From an uncultured bacterium (GTDB lineage Bacteria > Chloroflexota > UBA5177 > JANWHV01), in NCBI GenBank assembly GCA_963729625.1, contig CAVSOU010000005.1, positions 32,001 through 96,000 on the forward strand: a stretch of DNA of 64,000 nucleotides, read 5' to 3'. The notes below the pieces were generated by a model, which was given only the letters and a program-made list of their open reading frames with translations, ran no database searches and had not been told where the DNA came from. The position numbers and the translations under genes were made by a program. This document shows positions 1 through 64,000 of this stretch, piece after piece (the stretch's first letter is position 1; each line of letters opens with the position of its first letter).

Positions 1-1003
1 CGCAGGCTACCTCGGGCGCGAGGATTTGACGCGTGAGCGCTTCCTGCCCAATGTGTTTACCGGCCACGGCCTGATGTACCGAACTGGCGATTTGGTGCGG
101 TTGCGTCTTGACGGCCGGTTGGAATACATCGGCCGAAATGACTTCCAGGTGAAGGTCCGTGGTTACCGGATCGAGCTCGGCGAGGTCCAACACACCCTCG
201 CGCGCCTACCAAAGATCAGACAGTGCATAGTCGTGGTAAAGGAACGTGAGCCTGGCGACAGCCATCTTGTCGCCTACTACACGCTGCACAGCGGCCGACA
301 GACTGACGCCACAGAGCTGAAGGATGAACTGCGCCAGAGCCTGCCGGACTACATGATCCCTGGCTGGTTCGTAGAGCTTGAGAGCCTTCCCCTTACGGAT
401 AATGGCAAGATCAACGTCAAGGCTTTACCGGATCCGTTCGCATCGGCCCCAGATAACTCAGCCGAATCTGACAAAGGGCTTCACCTCGTCGAGGACATTC
501 TTAGGGGAACCCCCACAATCACCGAATGTGCGCTACTAGCCAGCTCTCCAAACGAGCCTGATCGTCGGCCAGTGGCCTTCCTCGTGCGGCACGGACCCCA
601 TCAGCCGACAGTCATAGCTGTTCGCAAAATGCTGGTCGGCAAAGTTCCCGAGGCATTGATTCCAGATACCGTAATCTCGCTGGCGGAACTTCCACTTAGC
701 AAGTCACGGCAGGTGGATCGCTCTCGCCTGGGTCGGCTTATCCCGAGCCAAGGCATCGAACCCACTACGGACACGGAAAGACTGCTCATGTCGACGTGGC
801 GGACGCTTCTAAACATCAAGGCAGTCCATCGGGACGACAGGTTTTTTGACCTGGGCGGTGACTCCTTGCTGGCTGTCCAACTAGTTCAAAGAATTTTGGA
901 GATCACAGGTTTCGGTCTGGAGCCTCGCGACATCGCCACCGAGAGTCTGTGGAAGTTGGCGCAGAACATTTTGCCTACCCGTGCGGTCGGGGAAGGACAA
1001 TGA
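1..1003 (+). CDS. NRPS-type adenylation domain (C-terminal part) + second degenerate AMP-binding C subdomain + peptidyl carrier protein; 5'-truncated by window edge
   Basis: A-domain core motifs YRTGDLVR, GRNDFQVKVRGYRIELGEV, LPLTDNGKI; PCP motif FFDLGGDSLLA near the C-terminus. Confidence 0.9.
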   Translation, partial: AGYLGREDLTRERFLPNVFTGHGLMYRTGDLVRLRLDGRLEYIGRNDFQVKVRGYRIELGEVQHTLARLPKIRQCIVVVKEREPGDSHLVAYYTLHSGRQTDATELKDELRQSLPDYMIPGWFVELESLPLTDNGKINVKALPDPFASAPDNSAESDKGLHLVEDILRGTPTITECALLASSPNEPDRRPVAFLVRHGPHQPTVIAVRKMLVGKVPEALIPDTVISLAELPLSKSRQVDRSRLGRLIPSQGIEPTTDTERLLMSTWRTLLNIKAVHRDDRFFDLGGDSLLAVQLVQRILEITGFGLEPRDIATESLWKLAQNILPTRAVGEGQ

Positions 1004-1779
1004 CCCCTTTCTTCTTTGGTGCTCGCGCAAATCCCCTATACGGCGTCTATCACGCCCCCAGAGCTTCCGTCGCCAAGAACTCTGCTGTACTTCTATGCGC
1101 CCCGGTTGGCATGGATTACATGTGCTGTCATCGCAGCCTTGTGTCGCTCGCATCGTCACTATCGGCTCTCGGCCATCATGTTTTGCGATTCGACTATCAG
1201 GGCACCGGAAATTCCGCTGGCACGATTTCTTCTGGACAATTCCTGCGCTGGATGCGCGACATAGACAGTGCCATCCTGGAATTGTTGGACCTGTCCGGCC
1301 CGGCGCGTATATCGGCTGTTGGCCTGGGTCTCGGCGCGCTTTTGGCAACTACCGCCTTGGCGACAGGTACTGCCTCCGTCGATCATCTCGTGTTGTGGAA
1401 TCCCGCGGTGTCTGGCGCAGCGTACCTGGCCGAGATTTCGGCACAAGACAGGGAGTTCTTTGGCCGGTCGAGGGATTCTCGCGCTCATCACGACGACCTG
1501 ATTGGCTTCCCGTTTCCCTCCGACCTGCGTCACAGCCTAGAACTGCTGGACTTGCGCCGAAACCTCCTTCCGCAACCCCCGACTGCAATCTCACTGGTCG
1601 CGTCGGAGAGAACTTCGGACTATCTGGAATTGGAGGCCGCGCTTTTTGCCAGATCGCCGCCTTCAACCATCGAGTTTGCTGCAGATCCAGCAGCTGCCGC
1701 CGCCGCAGAAGGGTTGAGCATTGAGAGCCTCGCAGATGCGGCTTTCGCCGCCGTGGTTTCCGTGGTGGACAGACAATGA
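1000..1779 (+). CDS. alpha/beta-fold hydrolase (resembles exosortase-A-system hydrolase 2)
   Basis: ATGA overlap with NRPS stop; VLRFDYQGTGNS, GLGLGA elbow, LVLWNPAVSG. Confidence 0.75.
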   Translation: MTPFFFGARANPLYGVYHAPRASVAKNSAVLLCAPVGMDYMCCHRSLVSLASSLSALGHHVLRFDYQGTGNSAGTISSGQFLRWMRDIDSAILELLDLSGPARISAVGLGLGALLATTALATGTASVDHLVLWNPAVSGAAYLAEISAQDREFFGRSRDSRAHHDDLIGFPFPSDLRHSLELLDLRRNLLPQPPTAISLVASERTSDYLELEAALFARSPPSTIEFAADPAAAAAAEGLSIESLADAAFAAVVSVVDRQ

Positions 1780-2627
1780 GCGAAGTGGTCATTCGCTTCG
1801 GCAGAAGTCTTCATCTTTCTGGAATTCTCACGGAACCAGAAGGGGCCGATCAATCACTGCCGACCGTGGTTATTGTCAGTTGCGGGCGCACGCACCACGT
1901 GGGTCCGTACCGCCTGTATGTGAACCTGTCGCGTGCGCTTGCCGAGCGGGGGATACGAACGCTGCGTTTTGACGTGGGGAACACTGGAGACAGCCAGTGC
2001 GCATTGCCAGCCGAGCCGGATTCAGGCGGCCTCGGATACGACATCCAGGACGCCTTGGACCACTTGAGTCGAGGTGCACCTGAAGCCCGGTACATTCTTT
2101 TCGGTCTACTTTCGGCCGCGGATCTGGCCTTTGCCGCTGCCACGCGCGACAAGCGCGTCATTGGCGCGATCCTGGTGGACCCGAGCGGATACAGGACTTT
2201 CGGATACCACCTGCGTCGCAGCCTGCAGTGGGCGGTCGCGGCATCTTTCTTACGCCCAATCTTAACTCGGAAACCGAAGTCGACCTGGCAGCGCACCCAC
2301 ATTGGCAGCCTGGATTCACAAAGGCCGGTACCGCACGAGCGCGACGCGACACAACGACAGATTCAAGAACTCATTAAACGCGGCGTTCGCCTCCTATATG
2401 TGTATGCCGGCCAGGGCCCTGAGGCAACGGTAAATCACGCCAGCCAGTTCTGGCGGATGTATCCGCAATTGCCGCGCGTTGGCGCCATCACTGTTTCCTG
2501 TTTTCCACGAGCTGACAACGGTTTCTCTAATAGAGAGGATAGAACCCAATTGAGTTTGCTGTGCGAACACTGGGTGCTGGTGACATTCGATAGTTATCGC
2601 GCTCATGTAATTCGCCCATCTGCCTAG
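1776..2627 (+). CDS. alpha/beta-fold hydrolase (resembles exosortase-A-system hydrolase 1)
   Basis: ATGA overlap; TLRFDVGNTGDS, LFGLLSAAD elbow. Confidence 0.75.
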   Translation: MSEVVIRFGRSLHLSGILTEPEGADQSLPTVVIVSCGRTHHVGPYRLYVNLSRALAERGIRTLRFDVGNTGDSQCALPAEPDSGGLGYDIQDALDHLSRGAPEARYILFGLLSAADLAFAAATRDKRVIGAILVDPSGYRTFGYHLRRSLQWAVAASFLRPILTRKPKSTWQRTHIGSLDSQRPVPHERDATQRQIQELIKRGVRLLYVYAGQGPEATVNHASQFWRMYPQLPRVGAITVSCFPRADNGFSNREDRTQLSLLCEHWVLVTFDSYRAHVIRPSA

Positions 2628-2693
2628 ATGCTCGAATAGATTTCTTGCCTTGCGCTTAGCGTCTTTAAGCCAAATGGTGTATTTAGCCAAATC

Positions 2694-3679
2694 ATGAATT
2701 CAGGTTTTCGGCCATCCCGCCTATCAGATCTGCTGCAGATCAAGTTGCTTGGCATCAACGCGTTCAATGCGAGCGGAAACTCGCCGTTTATCGGCGATGA
2801 TGCGCTGCAATGGAAATATTGGCAGCATCGAGCTGATTTCGAGGCGCCCAGGAGTTTTGTAATTGAGCACCGGGGCCGCGTGGTCGCACATGCCGGCGTA
2901 TGGCCAATAACTCTCAACGGCGAGCGCGGCGCACACATCATCGACTGGATGGCGGCGATAGATGCCCCGGCGCCGGCGTCTCTTTGCATCAGGCCATACA
3001 GAGCCGTTTTGATTTTCTGTATTCCATCGGCGGCGCTCAAGAGGCTCTTGATATTTTGCCGGCGCTTGGCTTTTCCGCCGTCGGCACCGCCTATACATGG
3101 GCCCGTCCATTGCGTCCGCTCCGGCAAATGTTCCACCACCAACGGCGCAATTGGCGACTTGCACCCAGATATCTTCGCAATCTCTGGCTTGCGAATATTC
3201 CTCCCAGAGCGGCTGTCACAAACTGGTCGACATCGCTTGCGACTGAATACGCGACCCCTCAACGGGAAGCTGGCTTCTTTGCTTACCTTGGTGTTTGCAG
3301 TGAAGCCAAGGTTCTTACCTTTAGGATTCTAAACAAGGGTCGTGACGAAGGCTGCATCACCTTGGCCACAGCGTCACTTCAAGCAAGGATTGCCGGAATT
3401 TGGCTTAGGGACCCATCGGTTCAAAATTGGAGCGTAGCTCTGGCTCTGGCAGAGACAATGGCAGTCGAGCACACGAACGCCTGCGAGATACTTTTTCGAG
3501 GTTCGTGCGAGAACAGTGTACTGGCGGCAAAGTCAGCGGGGATGCTTCTGGTCCGGAAAGAAGAAGTTGCCGTTCGCCGAAGCAACGGCTCTGTGCATCC
3601 AGTTCCAATTAGTGATCAGCTGTGGGACAACGACGCGTTCTTCCTGTCAGCAGGAAGGCGGCCGGAATTTGCCACTTAA
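2694..3679 (+). CDS. GNAT-like acyltransferase-family protein, frameshifted near 2970
   Basis: LQWKYW...GRVVAHAGVWP...IIDWMA in one frame continues in 2900..3679 frame. Confidence 0.5.
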
Positions 3680-3749
3680 TGCGCCACCCCTTTTGCCAGA
3701 AAAGGGATTACGGCCGCCGGAAATCCCCGCGAAATTCCAGACCAGTCAT

Positions 3750-4550
3750 TAAGCCGCAGTCAGAGTCTTACCCATAAGCAGCTCGGCGCCAAACTGGTGT
3801 GGGTCACAATGCCATTCTGCGATTCCGATTCGTCGAATCTCGTATCGATCGTGTCATTGGTATTTGTGCCTCCGTGGCAGGACGCACAACACACAAAGCC
3901 GGCCTCGCGAACCAGCTGTCGGGAGACGGCATTGATGTTTCTTCGCCCCCCAAACGGATACGCAAACAGATCTATCGGCTTACCCACGACTCTCTCAAGA
4001 ACCTCTCGCGAGGACTTAAGCTCCGCCTGAATGAGCTCTGGGGATGCCACGCCCATATCGAGATGTGAAGCTGTGTGACAGCCGATTTCAAAGCCCTGCC
4101 GGGACAGTTCCTGCACTTGATTCCAAGTCATCCAACTCTGCGGCTTCAGTAGCCCTCGATCCCAAGGAGGAACAACTGCCCCCCCAACGAAACCCGTCGT
4201 AAGAAAAAAGGTAGCGGGCGGACCGTGCTGCGAAGAATTGGAGCAGCCACCTCGAAATTATCCAGGTAGCCGTCATCAAACGTAATTGAAAGCGTACCCC
4301 CCATGTCCTGGCCGTCTCGTAGTCCTCTCACCTGCTCCGAGAAAGGCAGAACGCGGAAGTGCTTACGAAAAAACAGGCAGAACGCATCGAACTTTTCAGA
4401 CGAACACGTCAGACCATCTTCCGGAATGGAATCGTTGACTCGGTGGAAAGCCGTAACGGTCACGAGCGACCCGAAGCCACGCTCATACAGGCCGGTGACC
4501 GAAGCCACCTTTCCCACTGCCGTCTTTATGCTTTTGTTGAACTTCAACAT
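3750..4550 (-). CDS. polysaccharide deacetylase (NodB/CE4), frameshifted
   Basis: FHRV, ITFDDGYLDN, MTWNQVQEL..GFEIGCHTASH, FAYPFG split over ORFs 4146..4574 and 3760..4131. Confidence 0.85.
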
Positions 4551-5719
4551 CTCTGAGCAATGCCCGGGAGACAAAGGATGAGTCTACAGGATGAACTCCG
4601 AAAGCCCAGCGCAAATACCGCCCGCTAACGACCCAATTGGGGCTAATGCCTCGCAAATTTCATCATTTTAGGTCGGCGAGAACCGACGGCACGCAGGCAA
4701 TACCCTACCGGCCGATGACGACAATGTCCATATGCGAGCTCTGGTGGTGCTTTGGCCCACCATTCACATGGTCTTCTATGAAAGGACTTGAGGCAAGAGA
4801 CAGTATATGTCCAGCGCCAATCGAGTCCAGCTTGTGATCCGTCCACGGAGGTTACTACCCACAATCGATAGGTGCCGTCCCTACTGCCTAGACCATTCAA
4901 CTTAAACGGGGGCTCGACGCCCAAGCACCCACCCACATTTACCGGTGCCCCAAAGTCTGTCCGTACAGCTCGGTGACCCCGGAATATGAAATGCCCGAAA
5001 TCGTTGTATCTTGTAATTAATGCAACGTTACCCGATACACCACACATTGGGTCCGTCCACAGCCCAAACCATGAACGCTGTCCTTCCAAACCGGACGGAC
5101 GACCACTTCCGACATAATCTTGCTGCCAGATACCAGGGCTCTTGAGGTCTTCGAACCATTGCCCACGCAGCCCCTTTTTTCGATTGCATATAGCGATACC
5201 AGCAGGGTACATGACGCTTTTGATGCGTGCACAGCTGCGCACTTAATGGTGTTGGGCCGAAGCCGATCTTTGCGGCGCCGCATTGCCTCTTTCCCGACGT
5301 GTAGCTTGCCTTGCGTGCGACCCTCCACGACTGAAATCCAATGACTAAATCCGCAGCGCGCTCCCGCACGGGCCAACTCAAGACATTTCGTTGCAAGCAG
5401 AGCATTCGACCTGAAGTCATCGCGCCAGATGCTGCGTGGCTAGCGCCTTTCCCACCCAGGCCACTTGGGGCCACCAATAGCTCCTCAGCCTGATCGAGAT
5501 ATCGCTATCACCAGTGCCCTCAAACAGAGAACTGGCACGGGTAACGTCAGGAATCCCATCCTCCACAATGAGGCGCCATATTGCGAACACGCACGAGTCC
5601 GCATCGATGTGACGCGGGCCGCCGCGCGACCGCGAGAGGCGACTTGCGTGCCGCTATGAAATGACCAAATGTATATACTCCATGGTTCCCATCTGTAATG
5701 GAACTCTTTGAGTTTCGCC

Positions 5720-6875
5720 ATGCAAAGCTCTCCACGCCCCCGTCTCCTAGAAGTGCTTTACTCTTTCAATGTCGGTGGTTCCGAGCTTCTCGGCTTAGAG
5801 CTGGCCAGCCAGCTTCAAGAGAGCGGAATTGATGTTCTCTGCACGGCGCTGCAGGGCATTTCCGGCCCGCTTGCTCATAGGTGCATCGCTCGCGGCATCG
5901 AAATCGTTGACCTAGGACTACCAAAACACGGGTTGTTCACTCGCAATGGGCTTAGTTTAGATTTAATTCGGCGCCTGAGAGAGCTGGAATTGGATGCCAT
6001 CCACCTGCAGCACTTCCTCGGCCTCAACAAGATGGGACTTGCAGCAAACATTGCCGGAATACCTCGAGTTGTTGTTACGGAGCATTCATTGCTCGACGTG
6101 AGCCAGTCATTCGCGGGGAAGCTTCGCATTCGCCTAAACTGGCGTTTGGCTGACACGATAACGACCATTCACCCGCAGATAACCGACTATCTAATATCCA
6201 AGCTAGGCGTGAAGTCCGAGCGGGTGATCACCGTGCCGGTCGGCATAGAAGTGCAACGGTGGCACCGTACAGACCGGGCAGAACGACGTTTGGACTTCGG
6301 TTATGGCGCCGAGGACTTTGTATTTGCGTTCGTCGGCCGATTCGCTGCTGTAAAGAATGTCCCCGGCCTCGTCGAGGCATTTCTGAATATCAGTCGCGTA
6401 CTCCGTTGCCGTCTCGTCTCGTGCTGGTTGGCGACGGCGCCGACATGCAACCTGTTTTAGAATTGCGGACCGTCATCCAGCAGGTTCACGCATACGATTT
6501 GCCGGTGAGCTTGACGATGCGCGTCCGGTGTTGGCTGCCGCAGATGCATTCGTGATGAATTCAATTCCGGAAGGCACGCCCCGCTCGTTATTGGAGGCCA
6601 TGGCCATGGGTCTGCCCTGCGTCTGCCCCGCGGTCGGCGGCATCCCTTCAATACTGGCGTCTCGCGGCTGGTTATTTCCGAGCCAAGATTCTGTAGCGTT
6701 AATCGATGCCCTCTTGGCAGTTTCGCGAAATCCAGCCGAGTCGCGTCTAATCCGGGGAACGTGGCCGTGATTTCGTTGTAGATAACTCGACTCCCGGAGG
6801 ATTTGTGATCAATATCGTTCGCTGCTCTTCCCCGGTATCTCTAATGATTTTGCACAACGACGTGGGGATGTCTAA
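5720..6875 (+). CDS. glycosyltransferase family 4, frameshifted
   Basis: GGSE N-terminal motif, FVGRFAAVKN, EGTPRSLLEAMAMGLP (EX7E) across ORFs 5708..6460 and 6528..6770. Confidence 0.85.
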
Positions 6876-8018
6876 ATGGTATCGAGCGACCTAAAAACCT
6901 GCCTCCATATCATTAGCACTGGCGGCTTCTACGGCGCGGAGCGCGCCGTGATAGAGATTTCCGCGTACATGGCCGAGCACGGGTGGCGGCCACACATCGT
7001 GGCGCTTGAGGGTAGAGGCGCCTCGGTGCTCGTCGAGCGCGCGCACGCAATGGGTCTGTTGGCAGACTCGTTTGGCGCGGATCGCATTGGGCTTTTCGAA
7101 ATGCGTCGGCGACTCGCTGCCATCGCCGGACGCTATTCTGAGCGGGATCATTCATTCACACGGCTACAAACCGGACATTCTCTTAGCACTCTCGTCCTTC
7201 TCACGTCAGTGGGTCCGATTTTCCACTTGTCACACCTGGTATAGCGATACTTGGCGCATGGAACTTTGGGATACATCGACAAACGTGTGCTTCGAACGTT
7301 TGATTGTGTGGTGCCCGTCTCGGGTTTCTTGGAGCGGGAGTTGCTTGAGAGTGGCGTTTCTGCGGACCGAATTGTCCGCATTGATAATGGCATTGATGCT
7401 CCGCCCAGGAGCCCGGCCGATGGCATTGCCATACGTCAGGAGCTCGGACTGTCGGCGGACGATGCCCTAATTGTCCAGATTGGGCGGCTCGCCAAGTCTA
7501 AACGAAATGATCTATTGATTGAGGCGCTCACCCATCTGCCCAATTTTCCACGCCTTCATATCGCGCTCGTAGGAGACGGGGAGCAACGTGGACTTCACAA
7601 ATGGTTCATCACGAACGTCTCGATGGTCGCGTGCACTTTATGGGTTATCCGCCGCATGCCAATAGGTTTTTGAGTGCTGCCGATATATTGGCGATCACGT
7701 CAGATCACGAAGGACTTCCGATTGTTCTACTCGAAGCTATGGCAGCCCATTGTCCGGTAGTTTCGACCGATGTTGGTGCGATCGGTGATGTGCTTAAGAA
7801 CGGGGAAAGCGCTTGGCTAGTACCGCCCAACAACGTTGAAAGCCTGGCGGCGTCACTTTCTGAGGCACTAGCAAGTCCCGCAGAGGCGATACGTCGCGCA
7901 ACGCGGGCTCGAGCAGTGTTCGAGCTCAAGAACTCACGAACGTCCATGGGTTCTCACGTATCTTTCTCTATATGAGCAGGCTTGGAATCTTCGCTATAAA
8001 GATGCGGGGAAGCACTAA
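6876..8018 (+). CDS. glycosyltransferase family 4, multiply frameshifted
   Basis: GGFYGAE, IHSHGYKPD, IGRLAKSKRND, EGLPIVLLEAMAA in successive frames. Confidence 0.85.
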
Positions 8019-8329
8019 CGGGCTCTCGCTTCGCGCGCCTTCGCGAACCAAACGTTCCTCCTGTCAATTCAATGTTGAATACACCAGTTTTCGCGATTGG
8101 TGGAGGGCGAGCCTTGCAGATCAATAAATTCTTATCGGTTTGCGGTCGTGAACAACCGATGGATCAATAACGGAGCAATCCGCCAACTAGAGCAGGTCAA
8201 TTGTAAACGCTCGATCTTGTTTCCCCGACTTCCTTGGGCCAAGACGGCCCAGAATTTCGAGGCGTTTCCACCTAGGAACATGAAGGCAGCCCCGTCGACT
8301 GCGCATCGCAATTGGCAGGGACACCAGGG

Positions 8330-8590
8330 CCCCAGCGCTGCGACTGACCTAGGATTCTCATGGCGAACGCCTTGATTGACCCTTAACCAACCCCTGACAC
8401 CGGCCGATCTAGTCCCGATATGCCCAGCCTCGCCCAGATGCTGGCCCAGCACTCTGCCAGCATCGCCGACGATCGTCCCGTCAACACAGACGAGCAGCAG
8501 ACTGCCCGCTGTCGCTGCCACCTAGGCCATCGGCGCTGCACCGGCCCTGTCATGTCCTATCGCGCCAGCGATTCCGCAGACACATCCGTT
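8330..8590 (-). pseudogene. decayed N-terminal remnant of asparagine-synthase-like (Ntn) amidotransferase
   Basis: Minus strand reads CGIAGAIG, then ARLGISGLD and NQGVRHENPRSV-like segments, with a stop and frameshifts. Confidence 0.4.
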
Positions 8591-9050
8591 GGTACTGCTA
8601 TGTATGCGATGGGCGCGGTCTCATCCGCGGGTGGAACAGGACGCTCCAGGACGGCTACGCGCCAACCAGGCAGATCGCTTAACACTGCGTAAATCACGCG
8701 GTTACCCTGATTACCGACCTATCGGCTGCGGGTAACCGCGGCGTGCAGCACGTGATGACCGATAACCGCGTCCCGCACCGTTCCAAGGCGTTCAAATGCC
8801 TCCTTCGCGGACCGCGACATCCGCGCCCTGCGAGCCGCCGTACACGCCCAATACCACGGCGATGCCGGGCGCTCTCCGGACCTACCTGATGAGTGGGCCA
8901 GTACCGCGGCCTACCGGCGCTCAGAGCGGCGGAGCCAGGCACAGAAGGCCTGGACCCGACACTGCAACCGCGACCGTCCGCACTCCACGCTAGCCCCAGC
9001 CACCCGCCGTAAAATTCGGTCTGGATGGGAAAACCTACTAAACATCACAA

Positions 9051-10612
9051 CTAGGTCACCTGCAACAGGGCGGGCGGCAGAGGCGCCACAGACGCAAAAT
9101 TGCAGCCAATCCGCGTTGGCGGAGAAGCACCGCCCCATGCGCCCATGTCGCAAGCAGCGCCGCTGCTCACGCCGCCAACTCTCCCAGGACTGGAACTAGT
9201 TGCGCTACCTGCCGTACCTGCTACCAATGCGTAGCCAGCGGGATTAAGCGACGTGGCACTCAATGTGGGCTTCACGAAAGTTGGTTCGAGGGCCACTGAA
9301 TGCGTGTCAAACCCGAGTGCGCTCTGGGCTTGAGATAGCGTGTAGGAGCTAGACGGTGTGCCAATATTGCTGGTCGGCGCCAGGGTCAAGTACTTGCCGT
9401 TTGCCGCAACCACACCGTAGAGGTTGTAGTCCGATTGCAGGATGGAATTCGCCACCAACCCCAAGATACCCTGATACCCCAGCGACCCACTGCTTAGGTG
9501 ATATACATTGTTGTAGTTCGTGACCATCGCGCCGGGCGAGGTCACGTACCTGCGGCAGGATAGTAGATTCCTTGACCACCAGGACCGAAAACGAATGTGT
9601 TGTTGTAGAAGACGAGATTCTGCGACGAGAGCGTGTTCGACAAACTCCCATCCCATCCATTCGCGTTGGGGCAGAGCATGACGTTATTGTGGACGGTCAG
9701 CGTATCGCCCGCCATCTTGCCACCAGAAGCCCCGTGGACTGCGTTCTGCGGATACAAACCCGCTGACTCGATATAGTTATATCGCCAAGTGTGGTTTCCG
9801 TTCGGATAGTACTTGTCGAAGATCCCATTATTGCAATCGTAGATCGTATTGTATTCATATACATTCGAACGGCAATAATATGAAAAGATGCCCGCGACAT
9901 CATCCGGGTTCTGGCCATTAGTCGGTGGCTGAACGCCATGAAACCTGTTGTTGTGAATCCAGGCACCGGTGTAGCCCTGCATGAAGATAGCGGCCACGTT
10001 GTCATTGTCGGTGCCGCCGATGTCGTAGACCTCGCAGTTACGTACTTCAAGTCCCGTCGCGCCGCCTTCGACCCCCGCGCCACCACTCACCCCGCTTGGG
10101 CCAGCGAGATAGAACGCGAAGCCGTACTGATAGGCTCGGGTTATATATAGCCCATCGATAATGACGTTCCCCAAGTTAGGTGGACTTTTCGTATATTGCC
10201 CCTGCCCAATGATTCCACACTCGGTCGTTGGATACCCTCCTCCCGAAGGATTCGCAGCGGTCAAAATGGCGGCACGCGGAGTCGTAGATTGGATGAGTGT
10301 GGGGGAGGCCGATGTCCCGCCATTAACCGACAACGCAGGCTGATTAAATGAACCCGCTTGGCACAACGAATAAACGTTGTATGTGCCCGGAAGAATGCCT
10401 ACCGCCTTCCCGGCATATGTGCTCCACTTTGAGTTTATCGCCGTGATCGACCAGGGACTAGCAAGCGTTCCCGGGTTGGAATCCGAACCTGTAGGCGAAA
10501 TATAGAAATCGTAGCTCGTAGACTGAGCAGAAGCTGTACGAATAAGTCCTGGTACTGCCGTGGCCAGAATGGCGCAACCGCCTTGTTTCAGCAGCGTTCG
10601 TCGTGTGAACAT
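9051..10612 (-). CDS. Tat-exported right-handed beta-helix protein (possible polysaccharide lyase/modifier), frameshifted near 9545
   Basis: TRRTLLK twin-arginine signal; FYISPTGSDSNPGTLASPW; PbH1-like repeats (IHNNRFH, YEYNTIYD, WRYNYIE, FYNNTF). Confidence 0.75.
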
Positions 10613-11306
10613 GCGTGTAATTCCTCGCTAGAGCAAGTGCCCGTGTCCGGCAAATTCGTCCCGGGCGGTGGGGCCTGTGATTGAAGACAGCGTACCCTAT
10701 GGACCATGATTGTCACCCGATGGCAAGATTCAGCTCCATTGCGCCGTCGGGATGGTTCGTTCCTGGCGTCTCGTGGACGCCGAGGAGTGATTGCCTAATG
10801 TACCGTCGGTACGAGTGGATTGGGAGTCGCCCCGGTCGGTCCCGAGCATCAGCCCGGGCGAGCTGGCGAGCGTGATTCACCACCAACTGTGCGCCACAAT
10901 TACGTCGCATACCAACGCCTGGAAAACGATAAGCGCGGCCCCACCAGGGCGCAAGCTGTCTCCCGATCACGACAGCGATTACCTTGTACGCGCTAAACAC
11001 GGCGTGGAATGGCCGGATTGTGTTGCCGCGCATCGTCGACCGATAGCGAATGTCATAAGTGAAATTGGGACGCGTTTCTCGTCTGCCCGGCTACGAGAAG
11101 CCCCTATGGGCGATTCGCTCGGAGTTTACGGCATGTGGCGCTTCCGCCGGCCAACTGGACTCCTTGTCCTGGTTGCTTTTGGAGGGCCGCTAGCGCCGCG
11201 GTCGCTGCAGGCGATCCGGCGTCAATGCAGTCAGACGTCCCAACGCCCTCCGCTACGGTGTTCTTTGGAGGCTGGGCTCGTCTGGCTGGCCTTCGGCAGG
11301 ACCGGG

Positions 11307-12488
11307 CTAGGCCTTGCGGGTAGTTTTCCATGTGAACGCAGTCGTCATGGCGTAATTGAATACGGCGCCGACCACTACACCGGCGACGGCCGAGGGAATC
11401 CACCCAAATCTCGTCTGGAATAAGTACGATGCAATGCCGACGTTTGCTAGAGCGCCGACACTGCACGCCAGCGCAAAGGTCACGAGGCCTCGCATCCATT
11501 TCCACCCTCGCAAACGCATGTCGCGATAAGTGAGGACGTTATTAACGGCGAAGTTGAACGTCATCGCCACAAGAGCGGCGACGGCCTGCGCTTCAATGAA
11601 GGAGGTCCCGAGGACCTCAAACAACAGCGTCAGCACCAAGAAATGCACGGCGACACCCGCACCGCCGACGATAGAGAAGGCAACAAATCGTGCGGGTACG
11701 ATGTGCCCAAACCGCTTATCCAGTAGCAGCATGACGTATTCCCAAGCGGCGGCTGGTCGAGCTTGCTCTCACCGGCATGCCGTGTTCTGAACTCGTAGGG
11801 CAACTCAGCGAAACGCAGGGTACGCGGGGACGACGCGAACACATCCAACAAGATCTTGAATCCGATCCCCGATAGCTTGCGTACACTCGCGTTCAGTACT
11901 TCCCGCCGCAACATGAAGAAGCCACTCATCGGGTCTGTGAGCTCTGCAGGAACGACCGCGCGGCTCAATCGGGTTGCCAGTCTGCTAATAGACGCACGTG
12001 AAGAATCCCAATTGCCGATTCCACCGCCACTCACGTAGCGACTACCGACCACGATATCCGCCTTGTCATCGCGCAACAGCTGCAGCATCCGTGGCAACAG
12101 CGTCTCGTCGTGCTGCAGATCGGCGTCGATCACCGCGAGGTATGGGGCGGAGCTTGCGAGCATGCCCTCCACGCATGCGGAGGAGAGCCCACGGCGCCCA
12201 ATCCTTTGAATGCATCGCACGCGCGTGTCAACGCAGGCGACGGCTCGCACAGCATCTGCCGTCGTATCGGGAGAATCGTCGTCCACGAATATAATTTCCC
12301 ACGCGTACCCCGCGAGGGATTGCCTTAACCTTTCGATCAGCTCCAGAACGTTTTCACATTCATTAAACGTTGGCGCGATGATCGATAGTTCCGGCCCCAC
12401 ACGTGACTGCATCTCGCGCCCCTTGACGCTCGACTCGCGGGTGAGCGGCTCGAGGATCGCACCGGGTACTGGAGAAGCTTCTGTCATG
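11307..12488 (-). CDS. GT2 polyprenol-phosphate glycosyltransferase fused to GtrA-like domain, frameshifted near 11750
   Basis: IIAPTFNE, VDDDSPDTT, DADLQHD, DPMSGFF; GtrA part FSIVGGAG...NFAVNNVLTY. Confidence 0.85.
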
Positions 12489-12533
12489 TGTTCTGTCTTC
12501 AAAGTCGCCGCCGTGTCTGCGCCGACGGGCCCA

Positions 12534-13976
12534 CTATGCCTTTGGCCTACATTGTGTTGGGAGCGGCGGGGAGCTGAGATAGACCTCTACCTTAAACTCC
12601 GCCTCATCGAATCGCCGGCCGCCGACCGAGAGCTTGTGGACCGCGCAATCGAATAGCCAGCGCTGTGTCAGCGGCTCAAGACCCCAGCGGGTATTCTCCA
12701 GAACAATCCAAAGCCGCCCGCTCTCTGCGCCGAGGCGCTCAAGCTGGGGAACTGCGGTTGTGCTCAGCGGGATCTGCGGCTCGCAGCAGCCACGACTGTA
12801 GAATCGAAATAATCCAATCGCATAACCAGTCACGCGGTCGCCGGGCGACCAGTGCTCGCGTACATAAGCCGCCGCGCTACGCTCATCCCGGCGGGAACCG
12901 TCGACATAGTGGCTAGCGAGACCTGGCAGATTCGCCAGACAGATCAAGCCAACCCAGGCCCACGCTGCCACCACGCTCCGAGTGACCAGCAGCTCGTAGA
13001 TGACCGAGATCGCATAGCCGGCGACCACGATGCCGCCAAGCACCAGAGGGAACACGTATTCATCATGGTAGACGACTACGAGTGGCAGCATCAGGCTGGC
13101 ACCGCCCCACCCCAGACAACAAGTCAGCCAGTACCAGTTCTGCGCCGTGCGGTCCCGCAGCATTAGCGCCAAGCCGACCAACGCCAGCAATGCAATCGGC
13201 CAACCGATCATTGCAATCGAGCCGACAAGCGCATGAAGGGGCGAGTAACCCCAGGTTTCGCCCTGGTTCCAGCCATGCACCAGCGGCCTAACGTACAGCG
13301 CCAAGAATGCGGCCGCTACCGCCGTGGCTATAAGGAAGGGAAGCCAAATGGCACGCAGAATCGGTCGCTTCTCCGCGTAGGCGCCGGCGCACACGGCCAC
13401 GAAGACGAGCGGGAGCAGGATGACCAGCAACGTATGGGTGAGAACCGCTACCAAGGCGAGGCAACACGCCAGTGTCGCGAACAAGTTGCTTCGACGATTC
13501 CAGAGGATTCGGGCCCCGACGAGAAGACAAGCAAAGGAGAAGAACGCCGCCACCATGTAGAAGCGGGTCTCCTGGCTGTGCGCCACATGCTGCGGCATGA
13601 GCGCGACGAGCAGCGCCGATGCGATTGCTGCCGGACGCGGCATCGGTCCGTCCAACAGCACAAACACCAGCACTGCGCTTAAGGTGCCAAGCGCCGCGAT
13701 CAATACACGCGTGCCCCACTCGTCGAGTCCAAAAATAGTATGACTGATGTGCAGCACAAGATAGCTGGCGGGAATCAAATGCGGCAGACGATATGCCTGG
13801 CTATCGTGAGAAACATCTTGCCCGTGAAAGAGCACGCGCTCTTCCTCAAGCGACGCCGGTTCATCGCCGGAAAACGGCCATGCGCCTAGACTATGGAAGC
13901 GCAATGCGGCAGCGAGAATCGTCAGGCCGAGCACGATGGCGACGGTAATGAGCCGAATGTTTCTTTCTTTTGCCAA
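12534..13976 (-). CDS. GT-C fold membrane glycosyltransferase (GT39/PMT-like)
   Basis: LRFHSLGAWPFSGDE, HSQETRFY, many transmembrane segments. Confidence 0.75.
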   Translation of the reverse strand: MAKERNIRLITVAIVLGLTILAAALRFHSLGAWPFSGDEPASLEEERVLFHGQDVSHDSQAYRLPHLIPASYLVLHISHTIFGLDEWGTRVLIAALGTLSAVLVFVLLDGPMPRPAAIASALLVALMPQHVAHSQETRFYMVAAFFSFACLLVGARILWNRRSNLFATLACCLALVAVLTHTLLVILLPLVFVAVCAGAYAEKRPILRAIWLPFLIATAVAAAFLALYVRPLVHGWNQGETWGYSPLHALVGSIAMIGWPIALLALVGLALMLRDRTAQNWYWLTCCLGWGGASLMLPLVVVYHDEYVFPLVLGGIVVAGYAISVIYELLVTRSVVAAWAWVGLICLANLPGLASHYVDGSRRDERSAAAYVREHWSPGDRVTGYAIGLFRFYSRGCCEPQIPLSTTAVPQLERLGAESGRLWIVLENTRWGLEPLTQRWLFDCAVHKLSVGGRRFDEAEFKVEVYLSSPPLPTQCRPKA

Positions 13977-14326
13977 AAAGGGGCCGCCTTATTCGAGCCT
14001 GTCTACCGCCAGACCCATAGTGCATCACACTGTTGTCGCAGGCAAGTCGACTGCGTGTCCTGCGTAATTTCAGCTGGAATCTCTGCGATGTCCGACATTG
14101 GTCGGAATACCTCGCTTTAGGTGTTTTACCTGATGTCGAAGATGCGTTCTCTATTTGGTCTCGATTTGTACGTGGGGCGGGCACGCGTACCGTGACCGTG
14201 GTTACCGCCGGTGGGTCGATGCATTATGACCAACCAACCTGAACCGGCCTGCGATTGCATTCGTTCCAGCTGCCCCAGAGCCATGCCTGTTCCAGCGCCC
14301 TATTCTTGGGAATTGAGAAGTGGACG

Positions 14327-14475
14327 TTACGCCGCCGTGGCCAGTCTCTGTTTGGGTTGTATACCGCCCAAGGTCATGTTTGGGCGTTCGCAAGTATAGG
14401 TCCAGAGCCACTTCTTGGCGCATTCCTGGACTTCACTCAAGCTGTCGAACGAAGTCTGGTCCAACCAGTCATAGA
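14327..14475 (-). pseudogene. IS3-family transposase C-terminal remnant truncated at the adjacent IS
   Basis: WLDQTSFDSLSEVQECAKKWLWTYTCERPNMTLGGIQPKQRL. Confidence 0.75.
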
Positions 14476-15837
14476 GCTGGCTTTGGATTTCCGGACAGGG
14501 GTGTAAGTGGATTTCTGCCGGGGCAATATAGCAACCGGAGGGCAGAGATTCATGAGGAAGCCAAGACGTAACCACTCAGCGGCATTCAAGGCGCGGGTGG
14601 CCCTGGAGGCGATCCGGGGTGAGAAGACGGTGGCGCGAGATTGCGGCCCACCACGAGGTCCATGCGACCCAGGTGAGCGGCCTGGAAGACGGAGCTGCTG
14701 GAGAACGCTGGCGGCGGTCTTTGGCGGGGATGTGCTGGCTGCGGACGGCAAGGAGCGGATCCGGGAGCTGCAGGCGAAGATCGGGCAGCTGACGATGGAG
14801 AATGATTTTTTAGAAAGCGCGCTCGGGAAATTCCCCGGCCTGAGCGGCAAGCGATGATTGAGCGGGACGGTGAGGTCCCGGTGAAGCGCCAGGCACAGAT
14901 GCTGGATCTGAGCCGCTCGAGCGTTTACTACGTGGCGCGGGGCTTGCCGGAGCGGGATCTGAAGCTGATGCGGATCCTGGACGAGCTGCATCTGAAGTGG
15001 CCCTTCTACGGGTCTCGCAAGCTGACCCGAGAGCTGCAGAACCAGGGGCACGAGGTCGGCCGCCGGCATGTGACACGCTGATGCGGCGCATGGGCATGGA
15101 GACGATCTACCGCAAGCCGCGCACGAGCATCCCGGCGCCATTATCGGCGATCTACCCCTACCTGCTCGCGGGCCTGAAGATCGAGCGGCCTAATCACGTC
15201 TGGGCGGCCGACCTGACGTACCTGCCGATGGCGCATGGGTTCCAGTACCTGGTGGCCATCATCGACGTGGGCAGCCGCAAGACGCTGTCCTGGAGGGTGT
15301 CGAACACGATGACGCCGGACTTCTGCGTCGAGGCGCTGCAGGAGGCACTGGAGAAATACGGGAAGCCGGAGATCTTCAACACGGACCAGGGATCTCAGTT
15401 CACCAGCGAGGAATGGATCGAAACGCTCAAGGCGGCGGGCGTCCAGATCAGCATGGACGGCAAGGGACGATGGATCGACAACGTGTTCATCGAGCGACTG
15501 TGGCGCAGCGTCAAGTACGAGAACATTTACCTGCGCGCCTACGAGAACGGAACGCAGCTACGGCAGGGGCTGACCGAGTACTTCGCCTTTTACAACGCCA
15601 CGCGCCCGCACCAGGCGTTGGACTACCGGACCCGGAGGAGGTCTACTACGGTCGTGCAGAGCTCAGGCTTGCGGCATGATGAACGTAACGGAACACGGGA
15701 TTCGAGAGCTTCTGACGCTGCGCGTCAGACTGCGTGTGTTGGGAAGCGTTGAGAAGAGACCGAGAGAAGAGACCATCAAAAAGGTCGGCAGATCCACTTA
15801 TCCCAGTAAGAAATCTGTCCTAAGAACCGAAGCCACC
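14476..15837 (+). mobile_element. IS3-family insertion sequence (orfA + orfB DDE, frameshifted)
   Basis: OrfA MRKPRRNHSAAFKARVALEA; OrfB WAADLTY, NTDQGSQFTS, DNVFIERLWRSVKYE; imperfect IRs ~14476-14520 and ~15786-15837 (GGACAG...TAAGTGGAT..CTGCCG). Confidence 0.9.
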
Positions 15838-15853
15838 CGTGTCATCGGGCACT

Positions 15854-16572
15854 GTAGCCGCGTTCGCCATCTGCGTATTATATCGCAACGATACGCACGA
15901 AGTACCGTAAATACCGGCACTTCGTCACGCGACCACGTGTGGCGCATCGGTTGCTCTCTTGGGCGCTCGCCAGTCGATCCCCTCCAGCAGCATCGAGAGC
16001 TGTGCAGCGGAGAGTGCGACGCTACCGTGCGTGGCCTGCGGCCAAACGAAGCGCCCGCGCTCTAGCCGCTTGGCGAAGAGGCACATCCCATCGCCGCTCC
16101 ACCAGAGGATCTTCACCCGGTCCCCGGCCCGCCCCCGGAACACGAACCGCTACGCCACCCGGAAACTCGACGACAACATGGCCGGCAGGATCAGGATGCG
16201 TGATGCGTGTCCGCGGTGCCGGGCGACTGGCCGGATCGGGAAGAACCGTTGCCATCGTGACCTTCACCGGCAGCAGCGGCGCCGGCGCCGTGCTCTTCTC
16301 CAGCAGCCCCGCCCTGCGCAGGCGAAGCCAGCCAAACACCAGGTTGGCGTTCACCCCGTGCTTGCGGGCTACCGCTGCAATGGAGACACCGGGCGCCGTC
16401 GCGTCGGCGAGGATCTGCTGCTTCTCCTGCGCCGTTTAATGCCGACGCTTAACAGTCGTATGAGTGGACGTGTCCATCCGCGCTCCAGGCGCACACATAC
16501 ATTTTGCCACCACAACACCGATAATCAGGTCAACTCAATGCGCAAGCTAGGGTGCCCAGACCGGACGCCTGC
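15854..16572 (-). mobile_element. internally deleted IS66 derivative (tnpA and tnpB fragments, no tnpC)
   Basis: TnpB FRGRAGDRVKILWWSGDGMCLFAKRLERGRFVWP; TnpA NANLVFGWLR; IS66-like ends. Confidence 0.75.
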
Positions 16573-16815
16573 GTGGAAGTCGGGCAAGTACGAAGAGCTC
16601 TGCCTGCACGCCCACGAGAGCGTCCGGGCCGCTCAGGCGAGCATTTGCCGATACTTGGTGCTGTACAACGCTGCCGATCCCGCACGCCCTTGACCACCAA
16701 ACGCCGATCACGTCTATTTCACATCGGGCGCACCGCTGTCCCTCGCCGCGACGGCCTAAGAGTTGCTGGCTACCACATATCCAGACCGCGTTAACTGCCC
16801 AAGCCAGGCAGTCCG
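16573..16815 (+). pseudogene. IS3-family orfB C-terminal remnant
   Basis: WKSGKYEELCLHAHESV...YLVLYN resembles the LWRSVKYE..YLRAYE tail. Confidence 0.65.
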
Positions 16816-17165
16816 CTCATTCTTCTTTATGGCGAGCGCATGTCTCCCACACACTCAACGCCCGTCTCTGAAATGCGACGGTGTACTACAATTAATGTTG
16901 AGACTCAGCGGCCAGAGTGCCCCCGCGATATTGCAAGCGTGAGTTCCTCCCTTGACGTATTGGTTGAGCCAGCGAAGACCAATTCCGTGAGATGCCGGCT
17001 CGCCCGTTCATACCGCAAAAATATTCCTGTTAGCACCGTTGGCGGGTCCACCATGCCGCACGGGTAAGTGACGTAAGTTATTGGATCATCGGGAAAATCA
17101 TGCTAAAAGCATAGCGCGCGATCGGTCTGGAACACTTCGAACGATCACGACAAAATCGAGGATAA

Positions 17166-18328
17166 GTGACGGACACAATGACATCGACCATTAGGCAAGA
17201 TCTACAGCGGCCCTATCTAGTGCTTCTAAAGGAAGGACCATCCCACTTCCTGGACGACATACAGCCGCACTGTGCTGTATTGGCTCAGCGCTTTAGGGGT
17301 GAGCTATGGACGTACGGAGGATATAACGCTGACCTCTCCATAGGAGACATGCAGCTGCACGTCGTTGGGCCACCGTCCAGAAACAAGTTTCTTCAATATT
17401 TCGCATTGTGGCGTACGTTAATGAGGCGAGCAAAGACCATTAAGCGAGATGCGCAGGGCCCGATAATTGTGGTGTCGTATGATCCATTCAAAACCGGCTT
17501 ATTGGCCCAGCATTTTGCCCGAGCGGTCGGCGGGCTCTTTGTCTCTGAAGTGAATGGTGCATACGGGGACCCCGATACGTTTGCAGACATCAAGTCCAAG
17601 CTCTGGAGGAGTGCGAGGCTTCTGCAGATGCGAATGCTTGGAACATATGTCCTTCGTCGTGCGGATGGCATAAAGCTACTTTTTGACGAACAACTTGAGC
17701 AGTTTGTCACGCCGCCCAAGTCTGCGCTGATCCGTCGTTTCTATGATATTGCGTACGTTGATCGCTTCCACGTTGGGGCAGAGCAACCCATTATTCTCTT
17801 GGCGGGGTACCCCTTTCGTCGCAAGGGTGCGGATATGCTTTTTGAGGCATTCGTCGCAATTGCCCCTCGGCACCCAAAGTGGAGGCTGGTCATGATTGGC
17901 CACCAGCTAAAGGAGAATTTTGACGCGGCTGGATTGCGGCATCCACAGGTCGAGATCTACGCGGGCATGCCACAAACCGCACTAGTAGAATGGGTGGCTC
18001 GCTCGAGCATTGTCGCGCAGCCATCCCGCTCGGAAGCGATGGGCCGGATCTTAATGGAGGCCGCCGCGGCCGGGAAATGCCGCGTCGGAAGCTCAGTCAA
18101 CGGCATACCCACCGTAATTGCCAACAATGTAGACGGCATACTTGTTCCGAAGAACGATGTCCAAGCGCTCGCCGTAATTCTTGAGAAACTCATTACTGAC
18201 CCTGCACTTCGTGCACGCCTAGCAACCGAAGCCAAGGCCAGAGCGGCACGTGAGTTCACTGCCGAAGCCTGATGCTTGATCACTACTCCGAGTTCTTCGA
18301 AGCGTTATGTCGGTCTCCGCCGACCTAG
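17166..18328 (+). CDS. glycosyltransferase family 4
   Basis: RKGADML, PSRSEAMGRILMEAAAAG; possible terminal frameshift. Confidence 0.85.
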
Positions 18329-18440
18329 ACCAGAAGATTGCGGCAGGTCTAGGCAGAAGGTACCAAACTTCATCCCGCTAGTGCCCGACTGAAGTAGCAT
18401 CAGGTGTCCTGGCAATCACCTACAAGAGGATAAGTATTCC

Positions 18441-19705
18441 GTGCAGCGTTTACGATTGCTCTGGGTCTCTCATCTAGTTCCTTATCCCCCGAAGTCTGGG
18501 GTTCATTTGCGGGCCTTTAATCTCTTGAAGGCCACTGCCGAGAGTCAGGATGTCGACTTGGTGGCATTCATCCAACCGCAATGGATGAAGATGTTCTTCG
18601 CAGACGTAGAGACAGGCCTGCAGGAGTGCCATGAGCAATTGATGAAGTATTGCAAGAGCGTAGCATTTCTGCCAATTGAGTCGCAGGACAGATCATACGG
18701 CAAACTGCGCACTGCGATTGAAAGCCTTCTGCCCGGGCCTTGCTACTCTGTTCGATGGCTGCAGGGGCGCAAAGCCGCGGCAATAATCAGCTCAATCTAC
18801 CAGCGCGAGGAACATGACCTTGCCCACTTCGACACCATCGGACTTGCGCCATATAGAGCGCTGATGCCACGCGCGCCAGCTACCCTCGGTCACCACAACA
18901 TCGAATCCCACATGCTCCTGCGCCGCGCTGGAAATGAATCAAATCTCCTTAAGAAAGCCTACTTCCTTCAAGAGGGATACCGACTGAGGGAATTCGAACG
19001 GAAGGTGGCCGACCAGTTCACGCGCCATATAACATGTTCGGATCTCGATTCCCAGAGACTGCGAATGATAGCGCCAGCGTGTCACGCCGTGACGGTGCCA
19101 AACGGCGTGGACACCAAATACTTCCAAGCCTCCGGCGCGGCAGTTGTTGAAAACTCCGCGATATTTGTCGGTAGCTTTAATTGGTACCCGAACGCAGCTG
19201 CTGCTGAATATTTGCTCACCGCCATATGGCCGCTTGTTCTGGCTGCCGCACCGGAAGCGCGACTGGATCTCGTGGGTTCGGGACCTAGCGAACGCCTTCG
19301 CGCACTCGCCGGCGGTTTGCGGGGCGTTAAAGTGCACGGCTTTGTTGACGACGTGCGTCCATTTATCGATGCAGCCGCCGTTTACGTGTGTCCGATACGA
19401 GACGGTGGTGGACTAAGCTAAAGATCCTGGACGCATTCTCTATGGGGAAATGCGTTGTAGCCGATCCGATTGCCTGCGAGGGAATAGACGTGGTCGCCAA
19501 TCGCAACGTCATTCTGGCCTCGACGCCGGAAGAGTTTGCCGGTGCCATCAGCCAGGCAATGGCCGACCCCTCAAAGCGGTCAAGCATCGGTGCGGCGGCT
19601 CGCGAATTGGTTACCGAGAGGTATACTTTTGAATCAATTGGCAAGGCATTACAAGACGTATTCCATGCATGTGTTAACTCTCGGTTGAGCTCAGAGGGCG
19701 AATGA
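18441..19705 (+). CDS. glycosyltransferase family 4, frameshifted near 19410
   Basis: VPYPPKSG, HHNIES, VPNGVD, PIRDGGG / KLKILDAFSMG. Confidence 0.85.
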
Positions 19706-21028
19706 TAAGGCGAAAACTTTCGCAGTCCGCAACTAGCGGCGAATCGTCTACCAAGGTCGGCGGTGGCCAAGCAACACCGATATCGAAGATCATGTCGCTC
19801 TATATTGTTGTAGCTGCAGGGCGCGTGGGAGAGCTATTTCCTTTTCTAAAGGGCGTCCCGCTAGCAAAGCTTCTTATCGCAATGGCGATAATGTCACTCT
19901 TTCTTTATCCGAAGAAAGTTGCGTCAACGCGTCTTTGGTCTGTCGGACTTGCGCGGGCGTCCATCCTCTTCTTCGCGCTAATAGTAATTAGCTTGAGCTT
20001 CTCATTCCTGCGCAGCATGACATACGAAGTGATAGTGGGCAGTGCCGCCGCCTCGCTCGTTGCATTGGTGCTCATATTTAAGGGCGCAAGTAATTGGCCA
20101 TCCGTGCGCGTGATGCTGGCGGGTTGTGCTCTGTCTACCGCCGTTCTGGTCATACATACGGTGTCTGGTTATGCTGGACGGCCTACAGATGTCGGGGGGT
20201 ACGATCCCAACGATCTGGCATTTGTGCTAGTGGCACTGCTTCCAGTCACGATAGTATTCGCGATAGTTAGCTCGGGCTGGCGGCGTTTATTTTTTGCAGT
20301 TCTGTCGATGTCCTCACTGCTCGTTGTGCTCCTAACGGAATCACGGGGAGGATTGCTGGGGCTCTTGTTGGTACTCTTCGCCTTCGCGCTAAGATACCCC
20401 GCGTCCAGCGATGGCAAGCTCAGGAGCGTGACCCGGATTGGACTGAAGACTAGGCTTGCGGCCCTAACTGTCTTATTTGTTGTCGCTTGGGTTTCCGTCC
20501 CGCAGACGGCGCGAGACCGTCTCTCGACGCTGCTCTCCCCCCACATCGGACTACAACATCACCTCTAAAGAAGAGGGGCGGTTCCTGATTTGGGGACGAA
20601 ATCTGCCGCTTGTTCTCAAGCGACCTTGGGGCTATGGGGCCGGCTCGTCAGAAGCGGTGGATGGAATATTGGCTGGTGGGCGTTACCGCGTGCTCCACAA
20701 TATGTATCTACAGGTGCTCGTCGAGCTAGGTGTGTTGGGTTTGACCCTATTCCTGACGACGTTTGTGCTGGCGTGGCGAACCTTGCTAGATAGGAAGCCG
20801 TTGGAAACCAAGACAGCTCCTCCGGAGTCGGCATCGCGGGAAGTTGTTCTATTTTCCTGGGCACTAGCCGTTGGCTTGGCCGCCGCAGCCGTGTCTGGGT
20901 TCTTTCTTTCACTATGTTACTCAAACGCCCTTTGGATCCTGTTCTCACTGGCGTGCGTAACGGCTCCGGCGGCAAATGCTAGGCTCTGGATGACACGCGA
21001 GGCCATAGCGACTTCAAATCGTAAATAG
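19702..21028 (+). CDS. O-antigen ligase/Wzy-like membrane protein, frameshifted near 20540
   Basis: DPNDLA, LTESRGGLLG, R..IW, PWGYG, HNMYLQVLVELGVLG. Confidence 0.85.
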
Positions 21029-21041
21029 CGCGGCACCAACG

Positions 21042-22181
21042 TCACCTCACAGGTTTCCAGGTCACCATTCGTTCGCCCCGAACATAACGCACTGTGGCGA
21101 GCAACGATGCCAAGTTGGTCAGAACGAAATAGTATGGCTTTCCCAATAGCTTCGCGCGCCCACCGCTGCGCTGAGCGCGAAATCCGGCGGCACCAAGTGC
21201 TAGGAATAACAACTGGCCGGCGAAGAATACCTGGTATAGCCACGTTTCTAAAATGAAGAGATTTGCGCAGAGCATCACTAGCCAAATGAAAGGGGAAGCG
21301 TAGCGCAGCGCCTTGTGCGACCAGAGTTCCCATGCAAACACACGGAAGCGGAGAGGGTTCAGGAATCGCCGCTCTGTTACCAGTGCATTGATGCTTCGTA
21401 TGCCAACACGGACCCGCATAGCCAATTCACTTCCCGGGCGCTCCAGCGTATCTTCAAAACATACTGCTTTGGGCTCAAGGACTGTACGAAGGCCGATTTC
21501 CCGCATGTGAAGGGCGATAACGAAATCACTTATGAGTTCTGGAGGTATTGGTCGGTACGCACGCCGCCTTACCGCGTAGAGACAACCACTTACGCCAACT
21601 AAGGAGCCCATCGCACTTTCTGCACGTCTAAGTCCGAGTTCATATTGCCAATACTGTGTTCCTCCCTCACCCGTGAGGCTGTCGCCACGTGCCTCGTAAA
21701 CCAGAGCCCCGGCGACACAACCTATGGCCTCATCCGCAAAATTCTCTACGAGCGCAATCAATGCATCGTGTGCTAACCGAGTGGTCGCATCCGTAAAGAT
21801 GACGACTTCGCCCGTCGCCGCTCGGACCGCCTCATTTTGGCAGGCAGTCTTACCCCGCCTTCCTTCCACGCGAAGCAGTCGCACTTGTTCCTGTCCATAA
21901 CCAGAAACTATGGCATCAGTCCCATCGATGGAGCCGTCGGACGCAACGATAATTTCAAGTAGAGATTTTGGGTATTCGAGACTCGTGATGTTATCCAGCT
22001 TGGATCGAATCCCGACTTCCTCATTGTAGGCAGTGATTACCACCGAGATACGCGGGCGTATCGGCGCCTTTCGTACGGGTATGTTCTTTAGGCTTGCTAC
22101 GCAGCGCGCCAAAAGTGGGTACCCCACGTAGACGTAAACCAAGAGAAACCCAGACAACCAAAATGTAATAGTCGGCATCAT
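21042..22181 (-). CDS. glycosyltransferase family 2
   Basis: ITAYNEE, SDGSIDGT, GKTACQN, FTDAT. Confidence 0.9.
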   Translation of the reverse strand: MMPTITFWLSGFLLVYVYVGYPLLARCVASLKNIPVRKAPIRPRISVVITAYNEEVGIRSKLDNITSLEYPKSLLEIIVASDGSIDGTDAIVSGYGQEQVRLLRVEGRRGKTACQNEAVRAATGEVVIFTDATTRLAHDALIALVENFADEAIGCVAGALVYEARGDSLTGEGGTQYWQYELGLRRAESAMGSLVGVSGCLYAVRRRAYRPIPPELISDFVIALHMREIGLRTVLEPKAVCFEDTLERPGSELAMRVRVGIRSINALVTERRFLNPLRFRVFAWELWSHKALRYASPFIWLVMLCANLFILETWLYQVFFAGQLLFLALGAAGFRAQRSGGRAKLLGKPYYFVLTNLASLLATVRYVRGERMVTWKPVR

Positions 22182-22249
22182 CATTCCGTACAATTTTCAC
22201 CAATCCGGAAAGCATCTAGGGGGCACGGCCAAAACCTATGGCAGCCCAA

Positions 22250-23050
22250 TCAGGCAGCCTTGCGAGCAACCAATAGCACAACGTGCTTGCCAGCCAGCGG
22301 CGCCTCCGGAGATGACAGCCGCGTTATCGTCTGTATGACAAGGAACCCGGCTCTTTTTAGGCAGTCCTGAGCACTAGCTATTGTATAGCTCCGTCTCATC
22401 GGCTGGCGAATGGGCTTGTGGATCTTCTTCCAAGCCCATCTTGCGAACGCAACGGGCCTGAATTTTGGGAAGAAATACTCTCGTAGCTTTAGTTGCAAAC
22501 GGTCGGCTAGCCCCATGTCAGTGTGTATAAGCGCCACGTAAGCACCGCCCTTCTTTAGGACACGAAAGATCTCACGTGTCGCCAGATCAGGATCGGAAAA
22601 GTGCTCCATGACACCAACGGACGTGACGGCAGCAAAATATCCATCAGCGAAGGGCAGAAATTCCGCTTGGGCAGCGGCACACTGAGCGCCCGACAATTGG
22701 CGAGCCCGCTGAAGGGCTTGAATCGAGGGGTCAACACCGAACCGCTCATCGCTACTCATGGCGGCCAACAACAACCCCTCGCCGCAGCCAACTTCCAGCA
22801 GGCGGCCGGGAGCGAGTGCACCTACTAGGGCTGAAAAATATTTCCGGAAGCCTTCCTCCCGGCCCTGATCTTCCCAGACATTTGAATGTTCCGTGTAGAT
22901 GGCGTCATAAACTGCACCAACTGCAGACTTCGCGCCCGTCCCCTTTGGGGTCAAGAAGTAGGGAACCTCCCCAAACACTTCGTACTCGACGTTGCACGAT
23001 CGACATGCAAATGAATCCAACGTTCCCTTACACCGCGGGCAGACATACAT
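22250..23050 (-). CDS. class I SAM-dependent methyltransferase with N-terminal zinc ribbon
   Basis: CPRC..CRSC, LLEVGCGEG, GVMEHFSDP. Confidence 0.85.
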   Translation of the reverse strand: MYVCPRCKGTLDSFACRSCNVEYEVFGEVPYFLTPKGTGAKSAVGAVYDAIYTEHSNVWEDQGREEGFRKYFSALVGALAPGRLLEVGCGEGLLLAAMSSDERFGVDPSIQALQRARQLSGAQCAAAQAEFLPFADGYFAAVTSVGVMEHFSDPDLATREIFRVLKKGGAYVALIHTDMGLADRLQLKLREYFFPKFRPVAFARWAWKKIHKPIRQPMRRSYTIASAQDCLKRAGFLVIQTITRLSSPEAPLAGKHVVLLVARKAA

Positions 23051-23702
23051 AGCTCACCTATTCAACATGCCAATTGGTACTCAGAGATAACAGCTCCCGC
23101 CCCAAGGGACGGACTGATTGACACAATCGTCGCGTTCCGCGACGAGCACCCGTTCTAGAGTGGCAACCTACAAGGCTAAGAATACACCGGACGATCAAGA
23201 ACTTGCGAGAATCCCTGCTCAGTTAGGATCCGTCCGGTAAGGCGGAACTCCTTTCTCCCCCAGCCACGGGCTGGATTGCCCCGCGATGGACGAGGTACAT
23301 ATGGCATGTGCAATAGCAATCCTCGCAGCGATGCCTAGCGAATCGCAACGACCCCCAACACCGGCCAAGTATTGCCTTCCAGGAGCGAGCTCAGTTGTGC
23401 ACGCTAAACGAACATGGCGTTAAGCAACCATAATATCCACGCTTATCTCATGCGCTTTCGTGAAGTTGATTGAGCAACTCGGCGTGTTATGAATAATTTA
23501 GACAAGATCTCTGATCACAGACGGACGTCTTGCGCCGCGGCTCCGGCAGCCCGAGAGCAGGCCCCCGTCGAATGCAACCATGAACTTGCTGTACTGGGCG
23601 GCAGGATTCTATGCCGATAACCGGACCACCAACGCTGCCGCCCGCGGACGTGGAAATTGATACGAGCCACGACGCCCGCAATATCAACTGCCCCGCAAGA
23701 CG

Positions 23703-25178
23703 TTAAGCCAGACCTAGCACTCTTGCCGCAATCCCGATAAGCATAAGCAGACGGGCTCGGCAGAACAGCCACAAACCAGCAATGTAGACGACCCCGCCAA
23801 GCAATACTTCTAAAGGTGCCAGCACCAGCAGCGGCAGGCGACCCTCACACGCAGACGCAAATCCATTGATTAGAAGCCACATCGCGGCAGCGACTAACGC
23901 AGGCACCGCCGGGGGACCTAGGATATCCAGCCAGCCAATTTGTAATTTTCTTGCTATACGCCAGGTGGACGCGAGGTACACCAGCGGGAAACCAACTGCC
24001 CAAGCGCCCGCCATAGCGACAACGCTTATCTGTGATGCGATATAGAGCAGTGGACCTACAACTAGCGCCCACACGAGCACATTTCCGAAGGACAAGCCGG
24101 TGTAGCCGCTACCCACGAGGACCGCATCGCTGATCGAGTAGCTGACACGCAACGGCATAATTAGGCAAAAGAGCGAGAATGGTATTGCCGCATTCGCCCA
24201 GCGCTGACCTAGAAGCAGCGGGAGGATAGTCGGACCTATCGCCGCGAGCCCCCAGAACACCGGGAAGGTAACGCACGCAGCAAGCGCCAGCATCTGCTTG
24301 AATCCGCTGAGCCATGCGCCACGGTCTGCGACCTTTGCAGAAAACGTAGGCATTGAAACCTGATTCACTATCTCAGCAATTCGATCCAAGAGCGTATGCG
24401 AGAGTGTCTTCGCAGTCGAGTAAACGCCAAGCGGCGCGGCTCCCAGGGTCCGTCCAATCAGAAATGTGTCGAACTCCTGTATCGCAAACCACGTTATCTT
24501 TTGTGGAATCAAGTGGCGGGATGTCGCCATGTAGGGTCGTAGCAGAGAGTACGAAGTACACATCGCCATCGGCGGCCTAGCGTACCAGTGCAACAGCGCA
24601 GCGCGACCAACAAGACCAAGCAAGGTCGACACGACCAGCGCCCAGTAGCCGAAGCCCTGCCACGCCATGACCACCGTAACCAGCCCCTGAGTAATACCAA
24701 TAGATGCTTGAGTGATCGCGAGCTCCCGGAAGCGCAGCCCCATAAGAAGCATTGCGTTCGGCACGATGCACAAGGCCGTTAATGGCAGCTGCAAAGATGA
24801 TGCCCGCAGCACCTCGGTCAGTCTCGGCTGGTGAAAGAAGTGAGCCATAGTCGGCGCGATAAAACATAGCCCCACTGCAGTAACCGAAGATGCGATCAGC
24901 AGAAAGGTTGCTACCGTTGCCAACACTTCCCGTGAGTCCGGCCTTTTGTGCACGAGCGCCGCGGTCATACCGCCTTCGAGAATTAGCGTAGTAAGCACTG
25001 TCACCAATCCCGAAAGCGCGACAAGGCCATAGTCGGCAGGCAGGAGAAATCTCACCGACAGGATTGTTAGCAGCCACGTGGAAGCTTGGAGAACAATCCG
25101 AGATAGCCCAATCCAGCGCAAGCCCAGCACGGCTTGGTGCAGGTGGCCCGACTTGGGTGAAGTTTCCTTTGATGTCAA
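23703..25178 (-). CDS. wzx: Wzx-type polysaccharide flippase
   Basis: Highly hydrophobic 491 aa; LLPADYGL, LGAAPLGVYS motifs. Confidence 0.85.
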   Translation of the reverse strand: MTSKETSPKSGHLHQAVLGLRWIGLSRIVLQASTWLLTILSVRFLLPADYGLVALSGLVTVLTTLILEGGMTAALVHKRPDSREVLATVATFLLIASSVTAVGLCFIAPTMAHFFHQPRLTEVLRASSLQLPLTALCIVPNAMLLMGLRFRELAITQASIGITQGLVTVVMAWQGFGYWALVVSTLLGLVGRAALLHWYARPPMAMCTSYSLLRPYMATSRHLIPQKITWFAIQEFDTFLIGRTLGAAPLGVYSTAKTLSHTLLDRIAEIVNQVSMPTFSAKVADRGAWLSGFKQMLALAACVTFPVFWGLAAIGPTILPLLLGQRWANAAIPFSLFCLIMPLRVSYSISDAVLVGSGYTGLSFGNVLVWALVVGPLLYIASQISVVAMAGAWAVGFPLVYLASTWRIARKLQIGWLDILGPPAVPALVAAAMWLLINGFASACEGRLPLLVLAPLEVLLGGVVYIAGLWLFCRARLLMLIGIAARVLGLA

Positions 25179-25289
25179 TTCAACTGATTCCTAGTGGTCG
25201 CCCGCGCCGGGCACCGCAACGATTACGCCCTTCCAGCGGTTCTTGTGTCTTTACTGAGCCATCTTTCGATAACGTTCCTGAAGCGACTC

Positions 25290-26292
25290 TCAAGACATCA
25301 GGCGCGGAAATAGGCCAAGGCGTTTGGCATCAAAGATAGCGATGCCTGCCCGCGGCCACTGCGTAAGTTCATGCAGAACTCGATATACGGCCTTACCGAT
25401 CATATTGTGGAACCGATATAGCAAACTTTTCAGCGCACCCAACCGGTACAGTATGATGCAGTACGGCAACTGATTGGGGCGCAGTCCTGTGGCCAGCAAT
25501 ATCGCATAGAACCAAATAGCAATGCCCGCGACTACCAGAGACTCTGCTACCTGGGGGCATTCGTGAACCGGAGGCGGCCCGGCATGGCGACGAATATTAA
25601 CGCTACTAGGCAGGCAAACAGCATCGCAGCACGTGACCAAATACATCCCCGAGCCCGTCCCAGATAGCAGGCGCCACTCCAACAAAGAATAGATCATGTG
25701 GCATGAGAGCGAGCGACTTCAGGATTGGTGAGGTTGAGCAGGCAACCGCCGCCAGCAGAGGTAATAGCCAACTCACAAGAACTGCTCGGCATTTCGCATC
25801 CGCTCAACAAGGATTGTGACAAACACGGGCAGGCAGAACTTCATTTCCATGGCTAGTGTCCAAAATACGCTGTCGACGTTGCCACACCGAGGTACGCCCG
25901 CACCAGTGTCTAGTTTGCCAATAACGTGCTTGCGTACGGCAAAGCATTACCCTGAAAAGACGGGATTGTCGTTGCAAACGCGCACGTCACGCCTATCCCA
26001 TGCATTGGGTATTGCCGAAGGAATCTATATGATACGAACGCGCGTCCCGCACGCTCTTCAGCGCTCCACAAAATGACAAATCCGCTAACAGGGAAGACCA
26101 GGCGCATGCTCAAGTGGTCGTATCAGGGCGCCTCCTGTAGGTCCCTGTACGCCCAAACTTGTGGGCGGCGTCCGGCCGTCGCTGAGCGGCAGGTAAGCGG
26201 TACAGGACAACGCGGGTGGCTGCTACAAACCTCAGTAGATCCAATACGGGAACTCGCTCATGTTTGTCGCGGGCAACGCTCCCCACCCGCAC
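25290..26292 (-). pseudogene. acyltransferase_3 (OafA-like O-acyltransferase) pseudogene
   Basis: Fragments VLDLLRFVAA..VVLY, VFPVSGFVILWSA, VDSVFWTLAMEMKF across frames with stops. Confidence 0.7.
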
Positions 26293-26385
26293 CCCCAGTT
26301 CCGCCGGAACTTTTTTAAGTCACACCATGGCGCATGGCAACAGCAGGCCATGCCACAGAACCTCCGGCACCGTGCTATCTAGCGT

Positions 26386-27689
26386 TTATTGCTTGGGGGT
26401 GGTGGAGCCATCGTAGCGAAGCTTCGCCCAAATTCGGGTCTCGCTCATGCTCGTAGCCGATATCGGCGTCGCGTAGCTGTAGTGTGCCGCCGAAATATCT
26501 GCAAAGAGATGCCTTCCAAGTCGCCAGGAAACGCCTGCCTCGAGGTCCCTTTCCTTACTATCATTCAATGACAGGTCGTAGTCAGCGCGTGTATAGGAAT
26601 AAGAAGCCCGGGCACGGAGGAGTTCCGTAAATGATCGTTCGAGCCTTATCGAGCCTATGTATCGCTTGCGATCATTGGTCGTGCTGACCTTGTAGGTCTC
26701 GTCGTACCACCCAGCGCCAATCGCCAGCAGGGTGCGCCGTCCAGTTATTGTCCAGTCAAGCCGGGCGTATTGGCTGAGAAATGCGTCGGTGGTTTGCGTT
26801 AGGCTTTGAATATCATGCGCCGCCACCGGCAGCGGTTCGCCACCGCTCCAACCCATGGCAACTTCGCTGGATCGGCACAATTGTGTCCCGCTCGCAGACT
26901 AATCGTAGAGAGGTCACCGATCTTGCGGCTGATCTCGAGCCTCAGGAGGGGGCTAGACTCGGCGACGGCGGAGCCCGTAATTCGATTCACGCCGATATCG
27001 AGACTGCCCTTCGTGTGAGCGCCGTCGAGCGCGTACTCCAGATGTGCTTCCTGTCGGTCGTAGGCACTGAATAGCGACTCGCTTTGCGGCTCCACTCGCT
27101 CCGTCCTACGCCTAGCGAGACTCTGCTCGTGTTCGACAGGTTTCGCTCCAGAGCCAGTTCTCCACTGTAGCGCTGGCTGTCCAGCGGACTCCACCTGATA
27201 GTCGACACGACCATACCGTGCATTCGCCAGAATGCGCATTTGGCTATCGAGTTCAAATCGAAAATCAGGTCCGGTAGACAGGGAATTAATGTTCTCGCGA
27301 TTTAGGGGCGAATCTACGGTAAACAGATCGCGCCGGGTCTGGCCAAAGCTATCGTCCAGAGACCAATGTATCCGGTCCTGCCAGAGTTCCAACTTCAGAG
27401 CCGCGCCAGCGTTGCCAAGCAATTCGGAACCGTAGGTGCTATTCGCGTAGTTCAGATACGCCAGATCACCACGCACGTCGGTTGAGAGTAGACGGGACTG
27501 GTCGATATACAAGAAGCTTGCGCCCAGCTCACTTATCGTGTCGCGTTGCTCGTTCGTTGCCGTTCGCCCAATATTATTCGACGTTCCTACACCTGCATCG
27601 CCAGACAACGAAAAGTCCGCGGCGTTCACCAATGGACTGGCCAACAGTGACAGACCAAGAATGGTTGTTTTAGTTATTTTGATTCGCAC
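26386..27689 (-). CDS. EPS-associated outer-membrane beta-barrel protein, frameshifted
   Basis: Signal peptide, alternating aromatic beta-strands; position after the tyrosine kinase. Confidence 0.7.
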
Positions 27690-28606
27690 TTACGTCACCA
27701 TTACCCGAGGAGTAATCGCCATATGCCCCATAGCCGTAGGGCCCTTCGGCCAATCCTAACGCCCTTGGTTCAGAACCAAGCCAATAGACTTGCCATTACC
27801 CAGGCTCGTGATGGAATCGAGCACAGCCTGACGTGGCGTCCTGCCCGCCCTCACGACCAGCACTACCTGTCCGACCACGGCCGCAAGGGCCCTGGACTCG
27901 CTGGAAGCCAGCAGGGGCGATGAGTCGAACAACGCGATACGCGAGCGGTCGCGCGAGATTATGCGGGTTACAATTTCCGTCATTCGCCCGCTAGACATGA
28001 GCTCCGTGGCATTTTCGTTTGGCCTGCCCGATAACAGTATTGACAGGCCGCGGACGTCCGTTGGCAAAATCAGCGATTCCACGTCGATCGTGGAATCGCC
28101 AGCGCCTCTAAGCAACCCCATTTCCTTATCTACGCCGAAGATTCGGCTGATGTGCGGCTCTGTGATGCTGGCGTCGATCAACAACCGAGGTATCGCGCTC
28201 GCGCGCCATACTGAGTGCCAGGTTAATGCTCGTAAACGTCTTTCCGTCACCCGGCAACGCACTCGCCATCATAATTAGACGAGGATTAGCAGCCAGCGCC
28301 GCACCAGATGGTCTCGCCGAGTATGCAGCAGCAATTAGCGGTCGCTTAATTTGACGGTACTGATCTGCAAATCGCCGGTCTTGCTGTGTTTCCGGCAAGT
28401 AGCCCGCGGCGCGCAGCGCAGCTCTGTCGATGAGTACACGTTGAGCATTTGTGGGTACCGCAGTGCCTGAGGCCCCGACTTCTTCCGATTTATAGGGTGC
28501 AAGTGCTCCAATATTTTCAGGGGGCGCTACGCCCCCCGTGGGTGACGCAGGAGCGATGGCACCGGCACTGCGGCGCAGCTTGTCAATGGTTCGTTACGAC
28601 ACTCAT
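27670..28606 (-). CDS. BY-kinase (CpsD/CapB-type protein-tyrosine kinase), frameshifted
   Basis: DQYRQIKRPL, SALPGDGKTFTSINLA, FDSSPLL, Tyr-rich tail YGYGAYGDY. Confidence 0.85.
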
Positions 28607-28615
28607 GGGTCACCC

Positions 28616-30232
28616 TTAGCCTGCACTTGATATTGGTAAGGCAATCCGCAGGTTTGCCCAGTTGAGAACAAGCACGGCCAAGAAGATACCCGCGAGGCCC
28701 GCTGCCGCCATGATTAAGCGCGTCAACTCCCCTTTTGCTGCGGCCTCCTGCTCTTGTGGGAAGGCAGGACTCACAACGCCCAATACGGGCAAGTCGGTTA
28801 ATTCGCTCAAGCTTCTAACCGACGACACGACCGGCGCAAGTAGATTCAGCAGGTACGTCAGGCCAGCACCTGCGGCCAGCGCGACAAGCAATACGGCTGA
28901 CAGGAGCACAAGTCGTCGGGGAAAGACCGGAGCGTAGGGCGCAGTCGTCGGTTGGATTACCTCGAAGCGCACTGAGCCGGCATTGTCAGCCTGCTCTCCT
29001 AGCCTAGCCTTCTCATAGTTCCCGAGCAGCGCGGTGTACTGCGCCTTGTTGGTATCGTAGTCGCGGTTTAACTGCGCAAATTCGGCCTCGACCTTCGGAG
29101 CAGTGTCCAGGCGCTGCCTTAATTCTGCTGCCTTGCCGCGGTGCTGCGATAACTCGCCCCGAAGGGACGCTATGTCTACGTCAGCCTGGTTTAGCTGTAA
29201 CTGGATACTTTGGTACACGGGGTTGCTGCTAACGCCGCTTGCTGCGACTGCTCCCACGTCACCACGACGAAGACTTTCAATCTCCGCTTCACGTCGGACC
29301 TTTAGTTCCGCGAGCGTTGCACGCGCCGCCATGACGTCGGGATGCTTGTCCGTATAGCGCAGGAGCAACTCGTCCAGACGGGCCTGGGTTTCCTTAATGC
29401 GGGACAGCGTGTCGCCTCCTCCAGCCGCAGCTCCCCTAATAGCCACGGTGCCTGTTGATGCTGACACTACCGATTCGCCATGCAACTGACGTGCCAACTC
29501 CGCGCGTCTCGAGACCGCAACATTCAGGTCATTCTCGGTCTTCTTCGCCGCATCTATTTCAGTCTGAAGCTGTGAAAAATAGCCGCCCTGCTCGGTTGGC
29601 ATCAAACCAATATTGTTCTTCTTGAAGTCGGCCAGCCGACTCTCCGCGTCCTTTAGGCGCCGCTCATAGAGGCTGATCTCGGTCTCAAGAAATTTCTGAG
29701 CGCTCTGGGAGCCGGCCCGCTTTCCCCCGAGCGTCTGCTCTACGAACGCATTGAGCACAGTATCGGTAACTTTCAGGCTTCGTGCGCGATTCCTGTCTTG
29801 GTAGGTAAAGGTATAGACGCTTCCGCCTGTGTCGCGGTCGCTGTCATGACCGCTGGCGCGACGCACAGCGATATTGAGGCGTTCAGCTAGGGCGCTAAGA
29901 ATTTCCGCCTTCCGGCGCGGGTCCTGTAGTGGTCGGCTTTAGAATGCCGCTTTCGATTGCAAGCTTCTCGAGCTGATCACCCGATAAGAGAGACTGGCGC
30001 ACATAGTTGAGCTGGACACTGACGTCCTGCTCCATGGTCAGCCCCGAAGCACGGGTTTGAGCGCTGTGCGTGTGTCGACAAATATACTCGCGGTCGCCTC
30101 ATACCGGTCCGGCAGGGCAAAGACCACGACCCAACCAACGATTGCCAGCGCAGCCGCGGCCGCCATACCAAGCCAGCGGAAGCGCCAGCAACTCCTGACT
30201 TCATCTATCACTTGACTGAGGATTTGGTGCAT
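28616..30232 (-). CDS. polysaccharide chain-length determinant (XrtA-system type), frameshifted
   Basis: WRFRW, LPDRYEATASIFVDT, YTDKHPDV, LNRDY, coiled coils. Confidence 0.85.
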
Positions 30233-30236
30233 CGGA

Positions 30237-30822
30237 TCAGAACCTTGACTCGGGTATGAGCAGCACGTCGCCTGGCAAGAGTGGGATGTTTTGACTCATG
30301 TCGCCATCGTCCAGAAGCCTACTGATCTTCAGATGAATCTCGGTCTGCTTGCCATTGATGTTGCGTATGACTTTTGCTCGGTTGGCTGCCGCATACTGGG
30401 CAAGACCGCCTGTTGCCAATACGGCGTCGAGGACGGTCATGCCATCCCGGGACGCCAGGGCCTGAGGCCTTAAGAACCTGCCCCATCACTTTCGACTTGA
30501 TTTATGGCGCCAATAGGTTGTGTAACAATGACATTGACCTGTGGTGACTTTACGTACTCGCTCAGGACGCGCTCGATATCGCGCGCTAGGGCCGTTGGGT
30601 TCTTTCCACGGCCACCATGTCTTCAACGAGTGGCGTGGAGATCTTGCCATCCGGGCGGACCGGCACGGTGCTTGTCAGCTCCGGGTTCCTCCATACGAAC
30701 ACCTGCAGAATGTCGCCCGGCCCTATGATGTAGTCGGGTGACACGGATGGCGCAGCGGGCTCCGCTGCGGAACCTAGCGTTACCATTCCGAGGCCAAGCA
30801 AACACAGAATAAGTCGCTTCAT
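30237..30822 (-). CDS. wza: polysaccharide export protein (Wza/OPX), frameshifted
   Basis: YIIGPGDILQVFVWRNPEL..VPVRPDGKISTPLV; MTVLDAV..GGL; PGDVLLIPESRF. Confidence 0.9.
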
Positions 30823-32112
30823 AGGCTGGCTATCTATTTACGGGCTGGCCGTTCAGTGTAACAGAGGGGGCTTTCAGTTCGCCGCCGAGGTGCTCGGCGC
30901 ATATGGGGTTGCCAAGGGGAGTCTGGGCCGGGGTCGGTTTCGTCACCTGCTGTAATACCTGCAGGAGGTCGCCGGGTCGCAACCAAGACAGCAACCAGAT
31001 GAGCACGCGACCTGATAGCCGCAGGCTCGACCTGGCCGGTGGTCCTGAGCGTGGGCAGCGACGGCACTGTCGAGCTGCCCTCAGCAAGGGGCCAACCGTA
31101 CGGGATGGAATGGGTGCCGACCTGGGTACTCTGTGACGAGCTTGCTTGGCCGCTATGGGCACCGGCGTTGCCGGTGCGGCTCGCATTTCCACGCGGGGTC
31201 GTCCGTTGCGGCGCGCCCGTACGTGAGAATTTCGCTGCCTTTTTGATCTCTGCGGCGTCGAGCCGTCCCAACAACCCGCCGATTTGAGGAGTGTCGCGAT
31301 TTTTCGGTGTGCGAGCGCCGCACACGTGCCTTCGGCCTCTGACACATCGCCCTGCCGCAAAGCACCAAGATCCCCCCAGCGCGGTCGCCCTGAACTGCTT
31401 TTCCGGCAGTTGCCGCCACGATATGGCCGCGTCGCGATAAAGCCCCGGCGCCATCAGGACCGCGGCGATCGGGGCCAGAACCACCGAGTTCGGCGCACGG
31501 CAAGACTCAGAAATTCCAAGGGACGTTTCGACACAGCCTGACTCATAACCCACCCTGTGAATGCTCGCACGCGAGGTTTACGTTCAGGCGCGCGGCGGGA
31601 GCAGGACCCGGCAGTGCGCCGGGGCCCACGTTACGTTCGCAGACTAGCGCCCATTGATATTTTAAGGCGCTAGCCGGAGGAGCTCTGTGCACTGGCGCTC
31701 AGTTGGGCCACTTGCTGGCCTTTCCGGACCCTTGGTCGGGACTTCCGCGTTCACCACCAAAGCACCTTGAACGAGGACGCATCCACAGCCTCGTCGCTCC
31801 TTCCCGTGTCCTGCCGGGCGTACAGGCCCTCGCACAACCGCGCCACTGCTCCGTCGCCGCCCGATACAGCGGCAGTTGTACTGCGCCCCTTCGCATCGAA
31901 TGGCATTCATCAGTCTGGCTAGGGTTGAGCAGGATGCGCTGGACACCACCAGTGCCAATTGCGCGCATCGGGCAGGCATTGAAGGGGAAAGTAATGGATC
32001 TGCGGCACATCGTCGGCCTGATCCATTTTAGGGCTCCCGGGGATCGGGGCCAGATGTCGTCGCCACAGAGAGCCATCTGGCGCGCTGACGTATCAGCGCG
32101 CCAGACGCAAAA

Positions 32113-33408
32113 TCATCGCTTGTTGACGTCCGTGTAGTCGCGCTTCGCCGAGCCCGTGTAGAGCTGCCGCGGGCGACCGATGCGCATGGCGGGATCGGAG
32201 ATCATCTCCTGCCAGTGCGCGACCCAACCGACGGTACGTGCGATAGCGAACATCACCGTGAACATCGAGCGGGGGATGCCCAGCGCGCTGTAGATCACGC
32301 CGCTGTAGAAGTCCACGTTCGGGTAGAGCTTGCGCTGGATGAAGTACTCATCCTGCAGGGCAATCTCCTCCAGTCGCAGCGCCAGCTCGAAGAGCGGGTT
32401 GTCCGTACGCCCAAGCTTCGCCAGCACCTTGTGACAGGCACCGCGGATGATCTTGGCGCGCGGGTCGAAGTTCTTGTACACGCGGTGACCGAAGCCCATG
32501 AGCCTGAAGTGGCTGGACTTGTCCTTGGCCATCGCCAGGTACTTGGGAATGTTCTCCACGGTGCCGATCTGCTCGAGCATCGCCAGGACCGCCTCGTTCG
32601 CACCGCCGTGCGCCGGGCCCCAGAGGGCGGCAACGCCTGCCGAGATCGCGGCATAGGGGTTCGCGCCGGTGCTGCCGGCCAGGCGCACGGTGGAGGTGCT
32701 CGCGTTCTGCTCGTGGTCCGCATGCAGGATGAACAGCAGGTCCAGCGCCTGGGCGGCAACCGGATCCACGACATAGTCCTCGCAGGGCACCGAGAAGAAC
32801 ATGTTCAGCATGTTCGAGGTGTAGTCGAGGTCATTGCGCGGGTAGACGAACGGCTGGCCCAGCGAATGCTTGTGCGCGGCCGCTGCGATGGTCGGTAGCT
32901 TCGCGATGATGCGGTGGGCGAAGATCTCGCGGTGCCGCGGGTTATTGATGTCCATCGAGTCGTGGTAGAAGGCCGACATCGAGGCCACCACCGCCGACAC
33001 CATCGCCATCGGGTGGGCGTTGTGGTGGAAGCCGTTGGTGAACCGCAGCAGCGATTCGTTGATCATCGTGTGGCGGCGGATGCTGCTCGTGAAGTCCACG
33101 AGCTCTTCCTGCTTGGGCAGCTCGCCATTCAGAAGCAGGTAGGCGACCTCCATGAAGGAGCTCTTCTCGGCCAGCTGCTCGACGGGGTAGCCCCGGTGCA
33201 GCAGGATGCCGGCGTCCCCATCGATGTAGGTGATCTTGCTCTCGGTGGCGGCGGTGACACCGAATCCGGGATCAAAGGTGAATACGCCGTGGTCCTTGTA
33301 GAGGGACGCGATGTCGAGGACATCGGGGCCGATGGAACCGGACAGGACGGGCAGGAGGGATTTCTTGCCGGAGCTCAGGTCGGTGAGCTCGAACTTCTTG
33401 TCTGACAT
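32113..33408 (-). CDS. gltA: citrate synthase (type II)
   Basis: [37 protein letters not shown]. Confidence 0.98.
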
Positions 33409-33572
33409 TCGCCGCAAACCTTATAAAAATGCCATGCCGCAGGACGCAACATACCTGTCACGAGCCTACACGGTCCGGCATCCAAATCAAGGCAAGGCGG
33501 CGTGCATGCTGCACGTTCCTTGAAAGTTGCAGGCACCCATCGCTTCGGTGCCTGCAAGCCAACCTTCCGTAT

Positions 33573-33803
33573 TTAGGAAGCCTTGGCGCCCACAGCCACC
33601 GCGGCAGCGGCGTACTTCTTGCGGAACTTGTCGACGCGGCCCGCGGTGTCGACGATCTTCTGCTTGCCCGTATAGAACGGATGGCAGGCGGAGCACACGT
33701 CCAGGTCCAGGTTCTGGCCCAGCGTGGAGCGGGTCTTGAAGACGCTACCGCAGTTGCAGGTCACCGTGATCTCGGCGTACTCGGGATGGGTATCGGCCTT
33801 CAT
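33573..33803 (-). CDS. rpmE: 50S ribosomal protein L31 (Zn-binding type)
   Basis: [21 protein letters not shown]. Confidence 0.97.
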
Positions 33804-33944
33804 GTCGCTCTCCAGTAGTCAGGGTGGTTCTGGCGAATCGGTGCGCGGGCCTAGCTTCAAGGCCTTGTCGAACCGCCGCCAAAGGGCCGGGGAGTCTAGC
33901 CCCAGCGTGCGGGACTCACAACCCCCTGTTTTTACGGGGTCGCC

Positions 33945-34157
33945 TTATCCACATTTTCTGTGGATAACTCTGTGAGTAGTCCTGCTGCCGGATTTCCAAA
34001 ACGCTGGCAAAACAGCATTTCTGTGGCATTGATCAAATTATGACCATTGCATTTCCATCTGGTATATCAATGGGTTACAGATACTTCATGCCGCAGTGGG
34101 GGCGATGTGAGTCGTAATGCCTTAATAGTCAGGAGATCGGATTTTCGCTGTGGATAG
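33945..34157. promoter_or_regulatory. DnaA-box cluster with IHF site
   Basis: TTATCCACA 33945-33953, TGTGGATAA 33959-33967, IHF consensus TATCAATGGGTTA 34065-34077, near-box TGTGGATAG 34149-34157. Confidence 0.7.
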
Positions 34158-34184
34158 AAACGCCAGACGCTGCGGGAGAATGTC

Positions 34185-35354
34185 CTAAGCCCTCGCCGCA
34201 GCTTGCGATTTTTCGCCATCCAGAAAGCTTCCCACCACGTCGTTGAGGAAGGAAAAGCCCCGCTCGGTCGCCTGCCAGCGCCCGTCCCGCTCCTCCAGGA
34301 GCCCCCGCCGGGCCAGCCCTTCAAGCCGCGGCATGAGGTCCGCTGCGGCAAGCCCGGTGCGCTCCGCGTAGCTCGCCAGCTCAAAACCCGCCTTGAGCCG
34401 GAGCGCGTTCATCGCGAACTCGAACGGCAGTTCCGCTGCGGGCACCGTGCGACGCGCAAGGCTCGCCAGCGGGTCCGCCTGATAGCGGCGCGGCTCGCGC
34501 TGGTGGGTCGTGCGCTCGATGAGCCCAGTCTCGGGGAAGCTGAGCTTGCCATGGGCCCCGGCGCCCACGCCCAGGTAATCGCCAAAGCCCCAGTAGTTGA
34601 GATTGTGGCGGCACTGGCGGCCGGTGCGTGCGAAAGCGGACACTTCGTACTGCTCAAAGCCCTGCTCGGCCAGCACGGCGTGGCAGTCAGTCTGCATGTC
34701 CCAGGCCATATCCTCATCCGGGATGCCGGTCGGCGGCCGCGCGGCGAACACCGTTCCCGGCTCCAAGGTGAGCTGGTAATGGGAAAGATGCGCGGGCTGG
34801 AGCTTCAGCGCCTCGCGAAGGTCCCGCAACGCCCCATCGCGCCCCTGCGTCGGCAGGGCGTACATCAGGTCCAGGTTGAAGTTCTCAAGGCCCGAGGCGT
34901 GCAGCTCCTCGGCCGAGCGGTACACGTCGGCCGGTACATGGATGCGGCCCAGAATCTTGAGGATCGCCGGATCAAAGCTCTGCGCACCCAGGGACACGCG
35001 GTTCACCCCGGCCGCGCGGTACTCGGCAAAACGCCCGCGCTCAACGGTGGCCGGGTTGGCCTCCAGGGTCACCTCCGCATCCGGCGCCAGGGGCAGATGG
35101 GCACCCAGGTACTCAAGCACCCGCTCGATGGCCGCCGGCGCGAACAGGCTCGGCGTGCCGCCACCCAGGAACACGCTGGATACGATCCGCCCGGCAAGCC
35201 CGGGGGCCTGCGCGGCGATATCGGCCTTAAGCGCCGCAAGGTAGCGCTGCTCCGGCAGCGGTTCGCTCAAGGTGAAGGAGTTGAAATCGCAGTACGGGCA
35301 TTTCTGCACGCACCACGGAAAGTGCAGGTAGACCGCAAGCGGCGGCGTGATCAC
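34185..35354 (-). CDS. hemW: radical SAM heme chaperone HemW
   Basis: [29 protein letters not shown]. Confidence 0.95.
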
Positions 35355-35944
35355 CGGCTTCCCGGCAGCTGTTCCAGAAGGAGGCCCAGCGCGATCGCGC
35401 GGTGACTGATCGCGTTCTTCTCCCCGTCCGTCATCTGGGCGGCCGTAAGAGGCGACCCTGCCGGCACGAATACGGGGTCGTAGCCAAACCCACCCTGCCC
35501 CCTGGGCGAATGGGCGATGTGCCCCTCCCAGTCACCGTGGGCGATTACAGGCTCGGTATCGTAGGCATCGCGCACGAACGCGATCACACAGCGGTAGCGT
35601 GCGCTGCGGCGTGCCTCCGGTACGTCCACCAGCTCGCGCAGCAGCAGCTGCAGGTTCTCAAGGTCCGTCGCTTCCTCCCCGGCATAGCGCGCCGAACGCA
35701 CGCCCGGGCGGCCGCCCAGCGCGTCGACCTCAAGGCCGGAGTCATCGGCGAGCGCGGGCAGTCCCGTGACCTTCGCCGCGTGACGGGCCTTTAACAGCGC
35801 GTTGGCCTCAAAGCTCTCGCCGGTCTCCTCGACGCTGGCCACGCCCAGCTGCGTCTGCAGCAGCAGCTCAAAGCCGCGCGGCGCCAGCAGCGCCGCGAGT
35901 TCGCGCTGCTTGCCGGCATTGCCCGTGGCGAGCACGACGCGCAT
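35351..35944 (-). CDS. rdgB: non-canonical purine NTP pyrophosphatase
   Basis: ATGNAGK, ADDSGL, GFGYDP, KNAISHR. Confidence 0.97.
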
Positions 35945-35955
35945 GGGTAGCTCCC

Positions 35956-36708
35956 TTATCCGGCCAGTGGAAGCGGTAGCGAGAGCGCCTGCGTCTGAAG
36001 CTCAAACAGCCTCGAAGTTCCCTGGGAGGCCAGCTCCAGCAGCTCATCCAGCTCGCTGCGGCGCAGCGGATGGCCCTCAGCCGTGCCCTGCACCTCGATG
36101 AAGCCGCCGCCGGAGTTCATGACGACATTCATGTCCGTCTCGGCGCCGGAGTCCTCGACGTAGTCCAGGTCCAGCACCGGGCGGCCGCCTACGATCCCCA
36201 CGGACACCGCGGCGATCTGCCCGTGCAGCGGGCTCTTGATGCCCCGCTTGGCCACCAGCTGGGCGCAGGCATCGGCGAGCGCCACATAGGCGCCGGTCAC
36301 CGAGGCGGTACGCGTGCCGCCATCGGCCTGCAGCACATCACAGTCCAGCGTCACGGTGCGCTCGCCTAGGGCGGTCAAGTCCAGGGCCGCGCGCAGCGAA
36401 CGGCCGATCAGTCTCTGGATCTCCTGCGTCCGTCCCGACTGCTTGCCGCGGGCGGCCTCGCGGGCACCACGCGTGTGCGTGGCCCGGGGCAGCATGCCGT
36501 ATTCGGCCGTGACCCAGCCCTGACCCTTGCCGCGCAGGAAGGACGGCACCCCCTCCTCGATGCTCGCCGTGCACAGCACGCGGGTGTTGCCGAATTCCAC
36601 CAGCACCGAGCCTTCGGCGTAGCGCGTGAAACCGCGGGTGAAACGCACGGCGCGCAGCGCATCGAAAGCGCGGCCGTCATGGCGCAGCGCAGGGGCAGTA
36701 TCGGTCAT
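35956..36708 (-). CDS. rph: ribonuclease PH
   Basis: [39 protein letters not shown]. Confidence 0.98.
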
Positions 36709-36718
36709 GGGGTGAAGT

Positions 36719-37462
36719 CTATTCCTTGATCCGCAGCAGCGCCGCGGTGGTGTTGTCGCTGCCCAGGCCGCCGCGTTGCACCGCGAGCCGGGCCAGCATT
36801 TCCAGCGACGGCGTCAACGGTCCATCCGTCGACAGCGCGCTGGTGATGTCCTCGTCAGTCAGGTTCGCCCAGAAACCATCTGTGCAGACCAGCAGGATGT
36901 CGCCGGGCTGCACGCGCTGCAGCCGCCCGATGCTCATCTCCGGCAGCATCGGGTCACCGCCGATGCAGACCTCGACGAAGTTGCGCAGCGGATGGGTCAG
37001 CGCCTGCTCGGCGCTGATGAGCCCTTCCTGCAGTAACAGCTCCACGTGGCTGTGGTCGCGCGTGCGCCGGTGCACCCGGCCGCCACGCAGCAGGTAGATG
37101 CGCGAGTCACCCATGTGCCCGAACCACGCCGTGCCCTCCTGCACCAGGCAGACGGCAACCGTGGCCCGCGGCCGCCGCTCGATCGCAACGCCTGCGCCCA
37201 GCAGGGTGACCTCCTCGTGCGCCCGGCCCAGCGCCAGGTGCAGGAAGCCCATCGGATCCAGCAGCGGCTGCAGCGGCTGGCCGAAACGCTCGACCAGGAC
37301 CTTGGCGCCCAGCTCCGCGGCGCGCTCCCCGTGCGCATGCCCGCCCATGCCATCCAGCACCACCAGCAGCGCGGCGTGCGGCGACACGACCGCGGTCGCG
37401 CGGTCCTGATTGTCCTCGCGCGCTCCCAGCAGGCTGACTTCGGCGTAATCGACGCGCAACAT
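36719..37462 (-). CDS. PP2C-family Ser/Thr phosphatase
   Basis: REDNQD, DGMGGH, HMGDSR, TRDHS, CTDG, DNTT. Confidence 0.92.
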
Positions 37463-37602
37463 CCTTCTCCCGCGCGACCTGATCCGCGCGATGGGCAACA
37501 GCCTTGGGGGCCGGTGCGATTGGGCTAAACTGGCCGCGCTTTATAACACCCGGGCACCAGTACCGGAAATTCCTACATTCACGACCAGACTTAACCACAC
37601 CC

Positions 37603-38478
37603 ATGATCGCCAGCATGACGGGCTTTGCCCGCCGCGAAGCAGCCCTTGCCCAGGGCACCCTGGTCTGCGAGCTGCGCAGCGTCAACCACCGCTACCTTGA
37701 GGCCGGCCTGCGGCTCCCGGAGGAGCTGAGGAGCCTGGAGGGGGAGTTCCGCGCCCAGCTGCAACGCGACCTGCGCCGTGGCAAGGTCGACTGCACCTTC
37801 ACCTACCGCAGCGCAGGCCCGTCGGACCGCAAGCTGGAGCTCGACCCCGCCCTGCTGGCCCAGCTCACCGAGCGGCTGGCCCAGGTCGCCGCGGCGGTCC
37901 CTGCGGGCGGCGCCCAGACGAGCGTGGACCTGGTGGAGCTGCTGCGCTTCCCCGGGGTGCTGCGCGAGGCGGCCAGCGACAATGAGCCCCTGCTCAAGGC
38001 CGCCCGCACGCTCTTTGGCGAGGCGATCCGGGACTTGTCGGCGATGCGCTCGAGCGAGGGCGGCCGCCTGGCCGAACTGATCCTCACCCGCTGCACGCAG
38101 CTGGAGGAGCTGGTCGGGCGCGTGCGCACGCGTCTGCCTGAGGTGCACGCGCTGATCCGCGCCCGCTTCAACGAGCGCCTGGGGGAGCTGCGCAAGGAGC
38201 TGGATCCGGATCGCCTGGAGCAGGAGGTCGCCTTGAGCCTGCAGCGCCTGGACGTGGCGGAGGAGATGGATCGCCTCGCCGGCCACCTGACCGAGACGCG
38301 CAAGATCATCGCAAGTCCCGAGGCCGCCGGGCGCAGGCTGGATTTCCTCATGCAGGAGTTCAACCGCGAGGCCAACACGCTCTCCTCCAAGTCCCAGGAC
38401 CTGGAGACCACGCGCGCCGCGGTCGACATGAAGGTGCTGATCGAACAGATGCGCGAGCAGGTGCAAAATTTGGAGTGA
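37603..38478 (+). CDS. yicC: YicC/YloC-family endoribonuclease
   Basis: IASMTGF, ELRSVNHRYLE, GRRLDFLMQEFNREANT, IEQMREQVQNLE; divergent from the PP2C-rph operon. Confidence 0.96.
   Translation: MIASMTGFARREAALAQGTLVCELRSVNHRYLEAGLRLPEELRSLEGEFRAQLQRDLRRGKVDCTFTYRSAGPSDRKLELDPALLAQLTERLAQVAAAVPAGGAQTSVDLVELLRFPGVLREAASDNEPLLKAARTLFGEAIRDLSAMRSSEGGRLAELILTRCTQLEELVGRVRTRLPEVHALIRARFNERLGELRKELDPDRLEQEVALSLQRLDVAEEMDRLAGHLTETRKIIASPEAAGRRLDFLMQEFNREANTLSSKSQDLETTRAAVDMKVLIEQMREQVQNLE
38457..38476 (+). repeat. att core 1 (3' end of yicC) GCAGGTGCAAAATTTGGAGT
   Basis: Identical 20-mer at 40061-40080; 19-mer at 41884-41902. Confidence 0.9.
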
Positions 38479-38502
38479 TCTGCGGCGGAAACCGCCCGCA
38501 GA
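38479..38502 (+). terminator. GC-rich hairpin directly after yicC stop (possible terminator)
   Basis: TCTGCGG...CCGCAGA stem; no U-tract. Confidence 0.35.
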
Positions 38503-38685
38503 CGCCTGCGGTGGTGGCGCACGGACAGGGGCGTCACGATATTGCCCAGAGCACCAACGGCTGGTCGATCGCGTATTTACGCAACTCGCGCCTGAGTAAA
38601 AGTGCTGAACGGGTAGCTACGCTGCCATCGCTGGCTGCGCCGCGCTGAACTAGGATCAAGCGGGGTTGACGGGGGCGCAGCGACT

Positions 38686-39318
38686 ATGGACAGACTCAGG
38701 GTCGGTATCCTGATCTTCGACGGCGTCGAGGTGCTGGATTTTTGTGGCCCGTTTGAAGTGCTATCCGTGACTCGTCTCGATGAGGCCACCCGACGCGAGC
38801 AACCCTCACCCTTCGAAGTCTCGCTGCTTGCCGAGACGGATCAACCGGTGGTGGCCACTGGCGGACTGCGCGTGCTGGCCGACTACCAGCTCGCCAACTG
38901 CCCGCCCTTGGACGTGCTGCTGGTGCCCGGCGGCTGGGGGACCCGCAGGGAAATGAACAAACACCGTCTGCTCGAGTGGATCGCGCAGCGTGGCGCACAG
39001 GCCCGACTGCTGACCTCGGTGTGCACCGGCGCCCTGTTGCTCGGCTAGGCTGGCCTCTTGGACGGCAAGCGCGCGACGACGCATTGGCAGGCCCTGAGCC
39101 TGAAGCAGAAGCGGTTTCCCAATACCTGCGTCGAGCACAATCTGCACGTGGTCGAGGACGGTAATCTATTAACGTCGGCGGGCATTTCGGCCGGCATCGA
39201 TATGGCGCTGCGTGTCGTCTGGCGCTACTGCGGTGAGTCCGTGGCTCGGGCGACCGCGCGCTATATGGAGTATCCGTTCCCGGAGAACAATGCGCGCCGC
39301 ATCGCGCTGGACGAGTGA
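38686..39318 (+). pseudogene. DJ-1/PfpI (InhA-like) protein with in-frame TAG at 39046-39048
   Basis: FDGVEVLDFCGPFEV, VPGGWG, SVCTGALLLG*AGLLDGKRATTHW, TSAGISAGID. Confidence 0.85.
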
Positions 39319-39386
39319 ACTGTTCCTGACCACCGGCCCGTTCCAAGGGGCTTCCAAGCGGTCACGAGCCGAACAAGTTCCGGGGC

Positions 39387-39665
39387 CTACCGTGACCGCA
39401 ATTCCTGGCGCAACACGTCACGCAGCCTACGCACCGTAAGCGGGGCGTCGTCCGCATTCATGGCAGCGCGCAGCGTGTCGTTGATGAGCGTCTGGTAGTT
39501 GCCGCCGCCCTTCACTTGGGCACGGAACCACGCCAAGACATCCGCGTCGATGCGGATCGTGATGCGCTCCTTGCTCTCGTTCTCCTTCTGGATGCGGGCA
39601 AGGTGGGGAACATCCTTCGCCCGCTTTGCACGGCTGAAATCAAGCTCGGGCATTTCCGTCTTCAT
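39387..39665 (-). CDS. BrnA-family antitoxin
   Basis: KERITIRIDADVLAWFR...NYQTLINDTLR. Confidence 0.88.
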   Translation of the reverse strand: MKTEMPELDFSRAKRAKDVPHLARIQKENESKERITIRIDADVLAWFRAQVKGGGNYQTLINDTLRAAMNADDAPLTVRRLRDVLRQELRSR

Positions 39666-39937
39666 GGCAGCTCCTCGTATTGACGCGCTGCGCCTGCGCT
39701 CGCCTTGCGGGCCGAAATGATGCGCGTAACATCCGGGCCGCGTTCCGTCCACACCACATACAGCAGCCGATCAGAGAAGGCTCTGCCCAGCGTGACAAAC
39801 CGGGCTTAATCTTCGGCCGTCGGGTCATCACGTGTCAGACCGAGCGGGTCTTCGAGCGCACCCACAGCATCCGCGAAATCCACCTCGTGCTTGCAAATGT
39901 TCTCCTGCCGCTTGGCTTCGTCCCACTCGTTGCGCAT
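39662..39937 (-). pseudogene. BrnT-family toxin with in-frame TAA at 39806-39808
   Basis: EWDEAKRQENICKHEVDFADA...ED*ARFVTLG...VVWTERG...RIISARKA; overlaps antitoxin start. Confidence 0.85.
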
Positions 39938-40031
39938 AGTCTATTGTATGCACGTCGTGCATACAGTCAATACCGCTACGCTTCACCGGGAGATGTATAG
40001 CTGGCCCTAAAACGCGTCAAAGTTTTTATCA

Positions 40032-40080
40032 TTATCAACGCGATACGAGCACCGTAAATTGCAGGTGCAAAATTTGGAGT
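40032..40080 (+). repeat. att junction 2 (arm + yicC core)
   Basis: 43/49 identity with 41854-41902 by manual alignment; ends with the yicC core. Confidence 0.88.
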
Positions 40081-40166
40081 CAATTTGAGGTAACAGCTGG
40101 AGAGCCAACATCCGGTTACTCCGGATGGTCCTGTACGGTAAAATGCCGTATCTTCTGGAGGCGCCC

Positions 40167-40442
40167 ATGCCCACCACCACCGCCCGTTTCGATCTCAAAC
40201 TGGATTCCGGCGAAAAGGAAATCATCGCGCGGGCAGCTGCCCTCATGGGAACAACCATGGCCGGCTTTGTGCGAGCGGCAGCCAAGGAGAAAGCGCAGAC
40301 ATTGCTCGAACGTGAAACCCGCGTTGTACTCAGCGAACGCGATTTCGCGCGTTTTGCAGCGGCCGTCAGCGGACCTTTCGAACCAAACGCGCACTTGTCG
40401 CGGGCGCTGAAGGAGGCACGGCGGAAAGTGCGTCGTGCTTGA
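40167..40442 (+). CDS. DUF1778 (TacA/AtaR-like) antitoxin
   Basis: ARFDLKL..EKEIIARAAAL..GFVRAAA..LSERDF..F; GGAGG RBS. Confidence 0.88.
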   Translation: MPTTTARFDLKLDSGEKEIIARAAALMGTTMAGFVRAAAKEKAQTLLERETRVVLSERDFARFAAAVSGPFEPNAHLSRALKEARRKVRRA

Positions 40443-40920
40443 GGAACGCGCATTCGATATCGGTGTACATGACCGCGGCGGTTTCGATTGCGGTGTTCCC
40501 GAACTCAACAATTACTTGAGACGCTTCGCGGAGCAGCATCGCCGCAAAGGTATCAGCACACCGTTCGTGCTGGTGGATGTCGATACGCCGCACGAGATCT
40601 TGGGCTACTACTGCCTTAGCGCAGCACAAGTAGACGCGACAGAATTGGGGGAAAGTGCCCGCAGGAAACTGCCACGTTATCCGGTGCCGTGCTTTCGTCT
40701 CGGTCGGCTGGCGGTGCACAAGCGCCTGCGCGGGCAGGGCATAGGGAAACTGCTGCTAGCCTGCGCCATCGATCGCTGCCTGAAGGCACGGAGCGACGTG
40801 GCAGCCTACGCGCTGATTGTCGATGCCAAGGATGAAAACGCCAAGCAGTTCTACGAGCGCTACGGATTCGCCGTGCTTGTCAGCGCGCCGATGACACTCT
40901 ACCTGGGGCTTGGCCGATGA
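40435..40920 (+). CDS. GNAT acetyltransferase toxin (TacT/AtaT-like)
   Basis: [48 protein letters not shown]. Confidence 0.9.
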
Positions 40921-41810
40921 TGGACGTGGACGGGCTCATCGCCTCGATCATCCGCGACGAGGATCGCGTGCCACGTGAAGTTATCGAAGAGTGCGCACGT
41001 TGGGGACCCGCGATGGTCGAAGCCTTGGACCGAATCGTCGGTCCCGCAGCGGACTGGAGTTCCTGTGCCAGTGATGGCCACTGGTGGCTGCGGCTGCACG
41101 CGGCGTTCATTCTCGGCCTGATGGACGATACAGAGTCAGGCCGCCTGCTCGCACACCTGATGCGACGGCTTGCGGCCAATGAAGACGAGAACATCGAAGA
41201 CTGGCTGGCCGGCTACTGGCCTGCCCTGTTCCGCAACAAGCCCGAGGAAGTTCTTCCGGACATCGAAGCCATTGCATGGACTGACTTCGCACAACCCTAC
41301 TTCCGTGTGCATGTGCTGGAAGTTTTGCTGGCAGCGGCTCTGCGACGAGGCCCCGGGGAACTCGATGCACTCCTTGCACACATAGCGGAGTGGATCGCGG
41401 CCGCACCGGATCAGGAGGAGCGCGCGCTGACTGCCAACATCCTGCTGGATTTTCCGCGCTCCGCCCACCGAGCCTTGCTGAGTGATATGGCGGCACGGCA
41501 GAAGGGCATGTTCGGCTTGTTTGACGAATCCGATGTCGAATGCTCGTATGCCAAGGGCGACCAACCCGGCTGGTTGCGCTTCGAGGATCCCTGGAGGTTT
41601 TATTCACCTGATCAGATCGACGCCCGACAAAAACGCTGGGCCGAGGAGGATGAGAGGCGCTCGCGGAACGCTGTCGCCGAAGCCGCAGGGATCGACGAAT
41701 CCCTTTACGAGCAGGAGCCGTATCTGCGCAATACGCTCAAAGTGGGTCGCAACGATCCGTGCCCGTGTGGCAGTGGCAAGAAATACAAAAAATGCTTGAG
41801 CGGCGTGTAG
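40917..41810 (+). CDS. helical-repeat protein with C-terminal SEC-C zinc motif (DUF1186-like)
   Basis: [19 protein letters not shown]; translationally coupled to the toxin. Confidence 0.75.
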
Positions 41811-41902
41811 CTGGCGGTGCAGCTATTATCGGATGCCGACCATTTCCGTAAATTTATCAATGCGCTACGCGCACCAGAAATTCCAGGTGCAAAATTTGGA
41901 GT
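41806..41902 (+). repeat. att junction 3 (TGTAGCT arm repeats + yicC core)
   Basis: TGTAGCTG/TGCAGCTA at 41806 and 41818; core CAGGTGCAAAATTTGGAGTAG. Confidence 0.85.
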
Positions 41903-42323
41903 AGTTAGCATAGCGAACTACTTCCAGCACCCTGACCTGCCGTCTCTTTACCGCACTGAATTCATGCGGAGAATGGGCTCGTCGTCGCAACAATCGTCTG
42001 CTCAAGGCGCCCTGCAGACAACACGAGTATCAGGGCGATCCACCCCGAAACACTCTGGTCGCATTGTCGACGTTGAGTCCGGAGCTGACTGTGCGCTAGG
42101 TCAACCCACACTCAACTAATATTTGTATAAGAAGGAAAGGTGTGTTTGCGCCGATTGACTCTCCGGCGTGGCGACTGCGACGGCGACTTCGGAGCGTGGT
42201 GAGTCGCCCGCAAGAAGAATGGAGGTGGCCCCATGGACATCCCTTCGTCCTCTTGCCGGGGCCTTGTGCCGGCCCCGTGCAACCCCCTGATGGCCAAGCC
42301 CCGGGCGGGGCAGGCTCTGCGCC

Positions 42324-43103
42324 TCAGCCCTTGCAGGGGTGCGGCGCCCACTTGGAGCCGTCGGGCTCCTTGCGAAAATGCGAGCTGGTCATGAACTGGC
42401 GCTGCAGGTATTGCGGGTCGTCGACCAGCGTCGTGACCACGAACCACTGACTGCCATCGGCGACCGGGAACGTGTCGTAGTACTCGGTGATCTTCGCGTT
42501 CTCGCTGTAGGGCACGCCATTACGTCGCAGCCAGCCTGCCGTGTGGTTATCGGTCACCACGTGCAGCGAACCGTTCGGTGGGAGCCTGCTCGGGTCGGCG
42601 GCCGGGCCAGCCAACAAGTCGGTTGGGTCGACGGAGTATTCCCAGTTCGCAAGCGAGTTGCCCTGCAGCGTGCGCGGACCGGCCTTGATGTCGGCCTTGT
42701 CAAAGTTCAGCACGCGCGTCTGCTGGCCCCAGTCGGACTCGATCTTCAGCGTCTGGTCGTCGACCCAGGTGATGTGCAGGCGCGTGGGCATGCGCAGCAG
42801 GTTGCCGACGCCGTAGGCCTTGCACGAGCCGTCGTTGGCGTCCGTCCAGGTGTCGGCCTGCTTCTTGCCCTCGGGGTTGAGCGGCACGCTCTGGTAGTCG
42901 CCCTTGGCCGGCGTGACCATGCGGTAACGCCAGTCCTCGTTGACGATCGAGACCCAGTAGCCGGCCAGGTCGATCGGGGCTGCAACCTTCGGGGCCGGCG
43001 GCGGGCCGGTCGGACCGCGCGGGGCCTGCTGCGCAGTGGCCATCTGCCCCAGCGTAAGCAGTGCCACCGCGAGGGTGATGCTCTTAACGGCGCTGATCTT
43101 CAT
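42324..43103 (-). CDS. uncharacterised secreted protein, paralog type A
   Basis: Signal peptide; DLAGYWVSIVNEDWRYRMVTPAKG, LRRNGVPYS, EPDGSKWAPHPC. Confidence 0.75.
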   Translation of the reverse strand: MKISAVKSITLAVALLTLGQMATAQQAPRGPTGPPPAPKVAAPIDLAGYWVSIVNEDWRYRMVTPAKGDYQSVPLNPEGKKQADTWTDANDGSCKAYGVGNLLRMPTRLHITWVDDQTLKIESDWGQQTRVLNFDKADIKAGPRTLQGNSLANWEYSVDPTDLLAGPAADPSRLPPNGSLHVVTDNHTAGWLRRNGVPYSENAKITEYYDTFPVADGSQWFVVTTLVDDPQYLQRQFMTSSHFRKEPDGSKWAPHPCKG

Positions 43104-43176
43104 GAGATGCTTTCTCCAGGACTGTTCGTTCAGCCGTGCGCTGCCTGGGCCCGGGCCCCGCGGCGGCGCCGGGTGC

Positions 43177-44253
43177 TTACTTCTTGCCCTTCGGGGCAGG
43201 CCTGAGCGAGTTGTAGATGGCTTCGATGAACTTGTCGGTCGTCCAGAAGCCCGTGGTCGCGCCGAATCGACCGTCGTAGTCGGACGAAGGCTTGGCGGCC
43301 TTGACCTGGTCGAGGGTCTTGCCGGCCTTGATGAGCACCGCGACGCGGTCACGGATGATCGTGAGCATATCGCGGTATTCGACCAGGTCGGACTGGTCGC
43401 CGATGCGGCCGTGGCCCGGGATGATCAGCGTGCCGCCTTCCTGCTGGTGGTCGGGAACCGCGTAGTCGATGATGTCGTTCACCGCAGCCAGCACGCCATT
43501 GATGTTGCCGCCATTGGCGGTGTCGATCACCGGGTACATGTCGGTGAAGTAGAGGTCGCCGGTCGCCACCACGTCGGAGCGCCGGAAGCTGACCCAGTAG
43601 TCGCCATCGGTGTGCGCGTTCTTCGGGTGCACCATCTGCACGGCCTCGCCGTTGAAGTGCAGGCTGTAGATGGGCTCGAGGTGCGTCTCGGAAGGCCACA
43701 ACTCGCGGTCGGCCTTGAAGCCGCCCGGGCCCTTCGCGTCGGGCTCGGTCATGTAGATCATCACCGTCTCGTGCGCCATGACAGTCGCGCCGGTCGGGAT
43801 ATTGCCGCGATCGCGCACCACGTTGCCGTCGAGGATGGTGTCACCGGCCTTGCGGATCACCTCGTTGCCGCCGGTGTGGTCGGCATGCAGGTGGGTGTTG
43901 ATCACGTAACGGATCGGCTTGTCGCCGGCGAGCTTCTTGATCGCCGCGAGCAGCTGCTCGGCGAGCGGGCGGATGCCGGTGTCGACCACCAACACGCCTT
44001 CATCACCGAGCTGCACGACCACGTTCGAGGGCTCGCCCGTCATCGGCCAGACGTTGCCGGCGACGTGGTAGGGCACGATCTCGACGGCCGGGCGGGCCGC
44101 AGGCGCGGCGCCCGCGGGAGTGGCGGGCTCGGCCGCGAGGGCCGTGCCACCGGCCAGGGCCGCGACGAGGCCAAGGAGGCTCAGCGCCGAAGCCTTGCGA
44201 TTGCCGTGCATGCTGCACTCCATACCAGTATTGATTGCGTTGGATCGGGTCAT
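43177..44253 (-). CDS. secreted MBL-fold metallo-hydrolase (cyclase-like)
   Basis: VVDTG, INTHLHADHTGGN, AHTDGD, TGDL, IPGHG. Confidence 0.9.
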   Translation of the reverse strand: MTRSNAINTGMECSMHGNRKASALSLLGLVAALAGGTALAAEPATPAGAAPAARPAVEIVPYHVAGNVWPMTGEPSNVVVQLGDEGVLVVDTGIRPLAEQLLAAIKKLAGDKPIRYVINTHLHADHTGGNEVIRKAGDTILDGNVVRDRGNIPTGATVMAHETVMIYMTEPDAKGPGGFKADRELWPSETHLEPIYSLHFNGEAVQMVHPKNAHTDGDYWVSFRRSDVVATGDLYFTDMYPVIDTANGGNINGVLAAVNDIIDYAVPDHQQEGGTLIIPGHGRIGDQSDLVEYRDMLTIIRDRVAVLIKAGKTLDQVKAAKPSSDYDGRFGATTGFWTTDKFIEAIYNSLRPAPKGKK

Positions 44254-44265
44254 GGCGTTGCCTGC

Positions 44266-45166
44266 TTACTTCTTCTTCGCCGGCTTCTTGGCCGAGGCTT
44301 GCTGCGCGCGCCAGGCGGCGATGCGATCCTGCGTCTCGGGCAGCGCGGTCTCGGGGCCGCCCTCGGTCTCGGCGAACGGCAGGTTGAAGCGGTTCGCGTA
44401 TTCGTGGTCCATGTCGTCGGTGCCCGGCAGGTGCGCCGGCACCATGCCGCGCTCGCGCGGGATCTCGGTGGCCGGGCGGCACGGGTAGGCGCCGATCGCC
44501 ACATTGTCAGCCCTGGCGGTAGCCGGTGGTCTTGATCATCGGCTCGGCGAGGTACACCGGGTCGTAGACCATCAGCACGTGCGTGAGCACGTCTCCGTGG
44601 CGGATGAAGCGCTCGTCGGAGCTGGCGCGGTCGGAGAGCGCCAGGCCGTTGCGGCGGATCCAGCCCACCTTGAGGTGGTCGGTGTGCACGACCAGCTGGT
44701 CGCCTTCCCAGCGGCCGAGCGAGAAGCCCTGCCAGGTGTGCGGAGAGGCGGCGACCGGGTGCGGGCGGCCGTCCATGTAGATGTGGCGGTGCTGCGCTTC
44801 CCAGACGATGTAGGTCTCGATCTCGGTCTGCTTCTGCGTGACCGGGTCGAGGTCTTCCCAGATACGCAGGGTACCAACGCCGCGGATACCGTAGGTCGAG
44901 GGGTGCGGGATGCATTGGTGCTCGGGCTCGGTAAGGATCGACGGATCCCACGCGTGGCCGCGCTCGCGCATCGCCTGGTTGATGGGAGCCGCCGTACTCG
45001 TGCTGGTCGGGGCCTGGGATTCGCTCGTCGAAGTCCTCGTCGAACACGGGGCCCCAGTAGCCGAGCAGCAGACTCTGGGAGTGGGCCGGTGCATCGCCAG
45101 CAACCCAAGTGCCGCCAGCATCACGCAAGCGAGAGCCGTACGCGCATTAAATGTCGACATTTTCAT
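44266..45166 (-). CDS. uncharacterised secreted protein, paralog type B, frameshifted
   Basis: GYW, PEHQCIPH, IYMDGRPHP, TWQGFSLGRWEGDQLVV, RRNG, DPVYLAEP. Confidence 0.7.
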
Positions 45167-45196
45167 AACTTCGCCTCGGACGGGACTGGAACGAGA

Positions 45197-46288
45197 TTAA
45201 TGCTTACCGGCCGGTCGTAGTGCGCAGACAGAAAGCACTGCCAGCGCTGTGGCGCTGGGCGAGGCAGCATCCGGACACTGGTCATTTCGTGCCTTCAGAA
45301 TGCATCGCAACGTGTAGTAAAGCCCTGGTCTCCGGCTACGGTGAAGGACGAGCCGCAGCAATAGTGCCCGCAGTATTCGCCGGTGGCCGATAGGCAGGTG
45401 CGATGCGCTGCGCGAACTCCGCATACATCGTGTCTCGCCCCCCATCGCTGCCTCATGCGGGATGTTGTACTGGGTTGTCATCGACATGAAGTTCGGGTTG
45501 TCGGCCGGCGTCAGATAGCTCGGCACGTGGCCGTTCAGCACGCTCGGCACCTCTTCCGCGGACATGCAACTGTTCGGGTTGGTCGCCCCGACCACGGCAT
45601 CCAGCGGCTTGCTGTGGTCTGACGCGAACACATTGGTGATCACAAAGGGGGCCGTCAAGTTGACCGGATCCTGGATGACGCCGGTGATCACAAGATTGGA
45701 GCCCTGCCGCGTCAGGAGACATGGTCAGGACCTCCTGATCGCTCGTCGGCACGCCATTGCGGGTCAAGTAGCCATCCTGCAAATGCGTGGTGACGGTCTT
45801 GAGCGTGTCGCCTTTCCAGCTTCCTATTGTGAACCCAGCGGGTGTTGAGAGCGCCTGGGCAGAGGGCGGCTTACGCCCATCCATCCATATGGTCGTGGGC
45901 TCCCGATCGATGGTGCCGTTCAGATTCCAGGCAATCACCGCACCGGTCTCCGGATCGACGGTGGGCCACAGACGGAAACCCCAAGCTGCCTCAAGCAAGT
46001 AGTGCAGCGAATAGGGTTGGCGCTGTTCCCCACTTCGCTGATGGTCTCGGGCGTGTGGCTCAGTGCGGCCGCGCGCGCCTGCTCATTGATAGGAATGCCG
46101 GCATAATCTTCGTAGTTCGGTCCTTCGAAAAGCAACTGGACATCCTGGTCCACGGCCCCCACGTAGGTACCGGAGAGATCTACCTGTGCCGTGGCGAGGC
46201 TCGTCTGCAGCAACAACGCGAAGCCGGCGAGCGCCCCAAGGCAGTTGAGCTGACGCCGGATCGGCCGGAACGTGGTGCGGCTTTTCAC
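45197..46288 (-). CDS. uncharacterised secreted protein, paralog type B', frameshifted
   Basis: QVDLSG, YAGIPINEQAR, IWMDGRKPP, GFTIGSWKGDTL, TRNGVP, DPVNLTAP. Confidence 0.7.
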
Positions 46289-47108
46289 GATGCGGACCTC
46301 AGCGTGCAGGGTGTGGGATGCCATTTGGAGCCGTCCGGCTCGCATGAAGATCGGCGTGGTCGTATAGGTTGGCGCGCTCAGTACACCGGATCACTGACGA
46401 CGGAGACAACGCTCAAGTAATCGAGGCCCTCGGACACATGCAACACCTTCAGTACTCTTGCAGTGTCGTCCGATCGCTGTAAGGCACGCCGTTCTTGCGC
46501 AATAGCCCCGGCTGCAGGTTGCTGGTCACGATGCTGAGCGTGCCGCTGGCGGGCCGCGGCGCGCCTGGCCCGAAGGCTGGCGTCGGAAGCCGCCACCGCG
46601 CTTGCGAGTAGCCCTGCAGACTGCGCTCACCCGGCGCGGACGATGTATCAAAGCGCAACAGCCGAGTCTGCATCCCCGAGTCGGTGTCAATCCGCAATGT
46701 ATTCCCATCCTGCCAACTAATGTGCAGGCGTTCGGGAATACGCATCAATGCCGGGGCCCCATAAGCTTCGCACGCCTTACCCGCCGCCGTATCGACCTCC
46801 GCATCAAATTTGTCCGAGAACTGCTTGGCGTCGAGGTTCAACGGGATGCCGGCAAATTCGCCCTTGCCAGGCACGACCATGCGAAAGCGCCAATCCTGCG
46901 TAACGACTGCAACCCAGTAGCCGTCGAGACCCATCGGTGCCTGGTCACGCGCGCTTGGTGGCGTCGCCACCAGGGGTAGCGGCTCTGCGGCCCACGCCAA
47001 CGGACTGAGCAGCCCAAGCAGCAGCGCTCCAACCGATCGCCGCGTACAGTGAGCGTCCTCGCGACGAGGGCCCGATCGCACTATCTGCCGAAAGAGCCAT
47101 TTGCTCAT
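46285..47108 (-). CDS. uncharacterised secreted protein, paralog type A', frameshifted
   Basis: LDGYWVAVVTQDWRFRMVVPGKG, LRKNGVPYS, EPDGSKWHPTPC. Confidence 0.75.
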
Positions 47109-47142
47109 ATCTATTACCTACTCCTTCCTGTGCTGTCCGATC

Positions 47143-48267
47143 TCAGCCCTTGTTGCCCGCTCGCCGCTCTGCCTGCAGGCTCTTGTAAACCGCCGCGACA
47201 AAGTCGCGCGTCGTCCATGATCCGCTGCTGGCACCAAAACGCGCGGCATCGCACGCGTTGGATCGGCCGCTTGCACCTGGGCAAGGCTCATTTTCTGGTC
47301 CGATCAGCGCGGCAATGCGATCGCGGACGATCGTAAGCATATCCCGATAGTTTAAAACGTCTGCCTGATCGCACAGATGCCCGCGTCCTGGGATGATCAA
47401 GGTCCCATACCAGCCCTGCCACCGCGGCGCTGGCGGTATCGTCAGTTGCTCGACCAGGAGGTTCAAGGCGTTGATCTCGCCCTGTATGCTGCCACCGTGC
47501 TCGACGTCGATGACCGGAAAGCGGGTAACGTCGAAGATGTTGCCAGTGACGATCACGTCGGCCTGGCGCAGCATGACGATGGCGTCGCCATCCGAGTGCG
47601 CCGCCGGCATCCAGAGCGCCTGAATTCCCTGACCATTGACGGCAAAACTTGCGGCCGGACGCGTGAATGCATCGGTCGGCGTGCTATCCGCCCCGGACCC
47701 CTGCGAGAGTCGCAGCAACACATTCTGATGCGCGATTACCGGCGCCTTACCGTCGCTGTGTACGGCTCTGTCCATATAGCCAAACTGGCGGCTGACCGCA
47801 ACGATCGCGCCAATGCAGGCTACCCGGTCGGCATCGGCACTGGTCTCGATCACGTAACGGATCGGCCCTTGAATAACCTGTTGAACCGCCATCACCACGG
47901 CCGGACAGTCGCTGCCCCCACTGTCGACAACCACCGTTCCCTGCGGGCCCGTCAACAATGCAAAATTGGCACCGCCAGCCGTGAGCATGTAGACGTTCGG
48001 ACGCACCTGTAACGCGCTGACCGGGCCTACGGTCAGCGACTGGTTTGCCGGCAGCAGAGTGCTCGCGTGAGCCGCGGTATCAGGCTGAATAACCGATGGG
48101 GCCGCGGCATCGTTGGGCCCCAAGCCCGGGTTGAGGTCAACCGCCAGAGAGCCGAGCGTTTGCGTCGTTATGTCTTGACCAATCGCCACAGCCGACAGCC
48201 CTACGCATGCGCCGAGCAGTGCCGTGGCCAAACCGTTCAACCCACCAAACAGAGAAGGTCTTCGCAT
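47143..48267 (-). CDS. secreted MBL-fold protein with degenerate metal motif
   Basis: VVDSG, IETSADADRV in place of HxHxDH, AHSDGD, FPVID..GGSIQG, IIPGRG, YRDMLTIVRDRI. Confidence 0.8.
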   Translation of the reverse strand: MRRPSLFGGLNGLATALLGACVGLSAVAIGQDITTQTLGSLAVDLNPGLGPNDAAAPSVIQPDTAAHASTLLPANQSLTVGPVSALQVRPNVYMLTAGGANFALLTGPQGTVVVDSGGSDCPAVVMAVQQVIQGPIRYVIETSADADRVACIGAIVAVSRQFGYMDRAVHSDGKAPVIAHQNVLLRLSQGSGADSTPTDAFTRPAASFAVNGQGIQALWMPAAHSDGDAIVMLRQADVIVTGNIFDVTRFPVIDVEHGGSIQGEINALNLLVEQLTIPPAPRWQGWYGTLIIPGRGHLCDQADVLNYRDMLTIVRDRIAALIGPENEPCPGASGRSNACDAARFGASSGSWTTRDFVAAVYKSLQAERRAGNKG

Positions 48268-48818
48268 GGATCGCCCCTAGACCGCTGTTAGCCTGATCAT
48301 TTTGCCGCTCCGTCTCCGGGCATCGATCTGACACTTGTCCATCATCTACGCCGTCCAACTTCGTTGAACGCTATTGCCCCACGCACGTAACTTGTACATC
48401 GACGTTTTTGTCGGCGCATGGTTTTATCGCCTAACCCTCCAGCACGGCGCTCCGGCTGCTGCATCGAATCAACACTTGCGTTCTGAGCCAAGCTGACCAT
48501 CGGTGGCTCCCGTGCAACACATGGATGACCGCCCTGCACCTTCGCGTCAGTCCGCTTGGACGGGATGGACAAGAATGAATGGGGCTGTCCAAGCTGCGTA
48601 TCGGGTCAGCATAAGAATAGGGCCTTTGCTTCGTGAGTACATCAAGAATGCCAGGGCGTCGACTTGCAAGTAGAGCTCGGCCATGTTCGCCAACAGCTTC
48701 CGGTGGGAACAACCATCCGCCATTTCTACAGGAAAGAAGGGAGGCCCGATGCGCTGGCGATGCCGTTTCTGCTGCGTTGGGACCGCTAGGCCACTTAATG
48801 GCGGGCCGTGCGCAGCGC

Positions 48819-49433
48819 CTAGTTCGCCTTCTTGCCCGGGGCCAGCGCGCCCTGCTTCTTCGGCAGTTCTGAAAGCGGCTTGAGCAGGAATTCCGGCAGC
48901 TTGCTGGGAATTTCCGCCGCATCCCAATGCTCCATCAGCTTACCGTCCTTCACGCGCCAGGCGTCAAACCAGAACGCTTCGTAATACTTCCCCTTGTACT
49001 GCGGGTCGGGAAGGTAGCGCTGCTGCAGCACAACGATCATGTCGCAATCGGCCATGACCTTATAAAGCGGGTTGCCCTTGGGTGCGTCGGGCGGAGGGGG
49101 CGCAAACGGGCCATCACCGCTCAGCATCATGGGCATCAGCGCGTTGAATTCCTCAATACCATGGAGATGATTGATCTCCCCGAAGCGCTTGAATTCGGGA
49201 TTGTGCTGCACATAGCCCTTGTCCATGATGGCATTCACCTTCCCGATGTCTTCGGGCTTCGGCGATGCCTGGAACCACGGTTGGAACATGGTGGGCGCAA
49301 GCTTCTTGTTCGCCTCGATCGTGGCTTGATCCGGGCACACCGATTCACCCTTGCCACTGCCGGTCGCCGCCTGCACCGCTACTGCCGGCAGCATATTCGC
49401 CAATACTATCGCTCCGAATAGCAAGTAACGCAT
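48819..49433 (-). CDS. secreted SnoaL/NTF2-like protein
   Basis: Signal peptide; YVQHNP, FDAWRVKDGKLMEHWD. Confidence 0.8.
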   Translation of the reverse strand: MRYLLFGAIVLANMLPAVAVQAATGSGKGESVCPDQATIEANKKLAPTMFQPWFQASPKPEDIGKVNAIMDKGYVQHNPEFKRFGEINHLHGIEEFNALMPMMLSGDGPFAPPPPDAPKGNPLYKVMADCDMIVVLQQRYLPDPQYKGKYYEAFWFDAWRVKDGKLMEHWDAAEIPSKLPEFLLKPLSELPKKQGALAPGKKAN

Positions 49434-49676
49434 TTCAATGTCTCCGGGAAGGTCTGGTTGCAAAGGGTCCGCAGGGATTCACGGTCCGGTCTTGCACATC
49501 AGCGTTTTCACCGCGTATTCGACGTCCGCACTGCCACCACAGCAATAGTGCGTGCACTGACCCGCCGGGGGGCGGCGATAACGGCCAGCTTAGTGGTCGA
49601 CTCCTCTTGCTCCTCGCGACAATCATGCCGGCAGCGCCACGCATGGCGCTGCCGGCTCTTCCTGCGCTACGGTTGA

Positions 49677-51995
49677 TCAGAAACTCTTTCGGACCCTGAG
49701 GCCGATCTGCCTTGGCGCCCCGTAGTACTCGGTGTTGTTGAAGTAGCCGGACACATACGTCGCGTTCGCCAGGTTCTTGACGTAAACCTGCGTCAGCCAC
49801 GAAGCATCTTCGTAACTGACCGATGCGTCCCATATGTTACGAGCAGGCATCAGATAGAAATTGTCATTCTGGAAAAGGGAGGCGAACTGCTTGTCCGTAT
49901 GGGTGAAGCTGACCACCGGGCGGATCGTCGCCGACCCCACCCGGATCGCATAGTCCACGCTCGCGTTGGCAGTGAGCTTCGGAGAGTAGGGGTTCTGCTC
50001 GCCGCTGATGTGCTCAGCGTAAGCTGCGTAGGGAAAGCCGCTGGCCGGAAACAACGCCGGCACGGCTTGCACCACGGCCGGGAGCAGGTATCCAGCAACC
50101 ACCCCGCCGCTGATCAAGGCGTCCGGGCTGGTGACAGCCCCGAGTTTCGAGTTGTTATAGGCAGCGCTTAGGTTCACCCCCAACCCACCGAAATTCGACT
50201 GGATCGACGCCTCGAGGCCCTTGATGGTCGAGTTCCCGAGATTGACTACCTCGTCTGAGTACCCGGCATGCGCGTTGAAGATGTCTTCCTGCATGCCTTT
50301 GTAGAGCATGTAGTAGGCGCCCAAGCGGGTCTGCACGTGGCCATCAAAGAACCGGCTGTTTATGCCGACCTCGTAGTCGTCAACGTGCTCGTCCTCAAAT
50401 GGCGCCCCCGTCGCAACGTTCACGCCTCCGGATTTGTATCCCCTTGACCAGAATCCATAGATGAACTGGTCCTCGACCGGCGACCAATTGAGCCCGACTT
50501 TGGCCGTCGGTGTGTTGGACTTGAACTGCCCGGTGTTCGGGAGCACCGCAATCGGCGGGCCAACCGGTCCGTTGACGGTGATCGAGCCGCCGTTGAAGTT
50601 GTTGTCCCAGTTCTCCCGGACGCCCACCTGCAGCTGCAACGTATCAAGGAACTTGTAACTGAGCTGGCCGAACACGCCAACACTGCGAGTCACCGTCAAG
50701 ATGTCGAGCGCGGTCTCGGGGCTGGGGCCAGAGTTCAACGGCCCGGCGGGCGGCAGGGAAAGGCGGTTAGAGCTTAGGTAGACGGGCGTGTTCCTGTAGA
50801 ACGACGCGGCGCCGGCCACCCAAGTGAGCCTGCCGGTATCAGGTGATATCGCATTGATCTCCTGGTAATAATTGCGGTCGCTCGGGCCTATCTGCGTGTA
50901 GGTGATGCCGTCGTTGAACTTGTCGCTGCTGTTTTCCAAGGTCGTACGGAAATAGTGGCTCTGGTAGCCCGTCTGCGACCGCAGCACCACTCCGTTCGGT
51001 AGCGTGTAACGCAGCTCCAGACCGTATCGGTCCATCTGGCTGTCGTTGATCAGGCCCGTGGTCTCGTAGTTGAGCACTAACGGCTGGTGCGTCGAATAGG
51101 CGTACGAGGAGACATACTGCGTCTGCCCGGGAACGAGCGGGTTCGGGAACGGATTCTGGTTGGGCTGGCCGGCAACGCCGTCGGTGTTGCTCTGGTTGAG
51201 CTCGACCTTCAAGAGGGCCTGGAAGTCTGCACTGGGCTTCCAGAGCCCGCTGATGCGGATATTGAGGTCATTAACCTGGCCTGGATCGCTGATCGGTTCG
51301 CCGGCTGGCGTGAGATTCTGCGAGCCGATGTCCCGGTAAAAACTCCCGCGGTGCTCTGCGTTGAACCCGACCCGGAAAGCCAGCTCATCGTTGACCGGCA
51401 TGTTAACGGCACCGTCGAAGCGACGATCCGTGTAGGTACCGAGGATGCCCTCAAAGTAGCCTTGAACTCCGGCAAGGCTAGGATCGGCGGAGTTGATCAG
51501 CAGTGCCCCACCGGTTGAACTGGCGCCGACAAACGTACCCTGGGGACCCCGGAGCACCTCTAGACCGCGCAGGTCGTAAAACGGCTCGCCGAGGGCATTG
51601 GTCTCGACATCGGGCAGGCCATCCCTGATCACGGCCACGCCGGTGGTGACCGCGGGATTGAACGAGGAATTGCCCACGCCGCGGATGTTGATGTTCTGGA
51701 ACGTGCCTGCCGTACCGTTCACCGTGAAGCTTGGCACGACAGACTGAAGATCCTCGAGCGATGTGTTGGGCTGCACGCTCTCGAGCTGGCTTGCCGGGAT
51801 CGCGGTTATCTGTATGGGTATCGCCAGGATGTCGACGGACCGACGCTCAGCGGTGACCATGATTTCTTTCAGCTGGCCCACATCTTCGGCCTCCTGCTGG
51901 GACGTGCCCATGGCCTGTTGCGCATACGCAACAGGACCAACAAGAGACAGGCTGATGGCTACGGCAACGCTCTGTCGGATCTGCATTGAACGCAT
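49677..51995 (-). CDS. TonB-dependent receptor
   Basis: EIMVTAERR, EVLRGPQGT plug motif, C-terminal PRQIGLRVRKSF. Confidence 0.93.
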   Translation of the reverse strand: MRSMQIRQSVAVAISLSLVGPVAYAQQAMGTSQQEAEDVGQLKEIMVTAERRSVDILAIPIQITAIPASQLESVQPNTSLEDLQSVVPSFTVNGTAGTFQNINIRGVGNSSFNPAVTTGVAVIRDGLPDVETNALGEPFYDLRGLEVLRGPQGTFVGASSTGGALLINSADPSLAGVQGYFEGILGTYTDRRFDGAVNMPVNDELAFRVGFNAEHRGSFYRDIGSQNLTPAGEPISDPGQVNDLNIRISGLWKPSADFQALLKVELNQSNTDGVAGQPNQNPFPNPLVPGQTQYVSSYAYSTHQPLVLNYETTGLINDSQMDRYGLELRYTLPNGVVLRSQTGYQSHYFRTTLENSSDKFNDGITYTQIGPSDRNYYQEINAISPDTGRLTWVAGAASFYRNTPVYLSSNRLSLPPAGPLNSGPSPETALDILTVTRSVGVFGQLSYKFLDTLQLQVGVRENWDNNFNGGSITVNGPVGPPIAVLPNTGQFKSNTPTAKVGLNWSPVEDQFIYGFWSRGYKSGGVNVATGAPFEDEHVDDYEVGINSRFFDGHVQTRLGAYYMLYKGMQEDIFNAHAGYSDEVVNLGNSTIKGLEASIQSNFGGLGVNLSAAYNNSKLGAVTSPDALISGGVVAGYLLPAVVQAVPALFPASGFPYAAYAEHISGEQNPYSPKLTANASVDYAIRVGSATIRPVVSFTHTDKQFASLFQNDNFYLMPARNIWDASVSYEDASWLTQVYVKNLANATYVSGYFNNTEYYGAPRQIGLRVRKSF

Positions 51996-52239
51996 GGTGT
52001 CTAAATCCCCCCTTCTTCTTAACTTAGAGTTGGCCTGACTGTAATACCCAGTCGACTATCCCCTCAGGTGCCAAATACCCAGCACCTCCCATTCGTTGGG
52101 TGTGCCAGGGATACACTGGGGGCTGAGTAGCCGTCTTCACCCTGGCCGCGTAGGCCCGTGGCACAATTTTGACGGGTGGTATTCTTCGATTAGTCCCATT
52201 CGCTCGGGTCAGCACAAACCACAATGATTGCCGGTAGCC

Positions 52240-52815
52240 GCGGATTCCTGGAGATGACCCGTGCCAGGCTTGGGCGCCAAGCCAAGAACCTGGAATCAGA
52301 GCCTTACGTGCTGGTGAGAGCCCCAGCCGGCTATGGAAAGTCGGTACTACTCCGTCACTGGCTCGCGGAATCCAAGGCACGTCGCCAGCCATTTGCGCAG
52401 CGCCATCTCACTGGCTGCACCCGGCCACTATCTGCGCTCTATCCTCGACGGTGGCCGGCAACTCGGAGCCTTGCTGCTCGACCACCCGAGCCTCGGCGCA
52501 AGCCTGTCGGACGATGGCAACTCTTTCGGCGCTACGCTTGTCAGTGCCTTTGAAAAGGTACCGAGTCGCACTTCTTCGGGCCTCTCGAGGCCATGCAAGG
52601 ATTCTGCCCCACCCAATCTGCTCGCTACGCTGAACAGCCGCGACCGTGAATTGCTGCAACTCATCGCATCCGGGCTAACCAACCGCGAGGTCACAGTACG
52701 CATTGCGAGCAGTGAGGGTACCGTGAAGTGGTACCTACATCACTTGTATTCAAAGCTGGGCGTCAATCGCCGCACCTTGGCGGTCATGCGTGCGCGCGAA
52801 CTCGGCATAGCTTAA
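52240..52815 (+). pseudogene. internally deleted MalT/LAL-type LuxR regulator
   Basis: P-loop APAGYGKS close to C-terminal HTH (GLTNREV...GTVKWYLHHLYSKLGV) with most of the middle missing. Confidence 0.7.
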
Positions 52816-53056
52816 GCGGGAGACCCCGGAATTGGCTTCGCCATCGCGCGCCTGGAATCCCCCGGACTACTGCTGGTCCGGCAGTCGCCGAAGTGCGAAT
52901 TCGACTCCGCAGGCGCTCATCCAGAGTGCATTCCACGGCTGTGACCAATGACTTGGCCGCGGGCAGCGTGCCCGCGGCCAAGTGAAGCCGGCCAGATTAA
53001 TGCCTGCGGGGAGCGCGAGACGTCCAGCGCATGCCGCCCCAACCCGCACCGGTGAC

Positions 53057-55322
53057 CTAGCGCACAGTCCCGGAAGACGCATTGGCCCGGTCCGCCGTCA
53101 CGCAGATGTAGTCCACGGGCGCCTCCACAAGTTCGCTAGTCGCCTGCGCCACAAGCGGCCAGGCGCAGACCGAACGTATACCGAACACAGGCTCGAACAC
53201 AAAGCCCACCGGCGGCGGCACAGGAGTGTTGCGCCGCCGGGGCGTGATCGACAAGCAACACGTCCGGTGCGCGTCCACGCTGCACCCACTCGTCGAGCGC
53301 CGCAACCCAGTGGCCCCGAAACGTGTCGCCCTTCTGCCCGGAAGGCACGACGAACAGGCGATAGAATTGACGCGCCGGTTCGATGCCACCTGCGCGCGCG
53401 CCCACGGCCTCATAGCCCTTGATCGCGTTGTCGGCCACCAGGGGCTGCGTGCCGCCACCGTGGTATTCAATAATCTTGCCGCCGCGCGCCGCGAAGGCCG
53501 AGAGATCGGGTGCGGCCGAGCCCATCGAAGCCGGCGCGCCGTCGGCTGAGCCGACCACGAGGCCATCGAAGTCCGCCGGGTTCGCCTGCACCTCGGCCAG
53601 AACCTGCGCCACGTCAGCCGAGCGGCTGTCGCGGTACGAGTAGCGGGGCGCTGCGCCGTAGAATGCCCCTATGAGCGCCTTGGCGATGACCGCGCCATCG
53701 CGCGCGCTGCCGCTCGCATCGCCAGCAGCCACCGCATAACCCTGCGCCAGCGCGTCGGTCATCGCCGCTGCGTCGGCGTTACCGAGCAACAGGAAACTGG
53801 CATTCCAACCAGCCGTCGGCAGCCACACCTGCACGCTGCCCACGCCCTTTCGACTCGATCCACGCTGCGCCGTGGCTTCGCAATGCGCTGGCACCTCCTG
53901 CCGGAAAGCCTGCCGGTCCAAGGCCGTTGACGCAGGCACGTCGATGGCACCCGCCGGCGCATCCTTGGCGCCTTGCACGCGGCCTTGTGCCAGTTTCACC
54001 GAGGCCAGCTGTGCACAGCCGATGACCGGAGCTTGCTCGGGCCGCGCCACCTGGGCCGTCAGCGCACCGACGCCGTTGGCGATGACCGCGCCAGCCAGTG
54101 CTTCCAGCGGGGCGCGCCCGGAGCGTTTGTCGACCACGACTTTGCCATCCTTGAGCACGACCACGGTGTTGAGCAGCGCATGGAAATCGTCGAAGGGATT
54201 GCCCTGCACCAGCACGATGTCGGCGCGCTTCCCGGGCTCGATTGTGCCGATCTGGTCCTGTAAGCCGAGGAACGTGGCGGTGTTGATCGTCAGGATACGG
54301 ATCACATCCTGCATCGAGAACATCACCATCAGCGACTTGAGCTCGTGCTCGAGCACATCGCGCACCGGATAGTTCTGGTCGCTGCCGAAACCGAGTCCCC
54401 TGCCATGCGACGCATCCCAGAGGCGACGCGCATTGATCAGCGTGTAGGCACCCTCGGTGCCGGTCGCGCGGCCTTTCGGATCGCGGTTCGGGTCCACGAT
54501 CGACTCTGGCCAGCGCAGCCCCGAACGAAAGCGCGGCGTGTCATCCTGCGCGAACACGTCGATAATCGGCGCGCCGAAACTGATCAGGTCGAGCACGATC
54601 GTGCCACTGTCGGCAATGTGCGCCGCGTCGTCGAAGCTCATGAAATCCTTGTTGGGCAGGTGTACCTGGTGGCGCACGCCGGCATCGGTTGCAGCGACCA
54701 TGGCTGGCGTCGAGACCGCATGCACCAGGATCTCAACGCCCAGCTTCTTGCCCTCATCAACCAGTGCGCTGAGCATTGCCACCTCCTGCGGCGTGAGGCC
54801 CGGCGCCGGCATCATCGGCAGCTCGCCGGTGTACTTGATGCCCTGGGCGGCCATAGTCCGGAGTGCCTCGCGGCCCTTTTCCGGTGGCTGGTCCAGACCG
54901 AAGATGCCGGCCGATGCCAACACGTGCGGGCCGTTGATCAAGCCGAAATCAATGTGCCGCGCGAGCGCGAGCGTACCTTCGGCAGGGCCACCGCCCGCAA
55001 GCACGGTCGTGAAGCCGTTCTCGATCAGGTCAGCCAACTGCTCTTTTTCGTAGGGTCCGGTGTTGATGTGCTTGTGGCCATCGACCAGGCCGGGCACTGC
55101 GGTCATGCCGCGCGCGTCGACGACGGTGCCCACAGGCTGGGCCGGGCGACCCGGGCCGACCGCAACGATGCGGCCATCATGGACGGCTATGTACCCGCTC
55201 TGAATGACCGGACCATTGCCGACCGCGATGCGTGCGCCCACGATGGTGGCGTCCTGCGCCCAACCCGCTTGAGCGGCCGCGAGCATCAGCCCGGCGACCA
55301 GTGCCTGACCTACTGGATTCAC
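53057..55322 (-). CDS. secreted amidohydrolase fused to reduced tannase/feruloyl-esterase-like domain; terminal frameshift
   Basis: PGLVDGHKH, GSD, GTIEPGKRADIV; then HC..VWLP..WN, DFDG, PDLSAFAARGGKIIEYHG, FYRLFVVP, WV..G.AP. Confidence 0.75.
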
Positions 55323-55585
55323 GTCATACCTCCACTCATGTTGCAGTCATTTTCTTCAGACACACGGGCCTGTTTCTAACTTAGCGCAGCACACCGTCCT
55401 TGAATAGCCGCCTTGCCTGCAGTTCGATCGTGCCGCCAACCAGGTCCGCGGGCACTCATGGTGCTACTTGGACCGGGGCTCCTACGCAGGAAGCCGCCAG
55501 CGCAACGTCACCCACTCGTACGCATGCTCATCCAGATCAGGAAAGAATGGGTTGGGTGGCATCTCCGCCCTGAGGAAGGGATCGT

Positions 55586-56992
55586 GTCCCAGCGAGTGGT
55601 GTATGAGTCGTGAGTTCTGGTCAGGTTGGACTCATGCTCAGTTGACGACGGCCGACAACCGAACGGCTTGATTGTTGCTCAAGGACTGCAGGCCCTCAAG
55701 CTGCATGTAGCGGCGCTGCAGTTGCCACTCGTCGTTTTGCTCCAGCAGCAGCGCCCCGACGAGGCGTATCACAGCGTTTTCGTTGGGGAAGATGCCGACG
55801 ACGTCGGTCCGGCGCTTGATCTCGGCGTTGACCCGCTCCAGCGGGTTGGTGCTGTGGATCTGGGTCCGGTGGGCCTTCGGGAAGCTCATGTACGCCAGCA
55901 CATCGGCCTCGGCGGTGTCCATCAGGTCCGCGAGCTTGGGGAACTTCGCGCGCAGCTGATCGGCGACGACACGCCACTGCTGCGCTTGCCGAGTCGAACG
56001 AGTCCTGCGCGAACGCGGTGTTGATCGCCGCCAGCACCATCTGCCGCTGGCCCTTGCCGGCGTGCGCCAGGGCGTTCCGCAGGAAGTGCACCTTGCAGCG
56101 CTGCCACGTGGCGGCCAGCACCTTGGCGGCGGCGGCCTTGAGGCCTTCGTGGGCGTCGGAGATCACAAGCTTTACGCCCCGCAGACCGCGGCGGGTGAGG
56201 GAGCGCAGGAACTCGGTCCAGAAGGGCTCTGCTTCGCTCGGCCCGACCGCCATGCCGAGCACTTCGCGCACGCCGTCGGTGTTGACCGCTACGGCGATTA
56301 TTACGGCCTTGGAGACGATCCGGCCGGCCTCCCGTGCCTTCACGTAGGTCGCATCGATCCACAGGTATGGCCAGTCCCCTTCGATGCGGGCGATCGAGGA
56401 ACGCATGAACGCGTTCGTCGATCTCCCCGCAGAGCCTGCGACCTGGCTCTTGGAGATCCCGGTCATGCCCATGGCCTTGACCAGCTCGTCGACCGAGCGG
56501 GTGGAGACGCCCTGGATGTAGGCCTCCTGGATCACCGCCGCCAGCGCCTTCTCCCCCGTGCGGCGCGGCTCCAGGAACCCCGGGAAGTAGCTGCCCTGAG
56601 CGCAGCTTGGGGATCTTCAGATCGACCGAGCCGGCGCGGGTCTCCCAGAGCCGCTCCCGGTAGCCGTTGCGGCTGTTGGCCCGGTCCGGACTGCGCTCGC
56701 CGTAGGCGGCGGCGCAGAGGCCCTCGGCGTCCATCTCCATCATCCGCTGGGCGACGTACTGGATCATCTGCCGCAGCAGATCCGTGTCTGCCCCCTTCTC
56801 GATGAGCTCGGACAGTGCAATGCTTGGCTTGGTGGTCATCGTGGTGTTCTCCGGTTGAAGTCCGGTGTGGTAACCAAACCTTAAACCAGGACCCACGATG
56901 GCCGCCTTCCCGTCGCCTGCGGCGACGTCGGCGCTACCTCTCCGAGCTAAAAGCTCAGATCAGCAAATCCCTCATACACCACGGGATGGGAC
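55586..56992 (-). mobile_element. IS256-family element (transposase ~55638-56840, frameshifted)
   Basis: [48 protein letters not shown]; IRs 55586-55607 and 56971-56992. Confidence 0.92.
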
Positions 56993-57245
56993 GTCAGCAG
57001 AAGTGTTGCCCGGCCGCTATCGCCGCGTGCACATCTTCGAAGCCAATGCCACGCTCAGCCCAGAGCAGCCTGTTCTTGGCCTCGCTCCAGCGATAAGTCT
57101 TCGCTGGACAAGACCATTACAATGTGTGCCGTTTGTCATCGGCTGCTCCAGCGCTGGTGTAGTTCGTCACCTCAGAAAGAGCGCGCCGGCGCACTGACAT
57201 GTGTACCCGCGCATCTAGACGGAAAAGGCTGGAAATCTTCGTTTT

Positions 57246-57406
57246 GTCCGGAGTAGCCCAGGCCAATCCTCGAGGCGCCACGGACATCCAGCCAAATCCA
57301 CCCATCTCGTTGTAGCTAGATCAGTAGCTTACTTGGCGCAGCACTTCTTTTCGCAGCTGTGTCAATTGGTTAGGGAGGTGGGGAGAAGCGGGTGCAGAAT
57401 CTGGAG
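57246..57406 (+). repeat. att junction 4 (~160 bp arm + VQNLE-coding core)
   Basis: Colinear imperfect repeat of 60552-60715; TGTAGCTA/AGTAGCTT at 57311 and 57323; core GGTGCAGAATCTGGAG. Confidence 0.8.
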
Positions 57407-57628
57407 CAGTTTGCGCAGCAAACTACTCCAGATCGCTCACAAGGCCGGGCATATGTCAGCAACGGCGCGTGGTGGCCGCCCTGTTGTGGCCCTGATTGTT
57501 ATCACGAGCGGCCAGTGCGCATCCTGAGTATCGTGGCGATTCGCACCGAAACACGACGCTCGGAAATGGCTCAGCAGGGGCGTTCACACGTGAACTCGCG
57601 GCGCGGCATCAACCATGATGTGCGGCTG

Positions 57629-58987
57629 TCAAGCAAAGCTGATCAACACAACTACGCCGGTACGATCTGCTGTCCGCTGATAGGCATCCACAGTCTGCTC
57701 AAGCGAATACGTATGCGTGATCATCGATTTCACGTCGTAAGCGCCGGTCTCGATGTAGCGCACGAAGCGCGGTATGTCCCTGAGGGGTACGGCACCGCCG
57801 AAAGTCGAAGGGTGGTGCGTCCTGTTCATAACAGCCCACATGCCGGGGTTTGAAAAGACCAGATCGCCATGCTGCCCTGCACCCAGTGTGATGAAGTCTC
57901 CCCCGGGAACACATGCCTCCCACGCCTGGCGTAACGAGGTAACGCCAGAAGGATCAGGCCCAGCTGGCACCTTGGGCGGGAGTCGATCGCCCCCCACTGC
58001 TTCGATGACAAGCTCGCCGCCGGCGGTCGCAAACGACGGACCTCCTCCGGCAAAGGTTCTCGACGAATAACCGGTACAAATCGACTTGATGCTGGCAATG
58101 AGGTTATTTCCCTCTGAGTTTGGATCCAGCACATGTGTAGCACCCAGTTTCAATGCCAGATCCCGGCGGTGTTTCGCGGGTTCCACAACCACAATTCTGG
58201 AGGCACCGCGAATCCTCGCTCCCTGTACTGCACTGAGCCCCACCAGCCCTGCGCCCAAGACGACGATGTTTGAACCCGGAAGCACCGGCACGAAACAAGC
58301 TGCCGCTGCAAGTCCAACCGTGCCGCCACTGATAAGTACCGCAAGCTCTTGGGATGAAACGCTGGAACTTACCGGGTGCACAGAATACTCATAGGGCACC
58401 ATAATCTCTGAGGTGCCGCCAACGTTCGCTGTCTGATAAATCTTCTCGCCACTCCTTGTCTCTGCAATCGGTACAAGTGGTTCAAAGAACGCATTGCAAA
58501 AGTCTGCTCGCCCCTTTACGCAGGCGCTACACACGCCGCAATGCGGGTTGAACGCGACGATGACACGATCGCCAACCTTCGCGCGCGTGACAGCCGATCC
58601 CACGGCCTCGACAATACCAACGCCGCCGTGCCCGACGATCGTTGGCAGCTCAGGAAAATCCGGGGGCTCCAGCCCAAGCATGACCCCGGCGAGCGTATAC
58701 GTACAGAGCGTCGCCTCCGTTCTAACAACTAATTGCTTCTCAGCGATGGGTCGCAGCGTCAGTTCTTCTATTGAGCTGCGCGTACCACGATGAACCTGTG
58801 CTCGGAATTTTCGGGCGGGAGTGGAGGCCGCTCGTGGTTCGGCCGCAGATGCCGTTGCTCCTAGGGCAGCGCCGCCAATCATTGCCCCTGCGCCAACCAA
58901 CGCATTTCGCCTTGAATAGATTGGCTTTGATGAGTCGTCGCTGTCGATCATCCCCGGCGTGCTATCGGAGGTGTTCATAATCCCCAC
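57629..58987 (-). CDS. Tat-signal zinc-binding alcohol dehydrogenase (MDR family)
   Basis: SRRNAL signal; GHGGVG, CGVCSAC..FC structural Zn, GAGLVG. Confidence 0.85.
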   Translation of the reverse strand: MGIMNTSDSTPGMIDSDDSSKPIYSRRNALVGAGAMIGGAALGATASAAEPRAASTPARKFRAQVHRGTRSSIEELTLRPIAEKQLVVRTEATLCTYTLAGVMLGLEPPDFPELPTIVGHGGVGIVEAVGSAVTRAKVGDRVIVAFNPHCGVCSACVKGRADFCNAFFEPLVPIAETRSGEKIYQTANVGGTSEIMVPYEYSVHPVSSSVSSQELAVLISGGTVGLAAAACFVPVLPGSNIVVLGAGLVGLSAVQGARIRGASRIVVVEPAKHRRDLALKLGATHVLDPNSEGNNLIASIKSICTGYSSRTFAGGGPSFATAGGELVIEAVGGDRLPPKVPAGPDPSGVTSLRQAWEACVPGGDFITLGAGQHGDLVFSNPGMWAVMNRTHHPSTFGGAVPLRDIPRFVRYIETGAYDVKSMITHTYSLEQTVDAYQRTADRTGVVVLISFA

Positions 58988-59439
58988 TACCTTGGTACTT
59001 GGTACCCACTTCTCGCCCTAACGAAATCATGTAGCTCCCAATGCCCGTCTATGGCACAGGAATAGGCGGATAGTACTTTCAGTCGGCCATGATTGGCCAC
59101 GATTGCGCGACAGACCGCCTCGCGAGCACCTCGCGCGTGCCGGCCGGACGCCCGATCAGGATATCGCCAGCGCAGCCGCCAGCCTCTGATCAGCCTGTCA
59201 GCCCCAGCTGGGCTGGGCCAGTTGACCTATGACTGCCTCTCCACTCCGGCCCCCGTCAGCCCGTCACCGGGCGCAGCCCGTCCCGACCCGCTGCCGTGAT
59301 GGCGCAGGATCGGCTCTCGATCCGATTGCCGAAGCCCCACCCTGGCCGCACAGCAACGCCCACGGCAGCGGCGGCGCCCGCGCTGCTTGGGGCGCCAGTT
59401 CCGGCTCCTGGGCACCGGTGGTGCGATCCGGACGCACCA

Positions 59440-59790
59440 GGATGCCAGCGATGACCGCCGGCTCTACCTTCGCGCCGGGCCTGTCATATACCGCGTGCAC
59501 CACAAGTTCGCACACACCGATGTGGCGGTGTCGGCCGGCGTGCAGTACAGGGTGCGCAGTGACCTGGGCGCCAGCGGCGTGATGTTCACGCTCGACACCG
59601 ACTCGGACTTCCGCGACGTGGTGTTCATCGCCAGTTCGTACGGCCTCGGCGAGACCGTCGTGCAGGGCGCGGTGAACCCGGACGAGTACTACTTGCACAA
59701 AGCCGGCCTCGCGGCCGACCAGCGCTGTGTGCTGCAGCGGAACCTCGGCGCCAAGGCCATCAAGATGATCTATGCCGAGGGTGGCAGCGA
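59440..59790 (+). pseudogene. ppsA: internal fragment of phosphoenolpyruvate synthase
   Basis: [38 protein letters not shown]. Confidence 0.75.
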
Positions 59791-59901
59791 CAACGGGGCA
59801 GCGGCACGCGGGTCCGTCCATCCTACAAGAACGTTGCCGCATCGCATGCAATGGCCGCACCCCATAGTCGGTACCGTGTATCCCATGGCTCACAGTACCC
59901 C

Positions 59902-60210
59902 ATGCGTCAGATCATCCGGTCTGGAACGTTTGGTCTCTGGTTAGCCGGTCTTCGTGATCGCAATGCTAGAACGCGGGTCATGGTGCGCGTGGACTGGCTG
60001 GCCGGCGGCAATGCGGGCGACGTGAAGCCGGTAGGCGCTGGTGTCAGCGAACTGCGCATCGACTGCGGCCCAGGTTACCGCGCGTATTTCTTCCAGAGGG
60101 GCGACGTGCTTGTGGTGCTGCTTTGCGGTGGCGACAAGCGCACCCAGGTGGCCGATATCAAGCAGGGGCGATCCAGTTGGCCGCACAGTGGCAGGAGCAG
60201 AATCATGGCA
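59902..60210 (+). CDS. RelE/ParE-family addiction-module toxin (frameshift near 3' end)
   Basis: [37 protein letters not shown]. Confidence 0.85.
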
Positions 60211-60505
60211 AAAGCCAAGCGCGAGAAGTACGCTTCTTACGACAGCGCGGACTGCCTTCGCGCCAAGTAAGGACGTTGCCGCTTATCTCAGGGTCTGCAT
60301 GGAAGATGCGGGCGATGATCCCGCCTTCATCGTCCAGGCACTTGGTACGGTGGCACGCGCCAAAGGCATGCCGAGCCTTGCCAAGAAGACGGGACTCACG
60401 CGAGAGGGCCTGTACAAGGCGCTAAGCAAAGGCGGCAATCCAAGCTTCGGCACCGCGTTTCGAGTCATCCACGCCAAGGGCCTGAGGATGGAATTGGCAC
60501 GCTAG
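60205..60505 (+). CDS. addiction-module antidote (HTH antitoxin), frameshifted
   Basis: YDSAD, ALGTVARAKGM..LA..GLTREGLYKALS..GNPSF. Confidence 0.85.
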
Positions 60506-60551
60506 ATTCGGGTCATTAATTCGGCCGACAACGACGGAACTCTCGCACTTC

Positions 60552-60715
60552 GTCCGGAGTAGTCCGACATGGCCCGGCAAGCGGCAACGACGTCCAACCA
60601 AATCTAGCCCTTTCGTTGTAGCTGGATCAATAGCTAGATTGGAGCAGCCCTACTTTTCGCAGCCACTTCAATTGGTTAGGAAGGCGGGGAGGAGTTGGTG
60701 CAGAACATCGAATGA
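60552..60715 (+). repeat. att junction 5 (arm + VQNIE*-coding core) preceding the integrase
   Basis: Core GGTGCAGAACATCGAATGA 60697-60715; arm repeats at 60617 and 60629, and 60848 and 60860. Confidence 0.8.
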
Positions 60716-60890
60716 CTTCCGCAGTCATCCGAGAGCTTCCAGAGAAGTTGCCGTAAACCCCATGAGTTTCTGTCTGTTTTGACCAGATTCATCCACTAGG
60801 GCCCAACCCCCTCTGGGCTACATTCGCAGCGAGGCAGGTAGCCGACCTGTAGCTAATTCTGTAGCTACCATTCGACGAGAAGGGGGCGCA

Positions 60891-62148
60891 ATGGCACGCG
60901 CGAAACTCACGGCGCTGAGCGTCGAGCGGGCTCACCGGTCCGGCGAGCCGCTGCTGCTCAGCGACGGTGATGGCCTCTACCTGCGTAAGCAGACCCGCGA
61001 TGGCGCCTCGTGGACGCTCCGCTATCACTACGCGGGCAAGGAGCATTGGCTCACGCTCGGCAACTATCCCGACATGCCGCTTTGCACAGGCGCGCATAGG
61101 CGCGCCAGGCGCGCGTGCTGCTCGCCAAGCAGCAGAATCCACTGGCCGTCCGGCGCAGCGCTCTGACTAAGGAACGCCAGAAAGGGTCGTTCAAGACGCT
61201 CTGCGAGGATTGGTATCGCGCCGAAGTCCAGGCGCGCGGCCTCAAGCACCCCACCGTCCCGCGCCGCTATCTCGACAGGTACCTGCTGCCGAAGTTCGGT
61301 CGATTCCCTGCCAGCGACATCACGCCCGCGGATGTCGCCTGCCTGTTGGACGAGATCAAGGAGCGCGCCCCGACCGCTGCGAATGATCTCCTGCGCTTCA
61401 CTCGGCGGATTTTCGCGTTCGGCGTGCGTCTTCGTTTCGTGCCGAGCAGCCCTGCGACCGATTTCTCGCCTCGACTGGATGCCGGCGGCACGGAACGGCC
61501 GCGCAGCCGCGCGTTGAGCACCGAAGAACTCGCACGACTCTTCAAAAAGATCCGCGAGACCCCGAGCTTCGGCGAGGACAACTTGCTCGCGATCAAGCTG
61601 CTGCTGGCACTGTGTGTACGCAAGGGCGAACTGCTGGGCGCAGGTGGACTGAGTTCGATCTCAACGGCAAAACTCCCCTCGGCGCTGTCTGGCACTTGCG
61701 TGGCCCGCGGACCAAAACGGGTGAGAGTCTCGACATACCGTTGACGCCGGCGGTGATCGAATGGGTCACCGCCTTGCACACGCTCACGGCGGGCAGCGAC
61801 TACACCTTCCCGAAGCGCTGCCGTGGTCCGCGGGAGCGGGTACCGCACGTCGGTATCGATACCCTGAACGTGGCGTTGCAGCGCGTGAAGCACGAATTAC
61901 CGCACTTCACACTCCACGATCTCCGGCGTACAGCGCGCACGCACCTCGCAGCATTGGGCGTGCGGCGCGAAGTTGCAGAGCGCTGTCTCGGCCACAAGCT
62001 CCGCGGGGTTGAGCGGACCTACGATCGTCACGATTACTTCAAGGAGCACCGCGTGGCGCTGGAGCAGTGATCCACGCTGATCCGCCAGGCTGAGAGCGGC
62101 GAACGGAAGGTCGTGCCCCTTCGCGCCAAGAACATTCGGGAAAATTAA
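60891..62148 (+). pseudogene. P4-like tyrosine integrase (Arm-DNA-binding type), frameshifts plus TGA at 62068-62070
   Basis: SDGDGLYL, LTLGNYP, R(KGEL), KT, HDLRRTART, ERCLGH, Y(DRHDY). Confidence 0.9.
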
Positions 62149-62798
62149 GGTCGTTGCATCCGTCGAAACTGTTCAACCAGCAAAGGCATGTCTGTGTCCG
62201 GAGCGATGCCGCCGCTGGCCCTCAATTCCGCTTTCAACTGCTGCACTCTCTGGCACGAAAGATCGAGTTGCGCTGCCGTCTTGCAGAAAATGTCGCGATC
62301 GCTCTTTCGATAGTCGGGCAGATGGGCGCGGAGCGCTTGCTGCACCTCGGCCGCGTTCTGGAACGGACGCGCCGAGTACTCGAAGTGGAGCAGCAGCCAG
62401 AACTCAATACTCGGGCAACTGGCGATGATCTGCACTTGCGTGGTGGTACCGGCGGCGTTTCGCAGCGGGCGAGCGGCCAGCGCCCGCGCGGCGACCAGAT
62501 GATGCGAGTCGCCATCGCAGACCACGTAGACCAGATCGTAGTCGCGGTCGCTCTTGAATAGCTTTTGCGCTTTGCGAACGAGTCCGACCGGATCGGTCAC
62601 CGAGTCACCGGCCTCGATGTGAACGGCGGCGGCGTTGATTCGCAGGTGATCGCGCAATCCGTCGATATAATTCGGCTCCGTTTCGCGGCCTTCGCAGACT
62701 ACCAATATCGCGGGCAACCCACGGCGCGACGCTTTCTGACGCGCAAGGCGACGCTGCTCCTTGCGCATCTGCCGGTGCTTGGGCTGATTGTCGCGCAT
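62145..62798 (-). CDS. RloB-family TOPRIM-like protein
   Basis: ILVVCEGRETEPNY, VVCDGD, SCPSIEFWLLLHF. Confidence 0.88.
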   Translation of the reverse strand: MRDNQPKHRQMRKEQRRLARQKASRRGLPAILVVCEGRETEPNYIDGLRDHLRINAAAVHIEAGDSVTDPVGLVRKAQKLFKSDRDYDLVYVVCDGDSHHLVAARALAARPLRNAAGTTTQVQIIASCPSIEFWLLLHFEYSARPFQNAAEVQQALRAHLPDYRKSDRDIFCKTAAQLDLSCQRVQQLKAELRASGGIAPDTDMPLLVEQFRRMQRP

Positions 62799-62802
62799 CG
62801 CT

Positions 62803-64000
62803 TCAATGCAGGTGGGTTCGCGAGATGAAGGGCACGCCGCCGTACCGCGCGCGCAGGTACCCCTTCTCGAGCGCCTCGCCCTTGCGCGGACTGAAGGCGG
62901 TCAGAGGATAGAGTCGGCTTGCCTGGCGTTCGTCCTTGTCCACGAACCACACCTGATCACGCCGCAGCAGGTCCGTGTCCAGCAGCGACGTGTCATGAGT
63001 CGTCATCCACAGCTGCGCACCGTGCTTCGAAACCTCCGGATTGTGGAACAGGCTCAGCACGAATCGGACGACCATCGGATGCAGGCTCGAGTCGAATTCA
63101 TCGACGACCAGGAGCTTGCCGCTTTCCAGAACATCGAGGATCGGGCCGATGTAGGACAGCAGCCGCTGGGTACCCGCCGATTCGAATCGACCATCGAATG
63201 CGACTGCGTCCTCGCCTTCGAGCTTGTGAACAAACTTCACGATGGGGAGCTCCTGTGCGCTTGTCGATAGTTCAGGCGCCTTGCCGGGCTCCAGCTTGAA
63301 GGCCACCTGATGACCCGGAACATTCTCCACTTGGATGTCCGCGATGTGCAGATCTGCCGAGCGCAATAGACTCAGGGCCCGGGCCTTGAAGGCTGGGTCA
63401 TCCATGCGCTGCAGTGTCTGGCCGAATGCCCAGCGCGCCAGCCCAGTTCACGATGACGAGGCCATCCATAAACCAGTTCCAAAGCGGCTTGAGCTGCTCG
63501 TTGTTGAGCTGAATGGCTGTGGTCAGGAACAGTGCGCCCGGCCTCGTGGCCTGCCGCCAGGTTTCCTTCGACCCGGTGAAGTAACTCGAGAAGGGGGCCC
63601 ACTCGTGCTCGCCCTTCGCATCATTCCAGCGGCGCTCGAACCAGGACTGACCCTTCCCGGTCTTGTAGACGATCAGCCACTCGTCACGAATCCGCTGCGC
63701 GTCATAGGAGAAGCCGTACTGGTAACGCGTGCCGTCGAGCAGAACCACGATCTCGAACTCCGTGGGATCCCCCGCGCTGCTGCGCTCAAGGCGATAGGGG
63801 GTGTACTGCTCGGCACGCGCGGCATCGAGCATCGACGTGGAATGCAGCACGAGGTTGCGCATGGTCACGAGGGCAAAGATCAGGTTGCTCTTGCCGCTGG
63901 CATTGGCGCCATAAACGACACCCGCCCGGTTCAGCCTTGGCACGCTTCGAACGCCGGTCTCAATGGTGTGCGTCGCAAGGTGTGAGCGGTCCGTACTCGA
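62803..64000 (-). CDS. AAA_21/RloA-type ATPase, frameshifted near 63400, 5'-truncated by window edge
   Basis: YGANASGKSN, ESAGTQ, LVVDEFDSSLHP, QLWMTTHD, LRRDQVWF, GYL.ARYGGVP. Confidence 0.88.

Follow-up and report, generated by a model that had tools for sequence, protein, structure and literature searches.

The window analysed here, a stretch of 64,000 nucleotides of contig C5 of genome G000, carries the gene yicC followed by a row of five units, each preceded by a copy of the yicC end (Table 1). The yicC-gmk interval measures 37.6 kb and extends past the window, with gmk at G000:C5:108105. The last bases of yicC read CAAAATTTGGAGTGA in the window and CAGAACATCGAGTGA in L004, its closest relative among the 80 loci whose yicC ends were compared. 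With up to 3 mismatches, the 24-nt yicC end has two matches in the window against 0.00 expected, and the 20-nt core GCAGGTGCAAAATTTGGAGT (repeat family D3) recurs with spacings of 1604, 1822 and 15505 nt between copies 1 to 4. Throughout G000 (5.41 Mb), with up to 4 substitutions, this core occurs five times: four times in the array and once, as a 16/20 match, on contig C8. The weak copies at 57388 and 60692 were accepted as cores because their flanks are alike, the 144 nt to their left being 76% alike (family D1); the 49 nt preceding 40061 and those preceding 41883 are 88% alike (D8). The 29 nt to the left of copy 2 resemble those to the left of copy 3 and are what we call the type A right arm. 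No further core repeat was found between copy 5 and gmk when the search was continued beyond the window. CAGGTGCA, from the end of yicC, contains the crossover segment common to the units. An earlier note on this DNA had proposed that five copies of the yicC end delimit units of about 1.6, 1.8, 15.5, 3.3 and more than 3.3 kb; the copies (38457, 40061, 41883, 57388 and 60692) and the lengths were both borne out, and the repeats mark the unit limits exactly, as att cores.

Table 1. Features of the yicC locus, in window coordinates.
Feature	Position	Strand	Basis
yicC, target gene	37603..38478	+	Pfam YicC N and C domains
Core copy 1 (attL of array), within yicC end	38457..38476	+	repeat search
Unit 1 (1.6 kb)	38479..40060	.	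Pfam, translations, right-arm listing
DJ-1/PfpI gene, in-frame TAG at 39046 (unit 1)	38686-39318		Pfam, translation
BrnA antitoxin (unit 1)	39387-39665	-	Pfam
BrnT toxin, in-frame TAA at 39806-39808 (unit 1)	39662-39937	-	Pfam, translation
Single degenerate arm repeat TGTATAGCTGG (unit 1)	near 39983		right-arm listing
Core copy 2, 20/20 identical	40061..40080	+	repeat families D3, D8
Unit 2 (1.8 kb)	40081..41882	+	Pfam, arm repeat
TacA antitoxin (unit 2)	40125-40442	+	Pfam
GNAT toxin TacT (unit 2)	40435-40920	+	Pfam
SEC-C-motif protein (unit 2)	40917-41810	+	Pfam
Paired arm repeat GTAGCTGGCGGTGCAGCT (unit 2)	41807-41824	+	arm-motif search
Core copy 3, 19/20	41883..41902	+	repeat family D3
Type B left module, conserved non-coding, ~170 nt (unit 3)	41903..42075	+	nhmmer 172.6 bits, E 1.9e-50; alignments
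Cargo of unit 3 (unit of 15.5 kb)	42076..57265	.	Pfam
TonB-dependent receptor (unit 3)	49677-51995	-	Pfam
MalT/LuxR fragments (unit 3)	52224-52815		Pfam
Amidohydrolase-tannase protein (unit 3)	53136-55322	-	Pfam
72-nt remnant of small gene (unit 3)	55507-55578		96-97% identical to five metagenome loci
IS256-type transposase, three frames (unit 3)	55638-56896	-	Pfam
Type B right arm of unit 3	57266..57387	+	nhmmer 117.7 bits
Paired arm repeat GTAGCTAGATCAGTAGCT (unit 3 right arm)	57312-57329	+	arm-motif search
Core copy 4, 16/20	57388..57407	+	repeat family D3; supported by flanks
Unit 4 (3.3 kb)	57408..60571	.	Pfam, nhmmer, translation
Weak type B left module (unit 4)	57483-57565		nhmmer 22 bits
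Zn-dependent alcohol dehydrogenase (unit 4)	57629-58987	-	Pfam
PEP synthase fragment (unit 4)	59387-59944		Pfam
Gp49/HigB-like toxin (unit 4)	from about 59902		Pfam
HI1420-type antidote, two frames (unit 4)	about 60205 to 60505		Pfam, translation
Type B right arm of unit 4	60572..60691	+	nhmmer 116.1 bits
Paired arm repeat GTAGCTGGATCAATAGCT (unit 4 right arm)	60618-60635	+	arm-motif search
Core copy 5, GAGTTGGTGCAGAACATCGAATGA	60692..60715	+	21/24 vs L004 yicC end GAGCAGGTGCAGAACATCGAGTGA
Left (P') arm of unit 5, resembles L016 arm	60716..60890	+	arm comparison
Arm repeats GTAGCTAATTCTGTAGCT, immediately 5' of integrase (unit 5)	60849-60866	+	arm-motif search
P4-type tyrosine integrase, three frames (unit 5)	60891..62124	+	Pfam; tblastn; DNA alignment
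AbiL-type defence pair (unit 5)	62145..64000	-	Pfam; PADLOC
AbiLii/RloB (unit 5)	62145-62798	-	Pfam RloB; PADLOC AbiLii
AbiLi/AAA_21, two frames, leaves window (unit 5)	62803-63405 and 63398 onward	-	Pfam; PADLOC

It is most improbable that this architecture is an artefact, whether of chance repeats or of an assembly that stacked the sequences of different strains. Such an origin would fit the single-base indels that separate the window from contigs of the independent run X1, the match of only 16/20 that copy 4 shows by itself, and the fact that contig C5 seems to be mis-binned in G000 (so that the rest of this genome is uninformative on a helper integrase). However, the chance expectation given above is negligible, the arms and arm repeats described below keep fixed distances, other genomes show the same architecture, and a contig of 5616 nt from run X1 covers 38356-43968 and therefore spans the first three core copies.

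The cargo of the units is varied. Toxin-antitoxin genes were found in units 1, 2 and 4, as the earlier note had said of three of the four integrase-less units, with the BrnT gene of unit 1 interrupted by its TAA. The TacAT DNA of unit 2 lies, 80% identical, directly after yicC in L031 and L064, and the type A right arms of units 1 and 2 were found nowhere else. The cargo of unit 3 includes two metallo-beta-lactamase-fold proteins and several paralogous proteins of unknown family (Pfam), and its left module has no match in Rfam. Decay is evident, namely in the TAG in the DJ-1 gene, the TAA in BrnT, the PEP-synthase and MalT/LuxR fragments, the 72-nt gene remnant beside the IS256 copy in unit 3 and, with the caveat given below, the frame breaks of the integrase. 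No integrase gene was detected in units 1-4 (Pfam, open reading frames of at least 90 aa) and no integrase remnant at E values up to 1e-3 (tblastn). Similarly, tblastn with seven intact relatives matched contig C5 only at its positions 92867-94130, and PF00589 has a single match on the contig in total.

That one integrase, in unit 5, has the domains Arm-DNA-bind_3, Phage_int_M and Phage_integrase (Pfam), the arm-binding domain being N-terminal, and is 62-83% identical to intact relatives (tblastn). Its indels relative to the L016 gene fall at 61081, 61097 and 61640 (DNA alignment); these frame breaks are not secure, and some may be assembly errors. The ATPase/TOPRIM pair noticed earlier in this unit is RloB/AAA_21, which PADLOC assigns to AbiLii/AbiLi. 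As a whole, unit 5 is an ordinary small island of integrase and defence genes; in relatives, too, the integrase sits in small self-contained islands of 3.9-8 kb with their own attL and attR. The confinement of the integrase to the distal unit is true of the window but does not hold generally. Contig C39 of G236 has an intact integrase beside yicC (open frame of 434 aa, 83% to L016), and an integrase-less unit is found on the contig with gmk, C42; the linkage of C39 and C42 is presumed.

A search for GTAGCTN6RTAGCT with up to 1 mismatch gave 5 matches in the window, where 0.22 were expected; they fall at 4 sites. From three of these sites the distance to the GGTGCA of the core that follows (3, 4 or 5) is 79 nt, and the fourth is immediately 5' of the integrase. 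Across all loci, 15 sites have the pair 79-82 nt 5' of a core and 8 loci have it upstream of the integrase, with only two one-mismatch matches off these positions. Furthermore, integrase-bearing relatives share the GTAGCT arm signature with units 2, 3 and 4, and the paired repeats are likely to be the arm sites of this integrase family. A motif search found no arm repeats on the left side of the integrase-less units. In the lambda paradigm, the absence of arm repeats on one side disfavours independent excision and integration, and for this reason such independence is disfavoured for the integrase-less units.

The yicC-gmk interval was compared across the 80 related loci, a check proposed in the earlier note, and both islands and integrase-less units recur behind yicC. 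In 35 loci gmk follows within 700 nt, an empty site with no platform. A homologous P4-type integrase lies directly 3' of yicC in eight, starting about 145-250 nt after it, and in three more that are short contigs; 30 have other DNA after yicC, and a related integrase was not seen there. In L098, an integrase-bearing island brings the end CAAAATTTGGAGT and pushes CAGAACATCGAA out to its own attR. The interval is therefore a hotspot for yicC-specific integrative islands.

Units 3 and 4 are members of a family, here called type B, in which a left module of about 170 nt and a right arm of about 125 nt surround exchangeable cargo. It occurs, with differing cargo, in two genomes (G099 and G236) and seven metagenome contigs. 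The nhmmer scores are 170-189 bits for the left module in L087, L104, L117, L119, L120, L133 and at 41905 in the window, and 108-118 bits for the right arm in L087, L104, L112, L117, L120 and in units 3 and 4. Elements complete at both ends and devoid of an integrase measure 2.65 kb (G099) and 2.1 kb (G236); in the G099 genome no related integrase was found with the query used. The cargoes include a TonB receptor with FecR and a sigma factor, efflux/ABC genes, hydrolases, DJ-1, a GNAT toxin, and a permease with VapBC, and a toxin-antitoxin pair often adjoins the right arm. The family is rare, its right arm being present in 2 of the 401 Steroidobacteraceae genomes sampled. Five of the seven metagenome loci have one contig-name prefix in common, and they may therefore represent one population, or even one array. 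Left modules are 72-83% identical, as against 62-68% for yicC. Between G099 and G236, the left ends are 81% and the right 973 nt 85% identical, compared with 72% for yicC and 74% for gmk, and the middles are unrelated. That the ends outconserve their housekeeping neighbours in this way implies that they have spread horizontally with changing cargo.

Taken together, these comparisons make it probable that at least five site-specific integrative islands accumulated in tandem at the yicC 3' end of a Steroidobacteraceae-like gammaproteobacterium to form the array, and that units 1-4 are non-autonomous and were moved by the integrase of another island. Each incoming element would bring a yicC end of its own, leaving yicC intact and a core copy at each junction. 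Units 1-4 would then be comparable to the cis-mobilizable elements (CIMEs) discussed below; they keep their cores and have no integrase, and units 2-4 retain a proper right arm with arm repeats. The integrase of a neighbouring or co-resident island may move such units, or have moved them, either in trans alone or together in cis, and toxin-antitoxin pairs may hold them in place; movement in trans and this stabilising role are what we infer. The earlier reading of the units as non-autonomous cassettes stands in so far as integrase-less yicC units recur elsewhere with other cargo and frequent toxin-antitoxin genes, but the array is clearly decayed. Nor did assembled contigs, which drop rare forms, contain a circle or a deletion joint at any core.

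A possible, though less probable, explanation is that the array is an inert graveyard, in which each integrase-less unit is what deletions left of a larger integrase-bearing island, never having moved as such and being unable to move now; the type B ends would then derive from one decayed ancestor and have spread only with other islands or vertically. Units 1, 3 and 4 have nonsense codons and gene fragments, unit 3 has the remnant and the IS256 copy, and the left ends lack arm repeats, all of which agrees with this, and decay is, in the part of PMC5704250 concerned with CIMEs, the published route to them. L036 clearly derives from a larger island by deletion: of its integrase residues 70-176 are left, 47 nt of integrase-type left arm remain, and it carries the HNH and RhuM/Fic cargo of the intact L049 island. 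However, independent deletions should stop at various points, as in L036, whereas the type B left module begins at the core and stops at about the same point in eight copies. The horizontal spread implied by the ends and the lack of integrase remnants in units 1-4 (tblastn, E up to 1e-3) also argue against simple decay.

The earlier note had likened the array to an integron. Chromosomal integrons often hold toxin-antitoxin cassettes, and as in integrons, exchangeable gene units stand here in a row beside one recombinase gene. Integrons rely on a different recombinase family and on attC hairpin sites, their cassettes mostly hold a single gene and no promoter, and their platform is fixed; the yicC array departs from them in its recombinase family, in its cassettes and in lacking such a platform. 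We consider it very unlikely that one resident integrase at the far end captures cassettes singly beside yicC, as at attI. The window itself has the layout expected of such a platform, in that a single integrase accompanies four units without one, three of which hold toxin-antitoxin genes, and the junction 5' of the integrase, made up of the unit 4 right arm, the core and a left arm that has arm repeats, resembles a complete attP-like site. Yet the enzyme is of P4 type with an arm-binding domain, its relatives travel within the mobile islands described above, the order is reversed in G236 (given the presumed contig linkage), the units are multi-gene, up to 15.5 kb long and bounded by gene-end copies and arms, and 35 of the 80 related loci are empty.

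Several published systems resemble the array. CIMEs related to ICESt1/ICESt3 of Streptococcus thermophilus are, according to section 2.3 of PMC5704250, flanked by attL and attR at a gene 3' end without integration or transfer genes, and stand in tandem with an integrase-bearing element, with chimeric att sites at the junctions. Units 1-4 are likewise att-flanked, tandem and integrase-less at a gene 3' end. However, the CIMEs of that section are one-off decay products, whereas type B is a multi-host family with conserved ends and exchangeable cargo; the partners here are small islands that combine an integrase with cargo, and conjugation genes were not seen. The original papers on these CIMEs and their accretion are reportedly Pavlovic 2004 and Bellanger 2011. 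Many of the Dehalococcoides ssrA islands, in the portion of PMC3146451 that describes them, follow one another behind a single essential gene; a 20-bp copy of the 3' end of this gene delimits each of them, and a conserved motif lies immediately upstream of every repeat. An integration module is present in only 16, and the others are, as the authors suggest, perhaps cis-mobilizable. These islands share with ours the tandem order, the 3'-end copies and the occasional lack of an integrase, but they involve a CcrB-like serine recombinase and tmRNA rather than a P4-type tyrosine integrase and yicC, and a conserved left module in integrase-less units is not part of that portion.

The yicC 3' end is itself a published target: the relevant parts of PMC5704250 and PMC8409611 place MGIVflInd1, MGIVchUSA1 (with two toxin-antitoxin systems), MGIVmi1 and the SGI1-like IEEcoMOD1 there, with the integrase beside attL. 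As described in these parts, such islands of Vibrio and enterobacteria share the target and, in some, toxin-antitoxin pairs with the present units, but measure 20-37 kb and have their own integrase, excisionase and oriT or mobilization genes, whereas the islands here are 2-15 kb, mostly without an integrase and with no recognised mobilization genes. Prochlorococcus tycheposons, in the section of bioRxiv 10.1101/2020.12.28.424599 that defines them, are small cargo elements stacked at one site between partial target copies, with degenerated remnants further in, much as the decaying yicC units are stacked. An integrase and replication modules of their own define them, and tRNA genes are their targets; an integrase-less family with conserved ends does not figure in that section.

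In summary, integrase-less derivatives (CIMEs), tandem accretion and yicC targeting have all been published already. Type B, a family with conserved ends on both sides, is a new variant of such integrase-less derivatives.

Site-specific islands have accreted in tandem at yicC and make up the array downstream of this gene. The earlier note had proposed that the yicC end recurs in tandem downstream of the gene, and this was borne out by five core copies, which bound five successive units (see the table). The 24-nt yicC end, searched with up to three mismatches, gave two matches in the window against 0.00 expected, and the core with up to four substitutions occurs five times in the 5.41-Mb assembly, four times in the array and once (16/20) elsewhere. 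Core copies 1 to 4 follow each other at spacings of 1604, 1822 and 15505 nt. The weak copies 4 and 5 were accepted because similar flanks back them, the 144 nt to their left being 76% alike; copies 2 and 3 likewise agree at 88% over the 49 nt to their left. The 3' end of the target gene thus recurs as a direct repeat at the unit boundaries, as it does in tandem arrays with CIMEs. Furthermore, a separately assembled contig of 5616 nt from sequencing run X1 covers 38356-43968, including core copies 1 to 3, and it is extremely improbable that the array is an artefact. The interval from yicC to gmk (at C5:108105, on the contig of the window) is 37.6 kb. Between 60715 and gmk, no sixth core was found by blastn (word size 7) or by a pattern search allowing up to seven mismatches, the best matches being two at 17/24, which is at chance level. 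The right end of unit 5 was not located by the core search or by comparison with L004, the closest relative, and Rfam gave no match in 38000-62000 at E ≤1.

Features of the array 3' of yicC (window positions)
Feature	Position	Strand	Description
yicC	37603..38478	+	Pfam YicC N and C domains
Core copy 1	38457		20-nt core GCAGGTGCAAAATTTGGAGT in yicC end
Core copy 2	40061		20/20 to GCAGGTGCAAAATTTGGAGT
Core copy 3	41883		19/20 to GCAGGTGCAAAATTTGGAGT
Core copy 4	57388		16/20 to GCAGGTGCAAAATTTGGAGT
Core copy 5	60692-60715		21/24 to yicC end of closest relative
Unit 1	38479-40060		DJ-1/PfpI gene with in-frame TAG; BrnT/BrnA pair, toxin with in-frame TAA
Unit 2	40081-41882		TacA, GNAT toxin TacT, SEC-C-motif protein
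Unit 3	41903-57387		Metallo-beta-lactamase-fold and unknown proteins in paralogous sets, TonB-dependent receptor; MalT/LuxR fragments, amidohydrolase-tannase protein, IS256-type transposase in three frames
Unit 4	57408-60691		Zn-dependent alcohol dehydrogenase, internal PEP synthase fragment, Gp49/HigB-like toxin with HI1420-type antidote
Unit 5	from 60716		P4-type integrase (Arm-DNA-bind_3, Phage_int_M, Phage_integrase) in three frames; AbiLii; split AbiLi

The cognate integrase-bearing element in the array is unit 5, which has the P4-type integrase and the left arm of its family, and which continues past the window with SNF2 fragments, a PDC-M21A/B pair and an IS1595 fragment. Pfam detected no integrase in units 1 to 4 (ORFs ≥90 aa), PF00589 has one match on C5, and tblastn with the intact integrases of seven relatives matched C5 at unit 5 only. 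Relaxase and transfer families were absent from the Pfam matches. The yicC-specific mobilizable genomic islands (MGI/SGI1-like) use an excisionase and an oriT or mobilization genes to hijack a conjugative helper; Pfam showed neither excisionase nor mobilization families in the units of the window or in five integrase-bearing relatives. The analogy with an integron drawn in the earlier note is not supported, as the integrase is a P4-type enzyme and not an integron-type one beside attI. Moreover, a dedicated integron-like platform is highly improbable, because the sole tyrosine recombinase of C5 has a P4-type build and not that of IntI, and is 62-83% identical to the integrases of self-contained islands. 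At the unit ends, a ~125-nt arm adjoins a copy of the yicC end. In a separate feature of unit 3 (42300-48300), a set comprising an unknown secreted protein and a metallo-beta-lactamase-fold protein is repeated, and short stretches ~3.9-4.0 kb apart in this paralogous region are 70-92% similar.

In integrase-bearing relatives, two GTAGCT repeat pairs lie just upstream of the integrase and one pair lies 82 nt before the GGTGCA of attR. The pattern GTAGCTN6RTAGCT (≤1 mismatch) has five matches at four sites in the window, compared with 0.22 expected. Three of these sites, at 41807, 57312 and 60618, precede the GGTGCA of cores 3, 4 and 5, respectively, by 79 nt each, and the fourth is at 60849, just before the integrase. 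Across all fetched DNA, a pair precedes a core by 79-82 nt at 15 sites (for two of which the distance was derived from core coordinates) and stands upstream of an integrase in eight loci; one-mismatch matches at other places number two only. This set distance marks the right ends of units 2 to 4, as far as sequence can tell, as proper right arms for the P4-type integrase family. Unit 1 has a single degenerate arm repeat, and at the left ends of units 1 to 4 the core is present and arm repeats were not found. The right arms of units 1 and 2 (type A) had no match past the core in any fetched locus. GTAGCT pairs placed 79-82 nt ahead of copies of the yicC end would offer an annotation signature for such arrays in metagenomes.

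The choice of relatives was governed by the probable origin of the contig. None of the 40 other genomes taken as relatives of the assembly (G000) contains yicC, the SpoT of C5 is ~42% identical to theirs, a second RelA/SpoT of G000 lies on contig C10, and the best yicC matches are in Steroidobacteraceae-like MAGs. C5 is probably a mis-binned contig from a Steroidobacteraceae-like gammaproteobacterium and, because of this, the rest of G000 is unusable in a search for a helper integrase. The kin of G000 were therefore set aside, and 80 related loci were instead obtained for comparison by scanning species-representative genomes. In 35 of these, gmk lies no more than 700 nt past yicC; in eight, a homologous integrase starts ~145-250 nt past the yicC stop; and three with a homologous integrase are on short contigs. 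Another 30 have other DNA 3' of yicC in which a related integrase was not seen, three were too short for judging, and in one the stop codon is absent within the locus. An integrase of its own beside attL at the yicC 3' end, as in the MGI/SGI1-like islands, is thus found in unit 5 and in eight related loci, but not in units 1 to 4. Four integrase-bearing islands have both ends visible (L038, 3.9 kb; L016, 5.9 kb; L049, 8 kb; L098, 4.4 kb), and their cargo is defence-like or toxin-like (RhuM/Fic, HNH, a Schlafen-type helicase with MazG, and ORF6N); no transfer genes were recognised in the integrase-bearing islands. L036 derives from an L049-like island by deletion, and its integrase is reduced to residues 70-176. 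In L098, attL is CAGGTGCAAAATTTGGAGT and attR is CAGGTGCAGAACATCGAA, and therefore the part of attL to the right of CAGGTGCA originates from the element. By the same reasoning, the present low-GC yicC end in the window was probably acquired from an element.

Other inserts were also seen at yicC. In L008 (6672-8972), a 2.27-kb unit lies directly 3' of yicC between perfect 29-nt repeats; it contains one 677-aa ORF with a sub-threshold pectate-lyase-like Pfam match, lacks an integrase and GTAGCT arm repeats, and may be the element of another integrase family. A 3.4-kb integrase-less insert between yicC and gmk in L103 (6945-10403; also in L096, L116, L128 and L130) carries a HipA toxin, preceded by an HTH gene, as well as two small genes on the minus strand. 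At window position 38476, a contig of run X2 matches the yicC end up to the core and then diverges, and the diverging sequence, by eye, reads as a stop codon, a few bases and the start of a gmk-like gene, possibly the empty site of a relative. An EVE/PUA-like protein (MRYWWVNQNQTF...) is common to yicC-linked elements in L145 (G236:C42, 281-4363) and L064 (12463-13515), which are from two genomes. In genome G236, it stands with 643-aa and 119-aa proteins, which by eye resemble the Schlafen-type helicase and MazG-like gene of L049, where these were confirmed by Pfam. Neither arm repeats nor a second core were found at the TacAT loci of L031 and L064, so TacAT there does not show the boundaries of unit 2 in the window.

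Units 3 and 4 are integrase-less elements of a kind we call type B, with a ~170-nt left module and a ~125-nt right arm. A metagenome scan with the 19-nt core gave 53 loci, of which 32 are yicC gene ends from several clades (some with gmk directly after), 11 are unrelated low-GC matches, one is unclear and four are junctions with another arm type. In the other five (L087, L104, L112, L117 and L120), the core is joined to a ~125-nt arm like that left of cores 4 and 5. Four of these five continue from the core into a ~170-nt sequence like window 41903-42075, and in L119 and L133 yicC is followed by the core and then the type B left module; a common contig-name prefix is found in five of these seven metagenome loci. 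Against the profiles, the arm scored 108-118 bits and the module 170-189 bits, the sequences used for building the profiles being among those scored, and the module ends at nearly one profile position in all copies. Matches in genomes confirm type B independently of the profile-building sequences: the module was found in 6 of 301 sampled Steroidobacteraceae genomes (at least 150 nt matched in three) and the right arm in 2 of 401. The family is rare in genomes, and none of six type B metagenome loci had the terminal overlap of a circular contig.

Two genomes reveal the layout of complete elements. The order in G099 is yicC, core, module, 2.65 kb, arm, core, and that in G236 is arm, core, module, 2.1 kb, arm, core. 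Neither element contains an integrase, and in both a MazE/AbrB-type antitoxin and a PIN toxin adjoin the right arm; other type B cargo includes a TonB receptor with FecR and a sigma factor, efflux/ABC genes, hydrolases, DJ-1 and a GNAT toxin. The ends of type B elements are better conserved than neighbouring housekeeping genes. Module identity is 72-83%, compared with 62-68% for yicC between the same genomes, and between G099 and G236 the left 145 nt are 81% and the right 973 nt 85% identical, compared with 72% for yicC and 74% for gmk. The middles of these two elements are unrelated. On another contig of G236, one that ends in IS256, an intact integrase directly follows yicC. The two contigs are presumed to be one array and, if so, an intact integrase and a type B element occur together there, in the order opposite to that of the window. 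In G099, a related integrase was not found with the query used. Within the left module, a structured RNA was unsupported (a consensus fold of 10 sequences had 51 predicted pairs, 3 of them backed by compensatory changes) and a small ORF was rejected, as its start codon is not conserved in the alignment. A further module copy (72% identical) lies in L147 (G202:C7, 8441-8625), away from yicC and ~260 nt from tRNA-Val and tRNA-Asp genes, with CTGGAGTAG before it.

We consider it probable that the integrase-less units are non-autonomous elements. They may move by means of an integrase acting in trans, solely alongside a neighbour, or no longer. No joints at cores were seen in contigs (rather than reads) of runs X1, X2, X6 and X3 over 37500-57490, and the joints listed in those contigs have short sides (20-55 nt) and lie at unrelated places; contigs do not bear on rare excision. 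That the units are instead inert remnants is possible but rather unlikely, and the nonsense codons, the gene fragments and the mosaic unit 3 point to decay of this kind. At 55507-55578, a 72-nt stretch matches, at 96-97% identity, the beginning of a small gene located ~440 nt past the yicC core in L096, L103, L116, L128 and L130, loci which also carry HipA. The piece, which lies beside IS256, is a remnant of another yicC-linked element, and unit 3 is therefore a mosaic that has lost at least one neighbour. The nonsense codons of unit 1 (TAG and TAA) are substitutions, and among the X1 differences listed none falls there. X1 contigs are one base shorter than the window at each of 44508, 45718, 53232 and 52987; omission of the base extends open frames from 229 to 309, 209 to 294 and 736 to 762 aa at the first three, respectively, and changes no frame at 52987. 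The window therefore contains indel errors or strain-specific frameshifts, and the broken frames of the integrase, AbiLi and the antidote are not secure and may be real or assembly errors.

For the non-autonomous elements of type B, a more specific and tentative proposal is that they are a propagating family of 'half-site' passenger islands, borrowing an integrase and left-arm sites at yicC. Such elements would carry the right-arm integrase sites and the conserved 170-nt left module only, the latter possibly a site for an accessory factor or for transfer. They would insert at yicC using the integrase and the absent left-arm sites of a resident autonomous island, and insertion would rebuild a full attP-like junction, such as that seen at 60572-60890. 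Repeated insertion could then lead to integron-like arrays. Half-site elements would be to site-specific elements what MITEs are to transposons.

Both ingredients of the array, the yicC target and tandem integrase-less elements, are already published. Integrative mobilizable islands that target yicC have been listed (PMC5704250, table; PMC8409611), and CIMEs are described as integrase-less att-flanked elements in tandem with integrase-bearing ones (PMC5704250, section 2.3). Like CIMEs, units 1 to 4 lack recognised integration and transfer genes and lie in tandem with the integrase-bearing unit 5. In the Dehalococcoides ssrA islands, 16 carry an integration module and others were suggested to be cis-mobilizable (PMC3146451), and tycheposons are reported as stacked elements with degenerated remnants (bioRxiv 10.1101/2020.12.28.424599). 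In a limited literature search, we found no description of an integrase-less family with both ends conserved and exchangeable cargo.

Tandem islands behind conserved genes are a main source of strain-specific genes, and integrase-less pieces among them are commonly dismissed as debris. The ends shared across hosts, together with the changing cargo, suggest that some such 'debris' is a working class of non-autonomous elements riding on small integrase islands. If this is true, the array would provide a simple testable system, in which a single integrase is combined with a short arm repeat and the 170-nt module, and a route to understanding how defence, transport and toxin-antitoxin genes are reshuffled in soil bacteria with no plasmid or phage involved.
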